DNA from: Sodaliphilus sp. | GTDB taxonomy: Bacteria > Bacteroidota > Bacteroidia > Bacteroidales > Muribaculaceae | DNA length: 64,000 nt | Reading direction: 5' to 3' | NCBI GenBank assembly: GCA_045114065.1 | Contig: JBGUJU010000099.1 | Span: 9,579 to 73,578 of the forward strand | Part shown: positions 1 through 64,000 of the stretch, one piece after another | Position numbering within the stretch: the stretch's first letter is position 1 | How the letters are laid out: the number at the start of each line of letters is the position of its first letter | Program-made: the position numbers and the translations under genes | The notes under the pieces: generated by a model | What the model saw: the letters and a program-made list of their open reading frames with translations, nothing else | What the model was told of the DNA's origin: nothing | The model's database searches: none

Positions 1-1
1 T

Positions 2-2180
2 AAGGTGAAGGCCATCTACACCGACGGCACCTCGAGCGCTTGGAGTAACGAGCAGGAGGTAACCCTGACCCAGGCTGCCGCTGCAACCCCGACCCTGACC
101 GTCACCCCGACCAGCCTGAACATGTCGGCCTACACGGGCGAGACCGCAACCGCTACCTTCAAGGTAACGGGTGCTGACCTGACCGGTAACGTGACGTTGA
201 CCAAGAGCGGTTCGAACGTCTTCAGCATCACGCCGACCACCATCACGGCAGCCAATGCTGCCAACGGTGTTAACGTGACCGTGACCTATGCTCCCACCGC
301 TACCGGCACCCAGACGGGCACCATCACCATCGCCAGCTCGGGCGCCGAGAGCAAGACCGTCAGCCTGACGGGTACCGCCACCGCCGCACCCATCACGACC
401 TACACTCCCGTGATGAGCGCCGCCAACAGCAGCTATGTCACCAGTTCAAGCTTCCGTGCCGACTGGACTGACCAGACGGCAAGCGCTAACGTGGCCAGCT
501 ACACCCTGCAAGTGGATGGCCAGGGCGGCTCGACTCCCGCTACCACTACCCTGCTGGGCAGCATCGACGGCAGCCAGTACACGGGCAGCTACAAGACCAT
601 CACGCTGACCTCACCGTGGGGCGGCAGCAACGTGAAGGGCGGTAACAGCGCCGTTTACTTCACCAAGAGCGGCAAGATTACCTTCACCATCCCCTCGGGC
701 TACAGCAATGCCACCTTCAGCGTGAAGATCAAGACCGTAAGCGGCACCTATGGCACGGGTAACGTCACCGTGAAGTCGACCAAGACTTCGGCTGTGGGCC
801 ACACCTTTGCTAAGGGCGAGACCTACACCTGGATCGTGACCGGTAGCGCCGGCGAGGTCATCACTCTGACCACCACCGACAGCAGCTACTCTCCCGACAT
901 GTCTCTGATTGAGGTCTATGCCGGCAACACCACGCTCAACGCTACCGAGACCGGCGATGCCACCTCACGCACCATCACGGGTATCACCAACAAGTACTAC
1001 ACTGTGAGCAACCTGACTGCCGGTGCCACCTATACCTATAAGGTAAAGGCCATCTACACCGACGGCACTTCCAGCGCTTGGAGTAACGAGCAGACTGTCA
1101 CCCTGAAGGATGAGGAGCCTGCCGCAACGCCGACGCTGACGGTAACCCCGACCAGCCTGAGCATGACGGCCAACGTGGGCGCCACCAAGACCGCTACCTT
1201 CAAGGTAACGGGTGCTGACCTCACCGGCAATGTCACCCTGAGCCTGAGCGGTGCCAGCGTCTTCAGCATCTCGACGACGAGCATCACCGCAGCCAATGCC
1301 GCCAACGGCGTGAATGTGACCGTGACCTACGCTCCCACCGCCTATGGTTCGCAGACGGGTACCGTCACCGTGGCCAGCTCGGGCGCCGAGAGCAAGACCG
1401 TTGCCCTGACCGGTAACGCTACCATCCAGAAGGCAAATCCCGTACTGAATGCAGCCACCAACATCTCCAGCACCGGCTTCACCGCCAACTGGACCCACGA
1501 TGTGGATGCATCGGTTGTATCGAGCTACACGCTGTATGGCACGCTGACCGCACAGCCCGGTGGCGATGATGAGCCCACGACGACCCTGCTGGGCACCATC
1601 GACGGCAGCAACTACACCGGCAGCTATGCCACCGTCACGCTGACTTCGCCCTGGAGTGGTACCAACGTCAAGGGCGGTAACGGCGCCGTTTACACCAAGA
1701 ACAGCACCTCGAGCTGGTGGTGGAATTCGACGACGACCTATGGCTACATCTACTTCACGATTCCTTCGGGTTACACCAATGCCACCTTCACCGTCATGAT
1801 CACTACCGCCAACACCAGCTATGGTACCGGTAACATCACCGTGAAGTCGGCTTCGACCGCAGCAGTGGGCCACACCTTCGCTAAGGGTGAGACCTATGCT
1901 TGGACAGTAACCGGCAGCGCTGGTGACAAGATTGCCATCTACTCGACCGACAGCAGCTACTCGCCTGACATGACGCTGATCCAGGTATATGCCGGTACGG
2001 CTTCGCTGAATGCCACCGCAACCGGTGACAACACCGACTTTGTGATCACCGACATCGACGCCGGCAGCACGGGCATCACCCTGAGCAACCTGGTTGAGGG
2101 CGGTACCTACTCCTACTACATCGTTGCCAACTATGTGGACGGCACCACCGCCACCAGCAACACCCAGGAGGTTACGCTCA
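2..2180. repeat. In-frame tandem duplication, period 1038 nt (second unit 1077 nt with a 39-nt insertion)
   Basis: Codons K-V-K-A-I-Y-T-D-G recur at nt 2, at nt 1040, and in diverged form at ~2120. Long stretches of near-identical nucleotides, e.g. 8-60 vs 1046-1098. Confidence 0.9.
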
Positions 2181-2359
2181 CCAGCCTGAACGTGAAGCCC
2201 ACCGCTATCAACTCGATTGCCGCCGACGGTGACGAGATTGAGTCGGTAACCTATGTGAACCTGAATGGCGTACAGAGCAAGGAGCCGTTCGATGGCGTCA
2301 ACATCGTGGTAACCCGCTATCGCAGCGGCGCTGTCAAGAGCAGCAAGGTGCTCTATTAA
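2..2359 (+). CDS. Repeat-built secreted/surface protein (3' part; 5' end outside window) ending in a T9SS type-A C-terminal sorting tail
   Basis: The ORF is open to the window edge (frame reads ..KVKAIYTDG). It has two ~346-aa tandem units. Each unit is an Ig-like module (FKVTGADLTGNVTL..VTYAPTA..SSGAESKTV.LTG) plus Fn3-like halves (SSFRADWTD..SYTL and YTVSNLTAGATYTYKVKAIYTDGTSSAWSNEQ) around an inserted domain. The last ~55 aa (VTYVNLNGVQSKEPFDGVNIVVTRYRSGAVKSSKVLY) fit the Por/T9SS sorting-tail pattern. Confidence 0.8.
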   Translation, partial: KVKAIYTDGTSSAWSNEQEVTLTQAAAATPTLTVTPTSLNMSAYTGETATATFKVTGADLTGNVTLTKSGSNVFSITPTTITAANAANGVNVTVTYAPTATGTQTGTITIASSGAESKTVSLTGTATAAPITTYTPVMSAANSSYVTSSSFRADWTDQTASANVASYTLQVDGQGGSTPATTTLLGSIDGSQYTGSYKTITLTSPWGGSNVKGGNSAVYFTKSGKITFTIPSGYSNATFSVKIKTVSGTYGTGNVTVKSTKTSAVGHTFAKGETYTWIVTGSAGEVITLTTTDSSYSPDMSLIEVYAGNTTLNATETGDATSRTITGITNKYYTVSNLTAGATYTYKVKAIYTDGTSSAWSNEQTVTLKDEEPAATPTLTVTPTSLSMTANVGATKTATFKVTGADLTGNVTLSLSGASVFSISTTSITAANAANGVNVTVTYAPTAYGSQTGTVTVASSGAESKTVALTGNATIQKANPVLNAATNISSTGFTANWTHDVDASVVSSYTLYGTLTAQPGGDDEPTTTLLGTIDGSNYTGSYATVTLTSPWSGTNVKGGNGAVYTKNSTSSWWWNSTTTYGYIYFTIPSGYTNATFTVMITTANTSYGTGNITVKSASTAAVGHTFAKGETYAWTVTGSAGDKIAIYSTDSSYSPDMTLIQVYAGTASLNATATGDNTDFVITDIDAGSTGITLSNLVEGGTYSYYIVANYVDGTTATSNTQEVTLTSLNVKPTAINSIAADGDEIESVTYVNLNGVQSKEPFDGVNIVVTRYRSGAVKSSKVLY

Positions 2360-2398
2360 GACTACCCACGTTGATTAGAACTTAATCATCACTCATTG

Positions 2399-2431
2399 TG
2401 AGGGCGGCGCCTAGTGCCGCCCTCATTTTTT
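2399..2431 (+). terminator. Intrinsic terminator hairpin
   Basis: Stems gagggcggc (2400-2408) and gccgccctc (2416-2424), 7-nt loop, followed by attttttaa. Lies 40 nt after the stop codon. Confidence 0.8.
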
Positions 2432-2447
2432 AAGCAAGAATTAGCCC

Positions 2448-2499
2448 CACAACTTTTCAATAATAGCACAACAACTTTTCAATAATAGCACAACAACTT
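2448..2499. repeat. Short tandem repeat, ~22-bp unit, about 2.5 copies
   Basis: cacaacttttcaataatag / cacaacaacttttcaataatag / cacaacaactt, read directly from the sequence. Confidence 0.8.
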
Positions 2500-2620
2500 G
2501 TCGCGCGTCATCATTGCTTGGTGATGCGCGGCATGCTTTAGAAATCTTAGCGTCTGCTAAAAAACATGACATCATACACAAAAAAACCAAGAAAACTTTT
2601 GGAGTTTTAAAAGTTTTCTG

Positions 2621-2628
2621 TAATTTTG
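2621..2628 (+). promoter_or_regulatory. Bacteroidetes sigma-A -7 box (TAnnTTTG)
   Basis: taattttg lies 16 nt upstream of the ATG at 2644. This argues for that start rather than the ORF-track start at 2626. Confidence 0.5.
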
Positions 2629-2643
2629 CGCCTCAAAATATCA

Positions 2644-3279
2644 ATGAGTAAACAAACCATTATAATGGATACGAGAGAACGTGTTATTAGTGAGGGCAGT
2701 AAGCTATTGATGAGTGTGGGTCCCTCCTCGATGACGATGGATGATGTGGCGCGTGCATGCGGCATTTCCAAGCGTACCCTTTATGAAACATTCCCTGACA
2801 AGCGTACCCTCATCGGGGAATGCATGCACCGTCATCACGAAATCAAGAACGCCGCGGTCAAGGAAATCTTTGACACGGCGAGCAACTGTTTTGAAGCGAT
2901 GTACCGTGTGTATCAGCGCGCACGCGAGATGTATAAGAGCACATCGGTGGTTTTCATCAACGACATCAAGCGCCTGTACCCCGACATCTTTGAAAAGCAC
3001 ATGGAGAATGAGAAAGTCACCATAGACGGTCTCGCCAATGTATTGCGCAAAGCCCAGGACGAGGGTTTGGTCATCAAGCGCATCAATCCCGAGATTGCAG
3101 CCTATCTGTTCTTACTGTCAATGCGCGAACTGCACGAGAGAGCTAACAATAACAAATATGGTTTTAAGGATACCGACCTCTTTGACCATGTGTTTGTGAG
3201 CTTCCTGCGTGGTGTGGCGACCATCAAGGGCATCGAGATGATAGAGTATCTCGAGCAACAACAAGAGCAAAATCAATAA
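2644..3279 (+). CDS. TetR/AcrR-family transcriptional regulator
   Basis: N-terminal HTH signature MTMDDVARACGISKRTLYETFPDKRTLI. Sits directly upstream of the efflux operon. Confidence 0.85.
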   Translation: MSKQTIIMDTRERVISEGSKLLMSVGPSSMTMDDVARACGISKRTLYETFPDKRTLIGECMHRHHEIKNAAVKEIFDTASNCFEAMYRVYQRAREMYKSTSVVFINDIKRLYPDIFEKHMENEKVTIDGLANVLRKAQDEGLVIKRINPEIAAYLFLLSMRELHERANNNKYGFKDTDLFDHVFVSFLRGVATIKGIEMIEYLEQQQEQNQ

Positions 3280-3291
3280 AAACCAAATACA

Positions 3292-4632
3292 ATGTTCAAC
3301 AAGAAGTTTTTCTACATTATTCTATTAATGTTAACAGGCAATGTCCTGAGCGCACAAGCCCAGATGGCATTGTCACTTGACGAGTGCATCCGCATCGCCC
3401 TGAACGAGAATCCTACCATCAAGGTGCAGGAGATGGAAATCACCCGCGTGGACTACAGCCACAAGGAGGCCCTGGGACAGTTGTTCCCCACCATCAACCT
3501 GGCAGGACAGTACCAACGCAACCTGTCGCTGCAGACGATGTACATGGACACCCCCAACGGCACCATGGCCATCAAGATGGGTAGCGACAACACCCACGCA
3601 GCGGGTTTCCAGGCACAGATTCCGCTGGTCGTGCCCCAGTTGTGGAAGTCCATCAAACTGAGTGAGAACCAGATTCTGCAGAACGTGGAGAAAGCCCGCG
3701 CCAACAAGCTGTCGCTGGTCAATCAGGTAGAGAAGGCCTATTACGCCCTGCTGCTGGCCCAAGACAGCAAGCGCGTCATCGAGGAGAACCACGCCACTGC
3801 ACAGCTGAATGCCGACATTTTCAAGAAGAAATATGAACTGGGCGCCGCGTCAGAGTATGACGTGCTGCGTGCCAACGTCGCCGTGAGCAACCTCGAGCCT
3901 TCGATTGTTGAGGCCGAGAATGCCATTGTTGCCCTCAAGCTCCAGTTGAAGGTGCTCATGGGCATGGACGTGAGGAACGAGTTCACACCCAGCCAGCAGT
4001 TGAGCGACTTCAGGGGCGAGATGTATGAGCGCGTATTGAGCCACACTTTGGGCTCGGACACCACGCTTGCCAACAACACCTCCCTCAAGGCACTGGACCT
4101 GCAGACCGACTATCTGAAGAAAGCCCTCGATGTGCAGAAGATGGCATGGTACCCCACCCTGAGCGGTAGCGCCAGCCTGATGTGGCACTCGATGAACAAC
4201 GGCAGCCCGTTCTCCGGCCTGCGCTGGAGCCGTGCGTCTAACGTCGGCTTGACGCTCGCCTTCCCCATCTTCCAGGGCGGCCAGCGCTACTACAAGCAGA
4301 AACAGGCCGAGATTGCTGTCGATGAGATGAAATGGCAACGTGAGAACCTGGAGCGCACCCTCCACATGCAGGTTGCCACCCAGAACGATGCCATCGCCAA
4401 GAACCTGAAACAGATCAAGAGCAACGAGGATGGTGTCATGATGGCCGAGAAAGCCAACGACATCATGCAGCAGAGCTTCAAGATCGGTGCCGCCTCATTC
4501 ATCCAGCTGCGCGACACCGAGGACGCCCTAATGGCTGCCCGCCTGGCCTATTTCCAGGCCATCTACAATTATCTGGTTGCCGAGAGCGACCTGGAATATG
4601 TGCTGGGCAACACCCACTACGTGAGACAGTAG
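3292..4632 (+). CDS. TolC-family outer-membrane efflux protein
   Basis: Signal peptide, then two-repeat OEP architecture (LSLDECIRIALNENPTIK.., ..LRDTEDALMAARLAYFQAIYNYL). First gene of the TolC-MFP-RND order typical of Bacteroidetes. Confidence 0.9.
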   Translation: MFNKKFFYIILLMLTGNVLSAQAQMALSLDECIRIALNENPTIKVQEMEITRVDYSHKEALGQLFPTINLAGQYQRNLSLQTMYMDTPNGTMAIKMGSDNTHAAGFQAQIPLVVPQLWKSIKLSENQILQNVEKARANKLSLVNQVEKAYYALLLAQDSKRVIEENHATAQLNADIFKKKYELGAASEYDVLRANVAVSNLEPSIVEAENAIVALKLQLKVLMGMDVRNEFTPSQQLSDFRGEMYERVLSHTLGSDTTLANNTSLKALDLQTDYLKKALDVQKMAWYPTLSGSASLMWHSMNNGSPFSGLRWSRASNVGLTLAFPIFQGGQRYYKQKQAEIAVDEMKWQRENLERTLHMQVATQNDAIAKNLKQIKSNEDGVMMAEKANDIMQQSFKIGAASFIQLRDTEDALMAARLAYFQAIYNYLVAESDLEYVLGNTHYVRQ

Positions 4633-4645
4633 CAGTAACAGTTTA

Positions 4646-4678
4646 CTATAGGTACTATAGTGACTATAGGAACTATAA
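4646..4678. repeat. Exact 9-bp-period array of the palindromic hexamer CTATAG (4 units)
   Basis: CTATAG at 4646, 4655 and 4664, and CTATAA at 4673. An A-rich leader follows, up to the MFP start codon. Confidence 0.9.
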
Positions 4679-4718
4679 AAAAAAAGGAAAAAACAAAAAA
4701 CAATAATATCAAATCAAA

Positions 4719-5732
4719 ATGAAGACAAAGAGACTTTTACCGATTGCAATGCTCATGCTGGTACTGGCATCGTGCAGCGGCAAGGACGACAAGAAGGCCG
4801 TCGAAATGAAAGAAGAACTGCCCATCGTCGAGGTAACCACCATCGGTCAGGAAGCTGTGAAGCAGACCAGTGAGTACACGGGTACCGTCGAGGCGTTCAA
4901 GACCAACAACATCTCGTCGAACAGCGGCTCACGCATCAAGCGCATCCTGGTTGACGTGGGTTCTCGCGTAGCACGCGGTCAGCGTCTGGTCATCCTCGAT
5001 GACGTGAACATCGCCCAGCAGCAGATCGCCCTGGCTAACACGAAACGTGAACTGGACCGTGCCCGCGAACTGGTGAAAATCGGCGGCGGCACACAACAGG
5101 CTGTGGACCAGCTGCAGGCACAGTACGACGCCACGGCACGTGCCATCCGCACCATGCAGGAGAACACCGTGCTCACCTCCCCCGTGAGCGGCGTGGTGAC
5201 TGCCAAGAACTATGACGCCGGTGACCTGCCCGCAGGTCTGCCCATCCTGGTCATCGAGCAGCAGCAGCCCCTCAAGGTCATCGTCAACGTGAACGAGAGC
5301 GAGTATCCCAAGGTGAAACGTGGCATGCCCGTAACGGTGAAGTTTGACACCTATGGCGACGAGACTTTCCAGGGTCAGGTTTACCTCATCCATCCCACTG
5401 TCGACGCTACCAGCCGCACCTTCCAGGTCGAGGTAGCCATCACCAACCGCAACGACAAGGTGCGCACCGGCATGTTTGCCCGCGTGAACTTCAATTACGG
5501 CACCAACACCAGCGTTGTCGTTCCCGACCGCGCCGTGCAGAAACAGGTGGGTTCGGGCGTACGCTACGTCTGGGTTTACCAGGGTGGTGAAGTCGAGCTG
5601 CGAGAGATTGAACTGGGTCAGCGCCTGGAGGACCGCTACGAGGTCAAGGGCGGACTGGTTCCTGGTACCCAAGTGGTTATCGCTGGCGCTTCTCGCCTGC
5701 AGGACGGCGCCAAAGTTCAACTCAAGAAGTAA
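4719..5732 (+). CDS. RND efflux periplasmic adaptor (membrane fusion protein, HlyD-like)
   Basis: Lipoprotein signal (LVLASCSGK). Biotinyl-lipoyl-like and beta-barrel segments typical of MFPs. Position between TolC and the RND pump. Confidence 0.9.
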   Translation: MKTKRLLPIAMLMLVLASCSGKDDKKAVEMKEELPIVEVTTIGQEAVKQTSEYTGTVEAFKTNNISSNSGSRIKRILVDVGSRVARGQRLVILDDVNIAQQQIALANTKRELDRARELVKIGGGTQQAVDQLQAQYDATARAIRTMQENTVLTSPVSGVVTAKNYDAGDLPAGLPILVIEQQQPLKVIVNVNESEYPKVKRGMPVTVKFDTYGDETFQGQVYLIHPTVDATSRTFQVEVAITNRNDKVRTGMFARVNFNYGTNTSVVVPDRAVQKQVGSGVRYVWVYQGGEVELREIELGQRLEDRYEVKGGLVPGTQVVIAGASRLQDGAKVQLKK

Positions 5733-5847
5733 ATCAAGTTTTGCTGGTCGCAAAAACTTGAGGGTTAAAGGTTAATGATTAAAGAGATTTAACGGACCCT
5801 GCTCCAAGTTAGTGCAATCAGTGAGACCTATTCAATAGCATTCAATT

Positions 5848-8800
5848 ATGAGTTTATATTCCAGTTCAGTTAAACGACCAGTAACCACGATTCTGATTTT
5901 CGTGGCACTGATTGTACTGGGTCTGTTCTCGCTCAGGAGTCTGCCCATTGACCTGTTCCCCGACGTGGAGACCAACACCATCATGGTGATGACCAGCTAT
6001 GCGGGAACCAGTGCGTCGGACATTGAGCAGAACGTCACACGCCCCCTTGAGAATGCCCTCAACTCGGTGGAGCACCTCAAGCACATCACGTCGAACAGCC
6101 GTGAGAACATCTCGATTGTCACCCTGGAGTTTGAATATGGCTATAACATCGAGTCGTTGACCAATGACGTGCGTGACAAACTCGACATGGTGTCGAGCAT
6201 GTTGCCCGACGATGCCAATACGCCCATCATCTTCAAGTTCAGCAGCGACATGATCCCCATCGTGCTGCTCTCGGTCCAGGCGGGTCAGAGTATGCCGGGA
6301 TTGTATAAAATCCTTGACGAGAACGTCGCCAACCCGCTGGCACGTGTCGACGGTGTCGGTTCGGTGTCCATCGCCGGTGCCCCCAAGCGCGAGGTCCACA
6401 TCTATCTGGACCCCCTGCGCATGGAAGCCTATAACCTGAGCGTCGAAACCGTTGCCGCCCTTGTCGGCGCCGAGAACCGCAACATCCCTGGCGGTACGTT
6501 CGACATCGGTAATGAGACCTACCCCCTGCGTGTGCAGGGTGAGTTCACCGACCCCCAGCAGATGGGTGCCATGGTCGTGGGCATGTCGCCCACCGGCGGT
6601 GTGGTCCACCTGCGTGACGTGGCCCGCATCGACGACTCGCTCGAGGAGCGCGCCCAGGAGAGCTATAACAACGGCCAGAAGGGTGCGATGATCATCGTGC
6701 AGAAGCAGTCTGGTGCCAACTCGGTGCAGATTTCTGAGAAGATTGCCAAGGAGTTGCCCAAGATTCAGAAGAACCTGCCCAGCGACATCAAGCTGGGTTA
6801 CATCGTGGACACGAGCGACAACATCCGCAGCACCATCGCCTCGCTGGTCGAGACCGTGCTGTTCGCCCTGTTGTTCGTGGGTATTGTGGTGTTTGTCTTC
6901 CTGGGACGCTGGCGTGCTACCGTCATCGTGCTGGTGACCATCCCCATCTCACTGATTGCCTCGTTCATCTACCTGTATGTGACAGGCAACTCGTTGAACA
7001 TCGTGTCACTGTCGGCATTGTCCATCGCTATCGGTATGGTGGTCGATGACGCCATTGTGGTGCTCGAGAACGTCACGACTCACATCGAACGCGGCTCGGC
7101 ACCCATGCAGGCTGCCGTTAACGGTACCAACGAGGTGGCCATCTCGGTAATGGCATCGACCTTGACGCTGATTGCCGTATTCTTCCCGCTGACGCTGGTC
7201 AAGGGTATGACTGGTGTGCTGTTCAAGCAGTTGGGTTGGATGGTGACCATCATGATGGTGCTGTCACTGATCTGCGCCTTGATGTTGACACCCATGCTGT
7301 GCTCGCGCTTGCTGCGCCTCAACGTGGGTGATACCAAGATTTTCCAGAAGGTATATGGCCCCATCCTCAAGGTGCTTGACAAGATTGACGACTTCTATGC
7401 CAAGGTGCTTGACAAGTGCGTCGCCCACCGCTGGATTACTGCAGCAACGGCATTGGGTATCTTCGTTGTCTCCATCTTCCTGATGAAGTTCGTCGGCACC
7501 GAGTTCTTCCCGACCAACGATAACGGCCGTCTGGGTGTCTCACTGGAGCTGCCTATCGGTTCGCGCGTGGAGTTGGCCAAGGATGTCAGCCAGCGCATCT
7601 ACAAGGAATGGACCGAGAAGTATCCCGAGATCCAGTCCTTCAACTACACCGTTGGCCAGGCCAGCAGCGACAACACATTTGCCTCGATGCAGAGCAACGG
7701 TTCTCACATCATCTCGATGAACATCATGCTCAACAAGGCCAACGAACGTAAACGCGGCATCGTTGAGATTGCCGGTATGATGCGTGAAGACCTCAAGCAC
7801 TATCCCGAACTGAAACGCGCCATGGTTAACGTGGGTGGCGGTCGTGGTGGCGGCATGAGCGGTCAGAACACGTTGAACTATGAGATCTACGGCTACGACT
7901 TCACCAAGACCGATAGCGTGGCACAGCGCCTGAAGCGCATCTTGGAGAGTGTAAAGGGTACCGCCGATATCAACATCAGCCGTAGCGACTATCAGCCTGA
8001 GTACCATGTGGACTTTGACCGCGAGAAACTGGCGTTGTACGGTCTGAACCTGAGCACCGCGGCAACCGCCCTGCGCAACCGCATCAACGGTACGACGGCA
8101 AGCTACTTCCGTGAGGATGGTATGGAGTATGACATCAAGGTGATGTATGATCCCGAACACCGCCGCAGCATCAGCGATATCGAGAACATCATGCTCTATA
8201 ACGCTATGGGAACAGGCGTTCGCCTCAAGGAGGTGGGCACCGTGACCGAACAGTTCTACCCGCCCACCATCGAGCGTAAGGACCGCGAGCGCATCATCAC
8301 CGTCTCGACCGTCGTTCAGGACCGCGCGATGAGTGAGATCATTGCCGACGCCCAGCCGCTCATCGACAAGATGGACAAGCCTGGTGACGTGATGATCCAG
8401 TTGAGCGGTAGCTACGAGGACCAGCAAGACTCGTTCGGCGACCTGGCAGTGCTGGGATTGCTCATCATCCTGCTCGTTTACATCGTGATGGCCAGCCAGT
8501 TTGAGTCATTCACCTATCCGGGTATCATCATGACATCGATCTTGTTCGCCTTCTCGGGTATCGTGCTCATCCTGTTGTTGACGGGTACTAACCTGAACAT
8601 CATGTCGATGATCGGTGGTATCATGCTGATCGGTATCGTAGTGAAAAACGGTATTGTGCTCATCGACTACATCAACCTGAACCGCGAGCGTGGCATGAGT
8701 ATCCGCCGCGCCGTGATCCACGGTGGCCACTCGCGTCTGCGTCCCGTGCTCATGACCTCGTTGACCACCATCCTGGGTATGGTGCCCATGGCAGTGGGTA

Positions 8801-8967
8801 CTGGTGTGGGTAGCGAGATGTGGCGCCCGATGGGTACTGCCGTGATCGGTGGTCTGGCGATGTCAACGCTGATGACCCTGCTGTTCGTGCCGACGATGTA
8901 CACCATCTTCGCCTTGACGGGTATCCGCCGCACGCGCAAGAAAATCCATAAAGGAATTAAAAGTTAA
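5848..8967 (+). CDS. RND efflux permease (AcrB/HAE1-like), 1039 aa
   Basis: Length, 12-TM layout and hallmark motifs (RPVTTILIFVALIVLGL.., AIGMVVDDAIVVLEN, GIVVKNGIVLIDY). Confidence 0.95.
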   Translation: MSLYSSSVKRPVTTILIFVALIVLGLFSLRSLPIDLFPDVETNTIMVMTSYAGTSASDIEQNVTRPLENALNSVEHLKHITSNSRENISIVTLEFEYGYNIESLTNDVRDKLDMVSSMLPDDANTPIIFKFSSDMIPIVLLSVQAGQSMPGLYKILDENVANPLARVDGVGSVSIAGAPKREVHIYLDPLRMEAYNLSVETVAALVGAENRNIPGGTFDIGNETYPLRVQGEFTDPQQMGAMVVGMSPTGGVVHLRDVARIDDSLEERAQESYNNGQKGAMIIVQKQSGANSVQISEKIAKELPKIQKNLPSDIKLGYIVDTSDNIRSTIASLVETVLFALLFVGIVVFVFLGRWRATVIVLVTIPISLIASFIYLYVTGNSLNIVSLSALSIAIGMVVDDAIVVLENVTTHIERGSAPMQAAVNGTNEVAISVMASTLTLIAVFFPLTLVKGMTGVLFKQLGWMVTIMMVLSLICALMLTPMLCSRLLRLNVGDTKIFQKVYGPILKVLDKIDDFYAKVLDKCVAHRWITAATALGIFVVSIFLMKFVGTEFFPTNDNGRLGVSLELPIGSRVELAKDVSQRIYKEWTEKYPEIQSFNYTVGQASSDNTFASMQSNGSHIISMNIMLNKANERKRGIVEIAGMMREDLKHYPELKRAMVNVGGGRGGGMSGQNTLNYEIYGYDFTKTDSVAQRLKRILESVKGTADINISRSDYQPEYHVDFDREKLALYGLNLSTAATALRNRINGTTASYFREDGMEYDIKVMYDPEHRRSISDIENIMLYNAMGTGVRLKEVGTVTEQFYPPTIERKDRERIITVSTVVQDRAMSEIIADAQPLIDKMDKPGDVMIQLSGSYEDQQDSFGDLAVLGLLIILLVYIVMASQFESFTYPGIIMTSILFAFSGIVLILLLTGTNLNIMSMIGGIMLIGIVVKNGIVLIDYINLNRERGMSIRRAVIHGGHSRLRPVLMTSLTTILGMVPMAVGTGVGSEMWRPMGTAVIGGLAMSTLMTLLFVPTMYTIFALTGIRRTRKKIHKGIKS

Positions 8968-8978
8968 AAGCCTGCTTC

Positions 8979-9020
8979 TCTAGACCTTCTAGATGATCTA
9001 GATTTTCTAGATTCTCTAGA
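8979..9020. repeat. Exact 9-bp-period array of the palindromic hexamer TCTAGA (5 units)
   Basis: TCTAGA at 8979, 8988, 8997, 9006 and 9015. Confidence 0.95.
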
Positions 9021-9021
9021 A

Positions 9022-9042
9022 GGGACTAGGGACTAAAAACTA
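9022..9042 (+). repeat. 7-bp-period units GGGACTA / GGGACTA / AAAACTA immediately upstream of a start codon
   Basis: Read directly. The same motif in the same sense orientation precedes dnaJ (see 21735-21762). Confidence 0.8.
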
Positions 9043-9049
9043 AGATAAA

Positions 9050-9343
9050 ATGAAAGCGATATTTATAGCCTTTGACGAGGCCTACTATGAGCGCATCGTC
9101 GAGAAATTGCACCTGCTCAACTGCCGTGGTTTCACGGGCTGGCGCGAGGTGCAGGGACGTGGCAGCAAGACGGGTGAGCCCCATTACGCCACCCATGCCT
9201 GGCCATCAATTGCCTCGGCCATCCTGACCGTTGTTGACGACCGCCGCGTGGACGTCGTACTCGACGAGTTACACCAGATGGATCTGGCGACACCCAAACT
9301 GGGCCTGCGCGCCTTTGTCCTCCCCGTTGAGCGCACCATCTGA
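9050..9343 (+). CDS. Small (97 aa) P-II-like, transporter-associated protein (uncertain family)
   Basis: The size and the beta-alpha-beta pattern (MKAIFIAFDEAYYERIVEKL..GFTGWREVQGRGSKTGEPH..) resemble the small P-II-fold proteins that follow RND pumps in Bacteroidales. The family name is recalled from memory, not tested. Confidence 0.5.
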   Translation: MKAIFIAFDEAYYERIVEKLHLLNCRGFTGWREVQGRGSKTGEPHYATHAWPSIASAILTVVDDRRVDVVLDELHQMDLATPKLGLRAFVLPVERTI

Positions 9344-10383
9344 TGAGTGACAAGAACATATTACCGGCTACCGGAACCCAGCGCATCGGTTATATCGATG
9401 CGCTGCGGGGTTTTACTATGTTCCTGGTCGTGTTTATGCACGTGGGGACGGTGTGCTGGGGCATCGTCGGTAAGGGCATCTCCTTCCATGACTATCTGGG
9501 ACAGGTGAGGATGCCCATGTTCTTCTTCATCAGCGGCTTTGTTCTCTATAAGCCCGACGTGGTGTGGAACCTGAGCCACATTGTGCGTTTCTTCAAACGC
9601 AAGATTCCCGTCCAGTTGCTTGGACCCTTCATCTTTTTCGCCGTCTGCCTGCACGTCAACGACATCTCATTGTATACAGGCTTGCTGGAGAAGCACAAGT
9701 ATGGCTACTGGTTCACACTGGTGTTGCTGGAGTTCTTTGTAATCTATGCCGCCGTCAGGTTCTGTATCCGCAACCGGTGGTACAAGGCGGTGCTCATCGC
9801 CATCGGACTGGTGCTCTACTACTTTTGCTGGTCATCGATGACATCAGGCAACCAGACCATCGACAACCTGTTCGGCCTGCTCTCGGTCCACAAGTGGAGG
9901 TATTTCATCTTCCTGGTATTCGGAGCCTTTGCACACGAGCACTTTGACATGGTGCAACGGTGGCTGGACGGCAAGTGGGTACTCCCGGTGTGCATCGCGT
10001 TTTACCTGCTGGTCAACGCCTTTGGCGACGTGTTGCCCGTCAATGAAATCCCCATGCGCTTCCTGCTATCCACGACAGGTGTGGTCGTGTTGTTTGCTTT
10101 CTTCCGCAAGAAGCAGGCGCTGTTCTCACGTGAGAAGGCCTTGGGACGCACGATGCAGTATGTCGGCCGCCGCACGCTTGACATTTATCTGATACACTAC
10201 TTCCTGCTTCCCCGAAACTTGAATTTCATCACGGTCTTCACCGACCATCCCATGCCCATCATCGAGACGGCTGTGTCGACGCTTATTGCCATCCTCATCA
10301 TGGCAGTCTGCCTGCTCATCGGCAATATCATCAGGCTCAGTCCGTGGCTCGCATTCTGGATTTTCGGCACTAAAACGAAGTAA
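9343..10383 (+). CDS. Membrane acyltransferase (acyltransferase-3 family)
   Basis: GYIDALRGFTMFLVVFMHV motif and ~10 predicted TM helices. Its start ATG overlaps the previous stop (TGATG). Confidence 0.8.
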   Translation: MSDKNILPATGTQRIGYIDALRGFTMFLVVFMHVGTVCWGIVGKGISFHDYLGQVRMPMFFFISGFVLYKPDVVWNLSHIVRFFKRKIPVQLLGPFIFFAVCLHVNDISLYTGLLEKHKYGYWFTLVLLEFFVIYAAVRFCIRNRWYKAVLIAIGLVLYYFCWSSMTSGNQTIDNLFGLLSVHKWRYFIFLVFGAFAHEHFDMVQRWLDGKWVLPVCIAFYLLVNAFGDVLPVNEIPMRFLLSTTGVVVLFAFFRKKQALFSREKALGRTMQYVGRRTLDIYLIHYFLLPRNLNFITVFTDHPMPIIETAVSTLIAILIMAVCLLIGNIIRLSPWLAFWIFGTKTK

Positions 10384-10453
10384 GTGTCCAGCGCATTAGG
10401 CCGTAGTCATCCCACTTACAACTCAAAACTCACGACTTAAAAACTTTTTTTAC

Positions 10454-10461
10454 TATCTTTG
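10454..10461 (+). promoter_or_regulatory. -7 box TAnnTTTG
   Basis: tatctttg ends 10 nt before the ATG at 10471. This supports the MKKVLVILVM start. Confidence 0.45.
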
Positions 10462-10470
10462 TCCGCTGAA

Positions 10471-12477
10471 ATGAAAAAGGTTCTGGTCATATTGGTGATG
10501 TTGCTGGTCGCCGCGACGATGGATGTCGCGGTAGCACAGTTCACACAGGAGAGCGCTTCCAACGCTCCCAAGGCCAAGAAGCAGCGCGTGGAGCCGTCGG
10601 TGGCATGGAGCGTAAGCGAGCCGTTGGGCCTGCACTACACCTCGACCATCGACACCATTCACCTGAACTATCACCGCACGATGGTGCCCTCGATGGTGAG
10701 CGATGCCTGGCTCACTACCGGCAACTATGGCGCACCGGGACAGAACGAGATTTTCTTTGAGCGGCCATCGACGAGCGACTTCTTCTTTGAGGACGCCATC
10801 GTGGCATGGCTGCACAACACGGGCACGATGCGTTTCTACAATACGCGCATCCCCATGACACTGCTCAGCCACTCGACGGGCGGCGACAAGTACAGCAACC
10901 TGGACCGCACCAAGTTGGAATTTTCGGGCAATGTGAACCGCAAGACCCAAGTGGGTGCCGGTATTGACTACATCTATAGCAAAGGTTCCTATGACATGCA
11001 GGCCGACAAGGACTTCACGTGGCGCCTATTCGGGTCGCACATGGGTGACCGCTACGAGATGCAGACTTTCTTTGACCACTACAACTACACCACCAAGGAG
11101 AGCGGCGGCATCACCGACGACCGCTACATCACCGATCCTGCCGAGGTGCAGGGCGGTGAGACCCGTGTGGACAACAAGAGCATCCCTACCCTGCTGCGTG
11201 CGACCCACAACCACATGGAGGGTAGTCAGCTATGGCTCAACCAGCGCTACAAGGTGGGGTTCTACCGTTATCGCCGCGACAGCATCACCGATACCATCAT
11301 CGACCGCACCTATGTGCCGGTGACGAGTTTCATCTGGACCCTGGATTTCAAGCACGCCAAGCACCAGTTCTTGAACAGTTCAAGCAGCGAGGACAAGGGA
11401 TACTTTGACCACACCTACCTGTCGCTAGATGGCACCGACGAGACGACGAGTTACTGGCGACTGCGCAACACCGTGGGTGTGTCGATGCTCGAGGGTTTCA
11501 ACAAGTATGCCAAGTTCGGTTTCTCGGTCTATGGCACCCACGAGGTGAGACGTTACACCCAAGTGACCGACAGTGTCACGGGCACAATCCTGCCCGAGGG
11601 GCTGGAAGTCGTGCCTGCCATAGTACCGCATCGCACGACCCAGAACTTGCTGTGGCTAGGAGGACAGTTGACCAAGCAACGTGGCTCGCTGCTGCGTTAC
11701 ACAGCCACGGCACAGTTCGGTGTGCTGGGCGAGGCCGCTGGCGAGGTGGACATCACGGGCGACGTGACCACACGCTTCAAGATGCTGGGCGACTCGGTGA
11801 GCATCAAGGGCTACGGCTACTTCAAGAACTTGGCGGTGCCCTATCTGCTGAATCACTTCGTCTCCAACCATTTCATCTGGGAGAACAACTTCTCCAAGAC
11901 CAAGCGCGTGCGCGTGGGTGGTGAGTTGGACATCCCCTTCTCGTGGACCAATGTCAACGTGGGCTACGAGACCCTGACCGACTACATCTATTGGGATATG
12001 GATGGTCTGCCTGCCCAGCATAGTGGAGCCATCCATGTGCTGAGCGCACGACTCCGACAGGGTCTGCACTTCAAGGCCTTCAACTGGGAAAACAGTGTGA
12101 CCTTGCAGACCAGTAGCAACGAGCAGGTACTGCCCTTGCCCAAGTTTGCCATCTACAGCAACCTGTATGCCACGTTCACCATTGCCCGCGTGCTGCATGT
12201 GCAGATGGGCGTGGACGGCAACTACTACACCAAGTACTATGCACCTGTCTACAACCCCGCGACGATGACCTTCCATAGCCAGCACGAGATGGAGTGCGGC
12301 AACTTCGCCATCATGAACCTGTATGCCAACTTCAAGATGAAGCAGGCACGCTTCTTCGTCGCCTGGACCCACTTCAACCAGAAACTCCACAGCGGCGACG
12401 CCTATTTCGCCATGCCCCACTACCCCCTCAACCCCGCCCGCCTGCAACTCGGCGTCAGCGTCAACTTCGTCAACTAA
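10471..12477 (+). CDS. Outer-membrane beta-barrel protein ('putative porin' family of Bacteroidetes)
   Basis: Signal peptide, alternating aromatic/hydrophilic beta-strand pattern, and a C-terminal strand ending ..LQLGVSVNFVN. Confidence 0.7.
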   Translation: MKKVLVILVMLLVAATMDVAVAQFTQESASNAPKAKKQRVEPSVAWSVSEPLGLHYTSTIDTIHLNYHRTMVPSMVSDAWLTTGNYGAPGQNEIFFERPSTSDFFFEDAIVAWLHNTGTMRFYNTRIPMTLLSHSTGGDKYSNLDRTKLEFSGNVNRKTQVGAGIDYIYSKGSYDMQADKDFTWRLFGSHMGDRYEMQTFFDHYNYTTKESGGITDDRYITDPAEVQGGETRVDNKSIPTLLRATHNHMEGSQLWLNQRYKVGFYRYRRDSITDTIIDRTYVPVTSFIWTLDFKHAKHQFLNSSSSEDKGYFDHTYLSLDGTDETTSYWRLRNTVGVSMLEGFNKYAKFGFSVYGTHEVRRYTQVTDSVTGTILPEGLEVVPAIVPHRTTQNLLWLGGQLTKQRGSLLRYTATAQFGVLGEAAGEVDITGDVTTRFKMLGDSVSIKGYGYFKNLAVPYLLNHFVSNHFIWENNFSKTKRVRVGGELDIPFSWTNVNVGYETLTDYIYWDMDGLPAQHSGAIHVLSARLRQGLHFKAFNWENSVTLQTSSNEQVLPLPKFAIYSNLYATFTIARVLHVQMGVDGNYYTKYYAPVYNPATMTFHSQHEMECGNFAIMNLYANFKMKQARFFVAWTHFNQKLHSGDAYFAMPHYPLNPARLQLGVSVNFVN

Positions 12478-12479
12478 GG
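12436..12479. repeat. Direct repeat copy 1 (functional 3' end plus stop of the porin gene)
   Basis: gcccgcctgca..cttcgtcaactaagg. A degenerate second copy lies at 13752-13794. Confidence 0.75.
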
Positions 12480-12499
12480 TCTCTTAAACATCCATTGGT

Positions 12500-13726
12500 A
12501 TGAGTGACATCAAGAACAATGCCGACGAATTACCTCGCATAGTGAAATCCCACGACATTCACATTGATACAGATTATGCCAAGTGGATTGCTGAGGTAAA
12601 GCACCGCTACCGTTCGGCACAAGTGAAAGCTGCTGTCCGGGTCAATGCCGAAAAACTGCTGTTCAACTGGCAGCTCGGCCGAGACTTAGTCCAAAAGAAA
12701 GCCGAGGAACGATGGGGAGCAGGAGTGGTCGAGCAGGTAAGTCTTGACCTGAAGCGGGAGTTCCCTAATGCCGGAGGATTTTCCACGTCCAACTTGTGGT
12801 TTATGAAACGCTGGTATTTGTTCTATACACAAGGGGATGCCCAAATTCTTCAACAAGTAGGCAAAGAATTACAACTTCTTGAAAATCAGCATAAAACAAA
12901 ACTCTACCAAGTTGGTAAAGAATTGGAAGGAGAAAAACTTTACCAAGATGGTAAAGAATTTCCATTACCTTTTGCCCTTGTGCCATGGAGACACCATATC
13001 GAGATCCTATACAGATGTAAATCCATCGATGAAGCATTGTTCTATATCGCCAAAACGATTGAGCAGGGATTGAGTCGCGATGCCCTCATCAATTGCATAA
13101 AAACGAATCTGTATGAGCATCAAGGGAAGATAGTCAACAACTTTGCCGACCACCTGCCTGATACGCAGAGCAAACTTGTTCAAGAAGTACTGAAAGAGAA
13201 CTACGATTTTGGATTTGCATCGGTCGAACATGAAGTTTACGATGAAGCTGAACTGGAGGAGGCTCTCTCGCAAAATATAACCGACTTACTATTGGAAATG
13301 GGGTCTGGATTTGCTTTCTTGGGCCGACAACAGCAATTGGTCGTTGGAGGGCGTACCCGCAAGATTGATCTCTTGTTCTACCACATCCGACTGCGCTGTT
13401 ACATTGTCTGCGAACTGAAAGCCAAGCCCTTTGAACCTGAGTATGCTGGAAAACTGAACTTCTATGTCAATGCAGTTGACGAATTGTTGAAGACCGAAGA
13501 AGAGAACCCGACTATAGGACTGCTTGTCTGTTCCGATATGAACAAGACTGAAGTTCAGTGGTCGTTCCGAGGTATCAGCACACCAATGGGAGTAGCAACA
13601 TACAACAATATTCAAATCAAAGACGCACTGCCCTCCCAAGAGCAACTAGCAGAACGCGTGCAGCTTCTCCAGAAAGAATTGCAAGAGACCAAACGGTTAA
13701 TGAATAAGGCCAAATCACACGAGTGA
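12500..13726 (+). CDS. YhcG-like PD-(D/E)xK nuclease (DUF1016 family)
   Basis: N-terminal YhcG-type helical region (LVPWRHHIEILYRCKSIDEALFYIAKTIEQGLSRDAL). C-terminal nuclease core (KIDLLFYHIRLRCYIVCELKAKPF, i.e. D..ELK). Contains a short internal LYQ(V/D)GKE(L/F) duplication. AT-richer than its flanks by eye. Confidence 0.85.
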   Translation: MSDIKNNADELPRIVKSHDIHIDTDYAKWIAEVKHRYRSAQVKAAVRVNAEKLLFNWQLGRDLVQKKAEERWGAGVVEQVSLDLKREFPNAGGFSTSNLWFMKRWYLFYTQGDAQILQQVGKELQLLENQHKTKLYQVGKELEGEKLYQDGKEFPLPFALVPWRHHIEILYRCKSIDEALFYIAKTIEQGLSRDALINCIKTNLYEHQGKIVNNFADHLPDTQSKLVQEVLKENYDFGFASVEHEVYDEAELEEALSQNITDLLLEMGSGFAFLGRQQQLVVGGRTRKIDLLFYHIRLRCYIVCELKAKPFEPEYAGKLNFYVNAVDELLKTEEENPTIGLLVCSDMNKTEVQWSFRGISTPMGVATYNNIQIKDALPSQEQLAERVQLLQKELQETKRLMNKAKSHE

Positions 13727-13751
13727 CAAACTCTAATATTGCCGATTCCCT

Positions 13752-13794
13752 GCCCGCCTGCAGGCCTGCGTTTCAGTCACTTCGTCAACTAAGG
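13752..13794. repeat. Direct repeat copy 2 (decayed relic of the porin gene 3' end)
   Basis: The first 11 and last 15 nt, including the taa stop context, are identical to 12436-12479. The middle ~17 nt is partly conserved. Confidence 0.7.
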
Positions 13795-14024
13795 CATCAC
13801 GCTAAGCCTCTAAGGTTTTATTTTTTAATGTAGGGACCAACGCAGAGACCTCACGCTAAGATCTAATAGGAAGATAATCAGCGCTATCACTATTGAATAC
13901 ATGAATGACCATGAATGGGCCATTCATCATTGTTATTCATAAACATTCATGGGCATTTATGGGTATTCGTGTCCTTCTGTTGATTTAATTGATATCGTTC
14001 TTTTAGTAGTTTGAAAAAAAAGTG

Positions 14025-14032
14025 TAATTTTG
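14025..14032 (+). promoter_or_regulatory. -7 box TAnnTTTG
   Basis: taattttg lies 56 nt upstream of the aminotransferase ATG. Confidence 0.45.
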
Positions 14033-14087
14033 TCGTCTGAATTAACAACTTCAATATCATTATCAACCAATATTAGAAATTTAGATT

Positions 14088-15281
14088 ATGCCTAAACTAT
14101 CAGATCGCAGCGTGAAGATGCCGGCATCGCCCATCCGCAAGCTTGCTCCGTTTGCCGCCGAAGCCAAGAAGCGCGGTATCAAAGTGTATCACCTGAACAT
14201 CGGTCAGCCCGACATCCACACCCCCGAAGAGGGTCTGGAAGCAATCAAGCACGTGGACCGCAAGGTGCTGGAGTATTCGCCCTCACAGGGCATTCCCAGC
14301 TACGTGGAGAAACTGGTGGGCTACTATAAGCGCTATGACATCAACCTGAATGTCGACGACATCATCGTGACCTGTGGTGGCAGCGAGGCCGTGCAGATGG
14401 CATTCATGGTGTGCCTGAACCCTGGTGACGAGGTCATCATCCCCGAGCCCGCCTACGCTAACTATATGGGCTTTGCCTGCGAGACCGGTGCTGTGGTTCG
14501 CACCATCACCACCCACATCGAGGACGGCTTTGCTCTGCCTCCCGTCGAGGAGTTTGAGAAGGTCATCAATGAGCGCACCCGTGCCATCATGATCTGCAAC
14601 CCCAACAACCCGACCGGTACGCTCTACAGCCGCGAGGAGCTGATGCGCCTGCGCGACCTGGTGAAGAAATACGACCTGTACCTGTTTGCCGACGAGGTTT
14701 ACCGCGAGTTCATCTACAGCGACGCTCCCTACACCAGCGCCATGCACCTCGAGGGTATCGAGAACAACGTGATCATGATCGACAGTGTGTCCAAGCGCTA
14801 CAGCGAGTGCGGTATCCGTATCGGTGCCTTCATCACCCGCAACAAGGAAGTGCGTGCCGCTGCCATGAAGTTGGCTCAGGCCCGTCTGAGTCCTCCTCTG
14901 ATCGGCCAGCTCATTGCCGAGGCTTCGCTCGACGCTCCCCAAGCCTATCACAAGGGCGTGTATGACGAGTATATTGCTCGCCGCAACTGCCTGGTCGAGG
15001 GCCTGAACAAGATTCCCGGAGTCTTCACCCCGATGCCCATGGGTGCCTTCTACACCGTTGCTAAGCTGCCGGTGAAGGACATCGACGACTTCTGCCGCTG
15101 GTGTCTTGAAGAGTTTAACTATGAGGGCGAGACCGTGATGATGGCTCCTGCCAGCGGTTTCTATGCTACCCCCGGCCTGGGCAAGGACGAGGTTCGCATG
15201 GCCTACGTGCTCAAGATCGACGACCTGAAGCGTGCCCTCGTGGTGCTCGAGAAAGCCCTCGAAGCCTACAACGCCCGCTAA
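14088..15281 (+). CDS. PLP-dependent class I/II aminotransferase (aspartate/aromatic type)
   Basis: PIRKL.., NIGQPD, NPNNPTG, and the PLP-lysine motif SVSKRYSECGIRIG. 397 aa. Confidence 0.9.
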   Translation: MPKLSDRSVKMPASPIRKLAPFAAEAKKRGIKVYHLNIGQPDIHTPEEGLEAIKHVDRKVLEYSPSQGIPSYVEKLVGYYKRYDINLNVDDIIVTCGGSEAVQMAFMVCLNPGDEVIIPEPAYANYMGFACETGAVVRTITTHIEDGFALPPVEEFEKVINERTRAIMICNPNNPTGTLYSREELMRLRDLVKKYDLYLFADEVYREFIYSDAPYTSAMHLEGIENNVIMIDSVSKRYSECGIRIGAFITRNKEVRAAAMKLAQARLSPPLIGQLIAEASLDAPQAYHKGVYDEYIARRNCLVEGLNKIPGVFTPMPMGAFYTVAKLPVKDIDDFCRWCLEEFNYEGETVMMAPASGFYATPGLGKDEVRMAYVLKIDDLKRALVVLEKALEAYNAR

Positions 15282-15282
15282 A
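15245..15282. repeat. Direct repeat copy 1, 38 bp (last 12 codons plus stop of the aminotransferase)
   Basis: gctcgagaaagccctcgaagcctacaacgcccgctaaa is identical to 16640-16677. Confidence 0.95.
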
Positions 15283-15311
15283 CCCTACCGGCCTCTATTT
15301 ACACAATATCA

Positions 15312-15350
15312 CTACTGCCGGGTCTCTTAAAACTAGAGACTCGGCAGTAG
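15312..15350 (+). terminator. Hairpin terminator
   Basis: Stems ctactgccgggtctct and agagactcggcagtag (one G-T pair), 7-nt loop, then ctttt. Confidence 0.7.
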
Positions 15351-15366
15351 CTTTTAAATAATGCGG

Positions 15367-15430
15367 ATTTTTTGGAGCACTACTTCAGATTTTTACTGAT
15401 TTTTTGAAGTACTACTTCAGATTTTCTGCT
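15367..15430. repeat. Tandem duplication, 2 x 32 bp
   Basis: attttttggagcactacttcagatttttactg / attttttgaagtactacttcagattttctgct. Confidence 0.85.
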
Positions 15431-15459
15431 TTTTCTTTGCTTATTTCCACTTCATATTT

Positions 15460-15467
15460 TACCTTTG
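15460..15467 (+). promoter_or_regulatory. -7 box TAnnTTTG
   Basis: tacctttg lies 21 nt upstream of the ATG at 15489. Confidence 0.5.
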
Positions 15468-15488
15468 CGGTTACAAAAATGAACTGCT

Positions 15489-16631
15489 ATGTTAGAAAGG
15501 ATATTAAAATTAGAAGAAGTCAAGGATGATAGTCTGTTCCTCTGGGGATCCAGACAGACAGGAAAAAGCACCTTGTTGAAAATGCTTTTCCCTGAGGCTC
15601 CCATATATGACTTGTTGAAGAGTGATGTGCGCATGGCACTGCAGATGCGTCCTGCTTTGCTGCGAGAGGAATGTGAGCTACTCGATGAAGGCGAATTAGT
15701 TATCATCGATGAGGTTCAGAAAGTGCCTGCATTGCTTGACGAGGTTCATTGGCTCATCGAGAACAAGGGTCTGAGATTCATCCTCAGTGGTTCCAGTGCA
15801 CGCAAATTGCGACGTAGCGGTGCCAACTTACTTGGAGGTAGAGCTTTGCGACAGACCTTGTTTCCTCTTGTGAGCGCCGAAATTCCAGACTTTGACCTCA
15901 ATCGAGCGTTGAATCATGGCATGCTACCTCATCACTATCTCATGGAGAATCCCACGATGCGGCTTCAAGCCTATATCGGCGATTATCTGCAACAGGAGAT
16001 TGTAGAGGAAGCCATTGTCAGAAAACTTGACTCCTTTACCCGTTTCCTGCAAGTGGCAGCCCTGAGCAACAGCGAGATTGTCAACTATACCAATATCGCT
16101 CAAGATTGCGGGATTTCTTCTAAGACGGTCAAGGAATATTTCACCATTCTCGAAGAAACAATGTTGGGTTTCTACCTGCCGTCATACACAAATGTCGTCA
16201 AGCGCAGGGTTATTCAGTCGCCCAAATTCTATTTCTTTGATGTGGCTATACCCAACCACCTGTTGCGGCGCGTTCCGTTGCAGCAAGGGACCGACATTTA
16301 CGGGCACGCACTTGAGCATCTGGTCATTCAGGAATTAAGAGCATATCTGTCCTATCGACATAACGACAAAACATTTTCTTATTGGCATACCCTGGATAAT
16401 AAATACGAAGTTGACGCAGTCATTGGCCAAGCCGAGGTGGGAATTGAAATAAAATCGTCCAGGAACGTATCATCTCGAGATACTAAAGGTTTGAAAGCTT
16501 TCGGTGAAGAGTACCCGGCTGCAAAACTATATCTACTCTCTCTGGAAGAACGCCCCCGCAAACTTAATAATGTTGAAGTGTGGCCTGTCGAACAGTTCCT
16601 AAAACGCCTCTGGGCCGAAAAAATCATCTAA
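15489..16631 (+). CDS. AAA+ ATPase with C-terminal DUF4143-type PD-(D/E)xK domain (COG1373-like)
   Basis: Walker A GSRQTGKSTLLK, Walker B LVIIDEVQ, and a C-terminal nuclease-like core YEVDAVIGQAEVGIEIKSS. Confidence 0.85.
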   Translation: MLERILKLEEVKDDSLFLWGSRQTGKSTLLKMLFPEAPIYDLLKSDVRMALQMRPALLREECELLDEGELVIIDEVQKVPALLDEVHWLIENKGLRFILSGSSARKLRRSGANLLGGRALRQTLFPLVSAEIPDFDLNRALNHGMLPHHYLMENPTMRLQAYIGDYLQQEIVEEAIVRKLDSFTRFLQVAALSNSEIVNYTNIAQDCGISSKTVKEYFTILEETMLGFYLPSYTNVVKRRVIQSPKFYFFDVAIPNHLLRRVPLQQGTDIYGHALEHLVIQELRAYLSYRHNDKTFSYWHTLDNKYEVDAVIGQAEVGIEIKSSRNVSSRDTKGLKAFGEEYPAAKLYLLSLEERPRKLNNVEVWPVEQFLKRLWAEKII

Positions 16632-16639
16632 CTGAAGCA

Positions 16640-16677
16640 GCTCGAGAAAGCCCTCGAAGCCTACAACGCCCGCTAAA
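16640..16677. repeat. Direct repeat copy 2, 38 bp (non-coding duplicate of the aminotransferase 3' end)
   Basis: Identical to 15245-15282. Starts 8 nt after the ATPase stop codon. Confidence 0.95.
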
Positions 16678-16695
16678 TGACACAAACCTATCATA

Positions 16696-16732
16696 AAACA
16701 GCCGCCGGTTCTTACACTGGCGGCTGTTTCTT
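16696..16732 (+). terminator. Hairpin terminator
   Basis: Stems aaacagccgcc and ggcggctgttt, 12-nt loop, then cttg. Confidence 0.65.
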
Positions 16733-16801
16733 GTCGACAAGAGTCTGGCAAGGTCTAAGATTGTCCGAAAAAAAGACCTTGCAGGAATGACAATATTTTA
16801 G

Positions 16802-16809
16802 TATCTTTG
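16802..16809 (+). promoter_or_regulatory. -7 box TAnnTTTG
   Basis: tatctttg lies 19 nt upstream of the ATG at 16829. Confidence 0.5.
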
Positions 16810-16828
16810 CATTCCAATAAACAAAACG

Positions 16829-17677
16829 ATGGCAATGAGAAGACAACAACAGCCCGCACAGCGGGGACAAATGATCCTGTATCTGGTGCTGCTCGCCCTG
16901 GTGGTGGCTTGCATGGTGGCTCTGAGCCTGTGTGACCGTCCCGCCGAGGGACCTGGTTCACGCCCCAGTGGCGGCGATACCCTGGATATTGCTATCGAGT
17001 ATTCGCCGGTGACCTATTACACCTATGACGACACGCTGGGCGGCTACAACTATGACCTGCTGCGGCTGATGTCCGAAAAGACCGGCTGCCCCATGAAGTT
17101 CCACCCGATGGTGACACTCGAGAAGGCCCTGTCGGGTCTTGAAGAAGGGCTCTATGACGTGGTCGTGGCTCAATTTCCCATGACAGCCCGCGACACGGCA
17201 AGATATGCATTCACCGACCCCATCTACATCGACCAGCAGGTGCTCGTGCAACGCCGCACTAACCATGCTATCCACTCGCAGCTAGAGTTGGCAGGTGACA
17301 CGGTCTGGGTGGTCAAGGGCTCCCCGATGGAAGGACGCATCGCCAGCCTGAGCCGCGAGATCGGCGACACCATCTATGTCCATGTGGATGACGTCTACGG
17401 TCCCGAGCAACTGATGATGATGGTATCAGCAGGCGAAATCCGCTATGCAGTCGTCAACCGTTCCATCGCACGAGCCATGGCAACACGTCTGCCCAATTTG
17501 GACCGTTCGGTAGCCATCAGCTTGTCCCAATTCCAATCCTGGATGGTGGACAAGAACCGTAAAAGTCTGTGTGACAGCCTCAACCAGTGGCACGCACAGG
17601 TGAAACGCGACACGACCACCTATCTGGGTCTGCAACGTCGCTACTTCGGTGGCACCTTCCCCACATTGGCGCGATAG
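16829..17677 (+). CDS. Membrane-anchored solute-binding-protein family 3 domain protein (MltF N-domain-like)
   Basis: N-terminal TM helix, then an SBP_bac_3-like region (DTLDIAIEYSPVTYYTY..GYNYDLLRLMSEKTGCPMKFHP..YDVVVAQFPMTARD..FTDPIY). Confidence 0.7.
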   Translation: MAMRRQQQPAQRGQMILYLVLLALVVACMVALSLCDRPAEGPGSRPSGGDTLDIAIEYSPVTYYTYDDTLGGYNYDLLRLMSEKTGCPMKFHPMVTLEKALSGLEEGLYDVVVAQFPMTARDTARYAFTDPIYIDQQVLVQRRTNHAIHSQLELAGDTVWVVKGSPMEGRIASLSREIGDTIYVHVDDVYGPEQLMMMVSAGEIRYAVVNRSIARAMATRLPNLDRSVAISLSQFQSWMVDKNRKSLCDSLNQWHAQVKRDTTTYLGLQRRYFGGTFPTLAR

Positions 17678-17794
17678 TATCCATTTATTGGCGGCACCTC
17701 AGCCATTGATGCAAGCATCATGGCGTTCGGTTGGCACGATAATTGCAATATTGATGTACATTTTACCCGTTTCACACATAACATATCAGCCATT

Positions 17795-19477
17795 ATGCTT
17801 TTCAGGAAAAAATACACCTCGGTAAAGGCAGACTTTGAGAAGTTCCTCAAAGACAATAATTGTACCTATACCATCAACCAGGAGGAAAACGACACCACCA
17901 TCTACAACTTTGAGTTCCAGGCGGGAAAATTTGTTGCCGCCATTCGCAAGCAGGATGATTGCGTTGAGATTACTTACCCCTGCATGGCTTCAGCACCCAT
18001 GATCCAACTACCGCTTGTCAGGTCTAAATGCAACGACCGCAACAACAGCAACATTCTGTTCAAGTATTCCTACTCCATCGACAATGAAGCAGGCGAGGTC
18101 AATGTGCACATGTCCTTCTTCAACAATCAAGTGACTACCGACAACATGGTTCACCAGCTCAAGGCGGCTTTCCACTTCCAGCGAGAGTGGCAGCGCGACT
18201 TTGACGAGGCGCTGTCCATCAGCAAGGACTATGACACCGTCGACCTGGAGAGCGAACTCTACAAGCATCACCGTGAGATGTTCATGTTGAGGAGGCTGGA
18301 ACTTCGTCACCAGCTCGACAGCAGCGCTGCCAACATCGCCATCGGCATCGACAAGCTGCCGTTGTGGAAGATGCTTGACACGATTTCCCCGCTGCCCAGC
18401 GCACGCCTGCTGTTCATGACCGTTAACACCGTGAACAGCCAGCTACGCCTTGAGGATGAGCAGGAAATCCGCAATTTTGACCTGCGCCGTGCCCTTGTTG
18501 AGGGCGAAGGCCAGCAGGCACGACTCGCGAGAGACTATGCCGTGCTCGACCTGCATTACAAGTTAGGTCTTGACGAGAAGCCCATGATGACCACCATCAG
18601 CATCACTGCCGAGGGTGAAGACGATCAATCCATCTACTCTCGCGTCACCATCACCCATGTGCCACGCAATGCCAGCCGCGCCCATTCGCTGAGCAACGAG
18701 AATCGCCAGCCCCACAGCATCTCAATGCTCATTGCCCTGGACCGCCGCGATGACAAGCAGCACCAGCAGGAGTTTGAGTACATGTGGACCGACGCCCAGC
18801 TCAAAGCCCGCAACGGTGAGAAAGATAGCCTTACCGATGACCAGCTGCTGCTGGGCCAAGTCAGGGTCGCCGACGTGGCCTACAACATGTACTGGGGAGT
18901 GCAGATGTTCAATAGCGGACGCTACTATGAGGCGATACTGTATCTGGAGAACGTGTTCAACAGCTATCGTAGCGACTTCTTTGAGATGGGCTCCGAAGGC
19001 AAGCGTCTCTTCATGGAGGCAGCCTACAAGCTCGGCTTCTGCTACAATGAATTGGGACTGCCCAAGCAGGCATTTTACTACCTTGACCTCATGGCAAGCG
19101 ACGGCAACATCCGCCACACCATGGAACTGGTCAACTCGATGGCCAACAGCAAGGACCTGCGCCTGTTCAGCTACACCGAGGGTGTAATGGATGAGATAAA
19201 ACGCAACTTTGATGATAATGAAGAACTGCCCGACAATATCAGGTCGTTCATGAACTTCATCCGTCGCCGTCGCGGCTATGCCTACATCGACTTCAACCAG
19301 CTCGACCAAGCAGAGAAAATCTTCACCCAGATGCTCGAGGAGGAGGAGAATGCCGACTATGCCATCAACGAGCTGGCCTATATCAAAAAGCTGCGTCAGC
19401 TGCGCGGCGAGGAGATCACCACCAAGGGGGACGATGAGTTGCCCAGCGTCGGTCCCACCGATGCGCCGCCATTCTGA
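17795..19477 (+). CDS. Hypothetical protein with a TPR-like C-terminal half
   Basis: Long ORF with host-like codon usage. The start is chosen at MLFRKKY; the ORF track gives an alternative start at 17720. The N-terminal ~110 aa look YbjN/chaperone-like, but this is weak. The C-terminus has TPR-like helices (YYEAILYLENVF.., AYKLGFCYNELGLPKQAFYYL, GYAYIDFNQLDQAEKIF). Confidence 0.7.
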   Translation: MLFRKKYTSVKADFEKFLKDNNCTYTINQEENDTTIYNFEFQAGKFVAAIRKQDDCVEITYPCMASAPMIQLPLVRSKCNDRNNSNILFKYSYSIDNEAGEVNVHMSFFNNQVTTDNMVHQLKAAFHFQREWQRDFDEALSISKDYDTVDLESELYKHHREMFMLRRLELRHQLDSSAANIAIGIDKLPLWKMLDTISPLPSARLLFMTVNTVNSQLRLEDEQEIRNFDLRRALVEGEGQQARLARDYAVLDLHYKLGLDEKPMMTTISITAEGEDDQSIYSRVTITHVPRNASRAHSLSNENRQPHSISMLIALDRRDDKQHQQEFEYMWTDAQLKARNGEKDSLTDDQLLLGQVRVADVAYNMYWGVQMFNSGRYYEAILYLENVFNSYRSDFFEMGSEGKRLFMEAAYKLGFCYNELGLPKQAFYYLDLMASDGNIRHTMELVNSMANSKDLRLFSYTEGVMDEIKRNFDDNEELPDNIRSFMNFIRRRRGYAYIDFNQLDQAEKIFTQMLEEEENADYAINELAYIKKLRQLRGEEITTKGDDELPSVGPTDAPPF

Positions 19478-19492
19478 CAATCAGACTAGTCT

Positions 19493-19537
19493 AAAAGAAA
19501 AGCAACAAGTACAATTGATTGTACCTGTTGCTTTTCT
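19493..19537. terminator. Bidirectional hairpin between convergent genes
   Basis: Stems agcaacaagtaca and tgtacctgttgct (12/13 paired), flanked by an A-run and a T-run. Confidence 0.7.
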
Positions 19538-19568
19538 TATATCCTGTATTGCGAAATCTGGTGATTTT

Positions 19569-20486
19569 TTAAGAAGTGTGGTGGAGGGCGGTGCCGAAGT
19601 AGCGAGGAATCGGCGTCTCGTAGTATAAGGCCTCGCCAGTTACGGGATGATGGAATGCCAGACGGAAAGCATGCAGGCACATGCGGCTGCCGGGGTCTTC
19701 CTGACCTCCGTACTTGCCGTCACCCACAACGGGATGACCGATGTCAGCCATATGGACACGAATCTGGTTCTTGCGGCCCGTCTGCAGATGCAAGTAGAGC
19801 AACGCGCGGTCCTCGGCCTGTTCGACAAGTTCCCAATCGGTGGCAGCCCACTTGCCGCCATCGTCGACGGGACTGCTCACGACAACCATACGGTCGGTAT
19901 CGTGCAACCAGCTCTCTACTCTACCCTGCGGCTGCTCCATAACACCCTCGACCACAGCGACATAGCGGCGGTCAATGATAGTGGCATGCCAGTCGGCAGT
20001 CATCTGCTGCTGGACGTCAACACTCTTAGCATAGACCATCAGGCCCGATGTGCGGGCATCCAGGCGGTGCACCACATGGGCAGTGCATCGCTGACGTGTC
20101 TCGGTAAAATGCTGATCTAGTAACGTCTTCATGTTCAAGCTGCCAGCACCTACGGGCATCGACAATACACCTTGCTGCTTATCAACCACCACAATCCATT
20201 GGTCCTCATAGATGATGCGGAAATGCTTGTTGTTGGCCGACGAAGGACGTGCATGGCGACGAATCTTCACTATACTGCCCTCATCGAGGGGATAATCTAC
20301 GTGGGTCTGCACAAGGTCATCGACAGTGACGCCACCATGTGCGAGAATGGACTTGGCCTTGTTGCGGCTGATGCCGTCAAGGACTTGCATGACAAAGTCA
20401 AGCAACTTGGCAGGTTGCTTGACCTCGCGCACGACAGCTTTGTCATCGTTGCGCGGTACCCTGTGATCGTGTCGGCGATTGGCCAT
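19569..20486 (-). CDS. RluA/RluD-family pseudouridine synthase with N-terminal S4 domain
   Basis: S4-like region (LLDFVMQVLDGISRNKAKSILAHGGVTVDD). Catalytic motif HRLDARTSGLMVYAKS. Confidence 0.9.
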   Translation of the reverse strand: MANRRHDHRVPRNDDKAVVREVKQPAKLLDFVMQVLDGISRNKAKSILAHGGVTVDDLVQTHVDYPLDEGSIVKIRRHARPSSANNKHFRIIYEDQWIVVVDKQQGVLSMPVGAGSLNMKTLLDQHFTETRQRCTAHVVHRLDARTSGLMVYAKSVDVQQQMTADWHATIIDRRYVAVVEGVMEQPQGRVESWLHDTDRMVVVSSPVDDGGKWAATDWELVEQAEDRALLYLHLQTGRKNQIRVHMADIGHPVVGDGKYGGQEDPGSRMCLHAFRLAFHHPVTGEALYYETPIPRYFGTALHHTS

Positions 20487-20509
20487 AATTTTCTAATGCT
20501 ATTAAGTAA

Positions 20510-20540
20510 TTAAGGACCTTAATGTCTTTAAAGTCCTTAA
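20510..20540 (-). terminator. Hairpin downstream of dnaJ
   Basis: Stems ttaaggac (20510-20517) and gtccttaa (20533-20540), 15-nt loop. Confidence 0.5.
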
Positions 20541-20547
20541 TCTGGTT

Positions 20548-21726
20548 TTAATCAAAGATGTGACGCAGGCGGGAGAAGATGCGGCTCTTGTCACTATCGG
20601 TGGGCTTGACATGCTCGCCGGCATTCTGCAACATAGTGATGGCTTCTTTCTCCTTGTCATTGAGTTTCTCGGGCATATAGACCATGACATTGATGAGCAG
20701 GTCGCCCGTTCCATAACGCTCGGGTGAGGGCAAGCCCTTGCCACGCAGGCGCAGGATGCTGCCAGGCTGTGTGCCGGGCTTGATGGTCACGCGGGCCTTG
20801 CCGTCAACGGTAGGCACCTCGACCTTGCCACCGAGCACAGCGGTGGGGATGTCAAGCATCAGGTTGTAGATGAGGTCATTACCATCGCGGGTGAGATGGG
20901 CATCGCGCACTTCCTCAATCACTACGAGCAGGTCACCGGGAACACCGCCACCAGGAGCGTCATTACCCTGGCGAGCCATGCGCAGGGTCATGCCATCGGC
21001 AACGCCTGCGGGTATGTTGATGCTCACCACTTCCTCCTTGCGAACCAGGCCCTTGCCACCGCAATGCGGGCAGGTCTCCTTGATGCGCTTGCCGCTACCG
21101 CCGCAGGTGTGGCAGACACTCTGGGACTGCATCGTGCCGAACATCGTGCGCTGCATGCGCACCTCAACACCCGAGCCCTGGCAGGTGGGACAGGTCTCAA
21201 ATGCTGTGCCGTCCTTGGCACCAGTACCGTGGCAGTGGTCACATGACTTCATTCGGGGGATGCGCAGTTTCTTCTCGGAGCCCTTGGCAATCTCGGGAAG
21301 CGTCATCTTGACACGCACGCGCAGGTCCGAACCGCGCTTTACACGCTGGGACTGACCGCCGCCACCGCCGCCAAAGATGTCACCAAAACCTCCAAAAGCG
21401 CCACCGAAGCCGCCGAACAAGTCACCGAACTGCCTGAGGATATCCTCCATCGACATGCCGCCGCTGAAACCGCCGCCACCCATCTGCTCGCCTGCAAAAC
21501 CAAACTGGTCATAGCGGGCACGCTTATCAGGGTCGCTGAGCACGTTATAAGCCTCGGCAGCCTCTTTGAATTTCTCCTCGGCAGCCTTCTTCTCGGCATC
21601 GCTCTTGCCTTGCTGCTTGTCGGGGTGATACTGGATGGCAAGTTTGCGGTAGGCCTTTTTCAGGTCATCGGCGGTCGCATTCTTCTCCACCCCAAGTACC
21701 TCATAGTAATCTCTCTTCTGAGCCAT
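20548..21726 (-). CDS. dnaJ: Molecular chaperone DnaJ
   Basis: J domain ([32 protein letters not shown]), G/F-rich linker, and four CxxCxGxG zinc-finger repeats. Confidence 0.97.
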
Positions 21727-21734
21727 ATATCTTA

Positions 21735-21762
21735 TTAGTTTCTAGTCCTTAGTCCCTAGTTT
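21735..21762 (-). repeat. 7-bp-period units (sense strand GGGACTA-type) in the grpE-dnaJ spacer
   Basis: The plus strand reads ttagttt ctagtcc ttagtcc ctagttt. The sense-strand leader reads ..ctagggactaaggactagaaactaataagatatATG. Confidence 0.8.
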
Positions 21763-21781
21763 TTGTCAAGTTTACCCTTAA

Positions 21782-22363
21782 TCAGTTGCCAACGACAACC
21801 TTGGCGTAACGCAATACCTTGTCGTTGATCATATACCCTTTCACTGCAGTGTCAATGACCTTGCCCTTCATCGAGGGGTCTGGTGCGGGGAACATAGTTA
21901 CCGCTTCATGGACATCGGTATCAAAGTCCTTGCCCGTCGATTCAATGGCAATGACGTGCTGACTCTCAAGGTATTTCACAAATTTATTATAGATGAGGTC
22001 AACGCCCTCCTTGAGGCCATCCAGGTCGCCACCCTTATTGATGGCATCCAAGGCACGCTCCAGGTCGTCAACCACGGGAAGGAGTTCACGCATGGCACGT
22101 TCAGCTCCATTCTTGATGAGTTCGGCTTTCTCGTTGAGTGTGCGTTTACGGTAATTATCAAACTCTGCGAGTTTGAAAGCATATTCCTTCTTCTGGTGCT
22201 CCAGTTCGGCCTCCAGTTCGGCAATCCTCTTCTCGGGATTTTCCTGTTCGGTATTCTCGTTCTCACTGGCTTGCTGCTCAGCATTCAGAGCCTCCTGGTC
22301 CTGAATTTCCTGCTGTGTGGCTTTTGCCTCGTCGTTTTGTTTCTTCTTGTTATTTTTAGACAT
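21782..22363 (-). CDS. grpE: Nucleotide exchange factor GrpE
   Basis: Acidic coiled N-terminus, then a GrpE core (FDNYRKRT..E.., LLPVVDDLERAL, ..VLRYAKVVV). Located upstream of dnaJ. Confidence 0.95.
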   Translation of the reverse strand: MSKNNKKKQNDEAKATQQEIQDQEALNAEQQASENENTEQENPEKRIAELEAELEHQKKEYAFKLAEFDNYRKRTLNEKAELIKNGAERAMRELLPVVDDLERALDAINKGGDLDGLKEGVDLIYNKFVKYLESQHVIAIESTGKDFDTDVHEAVTMFPAPDPSMKGKVIDTAVKGYMINDKVLRYAKVVVGN

Positions 22364-22427
22364 ATCGTTGTTGTGTTAATACTCGTTTTACTGAATGGAT
22401 TGTTGCAAAAACCACTCCAAGCCGCCC

Positions 22428-23249
22428 TTATCGCAGTGGTAGGACAAAGGTGGCGCAATCGGCAAAATTGTCAGCCGCAGCCTCTGCCAGTTTGTCACTA
22501 TTGAAAATGCCGAAAACCGTTGAGCCTGAACCCGACATGGCTGCATAGAGTGCCCCCGCATCAAGCAAGTTGGCCTTGATGAGCCACAATTGAGGCAGGA
22601 CGGCAAATACGCTGGGCTCAAAGTCATTGACCAGCAAACCGTCCCATGTCTCGACGGGTTGGGAAACAGTCGTCATCAGGTTGACTGTCGCCGGTGCAGG
22701 AACGACACGGCTATAGGCGGCGCGGGTATCCACTCCGACGGGTGGCTTGACCAGCAACAGGGTCTTACCCTGGAGCGAGACCTCGACAGGTGACATCACG
22801 TCACCGATGCCTGTCGCCAGCATCGGGCGATTGTAGATGAAAAAGGCACAATCAGCCCCCAATGTGACTGCCATTGACGCCAGCTCTTGATCACTCAGCT
22901 TCAAATCAAACAATTTGTTGAGCATCAACAGCGCATGAGCAGCATCGCTGGAACCGCCACCCAAACCGGCTCCGTCTGGAATGTGCTTGTAGAGATGCAT
23001 CGCAACAGGTGGCAGGTCATAACGTTCCTGCATCATGCGGTAGGCACGCATGACCAGGTTCTTCTCCACAGGGCAATCGACAGCGTTGCCATAGCAAGTC
23101 AATGTGGTCTCGCCACTGGCAGGTACAATCTCCAGTACGTCGGTGAGAGGGACAGGATAAAAAACGGTCTCAATATTGTGATAGCCGTCTGGACGACGCT
23201 CTACGATGTTGAGGCCCAGATTGATTTTAGCGTTAGGGAATGTGATCAT
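22428..23249 (-). CDS. ispE: 4-(cytidine 5'-diphospho)-2-C-methyl-D-erythritol kinase
   Basis: MITFPNAKINLGLNIVERRPDGYHNIETVF.. and the GHMP motif PDGAGLGGGSSDAA. The internal start at 23249 avoids overlap with cls. Confidence 0.92.
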   Translation of the reverse strand: MITFPNAKINLGLNIVERRPDGYHNIETVFYPVPLTDVLEIVPASGETTLTCYGNAVDCPVEKNLVMRAYRMMQERYDLPPVAMHLYKHIPDGAGLGGGSSDAAHALLMLNKLFDLKLSDQELASMAVTLGADCAFFIYNRPMLATGIGDVMSPVEVSLQGKTLLLVKPPVGVDTRAAYSRVVPAPATVNLMTTVSQPVETWDGLLVNDFEPSVFAVLPQLWLIKANLLDAGALYAAMSGSGSTVFGIFNSDKLAEAAADNFADCATFVLPLR

Positions 23250-23259
23250 GTCATTGAAG

Positions 23260-24708
23260 TTACAGGATAGGGCTGATAAGGCGGACAACGGACTCAAGCG
23301 CCTTTTGGATAACGGGGCGCTGTTTCCACTTGCCCAGGGACAGACGTGTGGAGTGTTCCATATCCGAGAAGAAGATATCTTTCATCTTCTGGTTCATTTC
23401 TTTGCTGTAGAACAGCGCATTAATCTCGAAGTTGTGCTCAAAGCTGCGGAAGTCAAAGTTGGTAGAACCTGTCGTGACAAATTCATCATCGACGATGACC
23501 ACCTTGGCATGAATGACGGTCGGATCATACAGGTATATCTTAATTCCGGACAGCAGGCATTCCTTGATGTAGGAACCTGTGGCAAGACGCAACATGGCAG
23601 AGTCCGTCTTGCGGGGAATCATCAACCTCACATCGACCCCAGCCAGTGCTGCACTCTGCAAAGCCTTGAGCAGAGAGTCACTAGGGAGGAAATAGGGTGT
23701 CTGGACATAGACACACTGCTTGGCAAGGGTAATGGCCTTCAAGAATACAAACGAGATATTGTTCCAGCGGTTAGTAGGCCCACTGGTCATCATCTGGACC
23801 AGATGATTATGAGGAGCCGACGGATCGGCATGGCGAATCGTGGGCGACGTGAGCAACTCATGGGTGGTAAAGTCCCAATCGATAGCAAAGGAGTATTGCA
23901 ACGCCGTTACCGCATTGCCCGAAATGCGCAAGTGGGTGTCACGCCAGGGTTTCCAATTCTTGTCACCGATAACATATCGGTCGGCAATGTTCATGCCACC
24001 CAAATAGCCCACGTTACCGTCAATGACAACAATCTTGCGGTGATTGCGCCAGTTTACACGGAAGGCAAAGGTCATGAGTGTCAATTCAAGGAAGGCATGC
24101 ACCTCAATGCCGGCCTCACGCATCTGTTTCAACAAACGGGGACTCATATAGAACGAGCCGACATAGTCATAGAGCACCCTGACCTTCACGCCCTCACGGG
24201 CCTTCTCCATGAGCAGATTGATCAATTCGGCACCCGTCTTGTCATTCTCAATGATGAAGTATTGCAGATGGATATAGTCGCGTGCTGCACGGATATCTCT
24301 TTTCAACGCCTCGAACTTGTCATACCCTGTCGTGAATACATCAATCTCGTTACCCTCGAACAGATGGGGGCGGGCCAGCTTGTTGGCCAACGAGATGAGC
24401 TGACGAGAATCATGGGACAACTTATCACCCGGATCGGCTGGATCGGGCAGTTCGCTCATGCGGCGCAATTCTCGCAAATGGGATTTTGATATCAGAATCA
24501 TACCCTTCAGACTGCGACCGAAGATGAAGTAAATCAACAGACCCAGTACCGGCAAGAGCACAAGCACCAGCACCCATGCCATCGACTTAACCGGGTTGCG
24601 GTTCTCGCTGAGCACCAGCACGATCACTGCCAGCACAGTGAGAAAGTACAACACCAGCAAGACGTTGTACACAATATTGGCGTATGGGAACAACTCGGCG
24701 AGAATCAT
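23260..24708 (-). CDS. cls: Cardiolipin synthase (PLD superfamily)
   Basis: Two N-terminal TM helices and two HKD motifs (NHRKIVVIDGNVGYLGGMN; IHAKVVIVDDEFVTTGSTN). Confidence 0.93.
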   Translation of the reverse strand: MILAELFPYANIVYNVLLVLYFLTVLAVIVLVLSENRNPVKSMAWVLVLVLLPVLGLLIYFIFGRSLKGMILISKSHLRELRRMSELPDPADPGDKLSHDSRQLISLANKLARPHLFEGNEIDVFTTGYDKFEALKRDIRAARDYIHLQYFIIENDKTGAELINLLMEKAREGVKVRVLYDYVGSFYMSPRLLKQMREAGIEVHAFLELTLMTFAFRVNWRNHRKIVVIDGNVGYLGGMNIADRYVIGDKNWKPWRDTHLRISGNAVTALQYSFAIDWDFTTHELLTSPTIRHADPSAPHNHLVQMMTSGPTNRWNNISFVFLKAITLAKQCVYVQTPYFLPSDSLLKALQSAALAGVDVRLMIPRKTDSAMLRLATGSYIKECLLSGIKIYLYDPTVIHAKVVIVDDEFVTTGSTNFDFRSFEHNFEINALFYSKEMNQKMKDIFFSDMEHSTRLSLGKWKQRPVIQKALESVVRLISPIL

Positions 24709-24808
24709 AATCTCATTCTTTTAAACAATAACGGACGTGACACAGTCACGCCCATTTATTCAATTCTTCTCAACAGGAAGACAGTGCTGTAGCACCGTAT
24801 TATACGAT

Positions 24809-25117
24809 TCAACGCACCACCACCTTGCGAGACCACTGGTTACCGCACCTGACGATATAGAATCCTTTAGGAAACTCTACAGACACACGCTGGTCGGCAC
24901 CCACGCGAACTACCTTGACAAGTTGTCCTGTGATAGAATATACATTGAAAGAGGCGTCACTATTGCCCGCAGTGAAGACAATGCGCCCCTCTGCCCCCTG
25001 AGCGATGGGACCACTGGTGGTCTCGGTGCGCTGGGGTAAGAAGTTGTCGGGCACCGGGACGGCTTGTGTCATTCCCACTGCCAACAGGCAAACCAATATG
25101 TAAAGGATGCGCTTCAT
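24809..25117 (-). CDS. Small secreted protein that is essentially a signal peptide plus a T9SS C-terminal sorting domain
   Basis: MKRILYILVCLLAVGMTQA signal peptide. Tail pattern ..FNVYSITGQLVKVV..VEFPKGFYIVRCGNQWSRKVVVR. The start is supported by the -7 box at 25145. Confidence 0.7.
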   Translation of the reverse strand: MKRILYILVCLLAVGMTQAVPVPDNFLPQRTETTSGPIAQGAEGRIVFTAGNSDASFNVYSITGQLVKVVRVGADQRVSVEFPKGFYIVRCGNQWSRKVVVR

Positions 25118-25144
25118 CTTACGTCTTCGTTCTGTTTCAATCTG

Positions 25145-25152
25145 CAAAGGTA
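25145..25152 (-). promoter_or_regulatory. -7 box TAnnTTTG (minus strand)
   Basis: Plus-strand caaaggta is tacctttg on the minus strand, ~27 nt upstream of the ATG at 25117. Confidence 0.45.
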
Positions 25153-25334
25153 CATCGTTTTCTTGAAAAGCCAAAGCACTTTGCGCGATTTTTACACTTT
25201 CTTAGACTAATAGATGCCGAATAAGTTAAAGAATCAACTCAATAATTAACAAGAATTAATGAATATCCTTTCACCTGAACAGTCAAGCAGGATACCGAAG
25301 ACACCTCGCCACAGTAACCCGATGAAGGCAGAGA

Positions 25335-27077
25335 TCAATGAGGAATGAACTTGCCGATTTTGGTCGTCAGTTTTTCGCCCAACAGCTTGCGAGCCATCTG
25401 TTTGACGGATCCAGAGCCTGTGGCTAAAGTACTGCGCAGGATGTGGATAGCATCACTCTCGTCATCGCTATCGGTAAAGACCTCAAACACAACGGGGCGC
25501 TCTTTAGGTTCTGGGCTGAAGAAAGCATCACACACAGCAAGGTATTCCTCCTTGGTGCTGGCGGTCATGTATTCATATCCCAAGTCTTGGGCATAATGCT
25601 TGACCAATTCGGGCGACTTGTTGCCAAAGTGTCCTGCAGCGGCAACGAAGAGGTCGCCTGCGGCACCGAACTTGGAGGCAGGATGGTCCGAATTATGGAA
25701 CTCGGTACCGCGACCATTGTTGACAAGCATGATGCGCACATTCTTGCCCACATGCCTGTTGCCCAGCACATTGATATCATAGAAGAATGCCAGATCACCT
25801 ACTACGGCAAAGTATAGTTTTTCGGGATTGACCAGCGAAGCGCCAATGAGTGTCGACACATCGCCATCAATGCCAAAGCCGCCCACATTGCAGGCAGTTG
25901 TCACCCCCTTGGGGATATCAAAGAAGTTCCAACTGCGCAATGAGTTCAAGATACCCACATGCAGTGTGGACCCATCAGGCACTTTGGAAGCACTCTGCTG
26001 GGCAATCCACACATTGGAGAACGGCAACTCGGGAAGCGCCTCCAGCGTCTGTCGCTGATAATCTCGGCACATGTCCAAATAACCTGTACGCGGCTCAGCA
26101 TCAGTGATATAGTGTCTGAAGAAAATCTCTTCCTCCATCTCAAAGACGTGAGTCAACCTCTTGAAACGGTCACGCAGCTCACCATCGGGACTGACACGCC
26201 ACACTCGGTCAGCAACCAGCAGGTTCATCGAGTCATCACCACTCACTTCTCCGATGTGAATCATCAGGTTAGGACGAATGGGTTCTTTATCCCAATTGAA
26301 CTGCAAGCCGATTAATGCCGGGTGGAACTCATACTTGCCACGGTATCCACCTGTCACGTCCGAGAACACAACTGCATCATGGCTGGCGCAGAAGGCATCG
26401 ACGGCCTCGGTCAGCTCAGGGCTAAACGGCTGATGAGAGCCTACAAAAACCACGATCTTCCCTTCCTTGGGCAATTCGGGGAACTCTTCGTGGGGCATGA
26501 TACGACTGATGACCCGGGTTGGCGGCAATTCCTGCAAAGAAAAGTTCTGGTTATAGGCTGTCTCCAAGTTGATGTGTACCGGGCCTCCGCCATGACGATG
26601 AAGTGCAAGCAAGGCCTTATTAGCCTTGATCTCACAGTCCCATTCCTCGTCTTTGGAACGTACCATATTCAGGAATATGCTGTCAACGACCATGTCAGCC
26701 ATCTGGCTAGAACGGTCTATCACCTGAGGATTCAGATGCCCAACTCGCATCGGGTTCTGGGTAGAAGTCACTGCCAGAATCGGGAGTTTGCGGTAATAGG
26801 CTTCGGTAAGACCCGAGGCATAATTCCTTGATGCCGTGGCGCCCGTGCAGGTCAGCACAACAGGTTCACCACTCTCGCTGGCGATACCGCAAGCCAGATA
26901 GGCAGCCGACCGCTCATCCACCGAGGAAAATACCTTGAAGAACGGGTCATTCTGAACACTGACGACAAAGTTGATATTTGTTGTACCCGGCGAGGCTATC
27001 ACATAACGGATGCCATGGGTCTTGAGCAGTGCGACCAGAATCTGCACATTGCGCTCAGCAGAATAAAATAGATCCAT
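25335..27077 (-). CDS. Thiamine-diphosphate-dependent enzyme (acetolactate-synthase/YerE-like fold)
   Basis: N-terminal TPP pyrimidine-binding region (IRYVIASPGTTNINF..ERSAAYLACGIA). C-terminal TPP motif GDLAFFYDINVLGNRHVGKNVRIMLVNNGRG. Confidence 0.8.
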   Translation of the reverse strand: MDLFYSAERNVQILVALLKTHGIRYVIASPGTTNINFVVSVQNDPFFKVFSSVDERSAAYLACGIASESGEPVVLTCTGATASRNYASGLTEAYYRKLPILAVTSTQNPMRVGHLNPQVIDRSSQMADMVVDSIFLNMVRSKDEEWDCEIKANKALLALHRHGGGPVHINLETAYNQNFSLQELPPTRVISRIMPHEEFPELPKEGKIVVFVGSHQPFSPELTEAVDAFCASHDAVVFSDVTGGYRGKYEFHPALIGLQFNWDKEPIRPNLMIHIGEVSGDDSMNLLVADRVWRVSPDGELRDRFKRLTHVFEMEEEIFFRHYITDAEPRTGYLDMCRDYQRQTLEALPELPFSNVWIAQQSASKVPDGSTLHVGILNSLRSWNFFDIPKGVTTACNVGGFGIDGDVSTLIGASLVNPEKLYFAVVGDLAFFYDINVLGNRHVGKNVRIMLVNNGRGTEFHNSDHPASKFGAAGDLFVAAAGHFGNKSPELVKHYAQDLGYEYMTASTKEEYLAVCDAFFSPEPKERPVVFEVFTDSDDESDAIHILRSTLATGSGSVKQMARKLLGEKLTTKIGKFIPH

Positions 27078-27093
27078 AATATCAAATTATAGA

Positions 27094-28122
27094 TTAAAAA
27101 AACGCTCTCTGAATCATTCCCCACAGCCACTGCCGAACCTGATCGACCAGGAACGCCACAGCAAACAGAGCAATAATTGACAACGTTATTATGATTGAAA
27201 AATAACCAATGCTATTGTTAAAGAACAAGTCGTTGCAGAACGGCTTCATGTAGGGCTTCGCAATTAACGGGTCTCCATGAATCAAAAACACAGCAAAGCT
27301 AGATGCGCCTACAAGATTAACAGCCTTGGACTTGAAATCAAGTTTTGTGAAAAATAATGACAGATAAATTGAAGCAATAATGATAAGTGGCGCATTGTAA
27401 TGATATAAAAAAACCCTATTGGCTTTACACCACATAGCTGGCCACGTCACTGCCAATATCAAAATCAGTAATGCTGTACCTACAGTAATCAACAGATAAA
27501 TGGACAGATCACGCCACTTGTCAAAAGCAAAGCATTTCCCTCCATATATCCTAATGTAACGAGCTACCAAATAAATAAAACTGAGATGGAATAAACTGTA
27601 TCCATATCCAGTCTTCATATAATCTATTCCCCACCCGAACACTACATTTAAAAAAGCATACACGAGAAGGACCGTTTTAGCAGAATCTTTTCCTGCTTTT
27701 TCAATGAAAACGTTTAATATCGGGGATAATAGGAATAATGCTAAATAGACCTTTACGAACCAAAAGTTTGCCAAAAAATTGGCATGCTGCAGGAAACCCT
27801 TTACACTAAATTGAACAAGCCCAAGTGCCCAATTAATAAAATAGATAAGTGTACTATAAAAAAGTAACTGGAATACCAGGTTTGCAAGGCCTCTCTTGGT
27901 CAATTTGATGGAGAACCATCCCGAAATGAACACAAAACAATTGATACAGACTACGGACAACGATTCAACCAGATACTGCATGAATGCTCTTACCGGCTCG
28001 TCAGCACACATCCGCATGGTTGGCTCCCCCAATGCCCAATAATTAGTATGGCACATCACCACCATCGCCATCGCAATGATGCGCAGGAGTTCCATGTTGG
28101 ATTGCCGTACCTTAATCTTCAT
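27094..28122 (-). CDS. Membrane O-acyltransferase (acyltransferase-3 family)
   Basis: NMELLRIIAMAMVVMCHTNYW motif and ~10 TM helices. Strongly AT-rich. Confidence 0.8.
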   Translation of the reverse strand: MKIKVRQSNMELLRIIAMAMVVMCHTNYWALGEPTMRMCADEPVRAFMQYLVESLSVVCINCFVFISGWFSIKLTKRGLANLVFQLLFYSTLIYFINWALGLVQFSVKGFLQHANFLANFWFVKVYLALFLLSPILNVFIEKAGKDSAKTVLLVYAFLNVVFGWGIDYMKTGYGYSLFHLSFIYLVARYIRIYGGKCFAFDKWRDLSIYLLITVGTALLILILAVTWPAMWCKANRVFLYHYNAPLIIIASIYLSLFFTKLDFKSKAVNLVGASSFAVFLIHGDPLIAKPYMKPFCNDLFFNNSIGYFSIIITLSIIALFAVAFLVDQVRQWLWGMIQRAFF

Positions 28123-28178
28123 TAGTTTATGGAGAATTCAATCGATGGACAGTTACAAAAAACATCAGATGCACATCA

Positions 28179-29024
28179 TCATTTCCATCGTGCATTGATT
28201 GTCTTACCGTTGTTGCAAGTGATGACCTGGCCTGAAATACAACTTGAAGCATCCGAGAGCAGAAAGACTGCCGTTTCAGCAACTTCTTCGGGCAGATAGA
28301 CTCTACCGTTGGGATTGAACGGACAATTGATGTTGTCCTCGGTATAATGCGACATATTAGTTGCTGTCACCCCTGGAGCAATAGCATTTACCCTAATACC
28401 TTTCTTAATATATTCATAAGCTAGTCCCTGTACCAGACTGTTAATCGCAGCCTTGGTCAATCCATAGGGTCTGATGTCTGCCATGTCACCCGTTTCAGAA
28501 GAAATAAAGATGACATGTCCCTTGACACCATTCTTTTCCATATGAGTCACCACTCGTTGAGTCAGGAAAAACGGACCACGGAAATTAGTATTAAACTGCC
28601 TATCAAAGCCCTCAATTGTAACACGACTGAAAGCCTTCTCATGCAGCGAGATGCCCGCATTGTTCACAAGACAGTCTATATTCCCCAGTTTTTTCTTCGC
28701 CTGATCAACAAACTCATCAAATGTCTCCACTTGGGTCAAGTCCAAGACCAACGCTTCGCATCCCAGTTGAGCCGCAATATGTTCTAGCTTTTCCTTGCTC
28801 CGGGCAGCTATCAACACATTGGCTCCTTCGGCAACAAATCGCTTAGCCATTGCCTGCCCGATGCCACTAGTGCCTCCTGTAACAACGATTCGCTTCCCTT
28901 TCAAACGTTGACCAGGCTGGATAAATGAAATATCAGCCTTTACAACCTGGTTATGCTTGATATAGTTCTTGATTTTTTTTGAAAAAGGTAGTTTCATTCG
29001 AGAATAAACAAGATTTATTGGCAA
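28179..29024 (-). CDS. Short-chain dehydrogenase/reductase (SDR)
   Basis: VTGGTSGIGQAMAKRF (TGxxxGxG), NNAG, and a YxxxK-type region (YGLTKAAINSL). There is an unusual ~45-aa N-terminal extension; an alternative start is at 28997. Confidence 0.85.
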   Translation of the reverse strand: MPINLVYSRMKLPFSKKIKNYIKHNQVVKADISFIQPGQRLKGKRIVVTGGTSGIGQAMAKRFVAEGANVLIAARSKEKLEHIAAQLGCEALVLDLTQVETFDEFVDQAKKKLGNIDCLVNNAGISLHEKAFSRVTIEGFDRQFNTNFRGPFFLTQRVVTHMEKNGVKGHVIFISSETGDMADIRPYGLTKAAINSLVQGLAYEYIKKGIRVNAIAPGVTATNMSHYTEDNINCPFNPNGRVYLPEEVAETAVFLLSDASSCISGQVITCNNGKTINARWK

Positions 29025-29101
29025 TTGCCCTATCTAAAACTAACACTTAAAATCTATTAATGAGACTTACGTATCCCCAATTCATATCAGTGCTACTTGA
29101 A

Positions 29102-30325
29102 TTATACAGGGTAATGGCGCTCTGGATTAGTTTTGCCCCTTTGAAGAACCCATTTCCCTAATCTGATTATTGCCTGTTTTGTAATCTGTGGAGACATATA
29201 TAACCACGCAACAATCAACGAAGGCATAGGAAAGTTCATTCTTTTTGCCAACTGGCAATTGTCATGCGCATAAATATCTGTTTTCTTGTGCACTACAGTA
29301 TAGCACTTGTAAGCAAATCTGTTTTTACTGTATCTCTCTAAATTGAATAAATCACGAACATCATCCAATCGATTAAGGATGTCTAGGGTCAAGAGGGTCC
29401 GCTTGCACTTATGACAAGCAGAACAGTTATCGGCTGTCGTCCTCATGCTGACGCAGACATTCAGATACCTCTTGAACGGCGGATAGTTGAGCAAACGCTG
29501 AGTTTTCTCACTACGACGGTATTGAGTACCATCAACAATGATATCAAGTGTCTCTGTTTCTGTTAGATAGTCATTGCACATATCGGTTATTGAGGCATAA
29601 TCGGCTGCTGTCATATGTACAATCTCCCAATAGGAATAGTCATAGGCAACATAGTACTTATCAAGCACTTTCTCAAACACCAATATACCCGTACTGCGAC
29701 ATAACACACCTGCATCATATTCCCATTCAAACTCATAGAATTCAAAAAGATTTGAATCCATCGGGACGAACGGAAGCCCTAACTCTTGTGCCAGAGGCAA
29801 TAGGTACTCATAACGTGTATAGAACTTTTTACGTGCCCTTTCACCACCGCCTCCATGCGAACCCACATTGAAGAAGAACAGTGCTGATAGCTTGAAATTG
29901 GGCTTTTGCTCCAACTCAAACCTATCATATAACGTTGAGAAAGCATCAATTCCCGCCGAGAATCCTGTTCCCACAAGATGTCCCGTCTTTCGCGTATTGG
30001 CAAAACCTTTAACGGTTATATTGATTTCGGCCAAGTAATCCAGATAGGCCCGTTCACAATTCTGCACATAATGTGTAAGGCTATCATAGAGTCTCTCGGA
30101 TACACAGCCATCAATGACGAGATCTTCCTTATAATACATAGCAGGAAATAGCATGGCTACCATGAAGGCATCATAGACGTCGTCGGTGAGCCAATCGCCA
30201 AATTCATCAGGAACAGAGAACCATAACTGTTTAGCCGTGGAGAACGAGCAATCGATGTCACACACGATGCGGCACTCCTTGGTTTGAGGCAACTGTTCTT
30301 TTCTAAGGTTTGATACTCGTATCAT
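29102..30325 (-). CDS. Hypothetical protein of the polysaccharide module
   Basis: 407-aa ORF, translationally coupled to the flippase gene by an ATGA overlap. It has a weak PP-loop-like segment (GTGFSAGIDAFS) and a C-terminal Cys cluster (CVSMRTTADNCSACHKCKRT). I recognise no family. Confidence 0.6.
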   Translation of the reverse strand: MIRVSNLRKEQLPQTKECRIVCDIDCSFSTAKQLWFSVPDEFGDWLTDDVYDAFMVAMLFPAMYYKEDLVIDGCVSERLYDSLTHYVQNCERAYLDYLAEINITVKGFANTRKTGHLVGTGFSAGIDAFSTLYDRFELEQKPNFKLSALFFFNVGSHGGGGERARKKFYTRYEYLLPLAQELGLPFVPMDSNLFEFYEFEWEYDAGVLCRSTGILVFEKVLDKYYVAYDYSYWEIVHMTAADYASITDMCNDYLTETETLDIIVDGTQYRRSEKTQRLLNYPPFKRYLNVCVSMRTTADNCSACHKCKRTLLTLDILNRLDDVRDLFNLERYSKNRFAYKCYTVVHKKTDIYAHDNCQLAKRMNFPMPSLIVAWLYMSPQITKQAIIRLGKWVLQRGKTNPERHYPV

Positions 30326-31932
30326 GATCGTGATATATTAAATTTCTCCTTGAGTGATTTTGTTACAAACTCCCGTTCATTCCTGTTGAAACCATAGTAC
30401 CAGATAAACGGTAACATCAAGGCCTCAAATACGATAGTGAATCCTATCAGTTTCAAGAACGAGTCATTGTGGACAAAGTATTGATATACAATGGATATTA
30501 TGCCGCCATACAGCAACGTAGGCACAATTGTTGTGACGAACATTCGCAAATAGGAACGTTTGTCAAAATCAAACAACTTGCAGCACTGCTGGGCAAGTAA
30601 AAACAAAACCGCAATCTTGAAGATAATCGCCAGAACAAATCCAGACTCAGGCGACAAACCCACCTTAAATGCAAGATAGGTGCAAGTGATATTGACAAAA
30701 TACAGAATCGTCAAGACGATTTCATAGACCTTGATCTTTTTGGTTGCCAGCACTGCAGTATATAATGGCGTTGTGAAGCAATCAATAAACGTATACAACA
30801 AGATAAGGTTGGCAAAGTTAACAGCGTGATCTGGAACCTCAACAAGCCATGCGTCAAGAAGCACTCTAGTGTTATTGATCATGGGAAAAATCAGCACTAC
30901 CATCAGGAAAAAAGAGAACTTGGTGCTCTTCACAATCAAGCCATTCAATCTACTGATATCATCTGATGCATAGGATTTTGTGATCTGTGGTTGTACTGCC
31001 GTCGTGAAACCACCGATGAAACGGGTCACCACTGAGCTGACCTGGAATCCTACACCGTGAGCTGCATTCACTACTGGACCAAAGAACATGTTCAACAGCA
31101 TAATAACACCCTGGTCCTTGACAACTACTGCTGCATTGCCCCAAAACGTCCACCCGATAAATACTGAGATATCCTTTACTACCCCTCTATTGAGTTTAGG
31201 TGCTGTCTTACATTCAGGGAACTTCCTCATGCAGTACACAACGTATATCACCTGATAAAGGATTCCAGTTCCCAGACCCAGGAGTGCATAAAACACCAGT
31301 CTGTCAATGGGGGAGATGTAGAGCAGATAAACTATCATCAGCTTGACGAAAACGTCAAGAATGCTCATGTAGGCAAATGCCGACATCTTCTCATGAGAAA
31401 TGACAGATGCGCCATAAGGAACATTCAGCAGGGATATCGAGAACGAGATAATCGAGCAGTGAAGAGCACATTTGGCTGCAAACATCCTTTCAGGTGGTAT
31501 TGTCAACTTGGTTTTGAGAAACCAGATTGCCAATATCTCACATATCACAAAGATTGATATGGCAAGAATAATATGGATGGCACGTACTGTAGCAAACGTC
31601 TTCTTGAGCTCTTCATAATTACCCGTTCCCAGGGCATAAGTCAGAAAACGACTCGTCGATACCGAGAGGGATCCGGACAAAATGCCGAACATTCCCACAA
31701 GGCCGGCAACGACCTGATTGATACCAAAATCCACAATGCCCAGGGCATCCAGCACGAGACGGCTCGTGTACAAGGAGACAGCCATCACGACAATCATACG
31801 CAGATAAAGCAACAACGTGTTCTTTACTATGCGACGATTGTTATCTTGATACCCACCGGTCACTGGTACAGACTGAGCACCAGATGTGGATTCATTTTCT
31901 TGGTTGTTATTTATATTATTGTCCTCAGACAT
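30322..31932 (-). CDS. Wzx-type oligosaccharide flippase (MOP/polysaccharide-biosynthesis family)
   Basis: 536 aa with ~14 TM helices and a hydrophilic N-terminus. Located directly after a UpxY-like gene. Confidence 0.8.
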   Translation of the reverse strand: MSEDNNINNNQENESTSGAQSVPVTGGYQDNNRRIVKNTLLLYLRMIVVMAVSLYTSRLVLDALGIVDFGINQVVAGLVGMFGILSGSLSVSTSRFLTYALGTGNYEELKKTFATVRAIHIILAISIFVICEILAIWFLKTKLTIPPERMFAAKCALHCSIISFSISLLNVPYGASVISHEKMSAFAYMSILDVFVKLMIVYLLYISPIDRLVFYALLGLGTGILYQVIYVVYCMRKFPECKTAPKLNRGVVKDISVFIGWTFWGNAAVVVKDQGVIMLLNMFFGPVVNAAHGVGFQVSSVVTRFIGGFTTAVQPQITKSYASDDISRLNGLIVKSTKFSFFLMVVLIFPMINNTRVLLDAWLVEVPDHAVNFANLILLYTFIDCFTTPLYTAVLATKKIKVYEIVLTILYFVNITCTYLAFKVGLSPESGFVLAIIFKIAVLFLLAQQCCKLFDFDKRSYLRMFVTTIVPTLLYGGIISIVYQYFVHNDSFLKLIGFTIVFEALMLPFIWYYGFNRNEREFVTKSLKEKFNISRS

Positions 31933-31981
31933 TGGTCTATCGTTAGATGATTGTCAATACATCTCAAACTACGTCTGCCGT

Positions 31982-33013
31982 TCAAGATGCTGTCGTTGAA
32001 AAGGTGGAGAGGGTATTGACTACGAGGGGGCGCTTGCGGTCGTGGGGGGTAATCGTCCAGGTGGAAACGATGGACTGGGCCTGATTGCGCAAGGTCTCGT
32101 CGCCAGTGGCAGCAAACATGAAGGCGAGCTGCCAGGCACGTTGTGTGTCACTCTTGACTCGAGGCAGGATATCCCTGCAGCGAGCGTCCCATTTGGCGAC
32201 ATGCTCACGATCGCCGAGGGCAGCATAGCTCATGAGCATCAACGTGGCGTGCTGACTTGCGATATTGACAGTTGCCGGCTTCAGAGCTTCAAAGCGTCCG
32301 GTAAAAACTGTCATGGCTGCGATATCATCGGTCGTCAACCCACGATCATTCCCCTTATTCCTCGCATGATGCAAAGCTTGGATGACACGAGGCATGTGGG
32401 ACTCAAACTGACGATAAGGATGCCTGTTCCCCTTGCCAAACTGCAGGATGCGTATGTATTGCGGTCCGATGTCGGGCGTAGCGACCAGGAACAGATTTCC
32501 TATCGCCATGAGCACCTTACCACCATTGCGCCCCTGGCTGCACTGCAGTGTCCCGCACATGCCGTCAAAGTCTCCTCCGACAATCTCTACCTTGTCCCCC
32601 TCCTCCAAATCGACACTATCCAGGGGATAACAAGGCAGCTCGTTGGCATAAGCACGTGCGATGGACATAAAGATGGCCATATCTCCATCGCTGATGGTCA
32701 TGAAACGATGCTTGTCCTGGTTGCGGTCGGGGTGCGGCAACAGCCACAGTGACGACATCATCGCCTTGATCTCCAAGATACTGGAATAGGTATCACGCAC
32801 GAACACATAATTCCCCACCAACTTCCTGCGCCTGACCGCGGGAGTACCAAACATGGACGTGCGCTCAACACAGGTAGGAAGGAAATACTCCACTTGGGGT
32901 TCACCATGCCGACGCCTCAATGCCGAGAAAGCATCAAACTGCCTTTCAAGGCTGCGGATGCTGTCCTTGGCACTCAAGACATACCATTGCTTGGTTTCTG
33001 CCTCTTTAATCAT
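31982..33013 (-). CDS. UpxY-like (NusG/NGN-KOW) transcription antiterminator with a ~170-aa C-terminal extension
   Basis: NGN-like start KQWYVLSAK..VEYFLPTCVE..LVGNYVFVRD. KOW-like GDKVEIVGGDFDGMCGTLQ. It is first in the polysaccharide operon. The start is set at MIKEAET. Confidence 0.7.
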   Translation of the reverse strand: MIKEAETKQWYVLSAKDSIRSLERQFDAFSALRRRHGEPQVEYFLPTCVERTSMFGTPAVRRRKLVGNYVFVRDTYSSILEIKAMMSSLWLLPHPDRNQDKHRFMTISDGDMAIFMSIARAYANELPCYPLDSVDLEEGDKVEIVGGDFDGMCGTLQCSQGRNGGKVLMAIGNLFLVATPDIGPQYIRILQFGKGNRHPYRQFESHMPRVIQALHHARNKGNDRGLTTDDIAAMTVFTGRFEALKPATVNIASQHATLMLMSYAALGDREHVAKWDARCRDILPRVKSDTQRAWQLAFMFAATGDETLRNQAQSIVSTWTITPHDRKRPLVVNTLSTFSTTAS

Positions 33014-33089
33014 TATTTGGAAAACAAAACCATGACAAGAAACACGTAATTCCTTATCACACAACAAATTAAAGTCAAATTTATAACCT

Positions 33090-33225
33090 ACTTGGGAAAA
33101 TTTGACGCATTTTCCAATCTTTTTTCTCGCCCTCTGCTTGTCACAACACGCAGCAGGACTAATCGCAACAAAGGTAACAACAGTCAGCGAGATGGCAAAA
33201 TATTTTTAACATTATTTTCCCAAGT
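33090..33225. promoter_or_regulatory. 112-bp segment flanked by a perfect 12-bp inverted repeat and containing a -7 box; candidate invertible promoter
   Basis: acttgggaaaat (33090-33101) and attttcccaagt (33214-33225). The minus-strand -7 box tacctttg (33169-33176) points toward the upxY-like gene. Confidence 0.4.
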
Positions 33226-33284
33226 TGACGTGTGCCGTCTATCTGACAGAAACCTTACTCTATTGCATTCCAATGAATTAACCA

Positions 33285-33328
33285 CAAGAGAGACCGCACC
33301 AGGAACTGTCCTGATGCGGTCTCTCTTG
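33285..33328 (-). terminator. 14-bp-stem hairpin downstream of the first C10 gene
   Basis: Stems caagagagaccgca and tgcggtctctcttg. There is no T-run. Confidence 0.55.
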
Positions 33329-33361
33329 TATGTTAGCCCACGAGTGTGAGCTTGTTTTCTA

Positions 33362-35776
33362 TCAGTTGCCTGAGAGCAGAGAATCGATCAACCAGGTCAC
33401 ATCATCGATGGAGATCCTGCCATCGCCATTGACATCTGCAGTCTCGAGATCAAGAGCGGTATCTGACAACATAGCGTTTACCAGATCGGCCACATCCGCA
33501 ATGTCAACTCGACCATCACCATTCACGTCGCCCTTAATACCCTGACCTTCATGGAGAACAACCTCCTTGGTATTACTCCAGAGACTTGAAGTGCCATTGA
33601 CATAATATGCCTTTACGCGATAGAGATAGGGAGCGCCAGGCGTGAGACCAGTAACGGTATAGAACTTGTCGGGAGTGATGCCCTCAATGAGGCTATATTC
33701 AGCATCACCATTCACGATCGGAGCTTTGAGCATGAAGGGATCAGGATCTGTGATCTCACCACCGTAAATCTTGATGCTCTGGATCTCGGGGTAGTAACCT
33801 GCGATAATCTTGACAAATCCCTCGTCACCTACCGAGAGAACTACCAGATAAGTGTTAACTTCCTTGGCCAGCATGAGGGTCCTTGTTTCCTGATCGGTAG
33901 TAATAGTCAGCGTAGTGTTCGTTCCCTTGGAATAGGCCTTGGCCCTGATGATGACACTCACCTTGCTGAAGCCTGTCAGGTCGCAATTGGGAAGGAGTTC
34001 GTCATTGCGGCTGGCCGAGATGAAACCGCCATCAAGATAGAAGCGGGCTCCGTTGAAGCTCCAACCCTCGGGCAGATAGTTGGCAGCATCGGCTGCATGA
34101 TTGGTATCATCCTCGGGAACGTTGCTCCAGTCGGCTTCGGTCAACAATACCACGTCGGGTTTGAGCCTTACCTCAAGGGTGTAACTGCTCACGTTCTCAA
34201 CAGGCGTATCATCGGTCCAGTCGGCACGGAACGAGGTAGCGGTCACCGTCGACTCATCAAGATCCTGCATCACGGGACGATAGAGCTCATACTCTGAAGT
34301 ACCCTCCAGGTCGATAATGACATCCTCGACACCAGCAGCGCTAACGGTGATGGTAGCATGGTAGTTACCTTCGGCCTTAGGTGCATAGGTTACTCTAACG
34401 GGCTCATCAACCTTACCATCCTCGTCGGGGGTAATGGTGGTCTTGTTCAGGACGAACACATCGTTCTCATCGTTGAGCGTCAAGGTTACCTCACCCTCGA
34501 GGTGAGAACCCTTCAACGTGAACGAACCATTCTCGGTATTGTTCTTGAAGCATGACATTGACAAGCTGGTCTTGTCGGCCCTGAGGCGCGGTATTATCAT
34601 CGACGAGGGCTGAATGCCGATAACCATCTGCTGGTACTGGTTGAAGGTCGAACCCTGACCATTGAAAGCGTTGAGAGCATAATAGTTATTGGAAGTGCCA
34701 CTCCAGCCGAAGTTGATGTGATACTTGTTGGAAGAGGCATCATAGCCATCAATATTGAAGGCATGGCCACCGCCAAAGTATCCACCAGCAACTGCACAGA
34801 ACACGATAGGACGGCCCTCAATGAGCTCCTCCTGCATGATAGCAGCCCACTCGGCATCGGTGTAGAGCGTCTGGCCACCACTATATGCACTGGTCTTCTT
34901 CACCACGCGCACTGTCTCTTCGTCATAGCCGAAGAACTTGAAGGCGTCAGCAATCAGAGAGACACTATCAACGCTCACGCCACTACCACCAGCAGCACTG
35001 GTACCGTAGGCCATGTGCTCGGCCTGACCTATATAGCGCATCAGGGTAGCCACGGCGTCGGCCTCGGCAGTTGAATAACCGCTGGTATAGGTGTCACGCA
35101 TATTATCCCAGTCAAAGGTAACGGGAGGCAAGGCAGCCACATTCACCATCGAAGAACCATACCACGACGTGCTCAACTCACAGCGATAGCCAGGCACCTC
35201 GGGAGTTATATAATCAGGGAATTTCCAGTAGTAGAACACCATTGCGGCCGATGTTGCGGGGCAGCCAGTAAGACACTGATTGCCATTGATCTTACACATG
35301 TTCCAATAGGGAGCTTCCTGGTCCCACAAGGCAGTCAACAGGGGAGACACGCTCGGGATGTCGGAAGTTGCCCTCAGGGACGGGGCCTCCACTTGGAGCT
35401 CCTCATGAGCCTGCAAATATTCTATCTGTTCCTGCAGCATGGCGAGCAACGCCTTCATATTGCAGGGGATGTTGTTATAATCCAGCGGACAATCACCATA
35501 ACCCAGGATTCTCTCGCCACGGTCATCACCCGACACAACTACATAACCATTGTTGGTATTGAAGATGTAGTAAGCGGCACGGTCCATCATCTTGGAGTTC
35601 ATCTCCACATGGGCCAGTTTCATATCTCCCACAATAGGAGCATTAAGTTTACCACCATACAATTTCTGCTGAACAAACCTCTGAGCCTCGGCTTGTGCCG
35701 AATTCAAGTCAACAGGTGCAGCAGTGGCCTGCATAGCCGCAAATAAAAGCACTGCAAAGAATAGAATTTTTCTCAT
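33362..35776 (-). CDS. C10-family cysteine peptidase (streptopain-like) with Spi-type propeptide, Ig-like module, split Fn3 and C-terminal double dockerin repeat
   Basis: Signal peptide. Propeptide pattern (AAYYIFNTNNGYVVVSGDDRGERILGYGD). Catalytic Cys context CLTGCPATSAAMVFYYW. His context GGHAFNIDGY. HINFGWSG. C-terminus GDVNGDGRVDIADVADLVNAMLS..DVNGDGRISIDDVTWLIDSLL. Confidence 0.9.
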   Translation of the reverse strand: MRKILFFAVLLFAAMQATAAPVDLNSAQAEAQRFVQQKLYGGKLNAPIVGDMKLAHVEMNSKMMDRAAYYIFNTNNGYVVVSGDDRGERILGYGDCPLDYNNIPCNMKALLAMLQEQIEYLQAHEELQVEAPSLRATSDIPSVSPLLTALWDQEAPYWNMCKINGNQCLTGCPATSAAMVFYYWKFPDYITPEVPGYRCELSTSWYGSSMVNVAALPPVTFDWDNMRDTYTSGYSTAEADAVATLMRYIGQAEHMAYGTSAAGGSGVSVDSVSLIADAFKFFGYDEETVRVVKKTSAYSGGQTLYTDAEWAAIMQEELIEGRPIVFCAVAGGYFGGGHAFNIDGYDASSNKYHINFGWSGTSNNYYALNAFNGQGSTFNQYQQMVIGIQPSSMIIPRLRADKTSLSMSCFKNNTENGSFTLKGSHLEGEVTLTLNDENDVFVLNKTTITPDEDGKVDEPVRVTYAPKAEGNYHATITVSAAGVEDVIIDLEGTSEYELYRPVMQDLDESTVTATSFRADWTDDTPVENVSSYTLEVRLKPDVVLLTEADWSNVPEDDTNHAADAANYLPEGWSFNGARFYLDGGFISASRNDELLPNCDLTGFSKVSVIIRAKAYSKGTNTTLTITTDQETRTLMLAKEVNTYLVVLSVGDEGFVKIIAGYYPEIQSIKIYGGEITDPDPFMLKAPIVNGDAEYSLIEGITPDKFYTVTGLTPGAPYLYRVKAYYVNGTSSLWSNTKEVVLHEGQGIKGDVNGDGRVDIADVADLVNAMLSDTALDLETADVNGDGRISIDDVTWLIDSLLSGN

Positions 35777-35824
35777 AAAACAATCAAAAAATATGTTAAT
35801 AATTTATGTACCAGGTAGTTATGT

Positions 35825-35832
35825 CAAAAATA
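35825..35832 (-). promoter_or_regulatory. -7 box TAnnTTTG (minus strand)
   Basis: Plus-strand caaaaata is tatttttg on the minus strand, ~49 nt upstream of the ATG at 35776. Confidence 0.4.
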
Positions 35833-35993
35833 ACGCCATTGCGGCATGCAATGACGCTTAAAACAATCACAAAAGTACTCCTAAAAAAGCAAATCAGCAA
35901 CAATAATTATATTAAATGTTGTAAAAATAAACCATTTTTATAATCCGTGCCGGTCTCCCAACTTACTGCAATCAATAGTAACTGAATAACATA

Positions 35994-36046
35994 GCAATAG
36001 TGACATCGCTACCTGATAAAGAAGTAACGATGTCACCATTGATTGC
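35994..36046 (-). terminator. Hairpin downstream of the second C10 gene
   Basis: Stems gtgacatcg (36000-36008) and cgatgtcac (36028-36036), with partly paired extensions. Confidence 0.45.
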
Positions 36047-36074
36047 TGCTATCCTGTCCTGTGGTTGATCAATT

Positions 36075-38456
36075 CTAGTTCAACAAGATGCTGATAAGAG
36101 TGGTCACGTCAGTTATGCCGATGATCTCATCGCCATCAACATCTGCACAAGTCTCACAAGCGCCTCCGCCATTCAGCAAGAAGTTAATCAAGGCGGTCAC
36201 GTCCTGAATGTTCAACGCGCCATCGTGGTTCACGTCGCCCGCCTGATAGTCATGGCTGCTACCCGACAGGACCACATAGCTGCTCTTGCTCCACTGGCTC
36301 GAGGTGCCATCTATATAATGTGCCTTGACCCGGTAATAGAAGGAACCCCCAGCCGCCAGGTCACTGACAGTGTAGTTCTTCCCGCAAATACCCGTGATGA
36401 GGCGATAATCAGCGCCACCTTCCTCGGCAACAGCACGCATCTGGATCTGTTCATTCTCTCCGGCATAGACCTGAATGTTCTGGAACACGGGATAGCCGCT
36501 CTTGCCAGCAATAGTCACCTGGTCCACCTCATTGCAGTCTAGCACAGCGATATAGGCAGTGAACGGGGAACCGCCGGGAGCCGAGAACTCCAGCTGGTCG
36601 ACAGCGGTAGAGACAATGAATTTTGAACTACTCTGAGACAGGGAAGACTTAGCCGTCACGACAACGGTCACCTTCTCATAACCTGACAAGTCATAAACTG
36701 GCGATGCCAACGCGCTCTTATTGTTGATGGAAATACCTGACTGCTCACACCACAGACCGTTGCCAGTAAAAGTCCACTCCTCGGGCATCAATTCCTCGGG
36801 GTAGTTGGCATAGTTGCTGGAATTTTCCACGATGTCACTCCAATCGACCTCTCCGATAAGGGTAAAACCTGGCTTGGTATTCACCTCAAGCGTATAGCTC
36901 TCCACATACTTGTCTGCGGTCTCATCGGTCCATTCAGCAAGGAATTGGGTCAATCCGATGTGGGTGCTGTCGGCGGGAAGCATCACAGGCCTATAGACAT
37001 CCAGGACGGCCTCACCGTTCAGGGTGATGGTCACATCCTCGGCATCAGGGCTGCTCAATGTAATCGTTGCGGTGTGATTGCCGCTTGCCAACGGTGCATA
37101 GGTCACATTGACAACCTTGCCCGAATCCACATCACTGAGGGCGACACTTGCTGCGTCCAGCGAGAAGGTACCGTCAGCATCATCGAGTGTCAATGTAACG
37201 TCATCGGTCAGGAACTTGCCCTTGACAATAAAGCTGGCTGTAGAACTCTGGTCAACAAATGCCTCCATATTGATCTGGCGAGGTGTCACATTGATCGTTG
37301 GGGTCGTGATGGGCGGATGGATACCTATGATCATCTGTTGCTCGATATTGAACGTGTAATCCCTGTAGCTGAAGGCATTCAACGCGAAATCGCCATTACC
37401 GATGCCGCTCCAGCCCCAATTCACATGATAGGTGTCGGTGGCGGCAGTATAGCCGTCCACATTGAAGGCATGGCCGCTCCAGCCACGCTGATCATTGTAG
37501 TCAAAGGCACAATACACCACAGGGCGACCCTCGAACATCTCATTCTGGAGCATGGCGGCCCAGTCGGCGTCACTATAGAACTGCTGCATCTCGTTGCCAA
37601 AGCCGTCGGCCATGGATTTCATCACCAGGTCGGCCTCCTCGTCATAGCCGAAAAACTTGACCGCGCGCAGGATATCGCTGCCTTGAGCACCGCTGCCATC
37701 AATCCCATAATCCATGTGCTCCTCCTGGCCGATGTAGCGCATCAGCCAAGCCACGGCATCGGCCTGGACCTCGTTGTAGTTGCCCTCAACATACTCGTCG
37801 AGCATATTGTCCCAATCAAACGTGATGGAAGGCAACGCAGGCAAGTTGAGGCCATAACTATATGCCGGAACCGGGGGCGTCGGTTCAACGGGATATTTCC
37901 AGTAATAGAACACCATCGACAACGACGTGGCGGGACAACCGGTCAAGCAGGGCGTGTCACCGATAACGGGACAGTGGTTCCAGTAAGGCTCCGCCTGGTC
38001 CCACATGGCTGTGAGCATCGGGGGAACGGTGAGCGAAGCCGAGCGCCCGCCGATGAGGGGCACATCAACCTTCAACTCAGGATTGGCCTCCAGAAATACC
38101 ATCTGGCGCTTATAGGTACTGAGCCAGTTTTTCATGTTCTCTGGCATGCGTGCTAAGTCCAGCGGACGGTCTCCCCAAGCCAGAATCTGACGCGCACGGT
38201 CATCGCCAGCAACGATAACAAAGCCGTGGTCGCTATTGAAAATGTAATAAGCCGCCTGGCCAGCGCGTGAGGGGTTCACCTCGGTGTGCAGCAGCCTCAC
38301 GTCGGCAGCTGCAGCGGGAACGCCACGATATCCAGGGGAAGTGTTGTCAAACAGGAAATTCCTTGCAGTGGCACGAGCCTGTACCACATCAACATCGGCG
38401 GCCACAGCCGGCATCATCACCAGCATCAGCATGGCCCATAGCAATAATCTTTTCAT
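36075..38456 (-). CDS. C10-family cysteine peptidase paralog with double dockerin repeat (CxxC class)
   Basis: CLTGCPATSLSMVFYYW, SGHAFNVDGY, HVNWGWSG. C-terminus GDVNHDGALNIQDVTALINFLLNGGGACETCADVDGDEIIGITDVTTLISILLN. Confidence 0.9.
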   Translation of the reverse strand: MKRLLLWAMLMLVMMPAVAADVDVVQARATARNFLFDNTSPGYRGVPAAAADVRLLHTEVNPSRAGQAAYYIFNSDHGFVIVAGDDRARQILAWGDRPLDLARMPENMKNWLSTYKRQMVFLEANPELKVDVPLIGGRSASLTVPPMLTAMWDQAEPYWNHCPVIGDTPCLTGCPATSLSMVFYYWKYPVEPTPPVPAYSYGLNLPALPSITFDWDNMLDEYVEGNYNEVQADAVAWLMRYIGQEEHMDYGIDGSGAQGSDILRAVKFFGYDEEADLVMKSMADGFGNEMQQFYSDADWAAMLQNEMFEGRPVVYCAFDYNDQRGWSGHAFNVDGYTAATDTYHVNWGWSGIGNGDFALNAFSYRDYTFNIEQQMIIGIHPPITTPTINVTPRQINMEAFVDQSSTASFIVKGKFLTDDVTLTLDDADGTFSLDAASVALSDVDSGKVVNVTYAPLASGNHTATITLSSPDAEDVTITLNGEAVLDVYRPVMLPADSTHIGLTQFLAEWTDETADKYVESYTLEVNTKPGFTLIGEVDWSDIVENSSNYANYPEELMPEEWTFTGNGLWCEQSGISINNKSALASPVYDLSGYEKVTVVVTAKSSLSQSSSKFIVSTAVDQLEFSAPGGSPFTAYIAVLDCNEVDQVTIAGKSGYPVFQNIQVYAGENEQIQMRAVAEEGGADYRLITGICGKNYTVSDLAAGGSFYYRVKAHYIDGTSSQWSKSSYVVLSGSSHDYQAGDVNHDGALNIQDVTALINFLLNGGGACETCADVDGDEIIGITDVTTLISILLN

Positions 38457-38528
38457 ATCGATAACAGATTGATTAGTAGTCTCGGTTGATTGTCACGATG
38501 CCAGCTATATAGGCTGACCCACGGTTTG

Positions 38529-38536
38529 CAAAATTA
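38529..38536 (-). promoter_or_regulatory. -7 box TAnnTTTG (minus strand)
   Basis: Plus-strand caaaatta is taattttg on the minus strand, ~73 nt upstream of the ATG at 38456. Confidence 0.4.
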
Positions 38537-38608
38537 CAAAAAAAAGTGCATTCTATTTGTCTTTCCCGCAGTAATTATGCTGGAAGCAGGCAGAATAGCC
38601 ATAGTAAC

Positions 38609-38650
38609 AAAAAAATTGGGACTCAAATGCCCAAAACACTTGAGTCCCAA
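38609..38650 (-). terminator. Intrinsic terminator of the third C10 gene
   Basis: 11-bp stems ttgggactcaa and ttgagtcccaa, followed on the minus strand by a 7-nt T-run. Confidence 0.8.
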
Positions 38651-38674
38651 TAGAGGTATCCATTATTCAGCACA

Positions 38675-41047
38675 TCAATTCCCGCCAAGCAGGAGATTGA
38701 TGAGTACTGTCACATCGTCAATGCCGATCTTGCCATCGGCATCGACGTCGGCACAGATGGGACATGCATCCTTCTCGTCACCGGACAGCAGGTAGCTGAT
38801 GAGGCTGGTCACATCATCAATACTCAATTTCTCGTCATGGTTGACGTCACCCAGGTCATAACCATGGCCGCCCAGGGTCACCTTCTGGCTATTGCTCCAG
38901 CGGCTCTCGGTGCCGTCGGTATAGAGCGCCTTCACTTTGTAGTAGAACGAGCCAAGTGCGGTCAGGTCTTTTACCGTGTAGGACTTGTCGGTGATACCCG
39001 TGACAAGACGATAGTTGGCATCGCCCTGCTCAACGGCCATGAGCGTATTCAGCTCGTTCACGTCGCCGGCATAGACTTTGATCATCGCCATGTCGGGCGA
39101 GAAATAACTATCGGTCGAGGTGATGGTAATTTTCTCTCCCTCGCTAGCCGTCACATACCAGGTATAGGTTGAACCTGAAGTGAATTGGTGGCCGACAGCC
39201 GGGGTCTGATTGGAACCGACAGTGATATTGCCGCTACCATAGGTGCCGCCGACGGTCGTGATCTGCATCGTGAAGATATCATCAGAGTAGCCCTCGGGCA
39301 CGGTGAAGGCAATATAGCCATCATTGCTGTAGTTGCTGAAGTAGTAGGCACCATTACCCACCTTGACTCCATTGCCGCTCCAGGGCTCGGTGAGCGTTAT
39401 GCTCTCGTAGCTGTCAGGATATTGGCTGCCGTCCAGCGTAGCGAGCAGTTCGACAGCAGGACGCGTCGATACCTCCAGCGTGTAGCTCTCAACGTACTCG
39501 GCAGATGTCGCATCGGTCCAGTCAGCACGGAATTTCGTCATGCCGATGGTGGATTCATCGACAGGCAGCATCTGGGGAACATAGGTCTCCAGCGAAGCAT
39601 TACCATTGATCGCCACCATCTTGTCCTCCACACCGGGGCTGCTCAGGGTGACTGTTGCAGTGTGGTTGCCGCTGGCAGTGGGCGCATAGGTCAGGGTGAT
39701 GACCTTACCATCCTGCTGCTCGTCAAGGCTTACGCTGTTCGCATCGAGCGAGAACATGCCGCTTGCATCATTGAGCGTCAGCGTTATTGGGCCGGTAAGT
39801 TCATTTCCCCTGACGGTAAAGGTCGCTGTCGCAGTCTGTTCTACATAGGCCTCGATGTCCAATTTGGACTTGTTCACTTTGATGGCAGGACCCAGGACAG
39901 GAGGCTGGATACCCATAATCATCTGTTGCTCGATATTGAACGTATAACCGCTCTCGGAGAAGGCATTGAGAACAAAGTCGCCATTGCCGTCGCCACTCCA
40001 GCCCCAGTTCACGTGATAGGTGTCGTCGCTGGCAGTATAGCCATCGACGTTAAAGGCGTGGCCGCTCCAGCCCCAGTAGGAATAATCATAACCACAATAG
40101 ACCACGGGACGGCCCTCGGCAAGCTCATTCTGCAGCAAGGCTGCCCACTCATCGTCATTGTAATAAACCGCCGTATCGGTGCCGTAGTCATCGGTGCGCG
40201 TCTTGAACTCGAGTCGCGCCATATCCTCGTCATAACCGAAGAACTTCACGGCACGCAGGATGTCATCTCCCATGGCTCCACTGCCGCTGGGCGTGTAGTC
40301 CATGTGTTCCTCCTGACCCACGTAACGCATCAGCCAAGCCACAGCATCGGCCTGAGCCGTGTTATAGTTACCCGCAACATACTTGTCCAGCATATTGTCC
40401 CAGTCAAAGGTGATGGACGGCAGCGCAGGTACCTGGAAGCCGTAACTCTCATTGGTATAGCCCTCGACCTCAGGCGTGGGGTCGGTAGGATATTTCCAAT
40501 AGTAGAACACCATTGACAACGAGGTAGCAGGGCAGCCCGTCAAGCAATACGAGCCGTTGTACATGGGACAATGGTTATAGTAGGGGGCATCCTGATCCCA
40601 CTCGGCTGTCAGCAGCGGAGCGACATCGCCTATCCTCTGGCTTCTCTTGGGGGTTGGCTTATCGACAACCAGGCCAGGATGAGCCTGCAGGTATTCAATC
40701 TGCTTCTTGTAAGTGCCGAGCCAGAACTTCATGTTGTCTGGCATGCGTTTCATGTCCAGAGGACGGTCTCCATGGGCAAGAACCAAGTGGGCGCGGTCAT
40801 CACCCGAGACGATCACAAACCCCTTGTCGTAGTTAAAGATGTAATAGGCAGCCTGAGCGACATTAGCCGAATTTAACTCGGTGTGAATCAGCTTGAGGCT
40901 ACTTGCCGAAGCTCCTTGTAAACGCTTAGCTTTATTCGTGTTGACGTAACGTTTGGCTGTCGATGTCGCCTCAGCCAAGTCAACATTGGCCGCCGAAATC
41001 TGCATCACGGCCAACAACAAAGTGACGAGCAATAATAATTTCTTCAT
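38675..41047 (-). CDS. C10-family cysteine peptidase paralog with double dockerin repeat (CxxC class)
   Basis: Same catalytic contexts as 36075-38456. The Fn3 insert is of the type found in ORF 2-2359. C-terminus GDVNHDEKLSIDDVTSLISYLLSGDEKDACPICADVDADGKIGIDDVTVLINLLL. Confidence 0.9.
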   Translation of the reverse strand: MKKLLLLVTLLLAVMQISAANVDLAEATSTAKRYVNTNKAKRLQGASASSLKLIHTELNSANVAQAAYYIFNYDKGFVIVSGDDRAHLVLAHGDRPLDMKRMPDNMKFWLGTYKKQIEYLQAHPGLVVDKPTPKRSQRIGDVAPLLTAEWDQDAPYYNHCPMYNGSYCLTGCPATSLSMVFYYWKYPTDPTPEVEGYTNESYGFQVPALPSITFDWDNMLDKYVAGNYNTAQADAVAWLMRYVGQEEHMDYTPSGSGAMGDDILRAVKFFGYDEDMARLEFKTRTDDYGTDTAVYYNDDEWAALLQNELAEGRPVVYCGYDYSYWGWSGHAFNVDGYTASDDTYHVNWGWSGDGNGDFVLNAFSESGYTFNIEQQMIMGIQPPVLGPAIKVNKSKLDIEAYVEQTATATFTVRGNELTGPITLTLNDASGMFSLDANSVSLDEQQDGKVITLTYAPTASGNHTATVTLSSPGVEDKMVAINGNASLETYVPQMLPVDESTIGMTKFRADWTDATSAEYVESYTLEVSTRPAVELLATLDGSQYPDSYESITLTEPWSGNGVKVGNGAYYFSNYSNDGYIAFTVPEGYSDDIFTMQITTVGGTYGSGNITVGSNQTPAVGHQFTSGSTYTWYVTASEGEKITITSTDSYFSPDMAMIKVYAGDVNELNTLMAVEQGDANYRLVTGITDKSYTVKDLTALGSFYYKVKALYTDGTESRWSNSQKVTLGGHGYDLGDVNHDEKLSIDDVTSLISYLLSGDEKDACPICADVDADGKIGIDDVTVLINLLLGGN

Positions 41048-41132
41048 AATCTAATATTTAAATGATTGAAATATAAATGGTTAACACTGTATTACGTTAA
41101 TTAGCTACCGAAAATCGCTTCAAAAAGGTGTG

Positions 41133-41140
41133 CAAATATA
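41133..41140 (-). promoter_or_regulatory. -7 box TAnnTTTG (minus strand)
   Basis: Plus-strand caaatata is tatatttg on the minus strand, ~86 nt upstream of the ATG at 41047. Confidence 0.4.
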
Positions 41141-41237
41141 AGCAAAAAATTATAATCCATAATATTTTCACAAGAAAATCCTTCAAAATTATATCCTCAA
41201 CATACTCGCACCCTGTTAAACCTGCCCACCCGAATAC

Positions 41238-41274
41238 ACAAAACTTGGGGTTGCACCATCGGTACAACCCCAAG
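41238..41274 (-). terminator. Intrinsic terminator of the 43325/41333 gene pair
   Basis: Perfect 10-bp stems cttggggttg and caaccccaag, 11-nt loop, with a T-run on the minus strand. Confidence 0.75.
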
Positions 41275-41332
41275 AGTCAGTTTCATCAAGGATGCGGATG
41301 CCCGCATGATCCTTTCGCGATCAACACGCGCA

Positions 41333-43291
41333 TCAATTATTACTGTTGAGCAGGAGCTCGATCAGTGCGGTCACGTCAGTGATGCTGATCTTATCGTCAC
41401 CGTTAACGTTAGCACAAGTGAGGCAGATGCCTTCAGTCTCGTTCAACAGATAGTCAATCAGGTCAGCAACGTCATTGATGCTCTGCTTGTTATCGTGATT
41501 GACGTCTCCGACAAGGTGAGTAGCGGGAGTGTCACCCGGCAGGGTTACCGTCTCAACATTGCTCCAGTCGCTCTCGGTACCATCGGTATAGACAGCCTTT
41601 ACCCTGTAGCTGTAAGTAGTACCGGGGGTAAGACCTTCAACGGTGAAGTTCTTCTCGGTGATTTCGGTAATCTCGTTACCATTTACCTCGAGGATGTAGT
41701 TCTCGACGTAGTCGGGCGAGGTCGTGTGATGCCAATTGGCGACAAACGAGGTGGCAGTGACAGCAGCCTCATTGGCGGCTTGCATCACGGGAACAGCATG
41801 CTGGGAAGTACCCTTTGCCGTGTCATAGAAATAGATATACAGGGGCTCGGCACCCGGGCTGCTCAGGGTGATGTAAGCGTAGTGCATACCGGCGTCATCA
41901 GTCGGGTTGTAAGTAGCCGTGATGACCTTGTGATTAGCTGCATCAAGCTCGCTGAGAGCGATAGTAGCCACATCGGTGGTCACAAAACCATTCTCGTCGG
42001 TCACGGTTACGGTGATGTCGTCGGTCAGGTCAAGACCGATTACGTCGATAGTCTTGGTAACGCTAGCGCCAACATTGGTTTCCAACTGGTTGACAATGGT
42101 GTGGGCGACAATGCGCGGGGGAATAGCGACACCCTCGGGAGTGGGCTTCACACCGACGAACATCAACTGGAAGTACTTATAAATCGTGATACCGTAGCCG
42201 AAGGCATTGAAGGCATACCAGCCATTCCTCTCCTCACTCTGACCGAAGTTCACATGATAAGTGTCATCATCGGCGTGATAGCCATCGACATTAAATGCAT
42301 GACCATAGTAGCTGTCACCGGTTGACATGGCCGAGTAAGCACAATACATCAGGGGGCGACCCTCGATCAACTCGGTCTGCATCATGGTGGTCCACTCATC
42401 GTCATCGTAGAGTTCGGTCATGTCCAGGTCATAATCATTCTTGAGCACATAGTGGGCATCAGCATCATAACCGAAGAGCCTCAGGGCCATCAGCATCTGA
42501 TCCTCGTCAGCACCACTCATCTGGGGGTTATAGTCCATAAACTCGGCCTGACCGACATAGCGCATCAGGTTAGCAATGGCATCACGCTCTTCCTCGCTCC
42601 AATTCTCGTTCTTGTAGGTGTTGCGCATGTGGGCCCAGTCAAAGGTGTAAGCCGGCAGGGCAGGCACATAGACTCCTCTCTCACCAGTATAGTCAGGAAG
42701 TGCAGGTGAACCAGCAGGATACTTCCAGTAGTTCATCACCTGAGACAGCGACACGGCGGCACAACCCACCAGGCAAGTGCTACCACCCGACTTCGGGCAA
42801 AGCCTGTTATAAGGCGACCTGCCGTTGTTGCTGCCCTGCTGCCACAGGGTTGTCAACATCGGCTCAATCGACTGGCCAAGGTTGGCGTTACGGGTCTTCA
42901 CGACCTGACCAGGATGAGCCTGCAGGTATTCCATCTCGGCCTTGTACATATCCAGGAAGAACTGCATGTTCTCGGGGATATCGTTCATGTTCTCCAGCGA
43001 GCCGTCGCCATAGGCGAGAACCTCACGGGCACGGTCATCGCCCGACACGATCACGTAACCCTTATCGGTGTTGACGATGTAGTAAACAGCCTGGGCTACA
43101 TTGGTGGAGTTCTGCTCCACGTGGGTCCACTTGATAGCAGGAGCCGAGGCCATGAAGCGACCATTAACGGTCTTGTTCATCAGGAAACGCTGAGCAGACT
43201 GCTGGGCTGTAGTCAGGTTCACGTTAGCTGCAGTGAGTTGCAACGAGGCAAACACAAGAGCTGCAAGTAATAAAACTTTTTTCATAAACAC
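41333..43291 (-). CDS. C10-family cysteine peptidase paralog (shortest; uninterrupted Fn3) with double dockerin repeat (CxxC class)
   Basis: CLVGCAAVSLSQVMNYW, YGHAFNVDGY, and a divergent HVNFGQSE. Intact Fn3 (ATSFVANWHH..YILEVNGNEITEITEKNFTVEGLTPGTTYSYRVKAVYTDGTESDWSN). C-terminus GDVNHDNKQSINDVADLIDYLLNETEGICLTCANVNGDDKISITDVTALIELLL. Confidence 0.88.
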   Translation of the reverse strand: MFMKKVLLLAALVFASLQLTAANVNLTTAQQSAQRFLMNKTVNGRFMASAPAIKWTHVEQNSTNVAQAVYYIVNTDKGYVIVSGDDRAREVLAYGDGSLENMNDIPENMQFFLDMYKAEMEYLQAHPGQVVKTRNANLGQSIEPMLTTLWQQGSNNGRSPYNRLCPKSGGSTCLVGCAAVSLSQVMNYWKYPAGSPALPDYTGERGVYVPALPAYTFDWAHMRNTYKNENWSEEERDAIANLMRYVGQAEFMDYNPQMSGADEDQMLMALRLFGYDADAHYVLKNDYDLDMTELYDDDEWTTMMQTELIEGRPLMYCAYSAMSTGDSYYGHAFNVDGYHADDDTYHVNFGQSEERNGWYAFNAFGYGITIYKYFQLMFVGVKPTPEGVAIPPRIVAHTIVNQLETNVGASVTKTIDVIGLDLTDDITVTVTDENGFVTTDVATIALSELDAANHKVITATYNPTDDAGMHYAYITLSSPGAEPLYIYFYDTAKGTSQHAVPVMQAANEAAVTATSFVANWHHTTSPDYVENYILEVNGNEITEITEKNFTVEGLTPGTTYSYRVKAVYTDGTESDWSNVETVTLPGDTPATHLVGDVNHDNKQSINDVADLIDYLLNETEGICLTCANVNGDDKISITDVTALIELLLNSNN

Positions 43292-43324
43292 AAATTTGAT
43301 ATTAAATTAATAAAAGAAATGTCT

Positions 43325-45721
43325 TCAGTTAGATGATGACAACAGGATGTTGATCAGTGCCGTCACGTCATTGATGGTAATCTTGGTATCACCATTGACA
43401 TCGGCACAGGTCAGACACAGGTCATCGCCCCCGTTCAACAGGTAATAGATCAAGGTGGTCACATCATTGATCTTGAGGAAACCGTCATGATTCACGTCAC
43501 CAGCAGTGTATTCATGGGGTGTGGGAGCGTCGCCCGACAGCGTCACAGCCTCTTCATTGCTCCACTGGCTCTCGGTGCCATCGCTATAGTGGGCCTTCAC
43601 CTTGTAGAGGAAGCTGCCGCCCTCGGTCAAACCCGTCACAGTATAGAACTTATCGGTAATACCGGTAATTGTGCGCCAAGTGGCGTCGCCTTCCTCGGTA
43701 GCACGCATTTGGGGCGCGGGAACCTCACCAGCATAGATCTGCATGTTCAAGAAGGCGGGATTACCGCTCTTGGTAGCAATCGTTACCTGGTCGGTCTCGG
43801 CACAGTTAAGAACAACGACATACTGACTGAATGCTCCGTAAGCCATGGGAATCTCCTTAGAGTCAACACTCGTCGATACTGTAACAGCCGCTGTCTGATA
43901 ACTGCCCTTACCAGTAAACACTACAGTCAACTTTTCGGCATCTGCCAAGTCATAGGTCGGTGTCGAGAAACTGGCATTACCATTAATGGAGATAAAGCCG
44001 TCTTCGGCCCACAAGTCACTACCGGCAAAAGTCCAACCACTGGGGAAATACCTTGCAGCATTATCGGTCTGCGCCGAGAAGCTCTCGTTGGTATTGCTCC
44101 AGTCAACCTCCTCGAGGAGGACATAATTGGGCTTGGTGCTCACCTCAAGGGTGTAGCTCAAGACATTCTCGTCAACTGTCTCATCGGTCCAGTCGGCGCG
44201 GAAGGACGTCAGGGTGATGTAGTTCTCATTGGCGGGCAGCATCACGGGATCATAAACTACCAGCGGTGCAGGAGCTGCAGTACCGTTCAGGGTTACGACC
44301 ACGTCCTCGGCTCCAGGGCTGCTCAGGGTAACAGTAGCTTGCTGCTCACCCACAGCATTGGGATCATAGGTCACAGTGATCACCTTGCCGTCTTTGGCCT
44401 CGGCAACCGTGACAGCGGTAGCATCAAGGGCAAATACGCCATTAGCGTCATTCAGCGTCAGGGTAATGCCATCGGTGAGCAGTTTGCCCTTCACGGTGAA
44501 GGTGGCGGTCACAGGCTCACCCAGACGTGTCTGCATCGCCAGCTCAGCAGGATTCACCTTGATGGTGGGAACCACAGCAACCGACGGATGGATGTTCTTC
44601 ACGATGCGCTGACCCAGGTGATAGTTAGCACCCTGGTTGGAAAAAGCATTCATGGCAAAATGGCCATTGCCGACGCCACTCCAGCCCCAGTTGATGGAGA
44701 ACAGCCCATTGGTAGCGTCATAGCCATCAACATTGAAGGCATGACCAGAGTAGCTTTCGTAAACATTACTATAATCAAAGGCACAGAATACCATCGGACG
44801 ACCTGCCAGGAGTTCCTCAATCATCAGGTTTTTCCAATCCTCATCGTTGATATAGGTGGTCTCCTCACCGGTCTCAAAGTTCATTGTAGCCTTATAGACA
44901 GCAACAGCATCCTCATAGCCGAAGAGTTCGCAGGCCCTGACGATGTCGTCCTCCCAAGCATCACTGCCAGCCTTGTCATAGTTCATCTCCTCGGCCTGAC
45001 CGATGTAGCGCATCAGCTGGGCAACGGCATTAGCATTCGCATTATTGTAAGAACCTATCCTATAGGTGGGCAGCATGTTATCCCAATCAAAGGTCACCGA
45101 GGGTAATGCCTCGAGCGTGAATTTTCCATTTCGCGTCGTGTAACCAGGAACAACAGGGGTGGGGTCAGTAGGATACTGCCAGTAGTAGAATACCTGGGAC
45201 AGTGAGGTACAGGCACAACCGGTCAAGGCTCGGGTGTCGCCATCTCTAGGGCACTGACCATAATAGGGCGAGCCTTGGTCCCACTTGGCTTTAAGCATGG
45301 GTTCCACGGTCTGGGTGCGCTTGATGACAGGTTTCTCCACCACCAGGCCGGGATGAGCCTGCAGGTACTCCATCTGAGTCCTGTAGTAGTCCAGCCAGAA
45401 CTTCATGTTCTCGGGCATGGTGTTCAGGTCAACAGTTCCCTCACCATAGGCGAGGACTTCCTGGGCACGGTCATCACCCGACACGATGACAAAGCCGTTG
45501 TCGGTATTCACGATGTAATAAGCGACCAGTTCGGCACTATTGGTATTCCTTTCTGAGTGAACCCATTTCACACGAGGTGTGGCAGTCATGAGGCGGCCAT
45601 GGGTTGTCTTGGACATCAGGAATTGTTGGGCTTTTTCCTGGGCTGTAGCGAGATCTACTTGACGTGCGAATACAGGAATAGCAGCCAGCAGGAGTGTGGC
45701 AAGGATAAGAATCTTTTTCAT
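43325..45721 (-). CDS. C10-family cysteine peptidase paralog with double dockerin repeat (CxxC class)
   Basis: ALTGCACTSLSQVFYYW, SGHAFNVDGY, SINWGWSG. C-terminus GDVNHDGFLKINDVTTLIYYLLNGGDDLCLTCADVNGDTKITINDVTALINILL. Only 33 nt separate it from the next gene. Confidence 0.9.
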   Translation of the reverse strand: MKKILILATLLLAAIPVFARQVDLATAQEKAQQFLMSKTTHGRLMTATPRVKWVHSERNTNSAELVAYYIVNTDNGFVIVSGDDRAQEVLAYGEGTVDLNTMPENMKFWLDYYRTQMEYLQAHPGLVVEKPVIKRTQTVEPMLKAKWDQGSPYYGQCPRDGDTRALTGCACTSLSQVFYYWQYPTDPTPVVPGYTTRNGKFTLEALPSVTFDWDNMLPTYRIGSYNNANANAVAQLMRYIGQAEEMNYDKAGSDAWEDDIVRACELFGYEDAVAVYKATMNFETGEETTYINDEDWKNLMIEELLAGRPMVFCAFDYSNVYESYSGHAFNVDGYDATNGLFSINWGWSGVGNGHFAMNAFSNQGANYHLGQRIVKNIHPSVAVVPTIKVNPAELAMQTRLGEPVTATFTVKGKLLTDGITLTLNDANGVFALDATAVTVAEAKDGKVITVTYDPNAVGEQQATVTLSSPGAEDVVVTLNGTAAPAPLVVYDPVMLPANENYITLTSFRADWTDETVDENVLSYTLEVSTKPNYVLLEEVDWSNTNESFSAQTDNAARYFPSGWTFAGSDLWAEDGFISINGNASFSTPTYDLADAEKLTVVFTGKGSYQTAAVTVSTSVDSKEIPMAYGAFSQYVVVLNCAETDQVTIATKSGNPAFLNMQIYAGEVPAPQMRATEEGDATWRTITGITDKFYTVTGLTEGGSFLYKVKAHYSDGTESQWSNEEAVTLSGDAPTPHEYTAGDVNHDGFLKINDVTTLIYYLLNGGDDLCLTCADVNGDTKITINDVTALINILLSSSN

Positions 45722-45808
45722 AATCAGTCAGTTTATAGTATAGTTCAGGTTAAGGCTACGTTAAATGGTCTCCAGCACTATGATTGTGCCACATGCTAAA
45801 TAACGCGA

Positions 45809-45816
45809 CAAAGATA
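45809..45816 (-). promoter_or_regulatory. -7 box TAnnTTTG (minus strand)
   Basis: Plus-strand caaagata is tatctttg on the minus strand, ~88 nt upstream of the ATG at 45721. Confidence 0.4.
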
Positions 45817-45903
45817 AGAGAAAATTTCTGAAAACCAACGTTTTTACTAAACAAAAAGAATATAAAAACACATTTCTTACCGAAAAAGAATGATAGGCAC
45901 AAA

Positions 45904-45932
45904 CAAAAAACCGCCAATCGATTGACGGTTTT
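45904..45932 (-). terminator. Intrinsic terminator downstream of the TonB-like gene
   Basis: Stems accgccaa and ttgacggt around tcga, with a T-run on the minus strand (plus-strand aaaaaa at 45905-45910). Confidence 0.65.
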
Positions 45933-45957
45933 ATCTATGATGGAACTAAGGAATTGA

Positions 45958-46419
45958 CTACAGCCTGAAGTTGATGGGCAGCACCATGCGCACTGGCACA
46001 GCGTGGTCACCCACCTTTCCCACACTCCACTTGGGCATCTTGCCGATGACACGGATGGCTTCCTTGTTGAGGCTATCGTCTCCCGAGCCGCGGATCACGC
46101 GGACGTCGCTCACCTTGCCATCCACACCCACGATGAAGCTGCACAACACACGTCCCTGCACGCGATTCTTGTAGGCATGATAGGGATATTCGCGGGTCTT
46201 ATTGATGAAGTTGATCAGGCCTCGCTCGCCACCGGGGAACTGGGGCTGGATGTCCACGTAGTCAAATTCATAGACTTCCATGTAGGGCTGCTTGGACATG
46301 GGATTAACGGTGGTGACATGACGCACCTGCGCTGCCAGAGGCAACACAGCCAGCACGGTCATCAATGTTAATAGTCCAAAGCGTAATTTCTTATGCATAG
46401 GCCTTTTATGTATCAGCAT
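45958..46419 (-). CDS. TonB C-terminal-domain protein (energy transducer TonB-like)
   Basis: N-terminal anchor, then VDIQPQFPGGERGLINFI..YPYHAYKNRVQGRVLCSFIVGVDGKVSDVRVIRG..LNKEAIRVIGKMPKW. An alternative start is at 46398. Confidence 0.8.
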   Translation of the reverse strand: MLIHKRPMHKKLRFGLLTLMTVLAVLPLAAQVRHVTTVNPMSKQPYMEVYEFDYVDIQPQFPGGERGLINFINKTREYPYHAYKNRVQGRVLCSFIVGVDGKVSDVRVIRGSGDDSLNKEAIRVIGKMPKWSVGKVGDHAVPVRMVLPINFRL

Positions 46420-46458
46420 CAGTTAATATGGGCAGAAGGATTCCACCTTTATTTGGCG

Positions 46459-46466
46459 CAAATATA
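46459..46466 (-). promoter_or_regulatory. -7 box TAnnTTTG (minus strand)
   Basis: Plus-strand caaatata is tatatttg on the minus strand, 40-60 nt upstream of the candidate starts. Confidence 0.4.
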
Positions 46467-46604
46467 GAGTTACAAATGCAAATAGCAAAATGATTTAATT
46501 CATTTTTGCAAACAATTAGCATTGTTTCAGTCTTTTTGGCTAAAACGGACTAAATTCAAAAAAAATGTAAATTATTTCAGTTTTACACTATCAACCTATC
46601 GCCA

Positions 46605-48239
46605 TCAGAAGTCTGGAGCGCAATTAAAGGTCACAGTTTGACCGCTCTCGGGGTGGACAAAGGTGATGGATTGGGCATGTAGCATGAGACGCTGAGCAGC
46701 CTTACCGTAGAGGCGGTCTCCCACGATGGGACAGTTGAGCCCCATGGGATAGGAAGCGTGGACACGCAACTGATGGGTGCGACCCGTGAGGGGTTGAAAC
46801 TCGACACGCGTCATGCCGTCTTTACGCTCCAGCACGCGATAGCGGGTCACGGCAGGTTTGCCGTGTTCCTGGTCCACACGCTGCCGGGGGCGTTCGTCAA
46901 CATCGGGCCTGATGGGCAGGTCGATAAGTCCTGCATCCTGTGGCACGATGCCGTCGAGCAGGGCGACATAACATTTCTTGATGGTGTGGTCCTCAAATTG
47001 CTGCTGCAGGGCCTTGTGGGTATCCTTGTCCTTGGCGAGGACGATGAGCCCCGAGGTCTCCTGGTCGAGACGATGCACCACGATGGGTCCCATGGCCTCG
47101 GGATGAGCAGTTCGATAATGGGTCAGCAGGCTGTCTTCCAGCAGTTTGCCTGGCATGGTGAGCATCCCCGATGGCTTGTTGATAACGGTCAGCCACTGGT
47201 CATCATACACGACATCCAGCGCTCCTTCATCCATCGGCAGGCCTAATTGATTCTCCTCGACATCAAGGCCCTGGAGCATAAAGTCCAGGATAGGTTTGCA
47301 CTTGCTGCGACAGGCGGGATAGTAATGGCCGTGATGGCGCACCTCGCCCACGGGCGATGCGCCCCACCAGAATTCCGCCATGCACACGGGGCGCAGGCCG
47401 TTGCCATAGGCATAGTTGAGCAGACGCGGGGCGCAGCACTCCCCTGCCCCGGCGGGCGGCAGCGTGCCCAGGGGACGGAACACCTCGACCAGGTCACGGC
47501 GCTCGCCACGGGCGTTGCTCACGATAAACAGCCTGAAGATTCGCTCCTGCAGCGCCTCGCTCATCGACTTGCGGCGAGCCTTCAACTCATTGATCCGTTG
47601 AGTGAATCCAGCGATTTCATCGGTAATGGTTGCCAGTGTTGCCTCATGGCGCTGGCGGATGCGTTTCAATTCGGCTTTCTCATAGCGGCTCTGGTTCAAC
47701 AGGGCTTCTTGCTGCTCTTCAGTCAAGTTGCCGGCAGCACGGCACTTGTCACGTTCGCGCTTGTGCTGCGCCATCAACGCCTTGAAACGGTCAATTTCTT
47801 CAGACATGGCGTGCCGCTCGCGTGACTCGCGAAGTCTCATCTCCTGCAGTTCGGCAGACTGTTCCAGCCGCGCCACCTCGTGGTTGATGGCGGTAATCTG
47901 TGCCTCGCCCTGCTTGAACTCGCCCTGCGGGTCAAGCAGATCATAGACCGGCGGCACAAAGTAGTCATGCCTGACACTGCCCGCCAGGTTGCCCGAGAAC
48001 GCGGCAAGGTAGCCCAACCGGCCCTCGCCGTCCTGTGCCACCAGCACGCCGAGCATCTTGCCGGCGCCCAACTCATCGGCCCAGTCAGTGCGCGAGGCAA
48101 CATAACGCTGCACCTGCTCTACAGCCCTCACCGCCAACGGGTGCGGCTCATAGCAGAAGGGGCAGGTGAACTGCTGCGGTAGCTGTAGGGCTCCCGCATC
48201 AACGTCAAGAAGATGGAACTTTTCAGTCATCAAGTGCAA
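46605..48239 (-). CDS. RluA-family pseudouridine synthase fused to a ~330-aa N-terminal coiled-coil/Cys-containing domain
   Basis: The C-terminal half carries HRLDQETSGLIVLAKD and RTHQLRVH. The N-terminal half has no family I can name. Confidence 0.85.
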   Translation of the reverse strand: MHLMTEKFHLLDVDAGALQLPQQFTCPFCYEPHPLAVRAVEQVQRYVASRTDWADELGAGKMLGVLVAQDGEGRLGYLAAFSGNLAGSVRHDYFVPPVYDLLDPQGEFKQGEAQITAINHEVARLEQSAELQEMRLRESRERHAMSEEIDRFKALMAQHKRERDKCRAAGNLTEEQQEALLNQSRYEKAELKRIRQRHEATLATITDEIAGFTQRINELKARRKSMSEALQERIFRLFIVSNARGERRDLVEVFRPLGTLPPAGAGECCAPRLLNYAYGNGLRPVCMAEFWWGASPVGEVRHHGHYYPACRSKCKPILDFMLQGLDVEENQLGLPMDEGALDVVYDDQWLTVINKPSGMLTMPGKLLEDSLLTHYRTAHPEAMGPIVVHRLDQETSGLIVLAKDKDTHKALQQQFEDHTIKKCYVALLDGIVPQDAGLIDLPIRPDVDERPRQRVDQEHGKPAVTRYRVLERKDGMTRVEFQPLTGRTHQLRVHASYPMGLNCPIVGDRLYGKAAQRLMLHAQSITFVHPESGQTVTFNCAPDF

Positions 48240-48278
48240 AATTAGTGCTTTTTATTTTCAAGATTACGCTTTTCACAC

Positions 48279-48286
48279 TATATTTG
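48279..48286 (+). promoter_or_regulatory. -7 box TAnnTTTG
   Basis: tatatttg lies 15 nt upstream of the ATG at 48302. Confidence 0.45.
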
Positions 48287-48301
48287 CAATTTAATAACTT
48301 T

Positions 48302-48481
48302 ATGAATCTGCCACAAGACCCATACATGAAGTCACAGTATGTGAACATGATGCTCAAGGCTAATGGAATGGACCTGAGCACCTTCTGCATCAGTGCCAAC
48401 ATCAATATGATCGAACTGCAATACGAACTGGGCAGAGCAGGTATCGTATATGACCCGACGACTAGACAATTCAGAACCTAA
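48302..48481 (+). CDS. Small DUF4250-like protein (59 aa)
   Basis: MNLPQDPYMKSQYVNMMLKANGMDLSTFCISANINMIELQYELGRAGIVYDP matches my memory of this conserved small family. The start is set by the -7 box. Confidence 0.6.
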   Translation: MNLPQDPYMKSQYVNMMLKANGMDLSTFCISANINMIELQYELGRAGIVYDPTTRQFRT

Positions 48482-48491
48482 ATAAATAACA

Positions 48492-49247
48492 ATGAAGTTT
48501 ATATCGTGGAACGTGAACGGCTTGAGGGCCGTGGTAGGCAAGGGCTTTGACGAGATATTCAAGGCGTTGGACGCCGATTTCTTCTGCCTGCAAGAGACCA
48601 AGATGCAGGCGGGGCAACTCGACCTGGAGTTTGACGGCTACCGTTCCTATTGGAACTATGCTGATAAGAAAGGCTACTCGGGAACAGCGATTTACAGCCG
48701 CCACGAGCCCCTGAGTGTCACCTACGGTATCGGCATCGACGAGCACGACCACGAGGGTCGTGTCATCACTCTGGAGATGCCTGACTTTTACCTCGTGACC
48801 TGCTACACGCCCAACAGCCAGGACGGCCTGCGTCGGCTGGACTACCGCATGACATGGGAGGACGCCTTCCGCGCCTACCTGCTGGAGCTGGACAAGAAAA
48901 AACCTGTCATCGTGTGTGGCGACCTCAACGTGGCGCACCAGGAAATCGACCTCAAGAATCCCAAGACCAACCGCAAGAATGCCGGATTCACCGACGAGGA
49001 GCGCGAGAAGATGACCGTGCTGCTCGGCTCGGGTTTCACCGACACCTGGCGCTTCTTCAACCCCGATGTGGCCGACGTGTACTCGTGGTGGAGTTACCGC
49101 TTCAAGGCGCGCGAGAAGAACGCTGGCTGGCGCATCGACTACTTCCTCGTGAGCAACCGCCTGCAAGAGCAGCTGACCGATGCCAAGATCCACACCAGCA
49201 TCTACGGCAGCGACCACTGCCCCGTCGAGCTAGACCTCAAGGACTAG
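48492..49247 (+). CDS. xth: Exodeoxyribonuclease III
   Basis: [13 protein letters not shown].., [26 protein letters not shown]. Confidence 0.95.
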
Positions 49248-49308
49248 AAAAGTTCACCGTCAAGGATTAGAAAAGGTTCACCGTCAAGAATCAGAAAAGG
49301 TTCACCGT
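49238..49308. repeat. Tandem repeat, 3 x ~24 bp, beginning inside the last codons of xth
   Basis: caaggactagaaaagttcaccgt / caaggattagaaaaggttcaccgt / caagaatcagaaaaggttcaccgt. Confidence 0.9.
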
Positions 49309-49327
49309 GCTGTGACTTTGTCACAGC
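49309..49327 (+). other. Tight hairpin (8-bp stem, 3-nt loop) 17 nt upstream of the next start codon
   Basis: gctgtgac ttt gtcacagc. Confidence 0.7.
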
Positions 49328-49343
49328 CCATAACAATAAAATC

Positions 49344-50540
49344 ATGTCACAGACAATACAGAAAAAATATGACTTTGACCGCGTGGTAAGGATGGTGTTG
49401 ACCGTTCTCACCGTGGGCGTGGGAGTGTGGCTCGTCAATTATCTGAGCCCCGTGTTGATGCCCTTTGTCGTGGGTTTCATCCTTGCCTATATCATCGACC
49501 CGCTCGTGGAGTGGCTACAACTCAAGGGGCGCATCAAGTCGCGTGGCATTGCCGTCGTGATTGCCCTCATCATCGTCATCGCCGTGATCGTTGGCCTGTG
49601 CTGGCTCATCATCCCTTACCTGATCGAAGAGTTCTCGGTGATGTCCAAGCAACTTGCTGCCTATGCCAAGTCATCCCTTAACGTGCCCTACATTCCTGCC
49701 GAGGTCAACGACTTCATCCAGCGCTACATCGACCTGGAAAAGATCAACGAGATATTTTCCAAGCAACAATGGATGGACCTCATCAACAAGGCTGTTTCGG
49801 GAGCCTGGTCAGTTGTCGGTGGCACGATGAGCATCATCTTCAACATCGTGTCGTGGTTTATCGTTCTGCTGTACATGTTCTTCATCCTGCTGGACTTCAA
49901 TAAGTTGTCTCGCGCCTTCAAGGCAGCCATCCCTACCCGTTATCGCCGCATGGCACTGCGCATCTTCGGCGACGTGGCCGACACGATGAGCCGCTACTTC
50001 CGCGGGCAAGCCGCCGTATCATTCTTTGTCGGCGTGATTTTCGCCATCGAGTTCTACATCATCGGGCTGCCCATGGCGATTGCCTTCGGTCTGTTTGTGG
50101 GCCTGCTCAACATGGTACCCTATCTGCAACTGATTTCTATCCCCATCGCCGCCTTCCTGTGCTTGGTGGCAACCGCTTCCACAGGAGGCAGCTTCTGGGT
50201 GATGTTCGGCTGGGTCATCCTCGCCTACATCATCTGCCAGGTCATTCAGGATATGGTACTCATCCCCACCATCATGAAGAATCAGATGGGCCTGAATCCC
50301 GCTATCATCTTCCTGTCCCTCTCCTTGTGGGTATATGTGATGGGCTTTATCGGACTCATCATCGGATTGCCATTGACGACGCTCATCATTTCCTACTACT
50401 GTGAGTTTGTGCTGCATCAACCCAACCCATTGCACAAATCCAAGAAAAAGAAGGAAATACCGAATATTCCCAAGCCTTTGGGCATGACATCATCTTTCCT
50501 CAGGAAATACCACAACGAGGGGAAAAACGACAAGTCATGA
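49344..50540 (+). CDS. AI-2E family transporter (PerM-like permease)
   Basis: ~8 TM helices and a conserved central region (RYFRGQAAVSFFVGVIFAIEFYIIGLPMAIAFGLFVGLLNMVPYL). Confidence 0.85.
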   Translation: MSQTIQKKYDFDRVVRMVLTVLTVGVGVWLVNYLSPVLMPFVVGFILAYIIDPLVEWLQLKGRIKSRGIAVVIALIIVIAVIVGLCWLIIPYLIEEFSVMSKQLAAYAKSSLNVPYIPAEVNDFIQRYIDLEKINEIFSKQQWMDLINKAVSGAWSVVGGTMSIIFNIVSWFIVLLYMFFILLDFNKLSRAFKAAIPTRYRRMALRIFGDVADTMSRYFRGQAAVSFFVGVIFAIEFYIIGLPMAIAFGLFVGLLNMVPYLQLISIPIAAFLCLVATASTGGSFWVMFGWVILAYIICQVIQDMVLIPTIMKNQMGLNPAIIFLSLSLWVYVMGFIGLIIGLPLTTLIISYYCEFVLHQPNPLHKSKKKKEIPNIPKPLGMTSSFLRKYHNEGKNDKS

Positions 50541-50548
50541 ATGAGGTG

Positions 50549-50621
50549 TTAGGTATTAGGTACTAGGTGGCATCCGCTCCCTAAAACCTAAAACCTAAAG
50601 CCTAAAACCTAAAACCTAATG
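50549..50621. repeat. Opposed 7-bp-period arrays: 3 x TTAGGTA-type, then 6 x CCTAAAA-type running into the miaA start codon
   Basis: ttaggta ttaggta ctaggtg (50549-50569). cctaaaa x2, cctaaag, cctaaaa x2, cctaATG (50580-50621). Confidence 0.9.
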
Positions 50622-51509
50622 GACAAAACCTTGATTGTCATCACGGGACCCACGGGAGTGGGCAAGACTGCTGCATCCATCGAACTGGCGCAGCGGTTGC
50701 AGTGTGACATCATCAATGCCGACTCGCGCCAGATCTATCGCGGCATCCCCATCTGCACCGCAGCCCCCACACCCGAGGAACTCGCGGCGGCGTGCCATCA
50801 CTTTGTCGCCTTCAAGGACCTGCAAGAGAGCTACAGCGCGGCGCAATTCGAGACCGATGTGATGGCTCTGTTGCCCACCCTGTGGCAGCAGGGCGACTGC
50901 GTGGTGATGTGCGGCGGCTCGATGCTCTATGTCGACGCCGTGTGCCGCGGCATCGACCAGTTGCCCGACATCAGCCCCGAGGTGCGCTCGGCCGTCAAAG
51001 AAAAACTGCAACGTGAGGGACTGGAGGGTCTTATGGCAGAACTAGAGCAGCTTGACCCCGAGTATGCCGCGACAATCGACCGCAAGAACACCAGCCGGGT
51101 GTGCCACGGTGTGGAAATCTGCCGACAGGCGGGCGTGCCCTACTCCACCCTGCGCACCGGCACCGCCAAGCAGCGCGACTTCCGCATCATCAAGTTAGCG
51201 CTCAACATCGAGCGAGACCAGCTGTTTGCACGCATCAACACCCGCGTGGACCGCATGATTGAGAGCGGATTGGAACAGGAGGCCCGCTCAGTCTATCACC
51301 TGCGCCACCTCAACTCGCTCAACACGGTGGGCATGAAGGAAATGTTCGCCATCTTTGACGGCACGATGGACCGCCACACCGCCATCGAGCGCATGAAGAA
51401 GAACACCCGCGTCTATGCCAAGAAACAGCTCACCTGGTACCGTCGCGACCCCGACATCACCTGGGTCACCCCCGACGACGCCGTCACCACCGCCCTCCAC
51501 TTGCTCTAA
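50619..51509 (+). CDS. miaA: tRNA dimethylallyltransferase
   Basis: VITGPTGVGKTAASIELA.., IINADSRQIYRGIPICTAAPT. Confidence 0.95.
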   Translation: MDKTLIVITGPTGVGKTAASIELAQRLQCDIINADSRQIYRGIPICTAAPTPEELAAACHHFVAFKDLQESYSAAQFETDVMALLPTLWQQGDCVVMCGGSMLYVDAVCRGIDQLPDISPEVRSAVKEKLQREGLEGLMAELEQLDPEYAATIDRKNTSRVCHGVEICRQAGVPYSTLRTGTAKQRDFRIIKLALNIERDQLFARINTRVDRMIESGLEQEARSVYHLRHLNSLNTVGMKEMFAIFDGTMDRHTAIERMKKNTRVYAKKQLTWYRRDPDITWVTPDDAVTTALHLL

Positions 51510-51519
51510 TACATCATCA

Positions 51520-51602
51520 CTATCGATACTATAATAACTATAGTAACTATAATAACTATAGTGACTATAGAAGCTATAACAAGACCTCTATAGTCACTAT
51601 AG
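51520..51602. repeat. Exact 9-bp-period array of CTATAG-type palindromic hexamers (7 + 2 units) between convergent genes
   Basis: CTATNN at 51520, 51529, 51538, 51547, 51556, 51565 and 51574, then at 51588 and 51597. It includes the 10-bp inverted repeat gtgactatag (51561-51570) / ctatagtcac (51588-51597). Confidence 0.9.
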
Positions 51603-51619
51603 ATAGATGACTACTGGCA

Positions 51620-54184
51620 TCAATCGGCACCCAGGATCATATCGATGAGCGTATTGACGTCAGCGATATTCACTTCCTCATCCTGGTTGACATCGGCAGC
51701 ATTGCGCATGCCGCCCATCAGGATGATGTCGATGACAGCATTGATATCAGCGACGTTGATCTCGCCGTCTAAGTTGACATCACCCAGGGTATCGAGATAA
51801 TAGAAACAGATGTCATCGACGTAGGTCGAAGCCGCTCCGCCGCCCGTCATGGCAATACGGAAATTGACAGGCTTGGAGGGCAACAGATTCAACATCCACC
51901 GTACGGTGGCCTTGCTCTTTTCGGGCACCTCGGCGGCGTCGAGCTGGTCTATCGTATTGGCCTTCTGCCAGGTGGCACCTCCGTCATAGGAATACTCCAG
52001 CGTATATTTGGCGGCTGGCGTTGCGGGATTGAAGAAGGTCGCCTGGGCCAACAAGAAGTTGTGCTCGAGCGCTTGCGTGGTGTACAGGGCACTGGGCTTC
52101 TTCATCATCACCGAATTGATGCCGTTGCAGCGTTCCTCGCCAGGAGCGCGCACACCACACTTGGTGAAACTCCATGTGGCGAACTGGCCCTGCACGTTCT
52201 TGTCACTCGTGCTGCTGTTGGCAGTCATGGTCTCAAAGTCCTCGACCAACGCTTCACAGACAGGTAATACAAAGACCGGAGCAGTGACAACATATCTGTC
52301 ATACCAACCGTCCTCGATCATCATCTCGTTGCCGCTCTCGTCTTTCAGCACCAGGTCATAAGCACCCCACTGGGCTGGTGCCGTGAGCTGCATCCGATAA
52401 GTCTTCTCCTCATTGCTGGATATCTGCACCTCGTACAGGTCGCTGGTAGCCACTTCGTTACCGTCTTTCAATAACGAGAGATAAACATTGCCCACAGGAC
52501 CCACATGATAACCCCATGTGTCATAACTCATGTGGACATCAACTTCAAACGGCTCGTTAATCGTGATGTTGCCAGGCAGATCAAACGATCCCATGCTATA
52601 GGTATTGGCAAGGAAACAATCCATCAGATAGGCGGTGCCCTCACTGACAATCATCTTGACATAGACCTCCTTGCCGCTGTAGTCAAGCACCTTGTTATAG
52701 GTTTCCCCTTCATCAAGCGAATAGAACACTTTGACCTTGTACTCGCCATCTTCCAGTGAGTTCAATAATTCAATATCCATACTCTGTCCCGATGACCACA
52801 TGCCATTGTCCAGTGATTGACGATAGTTGAGCTCCATGTGTTGACGCTCAACGCCATTGTTGTCATAGATGCCCAACTTGAGCGGTATCAAGGCATAGTA
52901 ATGCTTGCGGCCGTTGTATTCATCATAACCTGCCGTATCCAGCGCATTACCCTCGGCCATCATATCCAACATGAACGAAGCATTAGCCCCCAGTTGAACA
53001 GTAGGTGTCTGGGGAACCAACTGGCTGCGGATGTGAAGTGCATCCTCAACTTCACCGGCGCGCGGCGCGGGAATAACGCCGAAGAGGCCGTCCTGCATAT
53101 ACTTGAAGTTGTTGCTTGATGATGGTGCGAGATAGGAAACGAGGAAATAGCCGTCATAGGATCCACCCCAGCCCCAATTGACATGGAAATAGCCCTGGGC
53201 GTCAAAGCCGTCAAGTACAAAGGCATGACCACCAGCATCAGTCGAGGTGATGGCATAACCGCAATAGACCACCGGGCGGCGGGCGCTGATTTCTTCAACC
53301 AGGAACTGGTCCCACTCCTCGGCACTATACAAGTCACGGTTCATCAGATAGCTCCTGTCGCTGTACTTGAAATAACGCTGCATGGCACGCATGGCACGGT
53401 CCTCGTTGGCTCCGCTGCTGCTGCCATAGCCCATATCCATCGAGATGCCCACGTCCGACATCAACTTGGCAACGGCATCACAGGACTCCTGGCTGCTGTT
53501 GGTATCATACCAGTCAAGCATCAGGTCCCATTGATATACCGACTGGCTGAAGTCGGCACTGAGCTCGGTAGGCGTCATGTCATTGACATTGCAGTTATAG
53601 GAGTGACTACCCTGGCCGACATCGGGCCACTTGTAATAGTTCATCACCTGGGCAACGGCTGTCGCCACACACCCCGTCACGGCACGGTTGGTATTCCCCT
53701 TGTTGTCGGTGTAGGTGGGGCAGAAATTATTATAGGGAGCGCCCTGGTCCCAGAAGGTGGTCATCAGGGGTTCAACGGGTGTTGCTCGCCTGGCAGGATG
53801 ATGAGCAGCCACGCCATCATGCGACTGCAAGAAGGCAATCTGTCTGTTCATCTCGTCCATCCAGTACTGGACAGCAGGAGGCAACTCGCTTGCCGTGAAG
53901 TCACCCTTGTCACCGTAGCCCAACACCTGCGGCAGACGGTCATCACCAGCTACCACAACAAAACCGCCGTGGTTGCCTCGGTCAAAAACATAAAAACGAT
54001 CTTGCTCGGCAGTATAGGCCAGCCTCGTAGCGGCTTGACCCGACGGTCCCGAGAATCGGGGAGACCTTGACGAGAAGAATCTGTCGGCCACCTGACGGGC
54101 ATCTGCCTTGTTGACCTGAGCAGCCTGCACGCTGCACACCGTTGCCATCAGAATGGCTAAAATAAGAACTATTCGCTTTGTCAT
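51620..54184 (-). CDS. C10-family cysteine peptidase (most SpeB-like paralog) with extra beta-rich domains and double dockerin repeat
   Basis: AVTGCVATAVAQVMNYYKWP, GGHAFVLDGF, HVNWGWGGSYDGYF. C-terminus GDVNLDGEINVADINAVIDIILMGGMRNAADVNQDEEVNIADVNTLIDMIL. Confidence 0.9.
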   Translation of the reverse strand: MTKRIVLILAILMATVCSVQAAQVNKADARQVADRFFSSRSPRFSGPSGQAATRLAYTAEQDRFYVFDRGNHGGFVVVAGDDRLPQVLGYGDKGDFTASELPPAVQYWMDEMNRQIAFLQSHDGVAAHHPARRATPVEPLMTTFWDQGAPYNNFCPTYTDNKGNTNRAVTGCVATAVAQVMNYYKWPDVGQGSHSYNCNVNDMTPTELSADFSQSVYQWDLMLDWYDTNSSQESCDAVAKLMSDVGISMDMGYGSSSGANEDRAMRAMQRYFKYSDRSYLMNRDLYSAEEWDQFLVEEISARRPVVYCGYAITSTDAGGHAFVLDGFDAQGYFHVNWGWGGSYDGYFLVSYLAPSSSNNFKYMQDGLFGVIPAPRAGEVEDALHIRSQLVPQTPTVQLGANASFMLDMMAEGNALDTAGYDEYNGRKHYYALIPLKLGIYDNNGVERQHMELNYRQSLDNGMWSSGQSMDIELLNSLEDGEYKVKVFYSLDEGETYNKVLDYSGKEVYVKMIVSEGTAYLMDCFLANTYSMGSFDLPGNITINEPFEVDVHMSYDTWGYHVGPVGNVYLSLLKDGNEVATSDLYEVQISSNEEKTYRMQLTAPAQWGAYDLVLKDESGNEMMIEDGWYDRYVVTAPVFVLPVCEALVEDFETMTANSSTSDKNVQGQFATWSFTKCGVRAPGEERCNGINSVMMKKPSALYTTQALEHNFLLAQATFFNPATPAAKYTLEYSYDGGATWQKANTIDQLDAAEVPEKSKATVRWMLNLLPSKPVNFRIAMTGGGAASTYVDDICFYYLDTLGDVNLDGEINVADINAVIDIILMGGMRNAADVNQDEEVNIADVNTLIDMILGAD

Positions 54185-54225
54185 CAGACTTATAATTGAG
54201 TTTAATTAAATCATCAAATGGGTGG

Positions 54226-54233
54226 CAAAGGTA
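54226..54233 (-). promoter_or_regulatory. -7 box TAnnTTTG (minus strand)
   Basis: Plus-strand caaaggta is tacctttg on the minus strand, 42 nt upstream of the ATG at 54184. Confidence 0.45.
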
Positions 54234-54299
54234 ATATAAAGTTTCTAGTTTGTTGTTCTTAGCCCTTAATTTTTAACTCTATTTTATGAGATTTTACTT

Positions 54300-55055
54300 C
54301 TAATCTTGAAGCAATTGGGCAATAGTCTCCCTGACGCGCTTGGGTGTCGTATAGTCCAGGGCAGCCTCGTTGACGCCGGGGCGGCCCATATAGAGGTTGG
54401 GATTGACATATTGCATCGCGCTGGCAAAGGGTTCACGCCCCGAGAAATGGAACTCGCGAAGACCGGTCACTGCTTGCAGTTCACGGATATTCTGTTCGGT
54501 CACGCCGCTGCCAGCCATGAGGATGATGCGTCCTGCTGCCTGGCGGTTGAGGCGAGCCAACAATTCTGCTCCTTGGATGGCCTTGGGCTGCTGGCCTGAG
54601 GTGAGGATGCGGTCAAAACCCAGCTTGATGACCGTTTCCAACGCCTGCTCGGGATCGGCAGCGTGATCAAAGGCACGATGGCAGGTCACGCTCATCCCAT
54701 GGGAACACTCTATCAGATATCGGTTTTTCTCAACGTCAAAGGTGCCGTCGGCATTCAGGCAACCGAACACCACGCCGTCAACACCCAGTTCACGGCACAC
54801 GGCGATGTCTGCCGCCATGCGCTCCACCTCCAGGTCAGAGTAAAGGAAATCACCGCCACGGGGACGGATAATCACATGCAGGCGAGTCGTCGTCAACACG
54901 CGCCGCGCCACCTTGATTTCACCATAACTGGGCGTCGTTCCGCCCTCGGGGATGCCGGCACACAGTTCCACGCGGTCGGCTCCACCCTCTTGTGCCGCAA
55001 TGCAGGATTCCACCCCATTGGCACACACTTCTACCATAAATTCTTCACGTTTCAT
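54300..55055 (-). CDS. cutC: Copper homeostasis protein CutC
   Basis: VEVCANGVESCIAAQEGGADRVELCAGIPEGGTTPSYG matches the CutC N-terminal signature. 251 aa. Confidence 0.9.
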   Translation of the reverse strand: MKREEFMVEVCANGVESCIAAQEGGADRVELCAGIPEGGTTPSYGEIKVARRVLTTTRLHVIIRPRGGDFLYSDLEVERMAADIAVCRELGVDGVVFGCLNADGTFDVEKNRYLIECSHGMSVTCHRAFDHAADPEQALETVIKLGFDRILTSGQQPKAIQGAELLARLNRQAAGRIILMAGSGVTEQNIRELQAVTGLREFHFSGREPFASAMQYVNPNLYMGRPGVNEAALDYTTPKRVRETIAQLLQD

Positions 55056-55099
55056 GTTTTTCAGTTTTCACTTGGCAGTTAATAGTTGACAGTTTTCAT

Positions 55100-57469
55100 C
55101 TAATGGCTAAAACCTAAAATAATATCAATGACAGCATTGATATCGGCGACGTTAATCTCGCCGTCGCCGTTCACGTCACCCAACAAGCTCACATTACCTG
55201 ACAGAATCATGTCGATAATGGTGTTGATATCGGCAATGTTCACCTCGCCGTCGTCATTCACATCACCCTGGATGGCAACGTCTTGAGGCATGCTGGCATA
55301 GACCAGCTCCATCCCCGGAATCTTGAGGGAGTAGGGTTCGCCGTTAGTCACGGGGCTATAGGTGATGTAGTAATAGATCAAGTGCAGCGGGAAGTTGCCC
55401 AGGTCGGCAACCTCACAGATATCGCTCACGGGAGCATCTACGGTCACCATGTCGCCCGTGCCCTCGATGGGATAATCCACAGTGATGCGCTCGCCATAGG
55501 CATTCTCGACCACCATTTTCACCGACTTGAGCTGAATCTCGCCAGGCACCATGCGCAGGCGCAGGGTGTCGGGCAGGCCCCACATCTGTACCGACTTGGA
55601 AATCTTGATGTATGGGTTGCGGGACGAAGAGCCCGTGAAGTCAATTTGCAGGCCATTGTCCAGTGCTGTAACGACCCGATCCTTGCCGCCGCTCTGAGCC
55701 ACCTGCCACGTATCGGGGTCAATGGGCGCATTCTCGATAGTTGTTACACGGCGCTTGGGATTCTCGACACGCACCAGCAATGAGTCGGCAAGCAGGGGGT
55801 GGCTTGAGCCCACAAAGGTCTGTCCGTCGGCGACAGCAGTGATGACTCCCCTGTCGTCAACCGTACAGACATCCTCATTGGCCGAGGCCCAAGCCACAAC
55901 CGAAGGGTCCACCTTGTCCATCCCATAGCCGCTGATGCCGTTGATATTGATGGCATAAGGGTGAAACCGGTCCAGCACCACGCTGTCACTCACCAGTTGC
56001 CACTGGGCCTCCATGATGGTGACTGGTTGTGTGGCTGTAATTCCGTTGTAGGTCGCATAGAGATTGCCCGAGGCTGGCGTGGAGACAGCATGGAAATTAC
56101 CGTCCTCATCAAAACTTCCCACCTGGGGGTCACAGGAGAAGGTACAACCCTGCAACTGGCGCGTCTTCAACACGCCATACTGGTTGTAGCCCCACACATC
56201 AAACGATGTGGTAGCCGATATTGACAAGTTGTAGCAGCGGGGCTCAAAACTGATGATGCCGATGTTGTCATCCTCGGGAGCTATCGAGACAAACAGGCAG
56301 CCGTTGCCCACGGCTCGCACGGGTCCGTCGCTGGGATGGTTCAGCACCTCGTCATTGACAAGGATGCACGACGAGCCGCCACCATCCAGGTTCACGGCAT
56401 TGACGGCTCCCAGGGCGTCAAAGATGCCCTTCATCTCCCGGAGTGTCACACCTACCGATGTGAGATGCCGTCCGTCAACAACGACAAAGTAGAGACGCGT
56501 GCTATCGGCATTGAAGCCGATGGCGGTGCGGGGATGACGCTCGGCCCAGTCCTCCATGAACTGCCCGTTCTGCATGATGATGTGGTTGCTGCCACCAATC
56601 AACTGGTGGATATTCACATCCTGGGGACCATTGTTGAGCGTGAGGCTGAAACTGATGTCCAGCACGTCGCCCACATTCATCCATTCAGTCTGGTTGGCAT
56701 AGGTGCCCTTGAGCCACAAGATACCCTTGCCGTCAGGAATGGTTCTTGAACCCTGGGCGTCAAAGATATCCTCAATGACGCAATGTTCCGTGCCATTGGC
56801 ATTCCATCGGAATTCGCCCTCGGCGGGACGCAACAGCACCATCTTGCCCGTGCTGGAGCCGTCATAGGTCACCGGACCGTAGCTGCGGGTAAACAGGAAC
56901 GACTGGTTGGCAGCGATGTTCTCATAGGCATAACGCATGCGGTTCACCAGATTGAGCGAGAACGAGTGGTCACCGCCGGTCACCTTGCCGACGAATGTCA
57001 GGCGATCGATAAAGGGCTTGTTGTCAGTATCCAGCACCAGGCAGGCACGATTGTGGCTGCTGAGCACCAATTCATCGTTGCGCACTTGGCCGCTCAACGG
57101 CAGGCCCACCTCGTTGGTGGGCGATGTCATGAAGAAGTCGCCATTGACCGCTCCCACCACCTCATGACCAGGCCTGGTGTTGCGGATCGCCATATTGACG
57201 GGCGTCTCGCACGCCACCGACTTCTCGCCACCCAGGCAGGTCTCCATCACGACATAGGGATTGGTCAAGTCCATCTCGACGACACTCACCTTGAGGGGCA
57301 AGGCAGGGATGTCAAACTTGGCAGCCGTCATGCCCGGTCCCACCAGATGCGGGAAAATGAGCGTGTCCACCTCATAGGCCTTGTCGCCAATCATCCACTG
57401 GTCACGCGCTTGTCCTGCCACCGATGACAGCAGCAGGACAAGTAGCGTTAAGACGATATTTCGTTTCAT
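55100..57469 (-). CDS. Phosphodiester glycosidase family protein (NAGPA/DUF2233-like) with Big_2-like module and double dockerin repeat
   Basis: AVNGDFF and NAVNLDGGGSSCILVND motifs. Ig-like segment (VVAWASANEDVCTVDDRGVITAVADG). C-terminus GDVNDDGEVNIADINTIIDMILSGNVSLLGDVNGDGEINVADINAVIDIIL. Confidence 0.8.
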   Translation of the reverse strand: MKRNIVLTLLVLLLSSVAGQARDQWMIGDKAYEVDTLIFPHLVGPGMTAAKFDIPALPLKVSVVEMDLTNPYVVMETCLGGEKSVACETPVNMAIRNTRPGHEVVGAVNGDFFMTSPTNEVGLPLSGQVRNDELVLSSHNRACLVLDTDNKPFIDRLTFVGKVTGGDHSFSLNLVNRMRYAYENIAANQSFLFTRSYGPVTYDGSSTGKMVLLRPAEGEFRWNANGTEHCVIEDIFDAQGSRTIPDGKGILWLKGTYANQTEWMNVGDVLDISFSLTLNNGPQDVNIHQLIGGSNHIIMQNGQFMEDWAERHPRTAIGFNADSTRLYFVVVDGRHLTSVGVTLREMKGIFDALGAVNAVNLDGGGSSCILVNDEVLNHPSDGPVRAVGNGCLFVSIAPEDDNIGIISFEPRCYNLSISATTSFDVWGYNQYGVLKTRQLQGCTFSCDPQVGSFDEDGNFHAVSTPASGNLYATYNGITATQPVTIMEAQWQLVSDSVVLDRFHPYAININGISGYGMDKVDPSVVAWASANEDVCTVDDRGVITAVADGQTFVGSSHPLLADSLLVRVENPKRRVTTIENAPIDPDTWQVAQSGGKDRVVTALDNGLQIDFTGSSSRNPYIKISKSVQMWGLPDTLRLRMVPGEIQLKSVKMVVENAYGERITVDYPIEGTGDMVTVDAPVSDICEVADLGNFPLHLIYYYITYSPVTNGEPYSLKIPGMELVYASMPQDVAIQGDVNDDGEVNIADINTIIDMILSGNVSLLGDVNGDGEINVADINAVIDIILGFSH

Positions 57470-58854
57470 GACTTCAATATCAAGTCAATGACAGCATTGA
57501 CGTCAGCAATGTTCACCTCGTTATCTCCGTTCACATCGCCTGGCTTAAAGTATTTACCCGACAGAATCAAGTCAATGACGACATTGACGTCGGCAATGTT
57601 CACCTCATTGTCACCATTCACGTCACCGGGTATGCCGGGCTGCGGCTGGGGACCCTCCACGTTGCGACCGATCTTATAGACCGCCATGCCGTTAAACGCC
57701 TTGAACGTGAAGAGCGTCACCTCCTCGTTGCCCTCGGCATCGGTGCCATATTCAACAGCGAAGCAATGCACGCGCAAGCCGCTGTCGTTGAACTTACCCA
57801 GACTGTCGGCAGGAATCTTCCAATACTTGGTCATTCCAGCCAGCGACTGGCCTTCGCCCAGCTCACAGATGTTCGCCTGGCAGCCGTGTCCGTTGCCGTT
57901 CATGTCGGCGTTAACATACACAAAGAAGTCGCGGTCCTCCAGCTTGAACTCGATACAACCGTTGGGTGCAGACTGGGGCCAGAGTGCAGGGTCAGTGTCC
58001 TCAAACGAATCGATGACCGAGCCCGAGAAGTCATAAATCACAGGAGCAGTATCAAAGCAGTCGATATAGAACATCTCGCCGCTGTAGCGCGATTCCTCAT
58101 CAGGACCCTCAATCATCTTGATGACGGGAGCCAACGAGAAACCCGTCTTGGTCTCGGGATAGAAATAGATGACATCGATATAAGGGTCGCCCTCAAAGCC
58201 ACCTTCCCACTCTCCGCCCTGGTCGGCATGCATGCGATAGAGCGTGGGGAAACCTGGATCGGCTGTCGAGCCCGACACCGTCATGATGTTACACTCGGCC
58301 TGCTCAAGGGTAATGTCACCGATCACGTCAAGGTAGTCGGTGCGCTGCGGGGCGTCGCCCTTGTCCATTTCAACGACGAGGGTGAGTTCGCCGGTCTCGG
58401 TATCCACCAGATAAACTGGCACATACTGCTGCAGATTGCTCGTCATGGGAGCCACCCAGATGTGGTGGAAACTGTCCTTGCCGATGCTTGCCACGCCCAG
58501 GAAACGGCTATAGGGAGCCCCGTCAAGGTACAGGGGCAGGTCCTCGAGCTGGCTACCGTCGGCTGCCGAGAAACGATGGATAACCGACTGTGCCACAGTA
58601 TCGGTGCCGATAATCACTGCACGCTCCTCGCTGCGTGCCACATAGATGATGCCCTGGTCCATTGTCGCCGTTCGGGCGCGCTGGTTACAGATGGCATTGG
58701 AGGTATAGTCATTGCCACTGTGGACACGGTCAAAGATCCACTGGTTCACAATCTTGATGCCATTCACCTCGGGATAGGTCTGGCCATCGGTTACTGCCCA
58801 TGCACTGAGTGCAGCGGCAAGCAGGGTAACAAATAGAAGTAAAGACTTTTTCAT
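57466..58854 (-). CDS. Secreted protein of unknown function (~390-aa beta-rich domain) with double dockerin repeat
   Basis: Signal peptide (..LSAWA/VTDG). Paralog of 58965-60356. C-terminus GDVNGDNEVNIADVNVVIDLILSGKYFKPGDVNGDNEVNIADVNAVIDLIL. ATGA overlap with the downstream gene. Confidence 0.8.
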   Translation of the reverse strand: MKKSLLLFVTLLAAALSAWAVTDGQTYPEVNGIKIVNQWIFDRVHSGNDYTSNAICNQRARTATMDQGIIYVARSEERAVIIGTDTVAQSVIHRFSAADGSQLEDLPLYLDGAPYSRFLGVASIGKDSFHHIWVAPMTSNLQQYVPVYLVDTETGELTLVVEMDKGDAPQRTDYLDVIGDITLEQAECNIMTVSGSTADPGFPTLYRMHADQGGEWEGGFEGDPYIDVIYFYPETKTGFSLAPVIKMIEGPDEESRYSGEMFYIDCFDTAPVIYDFSGSVIDSFEDTDPALWPQSAPNGCIEFKLEDRDFFVYVNADMNGNGHGCQANICELGEGQSLAGMTKYWKIPADSLGKFNDSGLRVHCFAVEYGTDAEGNEEVTLFTFKAFNGMAVYKIGRNVEGPQPQPGIPGDVNGDNEVNIADVNVVIDLILSGKYFKPGDVNGDNEVNIADVNAVIDLILKS

Positions 58855-58887
58855 TTTATTTGGTTTTTTAGTGATGATACATTTTCA

Positions 58888-58941
58888 CGCTAAGGCGCCA
58901 AGACGATGAAACCATTTTCAATACATCTTAGCGCCTTAGCG
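58888..58941. other. 11-bp inverted repeat with 32-nt loop between the two paralogs
   Basis: cgctaaggcgc (58888-58898) and gcgccttagcg (58931-58941). Possibly a terminator for the upstream paralog. Confidence 0.5.
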
Positions 58942-58964
58942 GCTTATCGTGAGAAAGCTAATGA

Positions 58965-60356
58965 TTAGCTCAGGATGATGTCAATGATGGCATTGACATC
59001 GGCGATATTGACCTCCTTGTCGCCATTCACGTCACCGACGGTGTCCTGGCTGCCGTTCAAGATCATGTCGATAACGACATTGACATCGGCAATATTCACC
59101 TCCTTGTCACCGTTCACGTCACCGATGATACCAGGCTGGGGATCATCACCCATCACGTTGGTACCAATCTTGTAGACTGCCATACCATTGTAGCACTTGA
59201 AGATGAACAGCGTCACCTCCTCGTTGCCCTCGGCATCGGTACCATATTCCACGTTCATGCTCTCGACACGTGTGCCGCCGTCACTCATCATACCCAGTGC
59301 GTCGGGCACCATCCAGTAGCGCTGCATGCCGGTCAATGACATACCCTCGCCAAGCTCACAGATGTTGACCTGGCAAGCGCGGTCGATGCCGGTAGCCTCG
59401 TTGGGACCTGAATACTGGGCGGTCACATAGACGATGAAGTTGCGGCCCTCGAGTGTGAACTCGCACACGCCGTTGGCACCGACCTCCATGGGCCAGATCT
59501 CGGGATCAACATACTCAAAGTTGTCCACCATCGAACCCGTCTCGTCATAGAGGATAGGTGACGAGTGGAAACCGTCAATATAGAACAGATTGCCGCTATA
59601 GCGGGTCTCCTCATCTTCGCCGAGTACCATCTTCACTACGGGAGCATAGCCCCAGTTGGTCACCGTCTCGGGATAGAAGTCATAGATAGCGATGTAGCAA
59701 TCGCCTTCAAAACCGCCTTCCCAGTCGCCGCCCTGGTCGGCATGCCAGCGGTAAACATACTCTGAGCTGGCACCCACCGTCATGATGTTGCACTCGGCCT
59801 CCTCGAGCGTGATGTCACCCATCACGTCGATGTAGTCACAGCGCTGCAGCACATCACCCTTGTCGAGGTTGGCGACTAACGTGAGCTCACCGGTCTCCTT
59901 GTCAACCATATAGACGGGCTGAACGGCTGCCAACTCACTGGAGTAGGGAGCCACATAGAGGTGACCGAAGTTGTCCATGCCCACGGTGTTGGCACTCAAC
60001 ACGGCACCGCCATAAATCGCGCCGTCGAGCGTCAAGGGCAATTCCTTCACAAATTCACCATTGGTTGCATCCACCTTGTAAATCACGCTTTGGGTCAGCG
60101 TGTCAGTGCCCAGGATGACCGTGTTGGCATTGGAACGGGTGATATACACATAGCCGTCGGCCATCACCGCAGTGCGGGCATAGGTGTTGTTGTAGGGCTT
60201 GCTGTTCCACACGCTCTCGGTGTGCACGCGGTCCTGAATCCACATGTTCTTGATGCCGATACCGTTAACGGCTTCATACTTCACACCATCGGTCACAGCC
60301 CATACATTGGCTATGCACGATGCCACCAATAGAGAAAAAAGTAATAGCTTCTTCAT
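58965..60356 (-). CDS. Secreted (possibly lipidated) protein of unknown function, paralog of 57466-58854, with double dockerin repeat
   Basis: MKKLLLFSLLVASC.. is a lipobox-like signal. Conserved blocks are shared with its neighbour (ITLE(Q/E)AECNIMTV, HADQGG(E/D)WEGGFEGD, YGTDAEGNEEVTLF). C-terminus GDVNGDKEVNIADVNVVIDMIL..GDVNGDKEVNIADVNAIIDIIL. Confidence 0.8.
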   Translation of the reverse strand: MKKLLLFSLLVASCIANVWAVTDGVKYEAVNGIGIKNMWIQDRVHTESVWNSKPYNNTYARTAVMADGYVYITRSNANTVILGTDTLTQSVIYKVDATNGEFVKELPLTLDGAIYGGAVLSANTVGMDNFGHLYVAPYSSELAAVQPVYMVDKETGELTLVANLDKGDVLQRCDYIDVMGDITLEEAECNIMTVGASSEYVYRWHADQGGDWEGGFEGDCYIAIYDFYPETVTNWGYAPVVKMVLGEDEETRYSGNLFYIDGFHSSPILYDETGSMVDNFEYVDPEIWPMEVGANGVCEFTLEGRNFIVYVTAQYSGPNEATGIDRACQVNICELGEGMSLTGMQRYWMVPDALGMMSDGGTRVESMNVEYGTDAEGNEEVTLFIFKCYNGMAVYKIGTNVMGDDPQPGIIGDVNGDKEVNIADVNVVIDMILNGSQDTVGDVNGDKEVNIADVNAIIDIILS

Positions 60357-60521
60357 AATTGCTTTGGTTTTTAGTTTTTATAATTTGTTAGTATTCTTAT
60401 CTATTCCATTAAGTTAGCAAAGTAACACAAAATATTTCTATCCTCAAAATCCAAGAGGACAATATTTCAAAAAACGCTGCTAAGAGGCCTCAAAAACGGC
60501 TAATCACAGTAATCGCCCGAA

Positions 60522-62117
60522 CTACGAGAGGATGAAATCAATGAGAAAATTCACGTCATTGACATTGATCTCTTGATCACCGTTGACATCGGCTCGCTTG
60601 ATGGCGTTATCATCGACCTGTTTGCCCAATATGATGTCTATCAGCGCATTGATGTCACTCACGTTGACCTCGCCGTCACCATTTACATCGCCAAATATGG
60701 GTTCGGGAACGAAGTCCAATTGCTGGTCCATCCACTGAACGCGCTTGACGAGCCACTGCTTGATGTAGGAGATCTCCTCGGCAAAGTTCTGGGAGATGTA
60801 GTAATTGGGCCACACATAGATGCCCCAGACGGGATAAGCCTTGCTGTTGCGCTGCTCGGCACCGCCCACGGTGAGTACATGTGCCAGCGAGTCGACGGTA
60901 GCCATCAGGCGGTCCATGCGCAGGTTGCCCTGGCGGTATTGTGACCACCGCTCTTTCAAGTGCTGGACATAGCGGCGATCAATGTTGAGTTTATACCACC
61001 AGAAGGGGACCATATCGGTCGAGGCTTTCTTGGGCAGGATGTCATTGACATTATACATCCAGGTGTCGGTGCGCCATCCCTCAAAGTAGTTGGAGTTGCC
61101 ATAAGCCAAGTTCATGTCCCAGATGACCATTTTGAAACGCGGGTCTTCACTGTCGCGACGCTTGAAGAACTTGCCGCTCAAGCGGTAGGCATCGACATTG
61201 TGACCGATCTCCATCGCCAACTGATAGTCGATGAACGACATCTCATCGATATACTGGTACTCGCCCGTCTCTGGGTCACGGAACCCCGACGCCATGGCAG
61301 CCTCCATCTTGTCAATCTCGCTTTGCATGTAAGCCAGTTGCGCTTCGGTCCAGTCTTCATAATCGGGCCACTTGTACTGGTAATACACGAGGGTCGTCCA
61401 GATGATACTGCCGTCGCTGCACAAGGGCCTGTACTTTGACACATAGTGGGGCTCGTCGTTACGGTCCACCTCCATCAGGTAGCCGCCAGTGAGGGCGTCA
61501 CCATCCTCGCCCGGATCGTCAAGGTTCAGGCGGTTCTTGCCTGCCGAGACCACCTCCGACAAGAGAAAGACACCATAATAGATATCGTTGCAGATGACTT
61601 CACAGAAACGACCCTTAGGAGTAAACTCCATCCAGGGTCTGGAAATCTCAAAGGCAAGCATGTCGCGCAGCAGGCTCTTGTCGTTATAGGGAGCCAGCAA
61701 CGCCCAGTTGTTGTCCTTGGGCATCCCCAGGATGGACACTCGCCGCGACGAGCCGCCCTCTTCCAGCGGCCGATTCAACGGCTTGAAGGAATAGGGCTTC
61801 TTGGCACTGTAGGTATAGGAGGAGTTGCCACGGTAGCGCAGGGCGATATATCCGTCATAATCAACGTGTTGCCCTGGGTGCTTGAGCGTATCGGAATAGT
61901 TGGTCCTGCCCTCGCCGTTGTCGATGATTTTCATGCGTGCAGTGACGCGCTCATAGCGTTCCACGTCATCCTCCACCGTCAGCCAGACAATGGGAAGGTT
62001 GGTCGATGTGAGCTTGACCCGCTTGTTCATGGGTGCAGTCCATGGCCCATCACTGGCGACGGCTTTGACGAGTCCCGCCAGCAAGAGCATTACGGTCAAG
62101 AGCACCAACTTTCTCAT
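60522..62117 (-). CDS. CotH kinase-family protein with double dockerin repeat
   Basis: Signal peptide. CotH-like blocks (IALRYRGNSSYTYSAKKPYSFK, YYGVFLLSEVV.., TGGYLMEVD). C-terminus GDVNGDGEVNVSDINALIDIIL..ADVNGDQEINVNDVNFLIDFIL. Confidence 0.75.
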   Translation of the reverse strand: MRKLVLLTVMLLLAGLVKAVASDGPWTAPMNKRVKLTSTNLPIVWLTVEDDVERYERVTARMKIIDNGEGRTNYSDTLKHPGQHVDYDGYIALRYRGNSSYTYSAKKPYSFKPLNRPLEEGGSSRRVSILGMPKDNNWALLAPYNDKSLLRDMLAFEISRPWMEFTPKGRFCEVICNDIYYGVFLLSEVVSAGKNRLNLDDPGEDGDALTGGYLMEVDRNDEPHYVSKYRPLCSDGSIIWTTLVYYQYKWPDYEDWTEAQLAYMQSEIDKMEAAMASGFRDPETGEYQYIDEMSFIDYQLAMEIGHNVDAYRLSGKFFKRRDSEDPRFKMVIWDMNLAYGNSNYFEGWRTDTWMYNVNDILPKKASTDMVPFWWYKLNIDRRYVQHLKERWSQYRQGNLRMDRLMATVDSLAHVLTVGGAEQRNSKAYPVWGIYVWPNYYISQNFAEEISYIKQWLVKRVQWMDQQLDFVPEPIFGDVNGDGEVNVSDINALIDIILGKQVDDNAIKRADVNGDQEINVNDVNFLIDFILS

Positions 62118-62140
62118 TGCACTACTTATTCTGCATTGAC

Positions 62141-63997
62141 TTATTTACTGAGTATCAGGTCTATCACGGCGTTGACGTCGGCGATATTGACTTCGCCGTC
62201 ACCGTTCACATCGCCTAGCGAATAGGTATCTCCTGAATCACCCAGAATCATATCGATGACCGTATTCACGTCGGCAATGTTCATCTCGCCGTCGGCATTC
62301 ACATCACCGCGCATCAGGGCACGATAGACAAACGTGCGGATGTTGCAATAGTCGGTATATTGGGCTGTGGTGCCTGTGGCGAGTGTACGATAGGCATAGC
62401 GGGCACGGACGTAGTAGGTGTTGCCGTCAACCAACTTGCCGGCACCCCTGATGTCCCCAAGAGGTATGGTCTCAAAACCGTCATCGATGGTACCGTTGTA
62501 GGAGGTGCGCGACGGGAATGACTCCGAGGTACTGATCTGCACCCTCAACGAGTTGATGCCCTCGACAGGCTCACAGCTCACCACATCGTTGGCATAGAGC
62601 ACCGTCTGTCCGTTGGCGGGACAGAGCAGTGTGGGAAATGGCGGAATCACCTCTACTGTAGTGAACGACGAGACGGGAGTCACTACTGTGAAATCGCCCT
62701 GTATGGCGGTCACTCGAGCGTAGTAGGTTGTCGCTCCCGCCAGCCGGTACTTCGGCACCTGCCACTGTGGCTCGCTCAAGCACACGGTATCGGGATTGTT
62801 CATGGTCGATGACGTGGACAGTTCCAGCAGGTAGGATGAGCCCTGGCCTCCTGCCGTCCACGTGATGCAAGGCATCAGGGGAACATCATTCTCTCCGATG
62901 CTCGGCGTGATGATGCGCATCTGGCCCAGCGAGAAACGGCTCAGTTCGCTCACGTTGTCCCACTGGTTAAGTCCTCGAGCCACCACACGCCACCAGTAAT
63001 CCTGCTCAACGAGATGCGGTATCCTGGTCAAGGGGAGGCAGGTCGTGTCGGTCTCCACTCGTGCCACGAGCGTGTTCATCTCGGCATCAGCATAGACCTC
63101 AACGACATAATTGGACGCGTCACACTGCCACTGCAGCGACGAGAGTTCTGTCACAGGACCTCCGTCTTCGGGATACAACAGGACTGGCTTGGGAGCCTGG
63201 GTGGGTACCATGCCAGGCATCACCGGCGCATACTCGTTCTCCCAGCGGTCAAGGATAGTCACCGCATAGCGGTAACCCTCGCGCTTGGCGGCTGGCATCG
63301 TATAGGATGCCCAATAGGTCACGCCCTCGATATAGCGGGCCTGGCAACGGAACTCCTTGTCCTCCACCCCATCAGGAATGGCATACACCACATAGCGCAC
63401 ATTGGGGATGCTGTCCCATGAGAGCCTGCCGTCGCCATAGGATAGGTTGTTGACGGTGGTATAGGTCTGGTCGGGCTTGAGCCACGCGGGGACGGGATTC
63501 AGCGCCAACGTCGAGTAGAGGCTATCTTTTAACCACGTGCGCAACTGGCGCACCTTGCCGTCGATGACCTCCTTCTTGTTGCGCCATGTGCCGTAACGGA
63601 AATAGACCATGCCAGGATTGCCGCCGGCAGCCATCGCAGCGCGCATGACACGTCCCTGCTTGACAAACTCGGCGAGCGTCCAGCCTTCCTCATCGGGAAT
63701 CCACTGGCTGATATAGACGTGGCGGTTGAACCTGGCAGCCATCTTGCCCCACCAGGTGGTGACACCGGTAAAGGTGCCCGTCGTCTTCCAATAGACCTGG
63801 GGCGCCATGAAATCGATAGTGCCACGCGTGAGCCAAGCCATCGGGTCACTATAGATCTGGTTATACTGCCAGTCGCTGCCCACGGGACAGGGCTCCACGC
63901 CATACTTGTCGGCAACAGACTGGGCGGTGCAAGCCACACCGGCAGGGCCGATACCGAAGCGCACCCACGGCTTGGTCTCCTTGACCATGTCGTTCAC
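62141..63997 (-). CDS. GHL10-like (DUF187 / 'family 10 glycosylhydrolase'-like) protein, 5' end outside window, with three Ig/Fn3-like modules and double dockerin repeat
   Basis: The ORF is open at the window edge. The catalytic-domain remnant (..IDFMAPQVYW..) is recalled from the GHL10 family, with moderate certainty only. Three ~90-aa repeats end ..YYARVTA / ..YYVRARYAY. C-terminus GDVNADGEMNIADVNTVIDMIL..GDVNGDGEVNIADVNAVIDLIL. Confidence 0.6.
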   Translation of the reverse strand: MNDMVKETKPWVRFGIGPAGVACTAQSVADKYGVEPCPVGSDWQYNQIYSDPMAWLTRGTIDFMAPQVYWKTTGTFTGVTTWWGKMAARFNRHVYISQWIPDEEGWTLAEFVKQGRVMRAAMAAGGNPGMVYFRYGTWRNKKEVIDGKVRQLRTWLKDSLYSTLALNPVPAWLKPDQTYTTVNNLSYGDGRLSWDSIPNVRYVVYAIPDGVEDKEFRCQARYIEGVTYWASYTMPAAKREGYRYAVTILDRWENEYAPVMPGMVPTQAPKPVLLYPEDGGPVTELSSLQWQCDASNYVVEVYADAEMNTLVARVETDTTCLPLTRIPHLVEQDYWWRVVARGLNQWDNVSELSRFSLGQMRIITPSIGENDVPLMPCITWTAGGQGSSYLLELSTSSTMNNPDTVCLSEPQWQVPKYRLAGATTYYARVTAIQGDFTVVTPVSSFTTVEVIPPFPTLLCPANGQTVLYANDVVSCEPVEGINSLRVQISTSESFPSRTSYNGTIDDGFETIPLGDIRGAGKLVDGNTYYVRARYAYRTLATGTTAQYTDYCNIRTFVYRALMRGDVNADGEMNIADVNTVIDMILGDSGDTYSLGDVNGDGEVNIADVNAVIDLILSK

Positions 63998-64000
63998 GTC

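What the first reader, a model, noticed from the sequence alone, without database searches (positions are those of the whole stretch)
12436..16677. Recurrent pattern: two neighbouring single-gene PD-(D/E)xK cassettes, each inserted right after a host stop codon and bracketed by a duplicate of that host gene's 3' end
Seen in sequence: two independent insertions lie within 4 kb.

(a) A YhcG/DUF1016 nuclease gene starts 20 nt after the porin stop. It is followed by a decayed copy of the last ~44 nt of the porin gene.

(b) An AAA+/DUF4143 gene sits behind the aminotransferase. It is followed by a perfect 38-bp copy of that gene's last 12 codons plus stop.

Both cargo proteins carry a D..E.K nuclease-type core: KIDLLF..IVCELK, and EVDAVI..IEIKSS. 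Both inserts look AT-richer than their flanks by eye. Neither has an integrase, transposase or terminal inverted repeats.

Established knowledge: duplication of a target gene's 3' end is the classic scar of site-specific integration into gene ends, but such elements encode their own recombinase. Both DUF1016 and DUF4143 belong to the restriction-endonuclease-like fold superfamily and are patchily distributed, multi-copy genes in Bacteroidota.

Inference: these may be minimal mobile or homing-like cassettes whose own nuclease promotes insertion at gene ends. Alternatively they are cargo captured by an in-trans recombinase. I am not aware of this behaviour being described for either family.
Basis: partly seen in the sequence, partly recalled or inferred. 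Interest (0 to 1): 0.7.

Follow-up and report, generated by a model that had tools for sequence, protein, structure and literature searches.

The report
Nuclease gene cassettes flanked by duplicated gene tails
Two single-gene cassettes encoding candidate anti-phage nucleases were inserted, without any recombinase, right behind two neighbouring host genes, each leaving a duplicate of that gene's tail; this resembles a rarely studied mode of gene mobility known from restriction-modification genes, and it turns out to recur in one of the commonest candidate defence gene families.

Summary
A perfect 38-bp direct repeat (15245-15282 / 16640-16677) brackets a 1357-nt unit carrying one AAA_14+DUF4143 gene. 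A decayed 47/48-nt repeat (12432-12479 / 13748-13794) brackets a 1268-nt unit carrying one DUF1016/YhcG gene. Each repeat is the upstream gene's tail through its stop codon.

Related Muribaculaceae genomes have clean empty sites at both positions. Cargo GC3 is 0.49-0.50, against 0.70-0.81 for host genes. Between two host species the cassettes are 96-98% identical, while most flanking genes are about 70-90%.

PADLOC assigns the cargo to the untested defence candidates PDC-S02 and PDC-S01.

The pattern recurs for DUF4143: 17 of 60 independent contexts carry a flanking repeat, against 0 of 57 control genes. About half of these repeats are tails of different host genes. It did not recur for YhcG (one site among eight contexts).

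The repeats share no core. The units have no terminal inverted repeats and no recombinase.

The closest known kind is "insertion with long target duplication" of restriction-modification genes. My favoured mechanism is inferred, not shown: host homologous recombination integrates a circularised fragment that carries the cassette plus a piece of a conserved gene tail. Nuclease-driven self-insertion is not excluded.

The parts
10459..12477 (+). Host porin gene (Porin_10), target of insertion (a)
   Evidence: Pfam PF14121, E 9e-176. Syntenic in L001, L002 and L004-L006.
12432..12479 (+). Upstream (functional) copy of the porin tail: last 43 coding nt + TAA + 2 nt
   Evidence: Direct-repeat families D7 and D16; global alignment 38/48.
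12480..13747 (+). Inserted unit (a), 1268 nt: 20-nt leader, YhcG gene, 21-nt trailer. Absent from L002, L005 and L006.
   Evidence: Empty sites. GC 0.45. No terminal inverted repeats.
12500..13726 (+). Cargo gene (a): DUF1016_N + YhcG_C PD-(D/E)xK nuclease-family protein, 408 aa; PADLOC candidate PDC-S02
   Evidence: Pfam E 5e-33 and 4e-51. PADLOC PDC-S02, E 9e-125. GC3 0.49.
13748..13794 (+). Downstream, decayed orphan copy of the porin tail
   Evidence: The same copy is 41/42 identical in L081. It is absent in L180/L181, where YhcG sits at the same site.
14088..15281 (+). Host class I/II aminotransferase, target of insertion (b)
   Evidence: Pfam PF00155, E 1e-50. 80 orthologous loci.
15245..15282 (+). 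Upstream (functional) copy of the aminotransferase tail
   Evidence: Perfect 38-bp repeat D2.
15283..16639 (+). Inserted unit (b), 1357 nt. Absent from L001-L007.
   Evidence: Empty sites. GC 0.446. No terminal inverted repeats.
15283..15365 (+). Site-specific 'filler' that looks like a foreign gene's 3' UTR: a spacer plus a terminator-like hairpin at 15312-15350. It is not shared with DUF4143 cassettes at other sites.
   Evidence: Hairpin of 16 pairs with a T tail. Missing from the L090, L100 and L103 cassettes. Not found in the 80 aminotransferase loci.
15366..15425 (+). Two 28-nt direct repeats (15366-15393, 15398-15425), each holding the palindrome GAAGTAnTACTTC or a near variant. Conserved in related cassettes at other sites. 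Probable operator, followed by a Bacteroidetes-type -7 box TACCTTTG at 15460-15467.
   Evidence: Repeat family D4. Alignment with L081, L090, L100 and L103. Four copies in L195. The operator and promoter reading is inference from own knowledge of the Bacteroidetes TAnnTTTG promoter motif.
15489..16631 (+). Cargo gene (b): AAA_14 ATPase + DUF4143 (PD-(D/E)xK) protein, 380 aa; PADLOC candidate PDC-S01
   Evidence: Pfam. PADLOC PDC-S01, E 1e-54. Walker A at residue 20 and D..ExK at 307-321. GC3 0.50.
16640..16677 (+). Downstream orphan copy of the aminotransferase tail, 8 nt after the cargo stop codon
   Evidence: It is followed by sequence collinear with the empty sites.
16696..16729 (+). Native aminotransferase terminator hairpin, now serving the cassette gene
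   Evidence: Inverted repeat I21. An equivalent hairpin follows the aminotransferase stop at the empty sites of L001-L007; L001's is the same sequence.

Best explanation
WHAT IT IS (shown)
Two unrelated single-gene cassettes encode PD-(D/E)xK-family candidate defence proteins: YhcG/DUF1016 (PDC-S02) and AAA_14-DUF4143 (PDC-S01). They were acquired horizontally and independently at two adjacent gene ends of a Muribaculaceae (Sodaliphilus-like) rumen bacterium. Each was acquired by 'insertion with long target duplication'. The last 34-43 coding nt plus the stop codon of the upstream host gene are present twice. The first copy keeps the host gene intact. The second is an orphan tail in front of the native downstream sequence.

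HOW IT MOST LIKELY HAPPENS (inferred)
1. No element-encoded or site-specific recombinase is involved.
2. A piece of donor DNA carries the cassette plus a fragment of the neighbouring gene's tail.
3. That piece is trimmed by exonucleases and circularised.
4. It integrates into a naive chromosome by a single (Campbell-type) homologous crossover within the conserved coding tail.

WHAT THIS ACCOUNTS FOR
- The tail is duplicated on both sides of the insert.
- The duplicate stops at the stop codon, because donor and recipient are alike only in coding sequence.
- Donor-specific 'filler' is left next to the cassette.
- The other repeat boundary is variable.
- The flanking repeats then allow host-mediated excision, re-integration and gene conversion, and ordinary flanking recombination spreads the filled locus between related species.

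The encoded nuclease may raise the frequency of such events by making breaks, as proposed for restriction enzymes. That step is untested.

The confidence of 0.5 applies to the whole statement including the inferred mechanism. The descriptive part (independent horizontal insertions with long target duplication and no recombinase in the units) I hold at about 0.9.
For: SHOWN
- Repeats and single-ORF content of both units.
- Empty sites in relatives, with the native terminator located after the second copy.
- Foreign composition: GC3 0.49-0.50 against 0.70-0.81.
- Window against L081: cassettes 96-98% nt identical; porin, SBP and downstream genes about 70-90%; the conserved aminotransferase 93-97%.
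- Recurrence: 17 of 60 independent DUF4143 contexts carry a flanking direct repeat of score >=20, against 0 of 57 non-adjacent control genes (Fisher p = 4e-6). The only control genes with repeats sit next to a cassette, and two of them are further DUF4143 paralogues.
- Eight or nine of those contexts duplicate tails of different genes: aminotransferase, FtsW, a ComM-like Mg-chelatase and others. Lengths run from 19-23 nt to about 200 nt, and the repeats end within a few nt of the stop codon in all but one case (+13 nt).
- A screen of 2553 ORF tails over 2.13 Mb found no other cargo type between tail duplicates.

POINTING TO HOMOLOGOUS RECOMBINATION
- The repeats share no common core, and the units have no terminal inverted repeats.
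- The cassette occurs in either orientation relative to the target gene.
- The ends of the cassette carry site-specific filler. One is the 83-nt piece with a terminator-like hairpin at 15283-15365, absent from sister cassettes. Others appear to be remnants of a former ComM-tail copy behind the cargo stop in the aminotransferase-site and FtsW-site cassettes.
- The two copies co-vary with the local allele in different host lineages.

LITERATURE
- Recircularised non-replicating DNA plus a single crossover gave 109-950-bp duplications of the lacZ end in E. coli, about ten times more often than homology-facilitated illegitimate recombination (PMC3240628).
- Long target duplications spanning stop or start sites are documented for restriction-modification genes (PMC2853133).
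Against: - No circular intermediate, and no same-species filled/empty polymorphism, was observed. Only two extra same-species contigs were available, and both are filled.
- The donor that should carry the 83-nt filler behind an aminotransferase orthologue was not found among 80 species.
- A 38-bp homology is close to the lower limit for RecA-type recombination.
- A simple single crossover predicts reciprocal donor/recipient chimeras in the two copies. Instead, both copies match the local allele in several lineages, which needs heteroduplex repair or later gene conversion.
- The first arrival of a cassette next to a new target gene still needs an illegitimate event. In the FtsW case the cassette abuts the stop codon with no 3'-UTR filler.
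- The strong enrichment for this one family is not explained by passive recombination alone.
- 43 of 60 DUF4143 contexts show no repeat.
Confidence: 0.5

Rival explanations
1. Self-mobilising nuclease cassette. The encoded ATPase-nuclease (DUF4143), or the YhcG nuclease, makes staggered or paired breaks at gene ends. The cassette is joined in, and fill-in synthesis duplicates the recipient's own tail. This would be a recombinase-free, homing- or transposon-like element.
For: - Strong family-specific association of flanking repeats with DUF4143 genes.
- Recent events have perfect or near-perfect repeats that match the local allele: window 38/38, L119 31/31, L144 39/40.
- The junction 'cargo stop | CCGCATCCT' in the ComM tail is the same in at least three host lineages, and their two copies match their own ComM allele.
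- In three contexts the orphan copy starts directly at the cargo stop codon.
- Double-strand breakage was proposed as the common property behind long target duplication of restriction-modification genes (PMC2853133).
Against: - The cassette ends are not conserved, and there is variable filler on both sides.
- Repeat lengths from 19 to about 200 nt do not fit an enzyme-defined stagger.
- No DNA enzyme is known to sense stop codons, yet one repeat boundary sits within a few nt of the stop in nearly all cases.
- 43 of 60 contexts have no repeat.
- Nothing here tests nuclease activity.
Confidence: 0.2
2. Homology-facilitated illegitimate recombination of linear donor DNA. One end recombines homologously inside the conserved target gene. 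The other end joins illegitimately a little upstream in the recipient's tail, displacing it as an orphan 3' end, as proposed for Rhs/CDI/T6SS orphan arrays.
For: - It shares the boundary logic of the favoured model: homology ends at the stop codon and the second junction is variable.
- Donor filler is present next to the functional copy.
- There is a precedent for orphaned 3' regions (PMC5361080).
- Most known long-target-duplication cases are in naturally competent species (PMC2853133).
Against: - Experimentally, homology-facilitated illegitimate recombination usually deletes recipient DNA rather than duplicating it. In E. coli it was about ten times rarer than the single-crossover duplication route (PMC3240628).
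- It does not explain why the illegitimate joint so often lies within 0-35 nt of the cargo stop codon.
Confidence: 0.15
3. Cargo mobilised in trans by a site-specific (tyrosine or serine) recombinase encoded elsewhere. The flanking repeats would be attL/attR, and the units would be decayed or cis-mobilisable remnants of larger integrative elements.
For: Duplication of a target gene's 3' end is the classical scar of integrase-mediated insertion (own knowledge). comM is a known hotspot for integrative elements (own knowledge), and a ComM-like tail is a recurrent site here.
Against: - Ten independent repeats share no core; only one chance 10-mer is shared.
- Repeat lengths vary tenfold.
- In every repeat-bounded unit tabulated (1259-1574 nt) the repeats enclose only the one gene, which is hard to obtain by repeated decay of larger elements.
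- The cassette orientation varies.
- No integrase domain was found in either unit or among the eight ORFs scanned at 25-38 kb of the window. The rest of the window was not scanned.
Confidence: 0.07
4. Nothing mobile. The genes are vertically inherited, the short duplications are coincidental local events or assembly artefacts, and the relatives lost the genes.
For: - YhcG sits at the same porin site in a species whose cargo and flanks are equally diverged from the window, which is compatible with vertical descent since insertion.
- No filled/empty polymorphism was seen within the species.
Against: - Foreign GC3.
- The cassettes are much more conserved than their flanks between species.
- Close DUF4143 relatives (87-91% protein identity) sit at unrelated loci, each with its own tail repeat.
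- Independent assemblies agree.
- The empty sites keep the native stop-to-terminator arrangement.
Confidence: 0.03

Closest known systems
'Insertion with long target duplication' of restriction-modification genes (Nobusato et al. 2000, Gene 259:99, recalled from memory; Furuta, Abe & Kobayashi 2010, NAR, PMC2853133)
   Same: - Nuclease-type defence genes are inserted with no integrase or transposase.
- They are flanked by long direct repeats of variable length, from 30 to over 400 bp.
- The repeat is single-copy at empty sites in relatives.
- The repeats often span a translation stop or start, so the target gene stays intact.
- A single-gene case (mcrA) is known.
- The mechanism is unknown; double-strand breaks were suspected.
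   Different: - The cargo here is not a recognised restriction-modification system. It belongs to two uncharacterised families, PDC-S01/DUF4143 and PDC-S02/DUF1016.
- For DUF4143 the signature is frequent (about 28% of contexts) and spread across many habitats.
- The orphan copy often starts at, or within 35 nt of, the cargo stop codon.
- Cassettes appear to carry remnants of earlier target tails.
- The shortest repeats (19-23 nt) are below the 30-bp criterion of that study.
Single-crossover integration of recircularised, non-replicating DNA that duplicates a gene end (Amarir-Bouhram et al. 2011, PLoS One, PMC3240628)
   Same: It produces exactly this architecture: the intact gene end, then foreign DNA, then a partial copy of the gene end. 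The duplication length is variable and set by how much homology survived degradation.
   Different: That was a laboratory construct with 109-950 bp of homology and a selectable marker. Here the homology is 19 to about 200 nt, the substrate is natural, and no intermediate was observed.
Orphan 3' ends and immunity arrays at Rhs/CDI/T6SS loci (e.g. Kirchberger et al. 2017, PMC5361080)
   Same: Incoming DNA recombines in a conserved upstream coding region and displaces the resident 3' part downstream as an orphan.
   Different: There the displaced part is a variable toxin tip with its immunity gene, and the incoming DNA is an allelic module of the same locus. Here a foreign gene is added, and the orphan is a short non-functional tail of a housekeeping gene.
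Integrase-borne genomic islands and cis-mobilisable elements inserted in gene 3' ends (tRNA, tmRNA, comM and others)
   Same: Targeting of gene 3' ends, with duplication that restores the gene.
   Different: Those carry or depend on a site-specific recombinase and have a fixed att core. Neither is found here.
Free-standing homing endonuclease genes
   Same: A small selfish nuclease gene sits between conserved host genes, and the same site is occupied in different hosts (the ComM tail).
   Different: Homing copies the gene by double-strand-break repair without target duplication. The nuclease specificity is unknown here.

Membership tests
Insertion with long target duplication (criteria of Furuta et al. 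2010) | Insert is absent from an otherwise collinear related genome (an empty site exists) | tested here: met
   Porin runs directly to the aminotransferase in L002, L005 and L006. The aminotransferase runs directly to terminator and SBP gene in L001-L007.
Insertion with long target duplication (criteria of Furuta et al. 2010) | Flanking direct repeat longer than 30 bp that is present once at the empty site | tested here: met
   38 bp perfect for (b). 47/48 nt, decayed, for (a), with 41/42 in L081. There is a single copy, the gene tail, at the empty sites.
Insertion with long target duplication (criteria of Furuta et al. 2010) | No mobility gene in the insert; insert shorter than 20 kb | tested here: met
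   The units are 1268 and 1357 nt, each with one ORF carrying only DUF1016_N/YhcG_C or AAA_14/DUF4143 domains.
Insertion with long target duplication (criteria of Furuta et al. 2010) | Repeat length and sequence vary between events | tested here: met
   19-23 nt to about 200 nt across DUF4143 contexts, with no shared core.
Insertion with long target duplication (criteria of Furuta et al. 2010) | Insert contains restriction and modification gene homologues | tested here: not met
   The cargo matches PDC-S01 and PDC-S02 only, with no methyltransferase. The mode of insertion fits; the cargo class differs.
Site-specific integrative element or cis-mobilisable element | Integrase or recombinase gene in the element | tested here: not met
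   A single non-recombinase ORF per unit.
Site-specific integrative element or cis-mobilisable element | Conserved att core shared by copies of the element | tested here: not met
   No shared 9-mer among 10 repeats, apart from one chance match.
Classical DNA transposon / IS / MITE | Terminal inverted repeats and a short target duplication of fixed length | tested here: not met
   Best terminal inverted-repeat scores are 6-8, against a null median of 6 and maximum of 11. Duplications vary from 19 to about 200 nt.
Integron gene cassette | attC-type imperfect palindrome at the cassette's 3' end, within an array next to intI/attI | tested here: not met
   No palindromic element at the 3' end: the orphan tail starts 8 nt (b) or 21 nt (a) after the cargo stop codon. 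There is no array; the cassettes are separated by a housekeeping gene.
Free-standing homing endonuclease gene | Site-specific cleavage of the empty allele by the encoded nuclease | not testable with these tools
   Only the PD-(D/E)xK motif is seen. Recurrence of the same ComM-tail junction in several hosts is compatible but not diagnostic.
Free-standing homing endonuclease gene | Insertion without target duplication | tested here: not met
   Long duplications are present.
PADLOC phage defence candidates PDC-S02 (YhcG) and PDC-S01 (AAA_14-DUF4143) | Match to the PADLOC profile HMMs | tested here: met
   E 8.7e-125 (PDC-S02) and E 9.6e-55 (PDC-S01).
PADLOC phage defence candidates PDC-S02 (YhcG) and PDC-S01 (AAA_14-DUF4143) | Protection against phage | not testable with these tools

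The most novel reading that the evidence does not exclude
PDC-S01 (AAA_14-DUF4143) proteins, and perhaps YhcG, are not primarily host defence genes. They would be autonomous selfish elements of a new kind: the ATPase-nuclease itself creates the breaks that insert its gene next to conserved gene ends with long target duplications, without a transposase or integrase. This would supply the missing mechanism for 'insertion with long target duplication'. It would also explain why these genes are so abundant, multi-copy and so often 'embedded' inside other systems.
Probability: 0.15. Interest if true: 0.85.

Novelty: new member of a known kind. Interest (0 to 1): 0.55.

Why it matters
PDC-S01 is reported as the most frequent single defence-candidate locus in rumen genomes, and as the fourth most common defence across prokaryotes (PMC13356809, PMC12988326). 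Its function is untested, and it was nominated because it is found embedded in other defence systems.

If more than a quarter of its genomic contexts carry the scar of a recombinase-free insertion, two things follow.

1. Its abundance and its embedding may partly reflect mobility rather than defence. That matters for 'guilt-by-embedding' and 'guilt-by-association' discovery pipelines.
2. The family offers thousands of natural replicates for solving the 25-year-old open question of how genes insert with long target duplications. Until now that rested on a few dozen restriction-modification cases.

For annotation, the short orphan gene tails (for example the 59-aa ORF in L090) should be recognised as scars, not genes.

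Tried and rejected
- The 83-nt filler (15283-15365) was searched in all 209 held loci, to find a donor species with it behind an aminotransferase. It occurs only in the same filled locus.
- A viral-contig scan with YhcG gave no relatives.
- YhcG at other sites showed no tail duplicate: L184 (next to an AccI restriction-modification system), L189, L201/L203, L206, and E. coli K-12 and other strains.
  - L204 has a 33-nt duplicate of the 5' start of the upstream Vsr gene instead.
  - In L180/L181, YhcG is at the same porin site but the orphan tail is missing.
- I looked for same-species filled/empty polymorphism through the exact aminotransferase protein. Only two contigs came back, and both are filled.
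- Other genes occupy the same two intergenic sites in relatives: a lipoprotein in L001, a TonB-dependent receptor in L004 and a 279-aa ORF in L021. The window also has an extra acyltransferase at 9343-10383. None has a tail duplicate.
- Three further 'tail duplicates' inside the window (about 35.0/37.7 kb, 43.0/45.5 kb and 51.7/55.1 kb) arise from tandem paralogues, not cassettes.
- An enzyme-defined target-site duplication and an att-core model were considered and set aside, because of the length variability and the lack of a common motif.
- PDB sequence search gave nothing useful for either protein. Structure prediction was not run, because it would not bear on the mobility question.

Full report
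1. WHAT IS IN THE WINDOW

The region 9-20 kb encodes, all on the + strand:
- an acyltransferase (9343-10383);
- a Porin_10 porin (10459-12477);
- a DUF1016_N/YhcG_C protein (12500-13726);
- a class I/II aminotransferase (14088-15281);
- an AAA_14/DUF4143 protein (15489-16631);
- an SBP_bac_3 protein (16829-17677).

A perfect 38-bp direct repeat lies at 15245-15282 and 16640-16677. It comprises the last 34 coding nt of the aminotransferase, its TAA stop and one further base. In the sister assemblies L207 and L081 the identity ends exactly at the stop codon.

The porin tail (12432-12479) recurs at 13748-13794, with 38 of 48 aligned columns matching, one 1-nt gap and a perfect 16-nt end. In the window alone this is marginal: it scores 16, and the maximum among unrelated control genes is 17. 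The related species represented by L081 keeps the same copy at 41/42 identity, so the duplication is real and has decayed here.

The inserts have GC 0.45 and GC3 0.49-0.50. The neighbouring host genes have GC 0.53-0.58 and GC3 0.70-0.81. Each repeat-bounded unit (1268 and 1357 nt) holds one ORF, no recombinase domain and no terminal inverted repeats.

2. THE INSERTS ARE REAL INSERTIONS

A scan of species-representative genomes with the aminotransferase gave 80 loci. The closest (93-97% protein identity) are rumen Muribaculaceae/Sodaliphilus-like MAGs.
- In L002, L005 and L006 the porin stop is followed within about 120-180 nt by the aminotransferase promoter region.
- In L001-L007 the aminotransferase stop is followed by a short spacer, a GCCGCC..GGCGGC terminator hairpin and the SBP gene.
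- The window sequence after the second repeat copy (16678 onward) is collinear with these empty sites. L001 even shares the same hairpin. The sequence after the first copy is not collinear. The native downstream DNA therefore follows the orphan copy.

Other species carry other genes at the same two intergenic positions: a lipoprotein in L001, a TonB-dependent receptor in L004 and a 279-aa ORF in L021. None of them has a tail duplicate.

3. AGE AND SPREAD

The same filled arrangement occurs in independent assemblies (L081-L089, L118, L207).

L081 belongs to a different species:
- its porin, SBP and downstream genes are about 70-90% identical to the window at nucleotide level;
- the aminotransferase, which is conserved across all relatives, is 93-97%;
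- yet the two cassettes are 96-98% identical.
This indicates recent exchange of the cassettes, or of the whole 4.6-kb block from about 12.2 to 16.85 kb, between species.

A third lineage (L180/L181) has YhcG at the same porin site. There the cargo and its flanks are equally diverged from the window, there is no DUF4143 cassette, and there is no orphan porin tail. The YhcG insertion is therefore the older of the two.

4. WHAT THE CARGO IS

Pfam assigns both proteins to PD-(D/E)xK-type families.

PADLOC profiles identify them as PDC-S02 (E 9e-125) and PDC-S01 (E 1e-54). These are untested 'phage defence candidates', nominated because they are embedded in BREX, DISARM and type I restriction-modification systems (bioRxiv 10.1101/2024.01.29.577857). 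PDC-S01 is reported as the most frequent individual defence locus in 6530 rumen genomes, and as the fourth most common defence across prokaryotes.

The older literature lists DUF4143 as function unknown, and DUF1016 as co-occurring with restriction and mobile-element genes (PMC3424549). Both families also occur on hundreds of plasmids.

5. DOES THE PATTERN RECUR?

DUF4143: yes.
- I collected 89 usable loci falling into 60 independent contexts. They came from a metagenome scan (L100-L179) and from exact-protein look-ups (L081-L099, L192-L198, L201).
- For each gene I scored the best direct repeat between the 900 nt upstream and the 600 nt downstream.
- 17 of 60 contexts score >=20. None of 57 other genes that are not adjacent to a cassette does so (median 10, maximum 17; Fisher p = 4e-6).
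- The five control genes scoring >=20 all sit next to a cassette, and two of them are further DUF4143-family paralogues.
- In eight contexts, plus one with a 19-23-nt repeat, the repeat is the 3' end of a neighbouring gene. Examples:
  - the aminotransferase (window);
  - FtsW (L090, 106 nt, cassette convergent with the target);
  - a ComM-like Mg-chelatase (L100, L103, L192, L198; about 125 nt);
  - unnamed ORFs in L113, L119, L123, L144, L154 and L159 (up to about 200 nt).
- In nearly all of these the repeat ends within a few nt of the target's stop codon. The exception is L123, at +13 nt. The other boundary varies.
- The orphan copy begins 0-35 nt after the cargo stop in the window, FtsW and ComM contexts and in six of the others.
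- The remaining repeat-positive contexts have intergenic or low-complexity repeats, a tandem cassette arrangement (L112) or a 587-bp repeat (L127).
- A cargo-blind screen of 2553 ORF tails over 2.13 Mb found tail duplicates only at tandem paralogues and at these cassettes.

YhcG: no.
- Seven further contexts have no tail duplicate: L184, L189, L201, L204, L206, L180/181 and E. coli.
- L204 shows a 33-nt duplicate of the 5' start of the upstream Vsr gene.
- E. coli yhcG is nevertheless a clean single-gene indel between gltD and nanQ. The empty allele is L210, the filled allele is L211 and K-12 is L209. Its left junction is 2 nt after the gltD stop, and it brings its own hairpin.

6. CLUES TO MECHANISM

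(i) Ten independent repeats share no motif, and the units lack terminal inverted repeats. This argues against an att core or a transposase.

(ii) The cassette lies in either orientation relative to the target gene, but the duplicated segment always ends at the target's stop. The asymmetry therefore belongs to the target, not to the element.

(iii) The conserved part of the rumen cassettes starts about 15 nt before two to four copies of a 28-nt repeat containing the palindrome GAAGTAnTACTTC, and it ends at the cargo stop codon. Outside this part the cassettes carry site-specific filler.
- In the window this is an 83-nt piece with a strong terminator-like hairpin (15312-15350). It looks like the 3' UTR of some gene and is absent from sister cassettes.
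- Behind the cargo stop, the aminotransferase-site (L081) and FtsW-site (L090) cassettes carry about 15-35 nt that resemble the start of the ComM orphan tail, CCGCATCCT.... This looks like a remnant of an earlier residence. The resemblance was judged by eye from short stretches.

(iv) The two copies co-vary with the local allele.
- The window has GAAAGCCCTCGAAGCC in both copies.
- L081 has GAAGGCTCTCGAGGC(C/A) in both.
- Both alleles also exist in cassette-free relatives (L006, L021).
- The ComM copies behave likewise in L100, L103/L198 and L192.

(v) A boundary exactly at a stop codon is what one expects if the event depends on homology between diverged genomes, because coding sequence is conserved and intergenic sequence is not.

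7. MOST LIKELY MECHANISM (inference)

1. A donor fragment comprises part of a gene tail, its downstream filler and the cassette.
2. It is trimmed and circularised.
3. It integrates by a single homologous crossover in the tail of the recipient's orthologue.

This reproduces the observed order: intact gene, donor filler, cassette, orphan tail, native downstream. It gives a variable inner junction, and repeated rounds of trimming limited by selection for an intact ORF would place that junction at or just after the cargo stop.

Exactly this outcome was obtained experimentally in E. coli. Recircularised non-replicating DNA gave 109-950-bp duplications of the lacZ end by single crossover, ten times more often than homology-facilitated illegitimate recombination, which typically deletes recipient DNA (PMC3240628).

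Heteroduplex repair, or later conversion or excision-reintegration between the repeats, would account for the co-variation. Ordinary flanking recombination accounts for the block of high identity between the window and L081.

What remains unexplained:
- how a cassette first comes to lie next to a new gene;
- why this family is so enriched;
- how well 38 bp can support the crossover.

A role for the encoded nuclease in making breaks, as suggested for restriction enzymes, is plausible but untested. The stronger reading, that the nuclease itself performs the insertion, cannot be excluded.

8. COMPARISON WITH WHAT IS KNOWN

The architecture meets four of the five criteria used for 'insertion with long target duplication' of restriction-modification genes: an empty site, a repeat over 30 bp that is single-copy at the target, no mobility genes, and variable repeats. 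That study also noted that the repeats often span translation stops or starts and leave the target intact (PMC2853133). The unmet criterion is the cargo class.

It does not meet the defining features of integrase-borne islands, IS elements or transposons, integron cassettes, or homing endonuclease genes (see the membership table).

I found no report of this behaviour for DUF4143/PDC-S01 or DUF1016/PDC-S02 in the searchable literature.

9. VERDICT

The kind of event is already known from restriction-modification genes, and no evidence ties the insertion to the cassettes' own nucleases.

This is a new member of a known kind, with a useful twist. The signature is common in one of the most abundant candidate defence families, which makes an old mechanistic question tractable and raises a caveat for embedding-based defence-gene discovery.

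Noticed in passing
window 9343-10383: An Acyl_transf_3 gene is absent from L002 and L005 (no homology to it was found in L001, L004 or L006 either) but present in L180 and L207. Its ATG overlaps the upstream gene's TGA (ATGA), it has host-like GC3 (0.77) and no flanking duplicate. This is a third single-gene indel in the same 8 kb, with a different signature.
   Followed up: partly
window 15366-15425; also L090 about 3880-3940, L195 about 2815-2945 (four copies), L112 3820-3933 and 5327-5441: 28-nt direct repeats with the palindrome GAAGTAnTACTTC sit upstream of rumen DUF4143 genes, in 2-4 copies. They are probably an operator for the protein's own DNA-binding domain. In L112 the whole terminator-plus-operator block is repeated downstream of the gene.
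   Followed up: partly
window 12844-12960: Three imperfect 27-nt in-frame repeats lie inside the YhcG N-terminal domain, encoding (L)YQ.GKE(L/F). They contain short inverted repeats that were flagged as terminator-like.
   Followed up: no
L100, L103, L192, L198 (about 125 nt before the stop of a Mg_chelatase/ComM-like gene): The ComM-like tail is a recurrent DUF4143 insertion site with an identical junction (cargo stop | CCGCATCCT) in several hosts. In L198 and L192 the called ComM-like ORF is only 233-256 aa. In L198 an ATPase_2 gene sits directly upstream and a second, convergent DUF4143 gene lies downstream, which suggests an insertion hotspot.
   Followed up: partly
L204 2413-2445 and 4205-4237: A 33-nt duplicate (88% identity) of the 5' start of a Vsr gene lies 11 nt after a YhcG gene, inside a Fic/DpnII restriction-modification island. 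This is a 'head' rather than 'tail' duplication, bracketing Vsr plus YhcG.
   Followed up: no
L209 / L210 / L211 (E. coli gltD-nanQ interval): E. coli has at least three alleles here: empty, yhcG only, and gltF-yhcA-yhcD-yhcE-yhcF-yhcG. Some genomes also have yhcG disrupted by a transposase. The yhcG-only allele replaces 11 nt right after the gltD stop and brings a hairpin at its 5' end.
   Followed up: partly
window 27000-32000: A low-GC island (0.39-0.45) encodes a second Acyl_transf_3 protein, an SDR, a MatE-like flippase and unassigned ORFs. It looks like a polysaccharide-synthesis cassette. No integrase was found among the ORFs scanned.
   Followed up: partly
window 33362-38456: Two tandem paralogous genes encode Peptidase_C10 with a Spi inhibitor domain and a C-terminal dockerin. 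Dockerins are unusual in Bacteroidota.
   Followed up: no
L101 1547-2668; L106 2319-3530; L127 4336-5778; L136 4803-5810; L179 5354-6337: Genes adjacent to DUF4143 cassettes also carry flanking direct repeats. They include two distant DUF4143 paralogues, another putative ATPase (not scanned) and two genes that look Fic/DOC-like by eye (not scanned). This hints that the signature extends to other small defence-type genes.
   Followed up: no

Follow-up and report, generated by a model that had tools for sequence, protein, structure and literature searches.

The locus considered here raises the question of what dockerin modules do at the C-termini of secreted enzymes in a Bacteroidales genome where a paralogue of some of these enzymes carries a T9SS-like tail and no cohesin is visible. 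The window is a stretch of 64,000 nucleotides from Sodaliphilus sp. (contig JBGUJU010000099.1). The source is an uncultured rumen Bacteroidales, labelled at NCBI as Muribaculaceae or Prevotellaceae. Eleven ORFs, all on the minus strand (Table 1), are closed by two segments of about 21 residues, 1-4 residues from the stop codon. The segments have the form D-V-N-x-D-x-x-(V/I)-x-(I/V)-x-D-(V/I)-x-x-(L/I/V)-I-x-x-(I/L)-L, and each duplicated segment corresponds to a Ca-loop and helix. Coordinates and repeats are as given in the first-pass annotation, which had assigned the tails to the type I dockerins.

Table 1. Features of the window, with dockerin module positions in brackets. Related loci are denoted by L numbers.
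Position	Strand	Feature	Dockerin_1 (bits)	Remarks
2..2359	+	C-terminal half of seventh C10 paralogue		1515 aa at full length; T9SS-like short tail, no dockerin
24809..25117	-	102-aa mini-protein: signal peptide, ~35 aa, T9SS type A CTD		TIGR04183 25.8 bits (cutoff 23)
33362..35776	-	I69 propeptide, C10, Ig/fn3 stalk, dockerin (33374-33535)	40.4	First gene of tandem array; Peptidase_C10 150.5 bits, Inhibitor_I69 62.4 bits; dockerin residues 748-801; SPI-like N-terminus; linker without CxxC
36075..38456	-	I69, C10, stalk, dockerin (36081-36242)	30.0	Dockerin residues 739-792; segment spacing 31 residues; CxxC in inter-segment linker NGGGACETCA
38675..41047	-	I69, C10, stalk, dockerin (38687-38854)	30.3	Dockerin residues 732-787; CxxC linker
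41333..43291	-	Shorter I69, C10, fn3, dockerin (41348-41509)	24.5	Dockerin residues 595-648; CxxC linker; fn3 38.7 bits; true start probably the ATG two codons downstream
43325..45721	-	I69, C10, stalk, dockerin (43340-43504)	32.9	Dockerin residues 740-794; CxxC linker; last array gene, adjoins TonB_C
45958..51509		Housekeeping block: TonB_C, RluA-type pseudouridine synthase, Exo_endo_phos, AI-2E transporter, MiaA		Syntenic in related species
51620..54184	-	Lone I69, C10, group II dockerin (51632-51787)	26.2	29-residue spacing; Peptidase_C10 231.1 bits; same gene in L001-L005, syntenic in L017
55100..57469	-	NAGPA (phosphodiester glycosidase), Big_2-like, group II dockerin (55118-55267)	24.1	NAGPA 102.6 bits; last of PUL enzyme set
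57466..58854	-	Beta-propeller-like domain of no known family, group II dockerin (57478-57630)	24.2	
58965..60356	-	Paralogue of ORF 57466 (58% identity), group II dockerin (58974-59123)	23.6	
60522..62117	-	CotH kinase-like, dockerin (60528-60692)	38.5	CotH 126.4 bits
62141..64000	-	C-terminal ~620 aa of 857-858-aa GHL10, group II dockerin (62153-62308)	24.1	GHL10 41.1 bits

In profile searches, all eleven tails pass the gathering cutoff of Pfam PF00404 Dockerin_1 (22.9 bits), their E-values ranging between 6e-5 and 3.5e-10. An NCBIfam scan of seven of the dockerin proteins gave no match to a T9SS model. Among solved structures, the clostridial type I dockerins 2CCL_B, 5NRM_B and 1OHZ_B come closest; a PDB search with the tail of the CotH protein (ORF 60522) puts 2CCL_B, the Xyn10B dockerin of C. 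thermocellum, first (E 4.3e-6). Among the 89 two-segment dockerins of the window and related loci, the Ca-ligand positions hardly vary: D1 is present in 89 first and 84 second segments, N/D3 in 89 and 86, D5 in 87 and 83, and D12 in both segments of every dockerin. For the tail of ORF 57466, AF2 predicts helices at residues 420-432 and 449-461 (block-mean pLDDT about 68-86). These profile and structural matches identify the tails as genuine dockerins of type I and not as T9SS signals. Several of them barely clear the cutoff (23.6-24.5 bits), which counts against our best explanation, and it might be suspected that they are chance or generic EF-hand-like repeats misscored as dockerins. Six of the eleven lie within 2 bits of the cutoff, weak EF-hand matches accompany the strongest Dockerin_1 match, and calmodulin-type proteins occur low down in the PDB match list of a tail. 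However, the curated cutoff is passed throughout, the segments are paired at the extreme C-terminus in every case, and only dockerins stand at the top of the PDB list. A regular expression for a single segment, run in six frames over the whole window, gave 20 matches, every one within the eleven tails and none outside them. Moreover, the tails are kept in hundreds of orthologues; ORF 43325 has 2527 homologues, with PF00404 in 114 of the best 120. The misscoring of generic repeats is thus extremely improbable, and Pfam cutoffs, confinement of the motif to the tails and PDB matches effectively refute it.

Two T9SS tails had initially been read in the window. The one at 24809-25117 stands, as the only HMM-verified T9SS tail there. 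The tail of ORF 2-2359 matches neither TIGR04183 nor PF18962. It is one of a conserved family of C-terminal tails whose profile is similar to that of T9SS CTDs (82.7% probability in a profile-profile comparison with hhalign), and is called T9SS-like here. The full length of this ORF is known from L084, where it is an I69 and C10 gene; it contains at least two copies of the array stalk module, 41% and 32% identical to the stalk of ORF 43325. The proposed coexistence of T9SS-type tails and dockerins holds for the window and for contigs of related genomes, and because both tail types share contigs, a T9SS route probably exists there as well. A dockerin ends 101 of the 131 C10 homologues in 76 loci of related genomes, usually 0-6 residues from the stop codon. 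Most of the others end in T9SS-type tails, as do the C10 homologues of Prevotella-labelled MAGs. Both kinds of tail are present in eleven loci, and in the L024 orthologue a T9SS-like tail takes the place of the dockerin behind the same fn3 domain. The dockerin occupies the C-terminal position where paralogues and orthologues bear a T9SS-type CTD, and dockerin and T9SS-like tails are interchangeable at one junction, which is new here.

The exchange may suggest that the dockerin replaces the T9SS CTD in function, either as a new outer-membrane export or attachment signal, or by hitch-hiking on receptor-bearing T9SS cargo. T9SS exports folded proteins. The common junction, the cargo family and signal type typical of T9SS substrates, and the probable presence of the T9SS route in genomes with both tail types are in line with such a role. 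Yet the small helical dockerin is structurally unlike the beta-sandwich CTDs and matches no T9SS tail model, and the literature searched offered no precedent. Receptor-bearing T9SS cargo was not found either, and the stalk module of the T9SS-tailed C10 protein is not cohesin-like. We therefore regard a functional CTD substitute as quite unlikely.

The cargo was correctly described from the outset, and Pfam domains agree: six I69 and C10 peptidases, the NAGPA, CotH and GHL10 proteins, and two beta-propeller-like unknowns. The same is true of the signal peptides, which are SPI-like at all ten N-termini inside the window; the eleventh ORF is cut by the window edge, and its full-length form in L001-L005 has a signal peptide as well. 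The related loci contain 167 dockerin ORFs in 1.49 Mb, and a crude heuristic assigns SPI-like, non-lipoprotein signals to 146 of 161 dockerin ORFs.

The eleven genes do not form the single island that was first proposed, but three separate units, namely a tandem C10 array, a lone C10 gene and the enzyme half of a PUL. Each tandem C10 gene has a terminator-like hairpin of its own, and the housekeeping block lies between the array and the lone gene. In L008, L016, L017, L022 and L025, the order MiaA, AI-2E, Exo_endo_phos, pseudouridine synthase, TonB_C is shared and followed by 4-6 C10-dockerin genes. The other flank of the array recurs in L011 and L022, where the counterpart of ORF 24809-25117 adjoins a PLD gene and C10-dockerin arrays. 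The chromosomal position of the array is kept in at least six related species. The recurring gene order supports the earlier view that the layout is ancestral and was expanded in place, rather than arising by a single recent mobile insertion, and the dockerin modules appear to be fixed and vertically inherited in an uncultured, Muribaculaceae-like lineage of rumen Bacteroidales.

In related loci, the full-length GHL10 gene follows a SusD-like gene and the genes of two lipoproteins, one of 349 aa and one of 576 aa with PKD. The downstream cluster therefore does not stand alone but is the enzyme half or tail of a PUL and thus glycan-related, and in this respect the initial description of the cargo as not carbohydrate-active in the cellulosome sense goes too far. 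In the profile search, ORF 57466 showed no family beyond Dockerin_1. Its 400-aa domain (AF2 pLDDT 64) has 4FTD (DUF4623) as best Foldseek match, with a TM of 0.45. The ORF has 682 homologues, 82-100% identical among the 120 matches listed, which NCBI names 'dockerin type I repeat-containing protein [Muribaculaceae bacterium]'.

The tandem C10 tails have a spacing of 31-33 residues, often with a CxxC linker, and the other six tails ('group II') have a compact spacing of 29 residues. The presence of two spacing and linker classes in one window suggests two specificities. Across six unrelated cargos, the group II tails share 71-95% amino-acid identity in the closest pairs, with the same codon at only 48% of the identical residues. 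In view of so few shared codons, the likeness is attributed to selection and not to recent gene conversion; on this codon comparison, the tail residues are under purifying selection.

As already noted in the first-pass annotation, no cohesin partner is visible in the window by profile searches. Nor did an HMM of narrow scope, made from three CipA cohesins, give a significant match in the related loci (1.49 Mb; best E 0.79). The modelled structures of the 400-aa domain of ORF 57466 and of the C10 stalk (Ig-like, beta-sandwich and fn3 in ORF 43325) are not cohesin-like. Whole-bin scans of Bacteroidetes bins have counted 11 dockerins and 0 cohesins (Gharechahi 2018, PMC6071333).

Alongside the family membership, C-terminal position, conservation across cargos and species, purifying selection, T9SS-like swap and ancestral synteny observed here, we consider it somewhat probable that the dockerin has the function customary in its family, as a small docking module for a protein partner, by which several unrelated enzymes would be placed on one receptor. 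The SPI-type, non-lipoprotein enzymes would be exported by Sec with the dockerin at the extreme C-terminus, where two Ca2+-loaded loop-helix segments could dock to the partner. A common receptor, not a recognisable cohesin, might hold the C10 peptidases together with the GHL10, CotH, NAGPA and beta-propeller proteins of the PUL at a site in the envelope. We know of no route across the Bacteroidales outer membrane for an SPI protein without a T9SS CTD, and for this reason an extracellular docking site is unproven. The dedicated addressing or assembly system that had been envisaged is not established.

Alternatively, the module may have no partner. The proteins would then stay in the periplasm or OMV lumen, the default fate of Bacteroidales SPI proteins without a T9SS tail, and the dockerin would be a Ca2+-binding stabiliser or solubiliser, or bind a non-protein ligand. 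This would fit signals of SPI type instead of lipoprotein type, and the lack of cohesins in the window, related loci and published bins. It would also fit the PUL, in which the two proteins presumed to lie at the surface, of 349 aa and 576 aa (PKD), are lipoproteins, unlike the dockerin enzymes, in keeping with the usual split between surface and periplasm. We nevertheless think it unlikely, as the same surface residues are kept across unrelated cargos under purifying selection, beyond what a stabiliser needs, and the division of the tails of one genome into two classes points to specificity. Furthermore, T9SS-tailed counterparts, presumably displayed on the surface, exist for the C10 paralogues with their propeptides and long Ig/fn3 stalks.

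If, as we prefer, the module docks to a protein, the putative targets might also be cohesins that belong to other members of the rumen community, for example those of Ruminococcus scaffoldins, and the enzymes might load onto or attack foreign cellulosomes. The habitat is shared, and Bensoussan et al. propose that Bacteroidetes received dockerins from Firmicutes, and that peptidases and lysozymes bearing a dockerin serve in competition (PMC6487960). However, cohesin-dockerin pairs are generally species-specific (PMC6487960), the compact 29-residue and CxxC forms differ from the best-matching clostridial dockerins, and the proteins would first have to exit a diderm cell, which makes foreign targets very unlikely.

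The tails share with the type I dockerins of clostridia and ruminococci (Xyn10B, PDB 2CCL/1OHZ) the duplicated Ca-loop and helix, the C-terminal location in secreted enzymes and the Pfam model. In contrast to those systems, the host is a diderm Bacteroidales with no cohesin or scaffoldin visible, and the cargo consists mostly of peptidases and PUL enzymes. Of the tail classes, one has a compact spacing (D1 to D1' 29 residues, versus about 34) and another has the CxxC linker. Among Bacteroidales, PrtT and periodontain of P. gingivalis and interpain A of P. intermedia are T9SS-secreted C10 peptidases. The window genes have the same I69 and C10 core and SPI signal, but six of the seven paralogues carry a dockerin in place of the C-terminal sorting domain. 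Dockerin tags on non-cellulase cargo also occur in the R. bromii amylosome (PMC4611034) and the Limousia mucinolysome (PMC12997984); both differ in belonging to Firmicutes and in having identified cohesin scaffoldins. The phenomenon is not new, since rumen Bacteroidetes dockerins were reported in 2016-2018, and its novelty is lower than first supposed, NCBI already naming members as dockerin proteins. A 'peptidase C10 family protein-DOC' was assigned to Prevotella (Bensoussan 2017, PMC6487960), and dockerins inside PULs of rumen Bacteroidetes were described (Svartstrom 2017, cited in PMC7480376, PMC5742341). These orphan dockerins (PMC6487960, PMC7480376, PMC5742341, PMC6071333), which recur in rumen surveys and are in line with the reading preferred here, resemble the present ones in habitat, phylum, cohesin absence, C10-dockerin fusion and occurrence in PULs. 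The surveys provide counts and single examples, to which the locus described here adds a tandem C10 array with its synteny, two tail classes, the T9SS-like swap and selection on the tails.

The eleven dockerin-type ORFs proposed in the first-pass annotation are all present on the minus strand (starts 33362, 36075, 38675, 41333, 43325, 51620, 55100, 57466, 58965, 60522 and 62141). In translation, each ends in a pair of near-identical segments of the form DVNxDGxVNIxDVxxLIxxLL, located 1-4 residues ahead of the stop. Both tandem segments of the dockerin pattern, each of about 22 residues with an EF-hand-like loop (D1, N/D3, D/N5 and D12) ahead of a helix, can be recognised in all eleven tails. 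The PF00404 (Dockerin_1) gathering cutoff of 22.9 bits is passed by 11 of 11 tails (range 23.6-40.4), with scores, in ORF order, of 40.4, 30.0, 30.3, 24.5, 32.9, 26.2, 24.1, 24.2, 23.6, 38.5 and 24.1 bits. A regular expression for a single segment, applied to the six reading frames of the 64 kb, returns 20 matches, all within the eleven tails and none outside. Among solved structures in the PDB, type I dockerins of clostridia match one tail best (2CCL_B, E 4.3e-6; 5NRM_B; 1OHZ_B), and two helices are predicted in the AF2 model of the ORF 57466 tail. Seven of the dockerin proteins were scanned with T9SS models (NCBIfam; TIGR04183/PF18962 criterion) and gave no match, so that the dockerin identity stands against the competing assignment as a T9SS sorting signal. 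By family membership, the eleven tails can be classed as type I dockerins, for which Ca2+-dependent cohesin binding is predicted. The signal peptides ascribed to these proteins are also borne out, as all ten N-termini that the window covers resemble Sec signals of the SPI type. The window breaks off within the GHL10 gene, whose full-length product of 857-858 aa has a signal peptide.

The cargo agrees with the earlier list: six peptidases with an Inhibitor_I69 propeptide and a Peptidase_C10 domain (I69 and C10), one NAGPA, one CotH protein, one GHL10 fragment and two unknowns. The six peptidases score above cutoff for both C10 (PF01640, 150-231 bits) and I69 (PF13734, 62-84 bits), and the C169 and H327 columns are invariant in the C10 alignment (A1). 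A seventh I69 + C10 protein is found at full length in the related contig L084. The two unknowns are paralogues of 462 and 463 aa with 58% identity, and the dockerin is the sole Pfam family in each. The 462-aa protein is unusually conserved: of its 682 homologues, the best 120 share 82-100% identity with the window copy, and the tail is present in nearly all of these; the NCBI name on close homologues is 'MAG: dockerin type I repeat-containing protein [Muribaculaceae bacterium]'. The AF2 model of the ~400-aa domain has an all-beta, propeller-like fold (pLDDT 64), with 4FTD, a DUF4623 protein of Bacteroides eggerthii, as best match (TM ~0.45). The start of the NAGPA gene and ORF 57466 overlap by 4 bases, which suggests translational coupling.

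The genes do not form the single island originally described, but three units, namely a C10 array (a), a lone C10 gene (b) and the probable enzyme half of a polysaccharide utilisation locus, or PUL (c). Strong terminator-like hairpins are found 3' of three of the tandem C10 genes and of TonB_C, the immediate upstream neighbour of the array, which implies that the tandem C10 genes are separate transcription units and not one operon. The order MiaA, AI-2E, Exo_endo_phos, pseudouridine synthase, TonB_C, then 4-6 C10-dockerin genes recurs in five related loci (L008, L016, L017, L022 and L025). In L017, CutC and a lone C10-dockerin gene also lie ahead of MiaA, and in L011 and L022 the other flank of the array, a mini T9SS-CTD protein (a T9SS C-terminal domain with little else) and a PLD gene, is as in the window. 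Because gene order recurs across related loci, the layout is ancestral, with C10 copy number varying in place; the earlier argument for in-situ expansion thus gains support. In the window, an inserted capsule/glycan-synthesis block separates the mini-CTD/PLD genes from the C10 array. The block is variable, since the array of L011 adjoins the mini-CTD/PLD genes directly. The window also encodes a Porin_10 protein, which together with the UpxY-like antiterminator of this block, the SusD-like neighbour and the T9SS tails assigns it to Bacteroidales. An Rfam search of the window gave no match.

Features of the window and of related loci
Feature	Position	Strand	Remarks
Seventh C10 paralogue, C-terminal half of a 1515-aa I69 + C10 protein	2-2359 (full length L084 4543-9090)	+	
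102-aa mini-protein: signal peptide, ~35 residues, T9SS CTD	24809-25117	-	TIGR04183 25.8 bits (cutoff 23)
Capsule/glycan-synthesis block	25335-33067	-	UpxY-like antiterminator, MatE-like flippase, 407-aa membrane protein, SDR, acyltransferase, TPP enzyme
Unit (a): five tandem C10 genes	33362-45721	-	
Terminator-like hairpins	35995-36041, 38615-38651, 41244-41274, 45907-45932	-	11-20 bp stems
CxxC-bearing dockerin linkers	36143-36242, 38749-38854, 41410-41509, 43402-43504	-	e.g. 'ACETCADVDGD', 'LCLTCADVNGD'
Unit (b): lone C10 gene	51620-54184	-	
Unit (c): five PUL enzyme genes	55100 to window end	-	extends past the window into PUL lipoproteins and a SusD-like gene
Unknown ~400-aa domain + dockerin, paralogue pair	57466-58854 and 58965-60356	-	propeller-like in AF2
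N-terminal dockerin after signal peptide, then formylglycine-generating-enzyme/sulfatase-modifying-like domain	L025 18920-19846; L042 5277-6350; L067 1-291		

Beyond the window, unit (c) continues with a 576-aa PKD lipoprotein, a 349-aa lipoprotein and a SusD-like gene. The SusD-like gene (PF12741/PF12771) and two lipoprotein genes are located directly upstream of GHL10 in the related loci L001, L002 and L004. Unit (c) can accordingly be read as the enzyme half of a PUL, with SusC presumably beyond the DNA covered. The PUL proteins downstream of SusD are lipoproteins, and all its enzymes are SPI proteins with dockerins. The eleven dockerin proteins within 64 kb thus do not form one cargo set but two, the peptidases on the one hand and the enzymes of the PUL on the other. 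The enzyme set of this PUL (55100-64000 and L001 1-6714) is unusual, with GHL10, a CotH kinase-like protein, two propeller proteins and the NAGPA phosphodiester glycosidase, and hints at a phosphodiester-linked glycan as substrate.

The association of dockerins with such cargo is widespread among relatives. A scan with one genome per species identified 556 relatives of the C10 proteins, and the 80 best-matching stretches, from 76 loci and all from Bacteroidales, served as the comparison set. Nearly all comparison loci come from rumen or foregut MAGs (Prevotellaceae RUG, Muribaculaceae, Sodaliphilus, Porphyromonadaceae UBA and Prevotella labels), and the closest relative among the 80 stretches kept is RUG362, with 79% identity. 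Proteins identical to those of the window are also found on an NCBI MAG contig, an ENA rumen contig and JGI contigs. The architecture of I69, C10, stalk (the Ig-like/beta-sandwich/fn3 module ahead of the tail) and dockerin has 2527 homologues at E <= 1e-5, with PF00404 in 114 of the best 120. An HMM built from the window tails detects 167 dockerin ORFs in the 1.49 Mb of window and related loci. Cargo other than C10 is also dockerin-tagged in the related loci, and the tag is not confined to C-termini in the lineage, since N-terminal dockerins precede domains related to sulfatase-modifying enzymes.

The tails fall into two classes. In the five tandem C10 tails, the D1-to-D1' spacing is 31-33 residues (group I), and in four of the five a CxxC motif immediately precedes the second Ca-binding loop. 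Five of the six remaining tails have the compact 29-residue spacing (group II), and the CotH tail has 33 residues without CxxC. Among 89 two-segment dockerins from the window and related loci, the 29-residue spacing is present in 28 and the CxxC linker in 29. The linker is to our knowledge not a feature of clostridial type I dockerins, and its cysteines could be joined in a disulfide or bind a metal. In the closest pairs, group II segments from unrelated cargos share 71-95% protein identity, yet only 48% of the identical residues share the codon. The similarity is therefore maintained by selection and does not stem from recent gene conversion.

Among the 89 two-segment dockerins, positions 1, 3, 5 and 12, the Ca ligands, are near-invariant. 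In a less probable reading, the proteins would remain in the periplasm or in outer membrane vesicles (OMVs), and the module would bind Ca2+ and nothing else. We know of no route for such proteins across the Bacteroidales outer membrane. A crude heuristic assigns SPI-like signals without a lipoprotein motif, like those of T9SS cargo, to 146 of 161 dockerin ORFs. A specific interaction is argued for by the fact that different cargos strongly conserve the same tail residues, together with the presence of two classes in one genome.

A partner was sought in several ways. As the first-pass annotation had indicated, no cohesin is visible in the window, and Pfam scans of essentially all its real ORFs found none. 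An HMM built from three PDB-verified CipA cohesins and run with filters off over 3584 ORFs in 1.49 Mb gave a best E of 0.79, although such a narrow HMM makes for a weak test. The 462/463-aa unknowns were rejected as hidden cohesins on account of their propeller-like AF2 fold and a best match, 4FTD, that is not a cohesin. The ~350-aa stalk module, which the T9SS-tailed C10 has in common with the dockerin C10s, was rejected as a scaffold, because it is modelled as Ig-like, beta-sandwich and fn3 domains (AF2, pLDDT 87); the top 50 PDB matches of the model include no cohesin, a multi-domain query being less sensitive to single domains. Clustering of 1034 ORFs from 82 sequences for a conserved non-dockerin neighbour revealed only housekeeping synteny (TonB_C, pseudouridine synthase, MiaA, AI-2E). 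TonB_C has its own terminator-like hairpin and was not retained as a candidate, and a 585-aa ORF (17720-19477) was dismissed as a partner because it lacks a signal peptide and looks cytoplasmic. The tags might alternatively, though less probably, bind cohesins of other rumen bacteria. The cohesin-dockerin tests of Bensoussan et al. were limited to contigs with both modules, 18 of 18 from Firmicutes, and no Bacteroidetes dockerin was among them (PMC6487960).

The relation of the dockerins to T9SS-type tails is seen in ORF 2-2359. This protein contains at least two copies of the ~350-aa stalk module of the dockerin C10s (41% and 32% identity), and its C-terminus reads '...VTYVNLNGVQSKEPFDGVNIVVTRYRSGAVKSSKVLY'. 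The tail motif, 'Y(V/Y)N..G......P..G(V/I)NI.V..Y.DG.....K', belongs to a type that ends seven ORFs of related loci. It gives no match to TIGR04183 or PF18962; in a profile-profile comparison with T9SS CTD tails (hhalign), the first half of the tail aligns with 82.7% probability (E 9.5e-6). Of the two T9SS tails previously claimed for the window, the one of ORF 24809-25117 is thus confirmed by TIGR04183, whereas that of ORF 2-2359 is not confirmed by HMM and is T9SS-like by hhalign. Since the 102-aa protein passes TIGR04183, the T9SS route is very probably present in the source organism. This mini-protein is almost devoid of a passenger domain, and adjoins the PLD gene and C10-dockerin arrays in L011 and L022.

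The related loci L006-L081 contain 131 3'-complete C10 homologues, and 101 of these have a dockerin at the C-terminus. The Prevotella-type sequence '...YDLQGRRV..P.KGIYI.NGKKV.IK' closes most of the other 30, and five of these tails are T9SS-HMM-confirmed. TIGR04183 is passed by 5 of 29 non-dockerin tails and PF18962 by 4 of 29; the others are termed T9SS-like on the basis of motif and hhalign. One of the seven ORFs with the tail type of ORF 2-2359 is a C10 orthologue in L024, in which this tail follows the fn3 domain that leads into the dockerin in the window. Both tail kinds occur in eleven sequences (ten related loci and the window). Besides the window's own genome, the sampled genomes comprise 34 with dockerin-only C10s, 20 with T9SS-like-only C10s and one with both. 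The main new point of the analysis is that dockerin and T9SS-like tails are interchangeable at one junction. Less probably, the dockerin might itself be an export or hitch-hiking signal tied to the T9SS.

The best-supported reading of the sequence data is that the dockerins are working docking modules for several unrelated Sec-exported enzymes. A common, conserved putative partner would hold the tagged enzymes, with two specificities that match the two tail classes, and the dockerin would have replaced a T9SS-type tail in most paralogues.

The phenomenon is already known from rumen surveys. Bacteroidetes account for 8.8% of rumen dockerins by assignment (Bensoussan et al., PMC6487960). In the moose rumen, CAZymes inside PULs with appended dockerins are described by Svartstrom 2017, as cited in PMC5742341 and PMC7480376. 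Whole-bin scans detected Bacteroidetes bins with 11 dockerins and no cohesins, one of them with 53% G+C like the window (PMC6071333). Another study of rumen Bacteroidetes reports no dockerins and judges this typical of the phylum (PMC5831590), which shows that the trait is lineage-specific. Our literature search found no paper on Muribaculaceae dockerins.

Rumen Bacteroidales rank with the most abundant degraders of fibre and protein in livestock, and surveys repeatedly find some of them with a dozen or more cellulosome-type tags and no scaffold. The window is a compact, well-conserved example and lends itself to experiment, because its seven C10 paralogues (six dockerin-tailed, one with a T9SS-like tail) adjoin a PUL in which every enzyme is tagged. 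Should there be a receptor, it would reveal how a diderm can organise surface enzymes without lipid anchors or a T9SS tail, and designer enzyme complexes would gain new orthogonal docking pairs. If there is none, dockerin counts in Bacteroidetes should no longer be taken as evidence for cellulosomes. The failure to find a cohesin in the window or the related loci and the lack of a known outer-membrane route speak against a simple analogy with the cellulosome. It is conceivable, but in our judgement rather improbable, that the dockerin took over the job of the T9SS CTD, as a second tail-encoded system that delivers folded enzymes to the diderm surface or holds them there, either by docking to a non-cohesin receptor (for example a SusCD component or a T9SS-anchored protein) or by hitch-hiking through the T9SS. 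Such an arrangement would amount to a hybrid between a PUL and a cellulosome.
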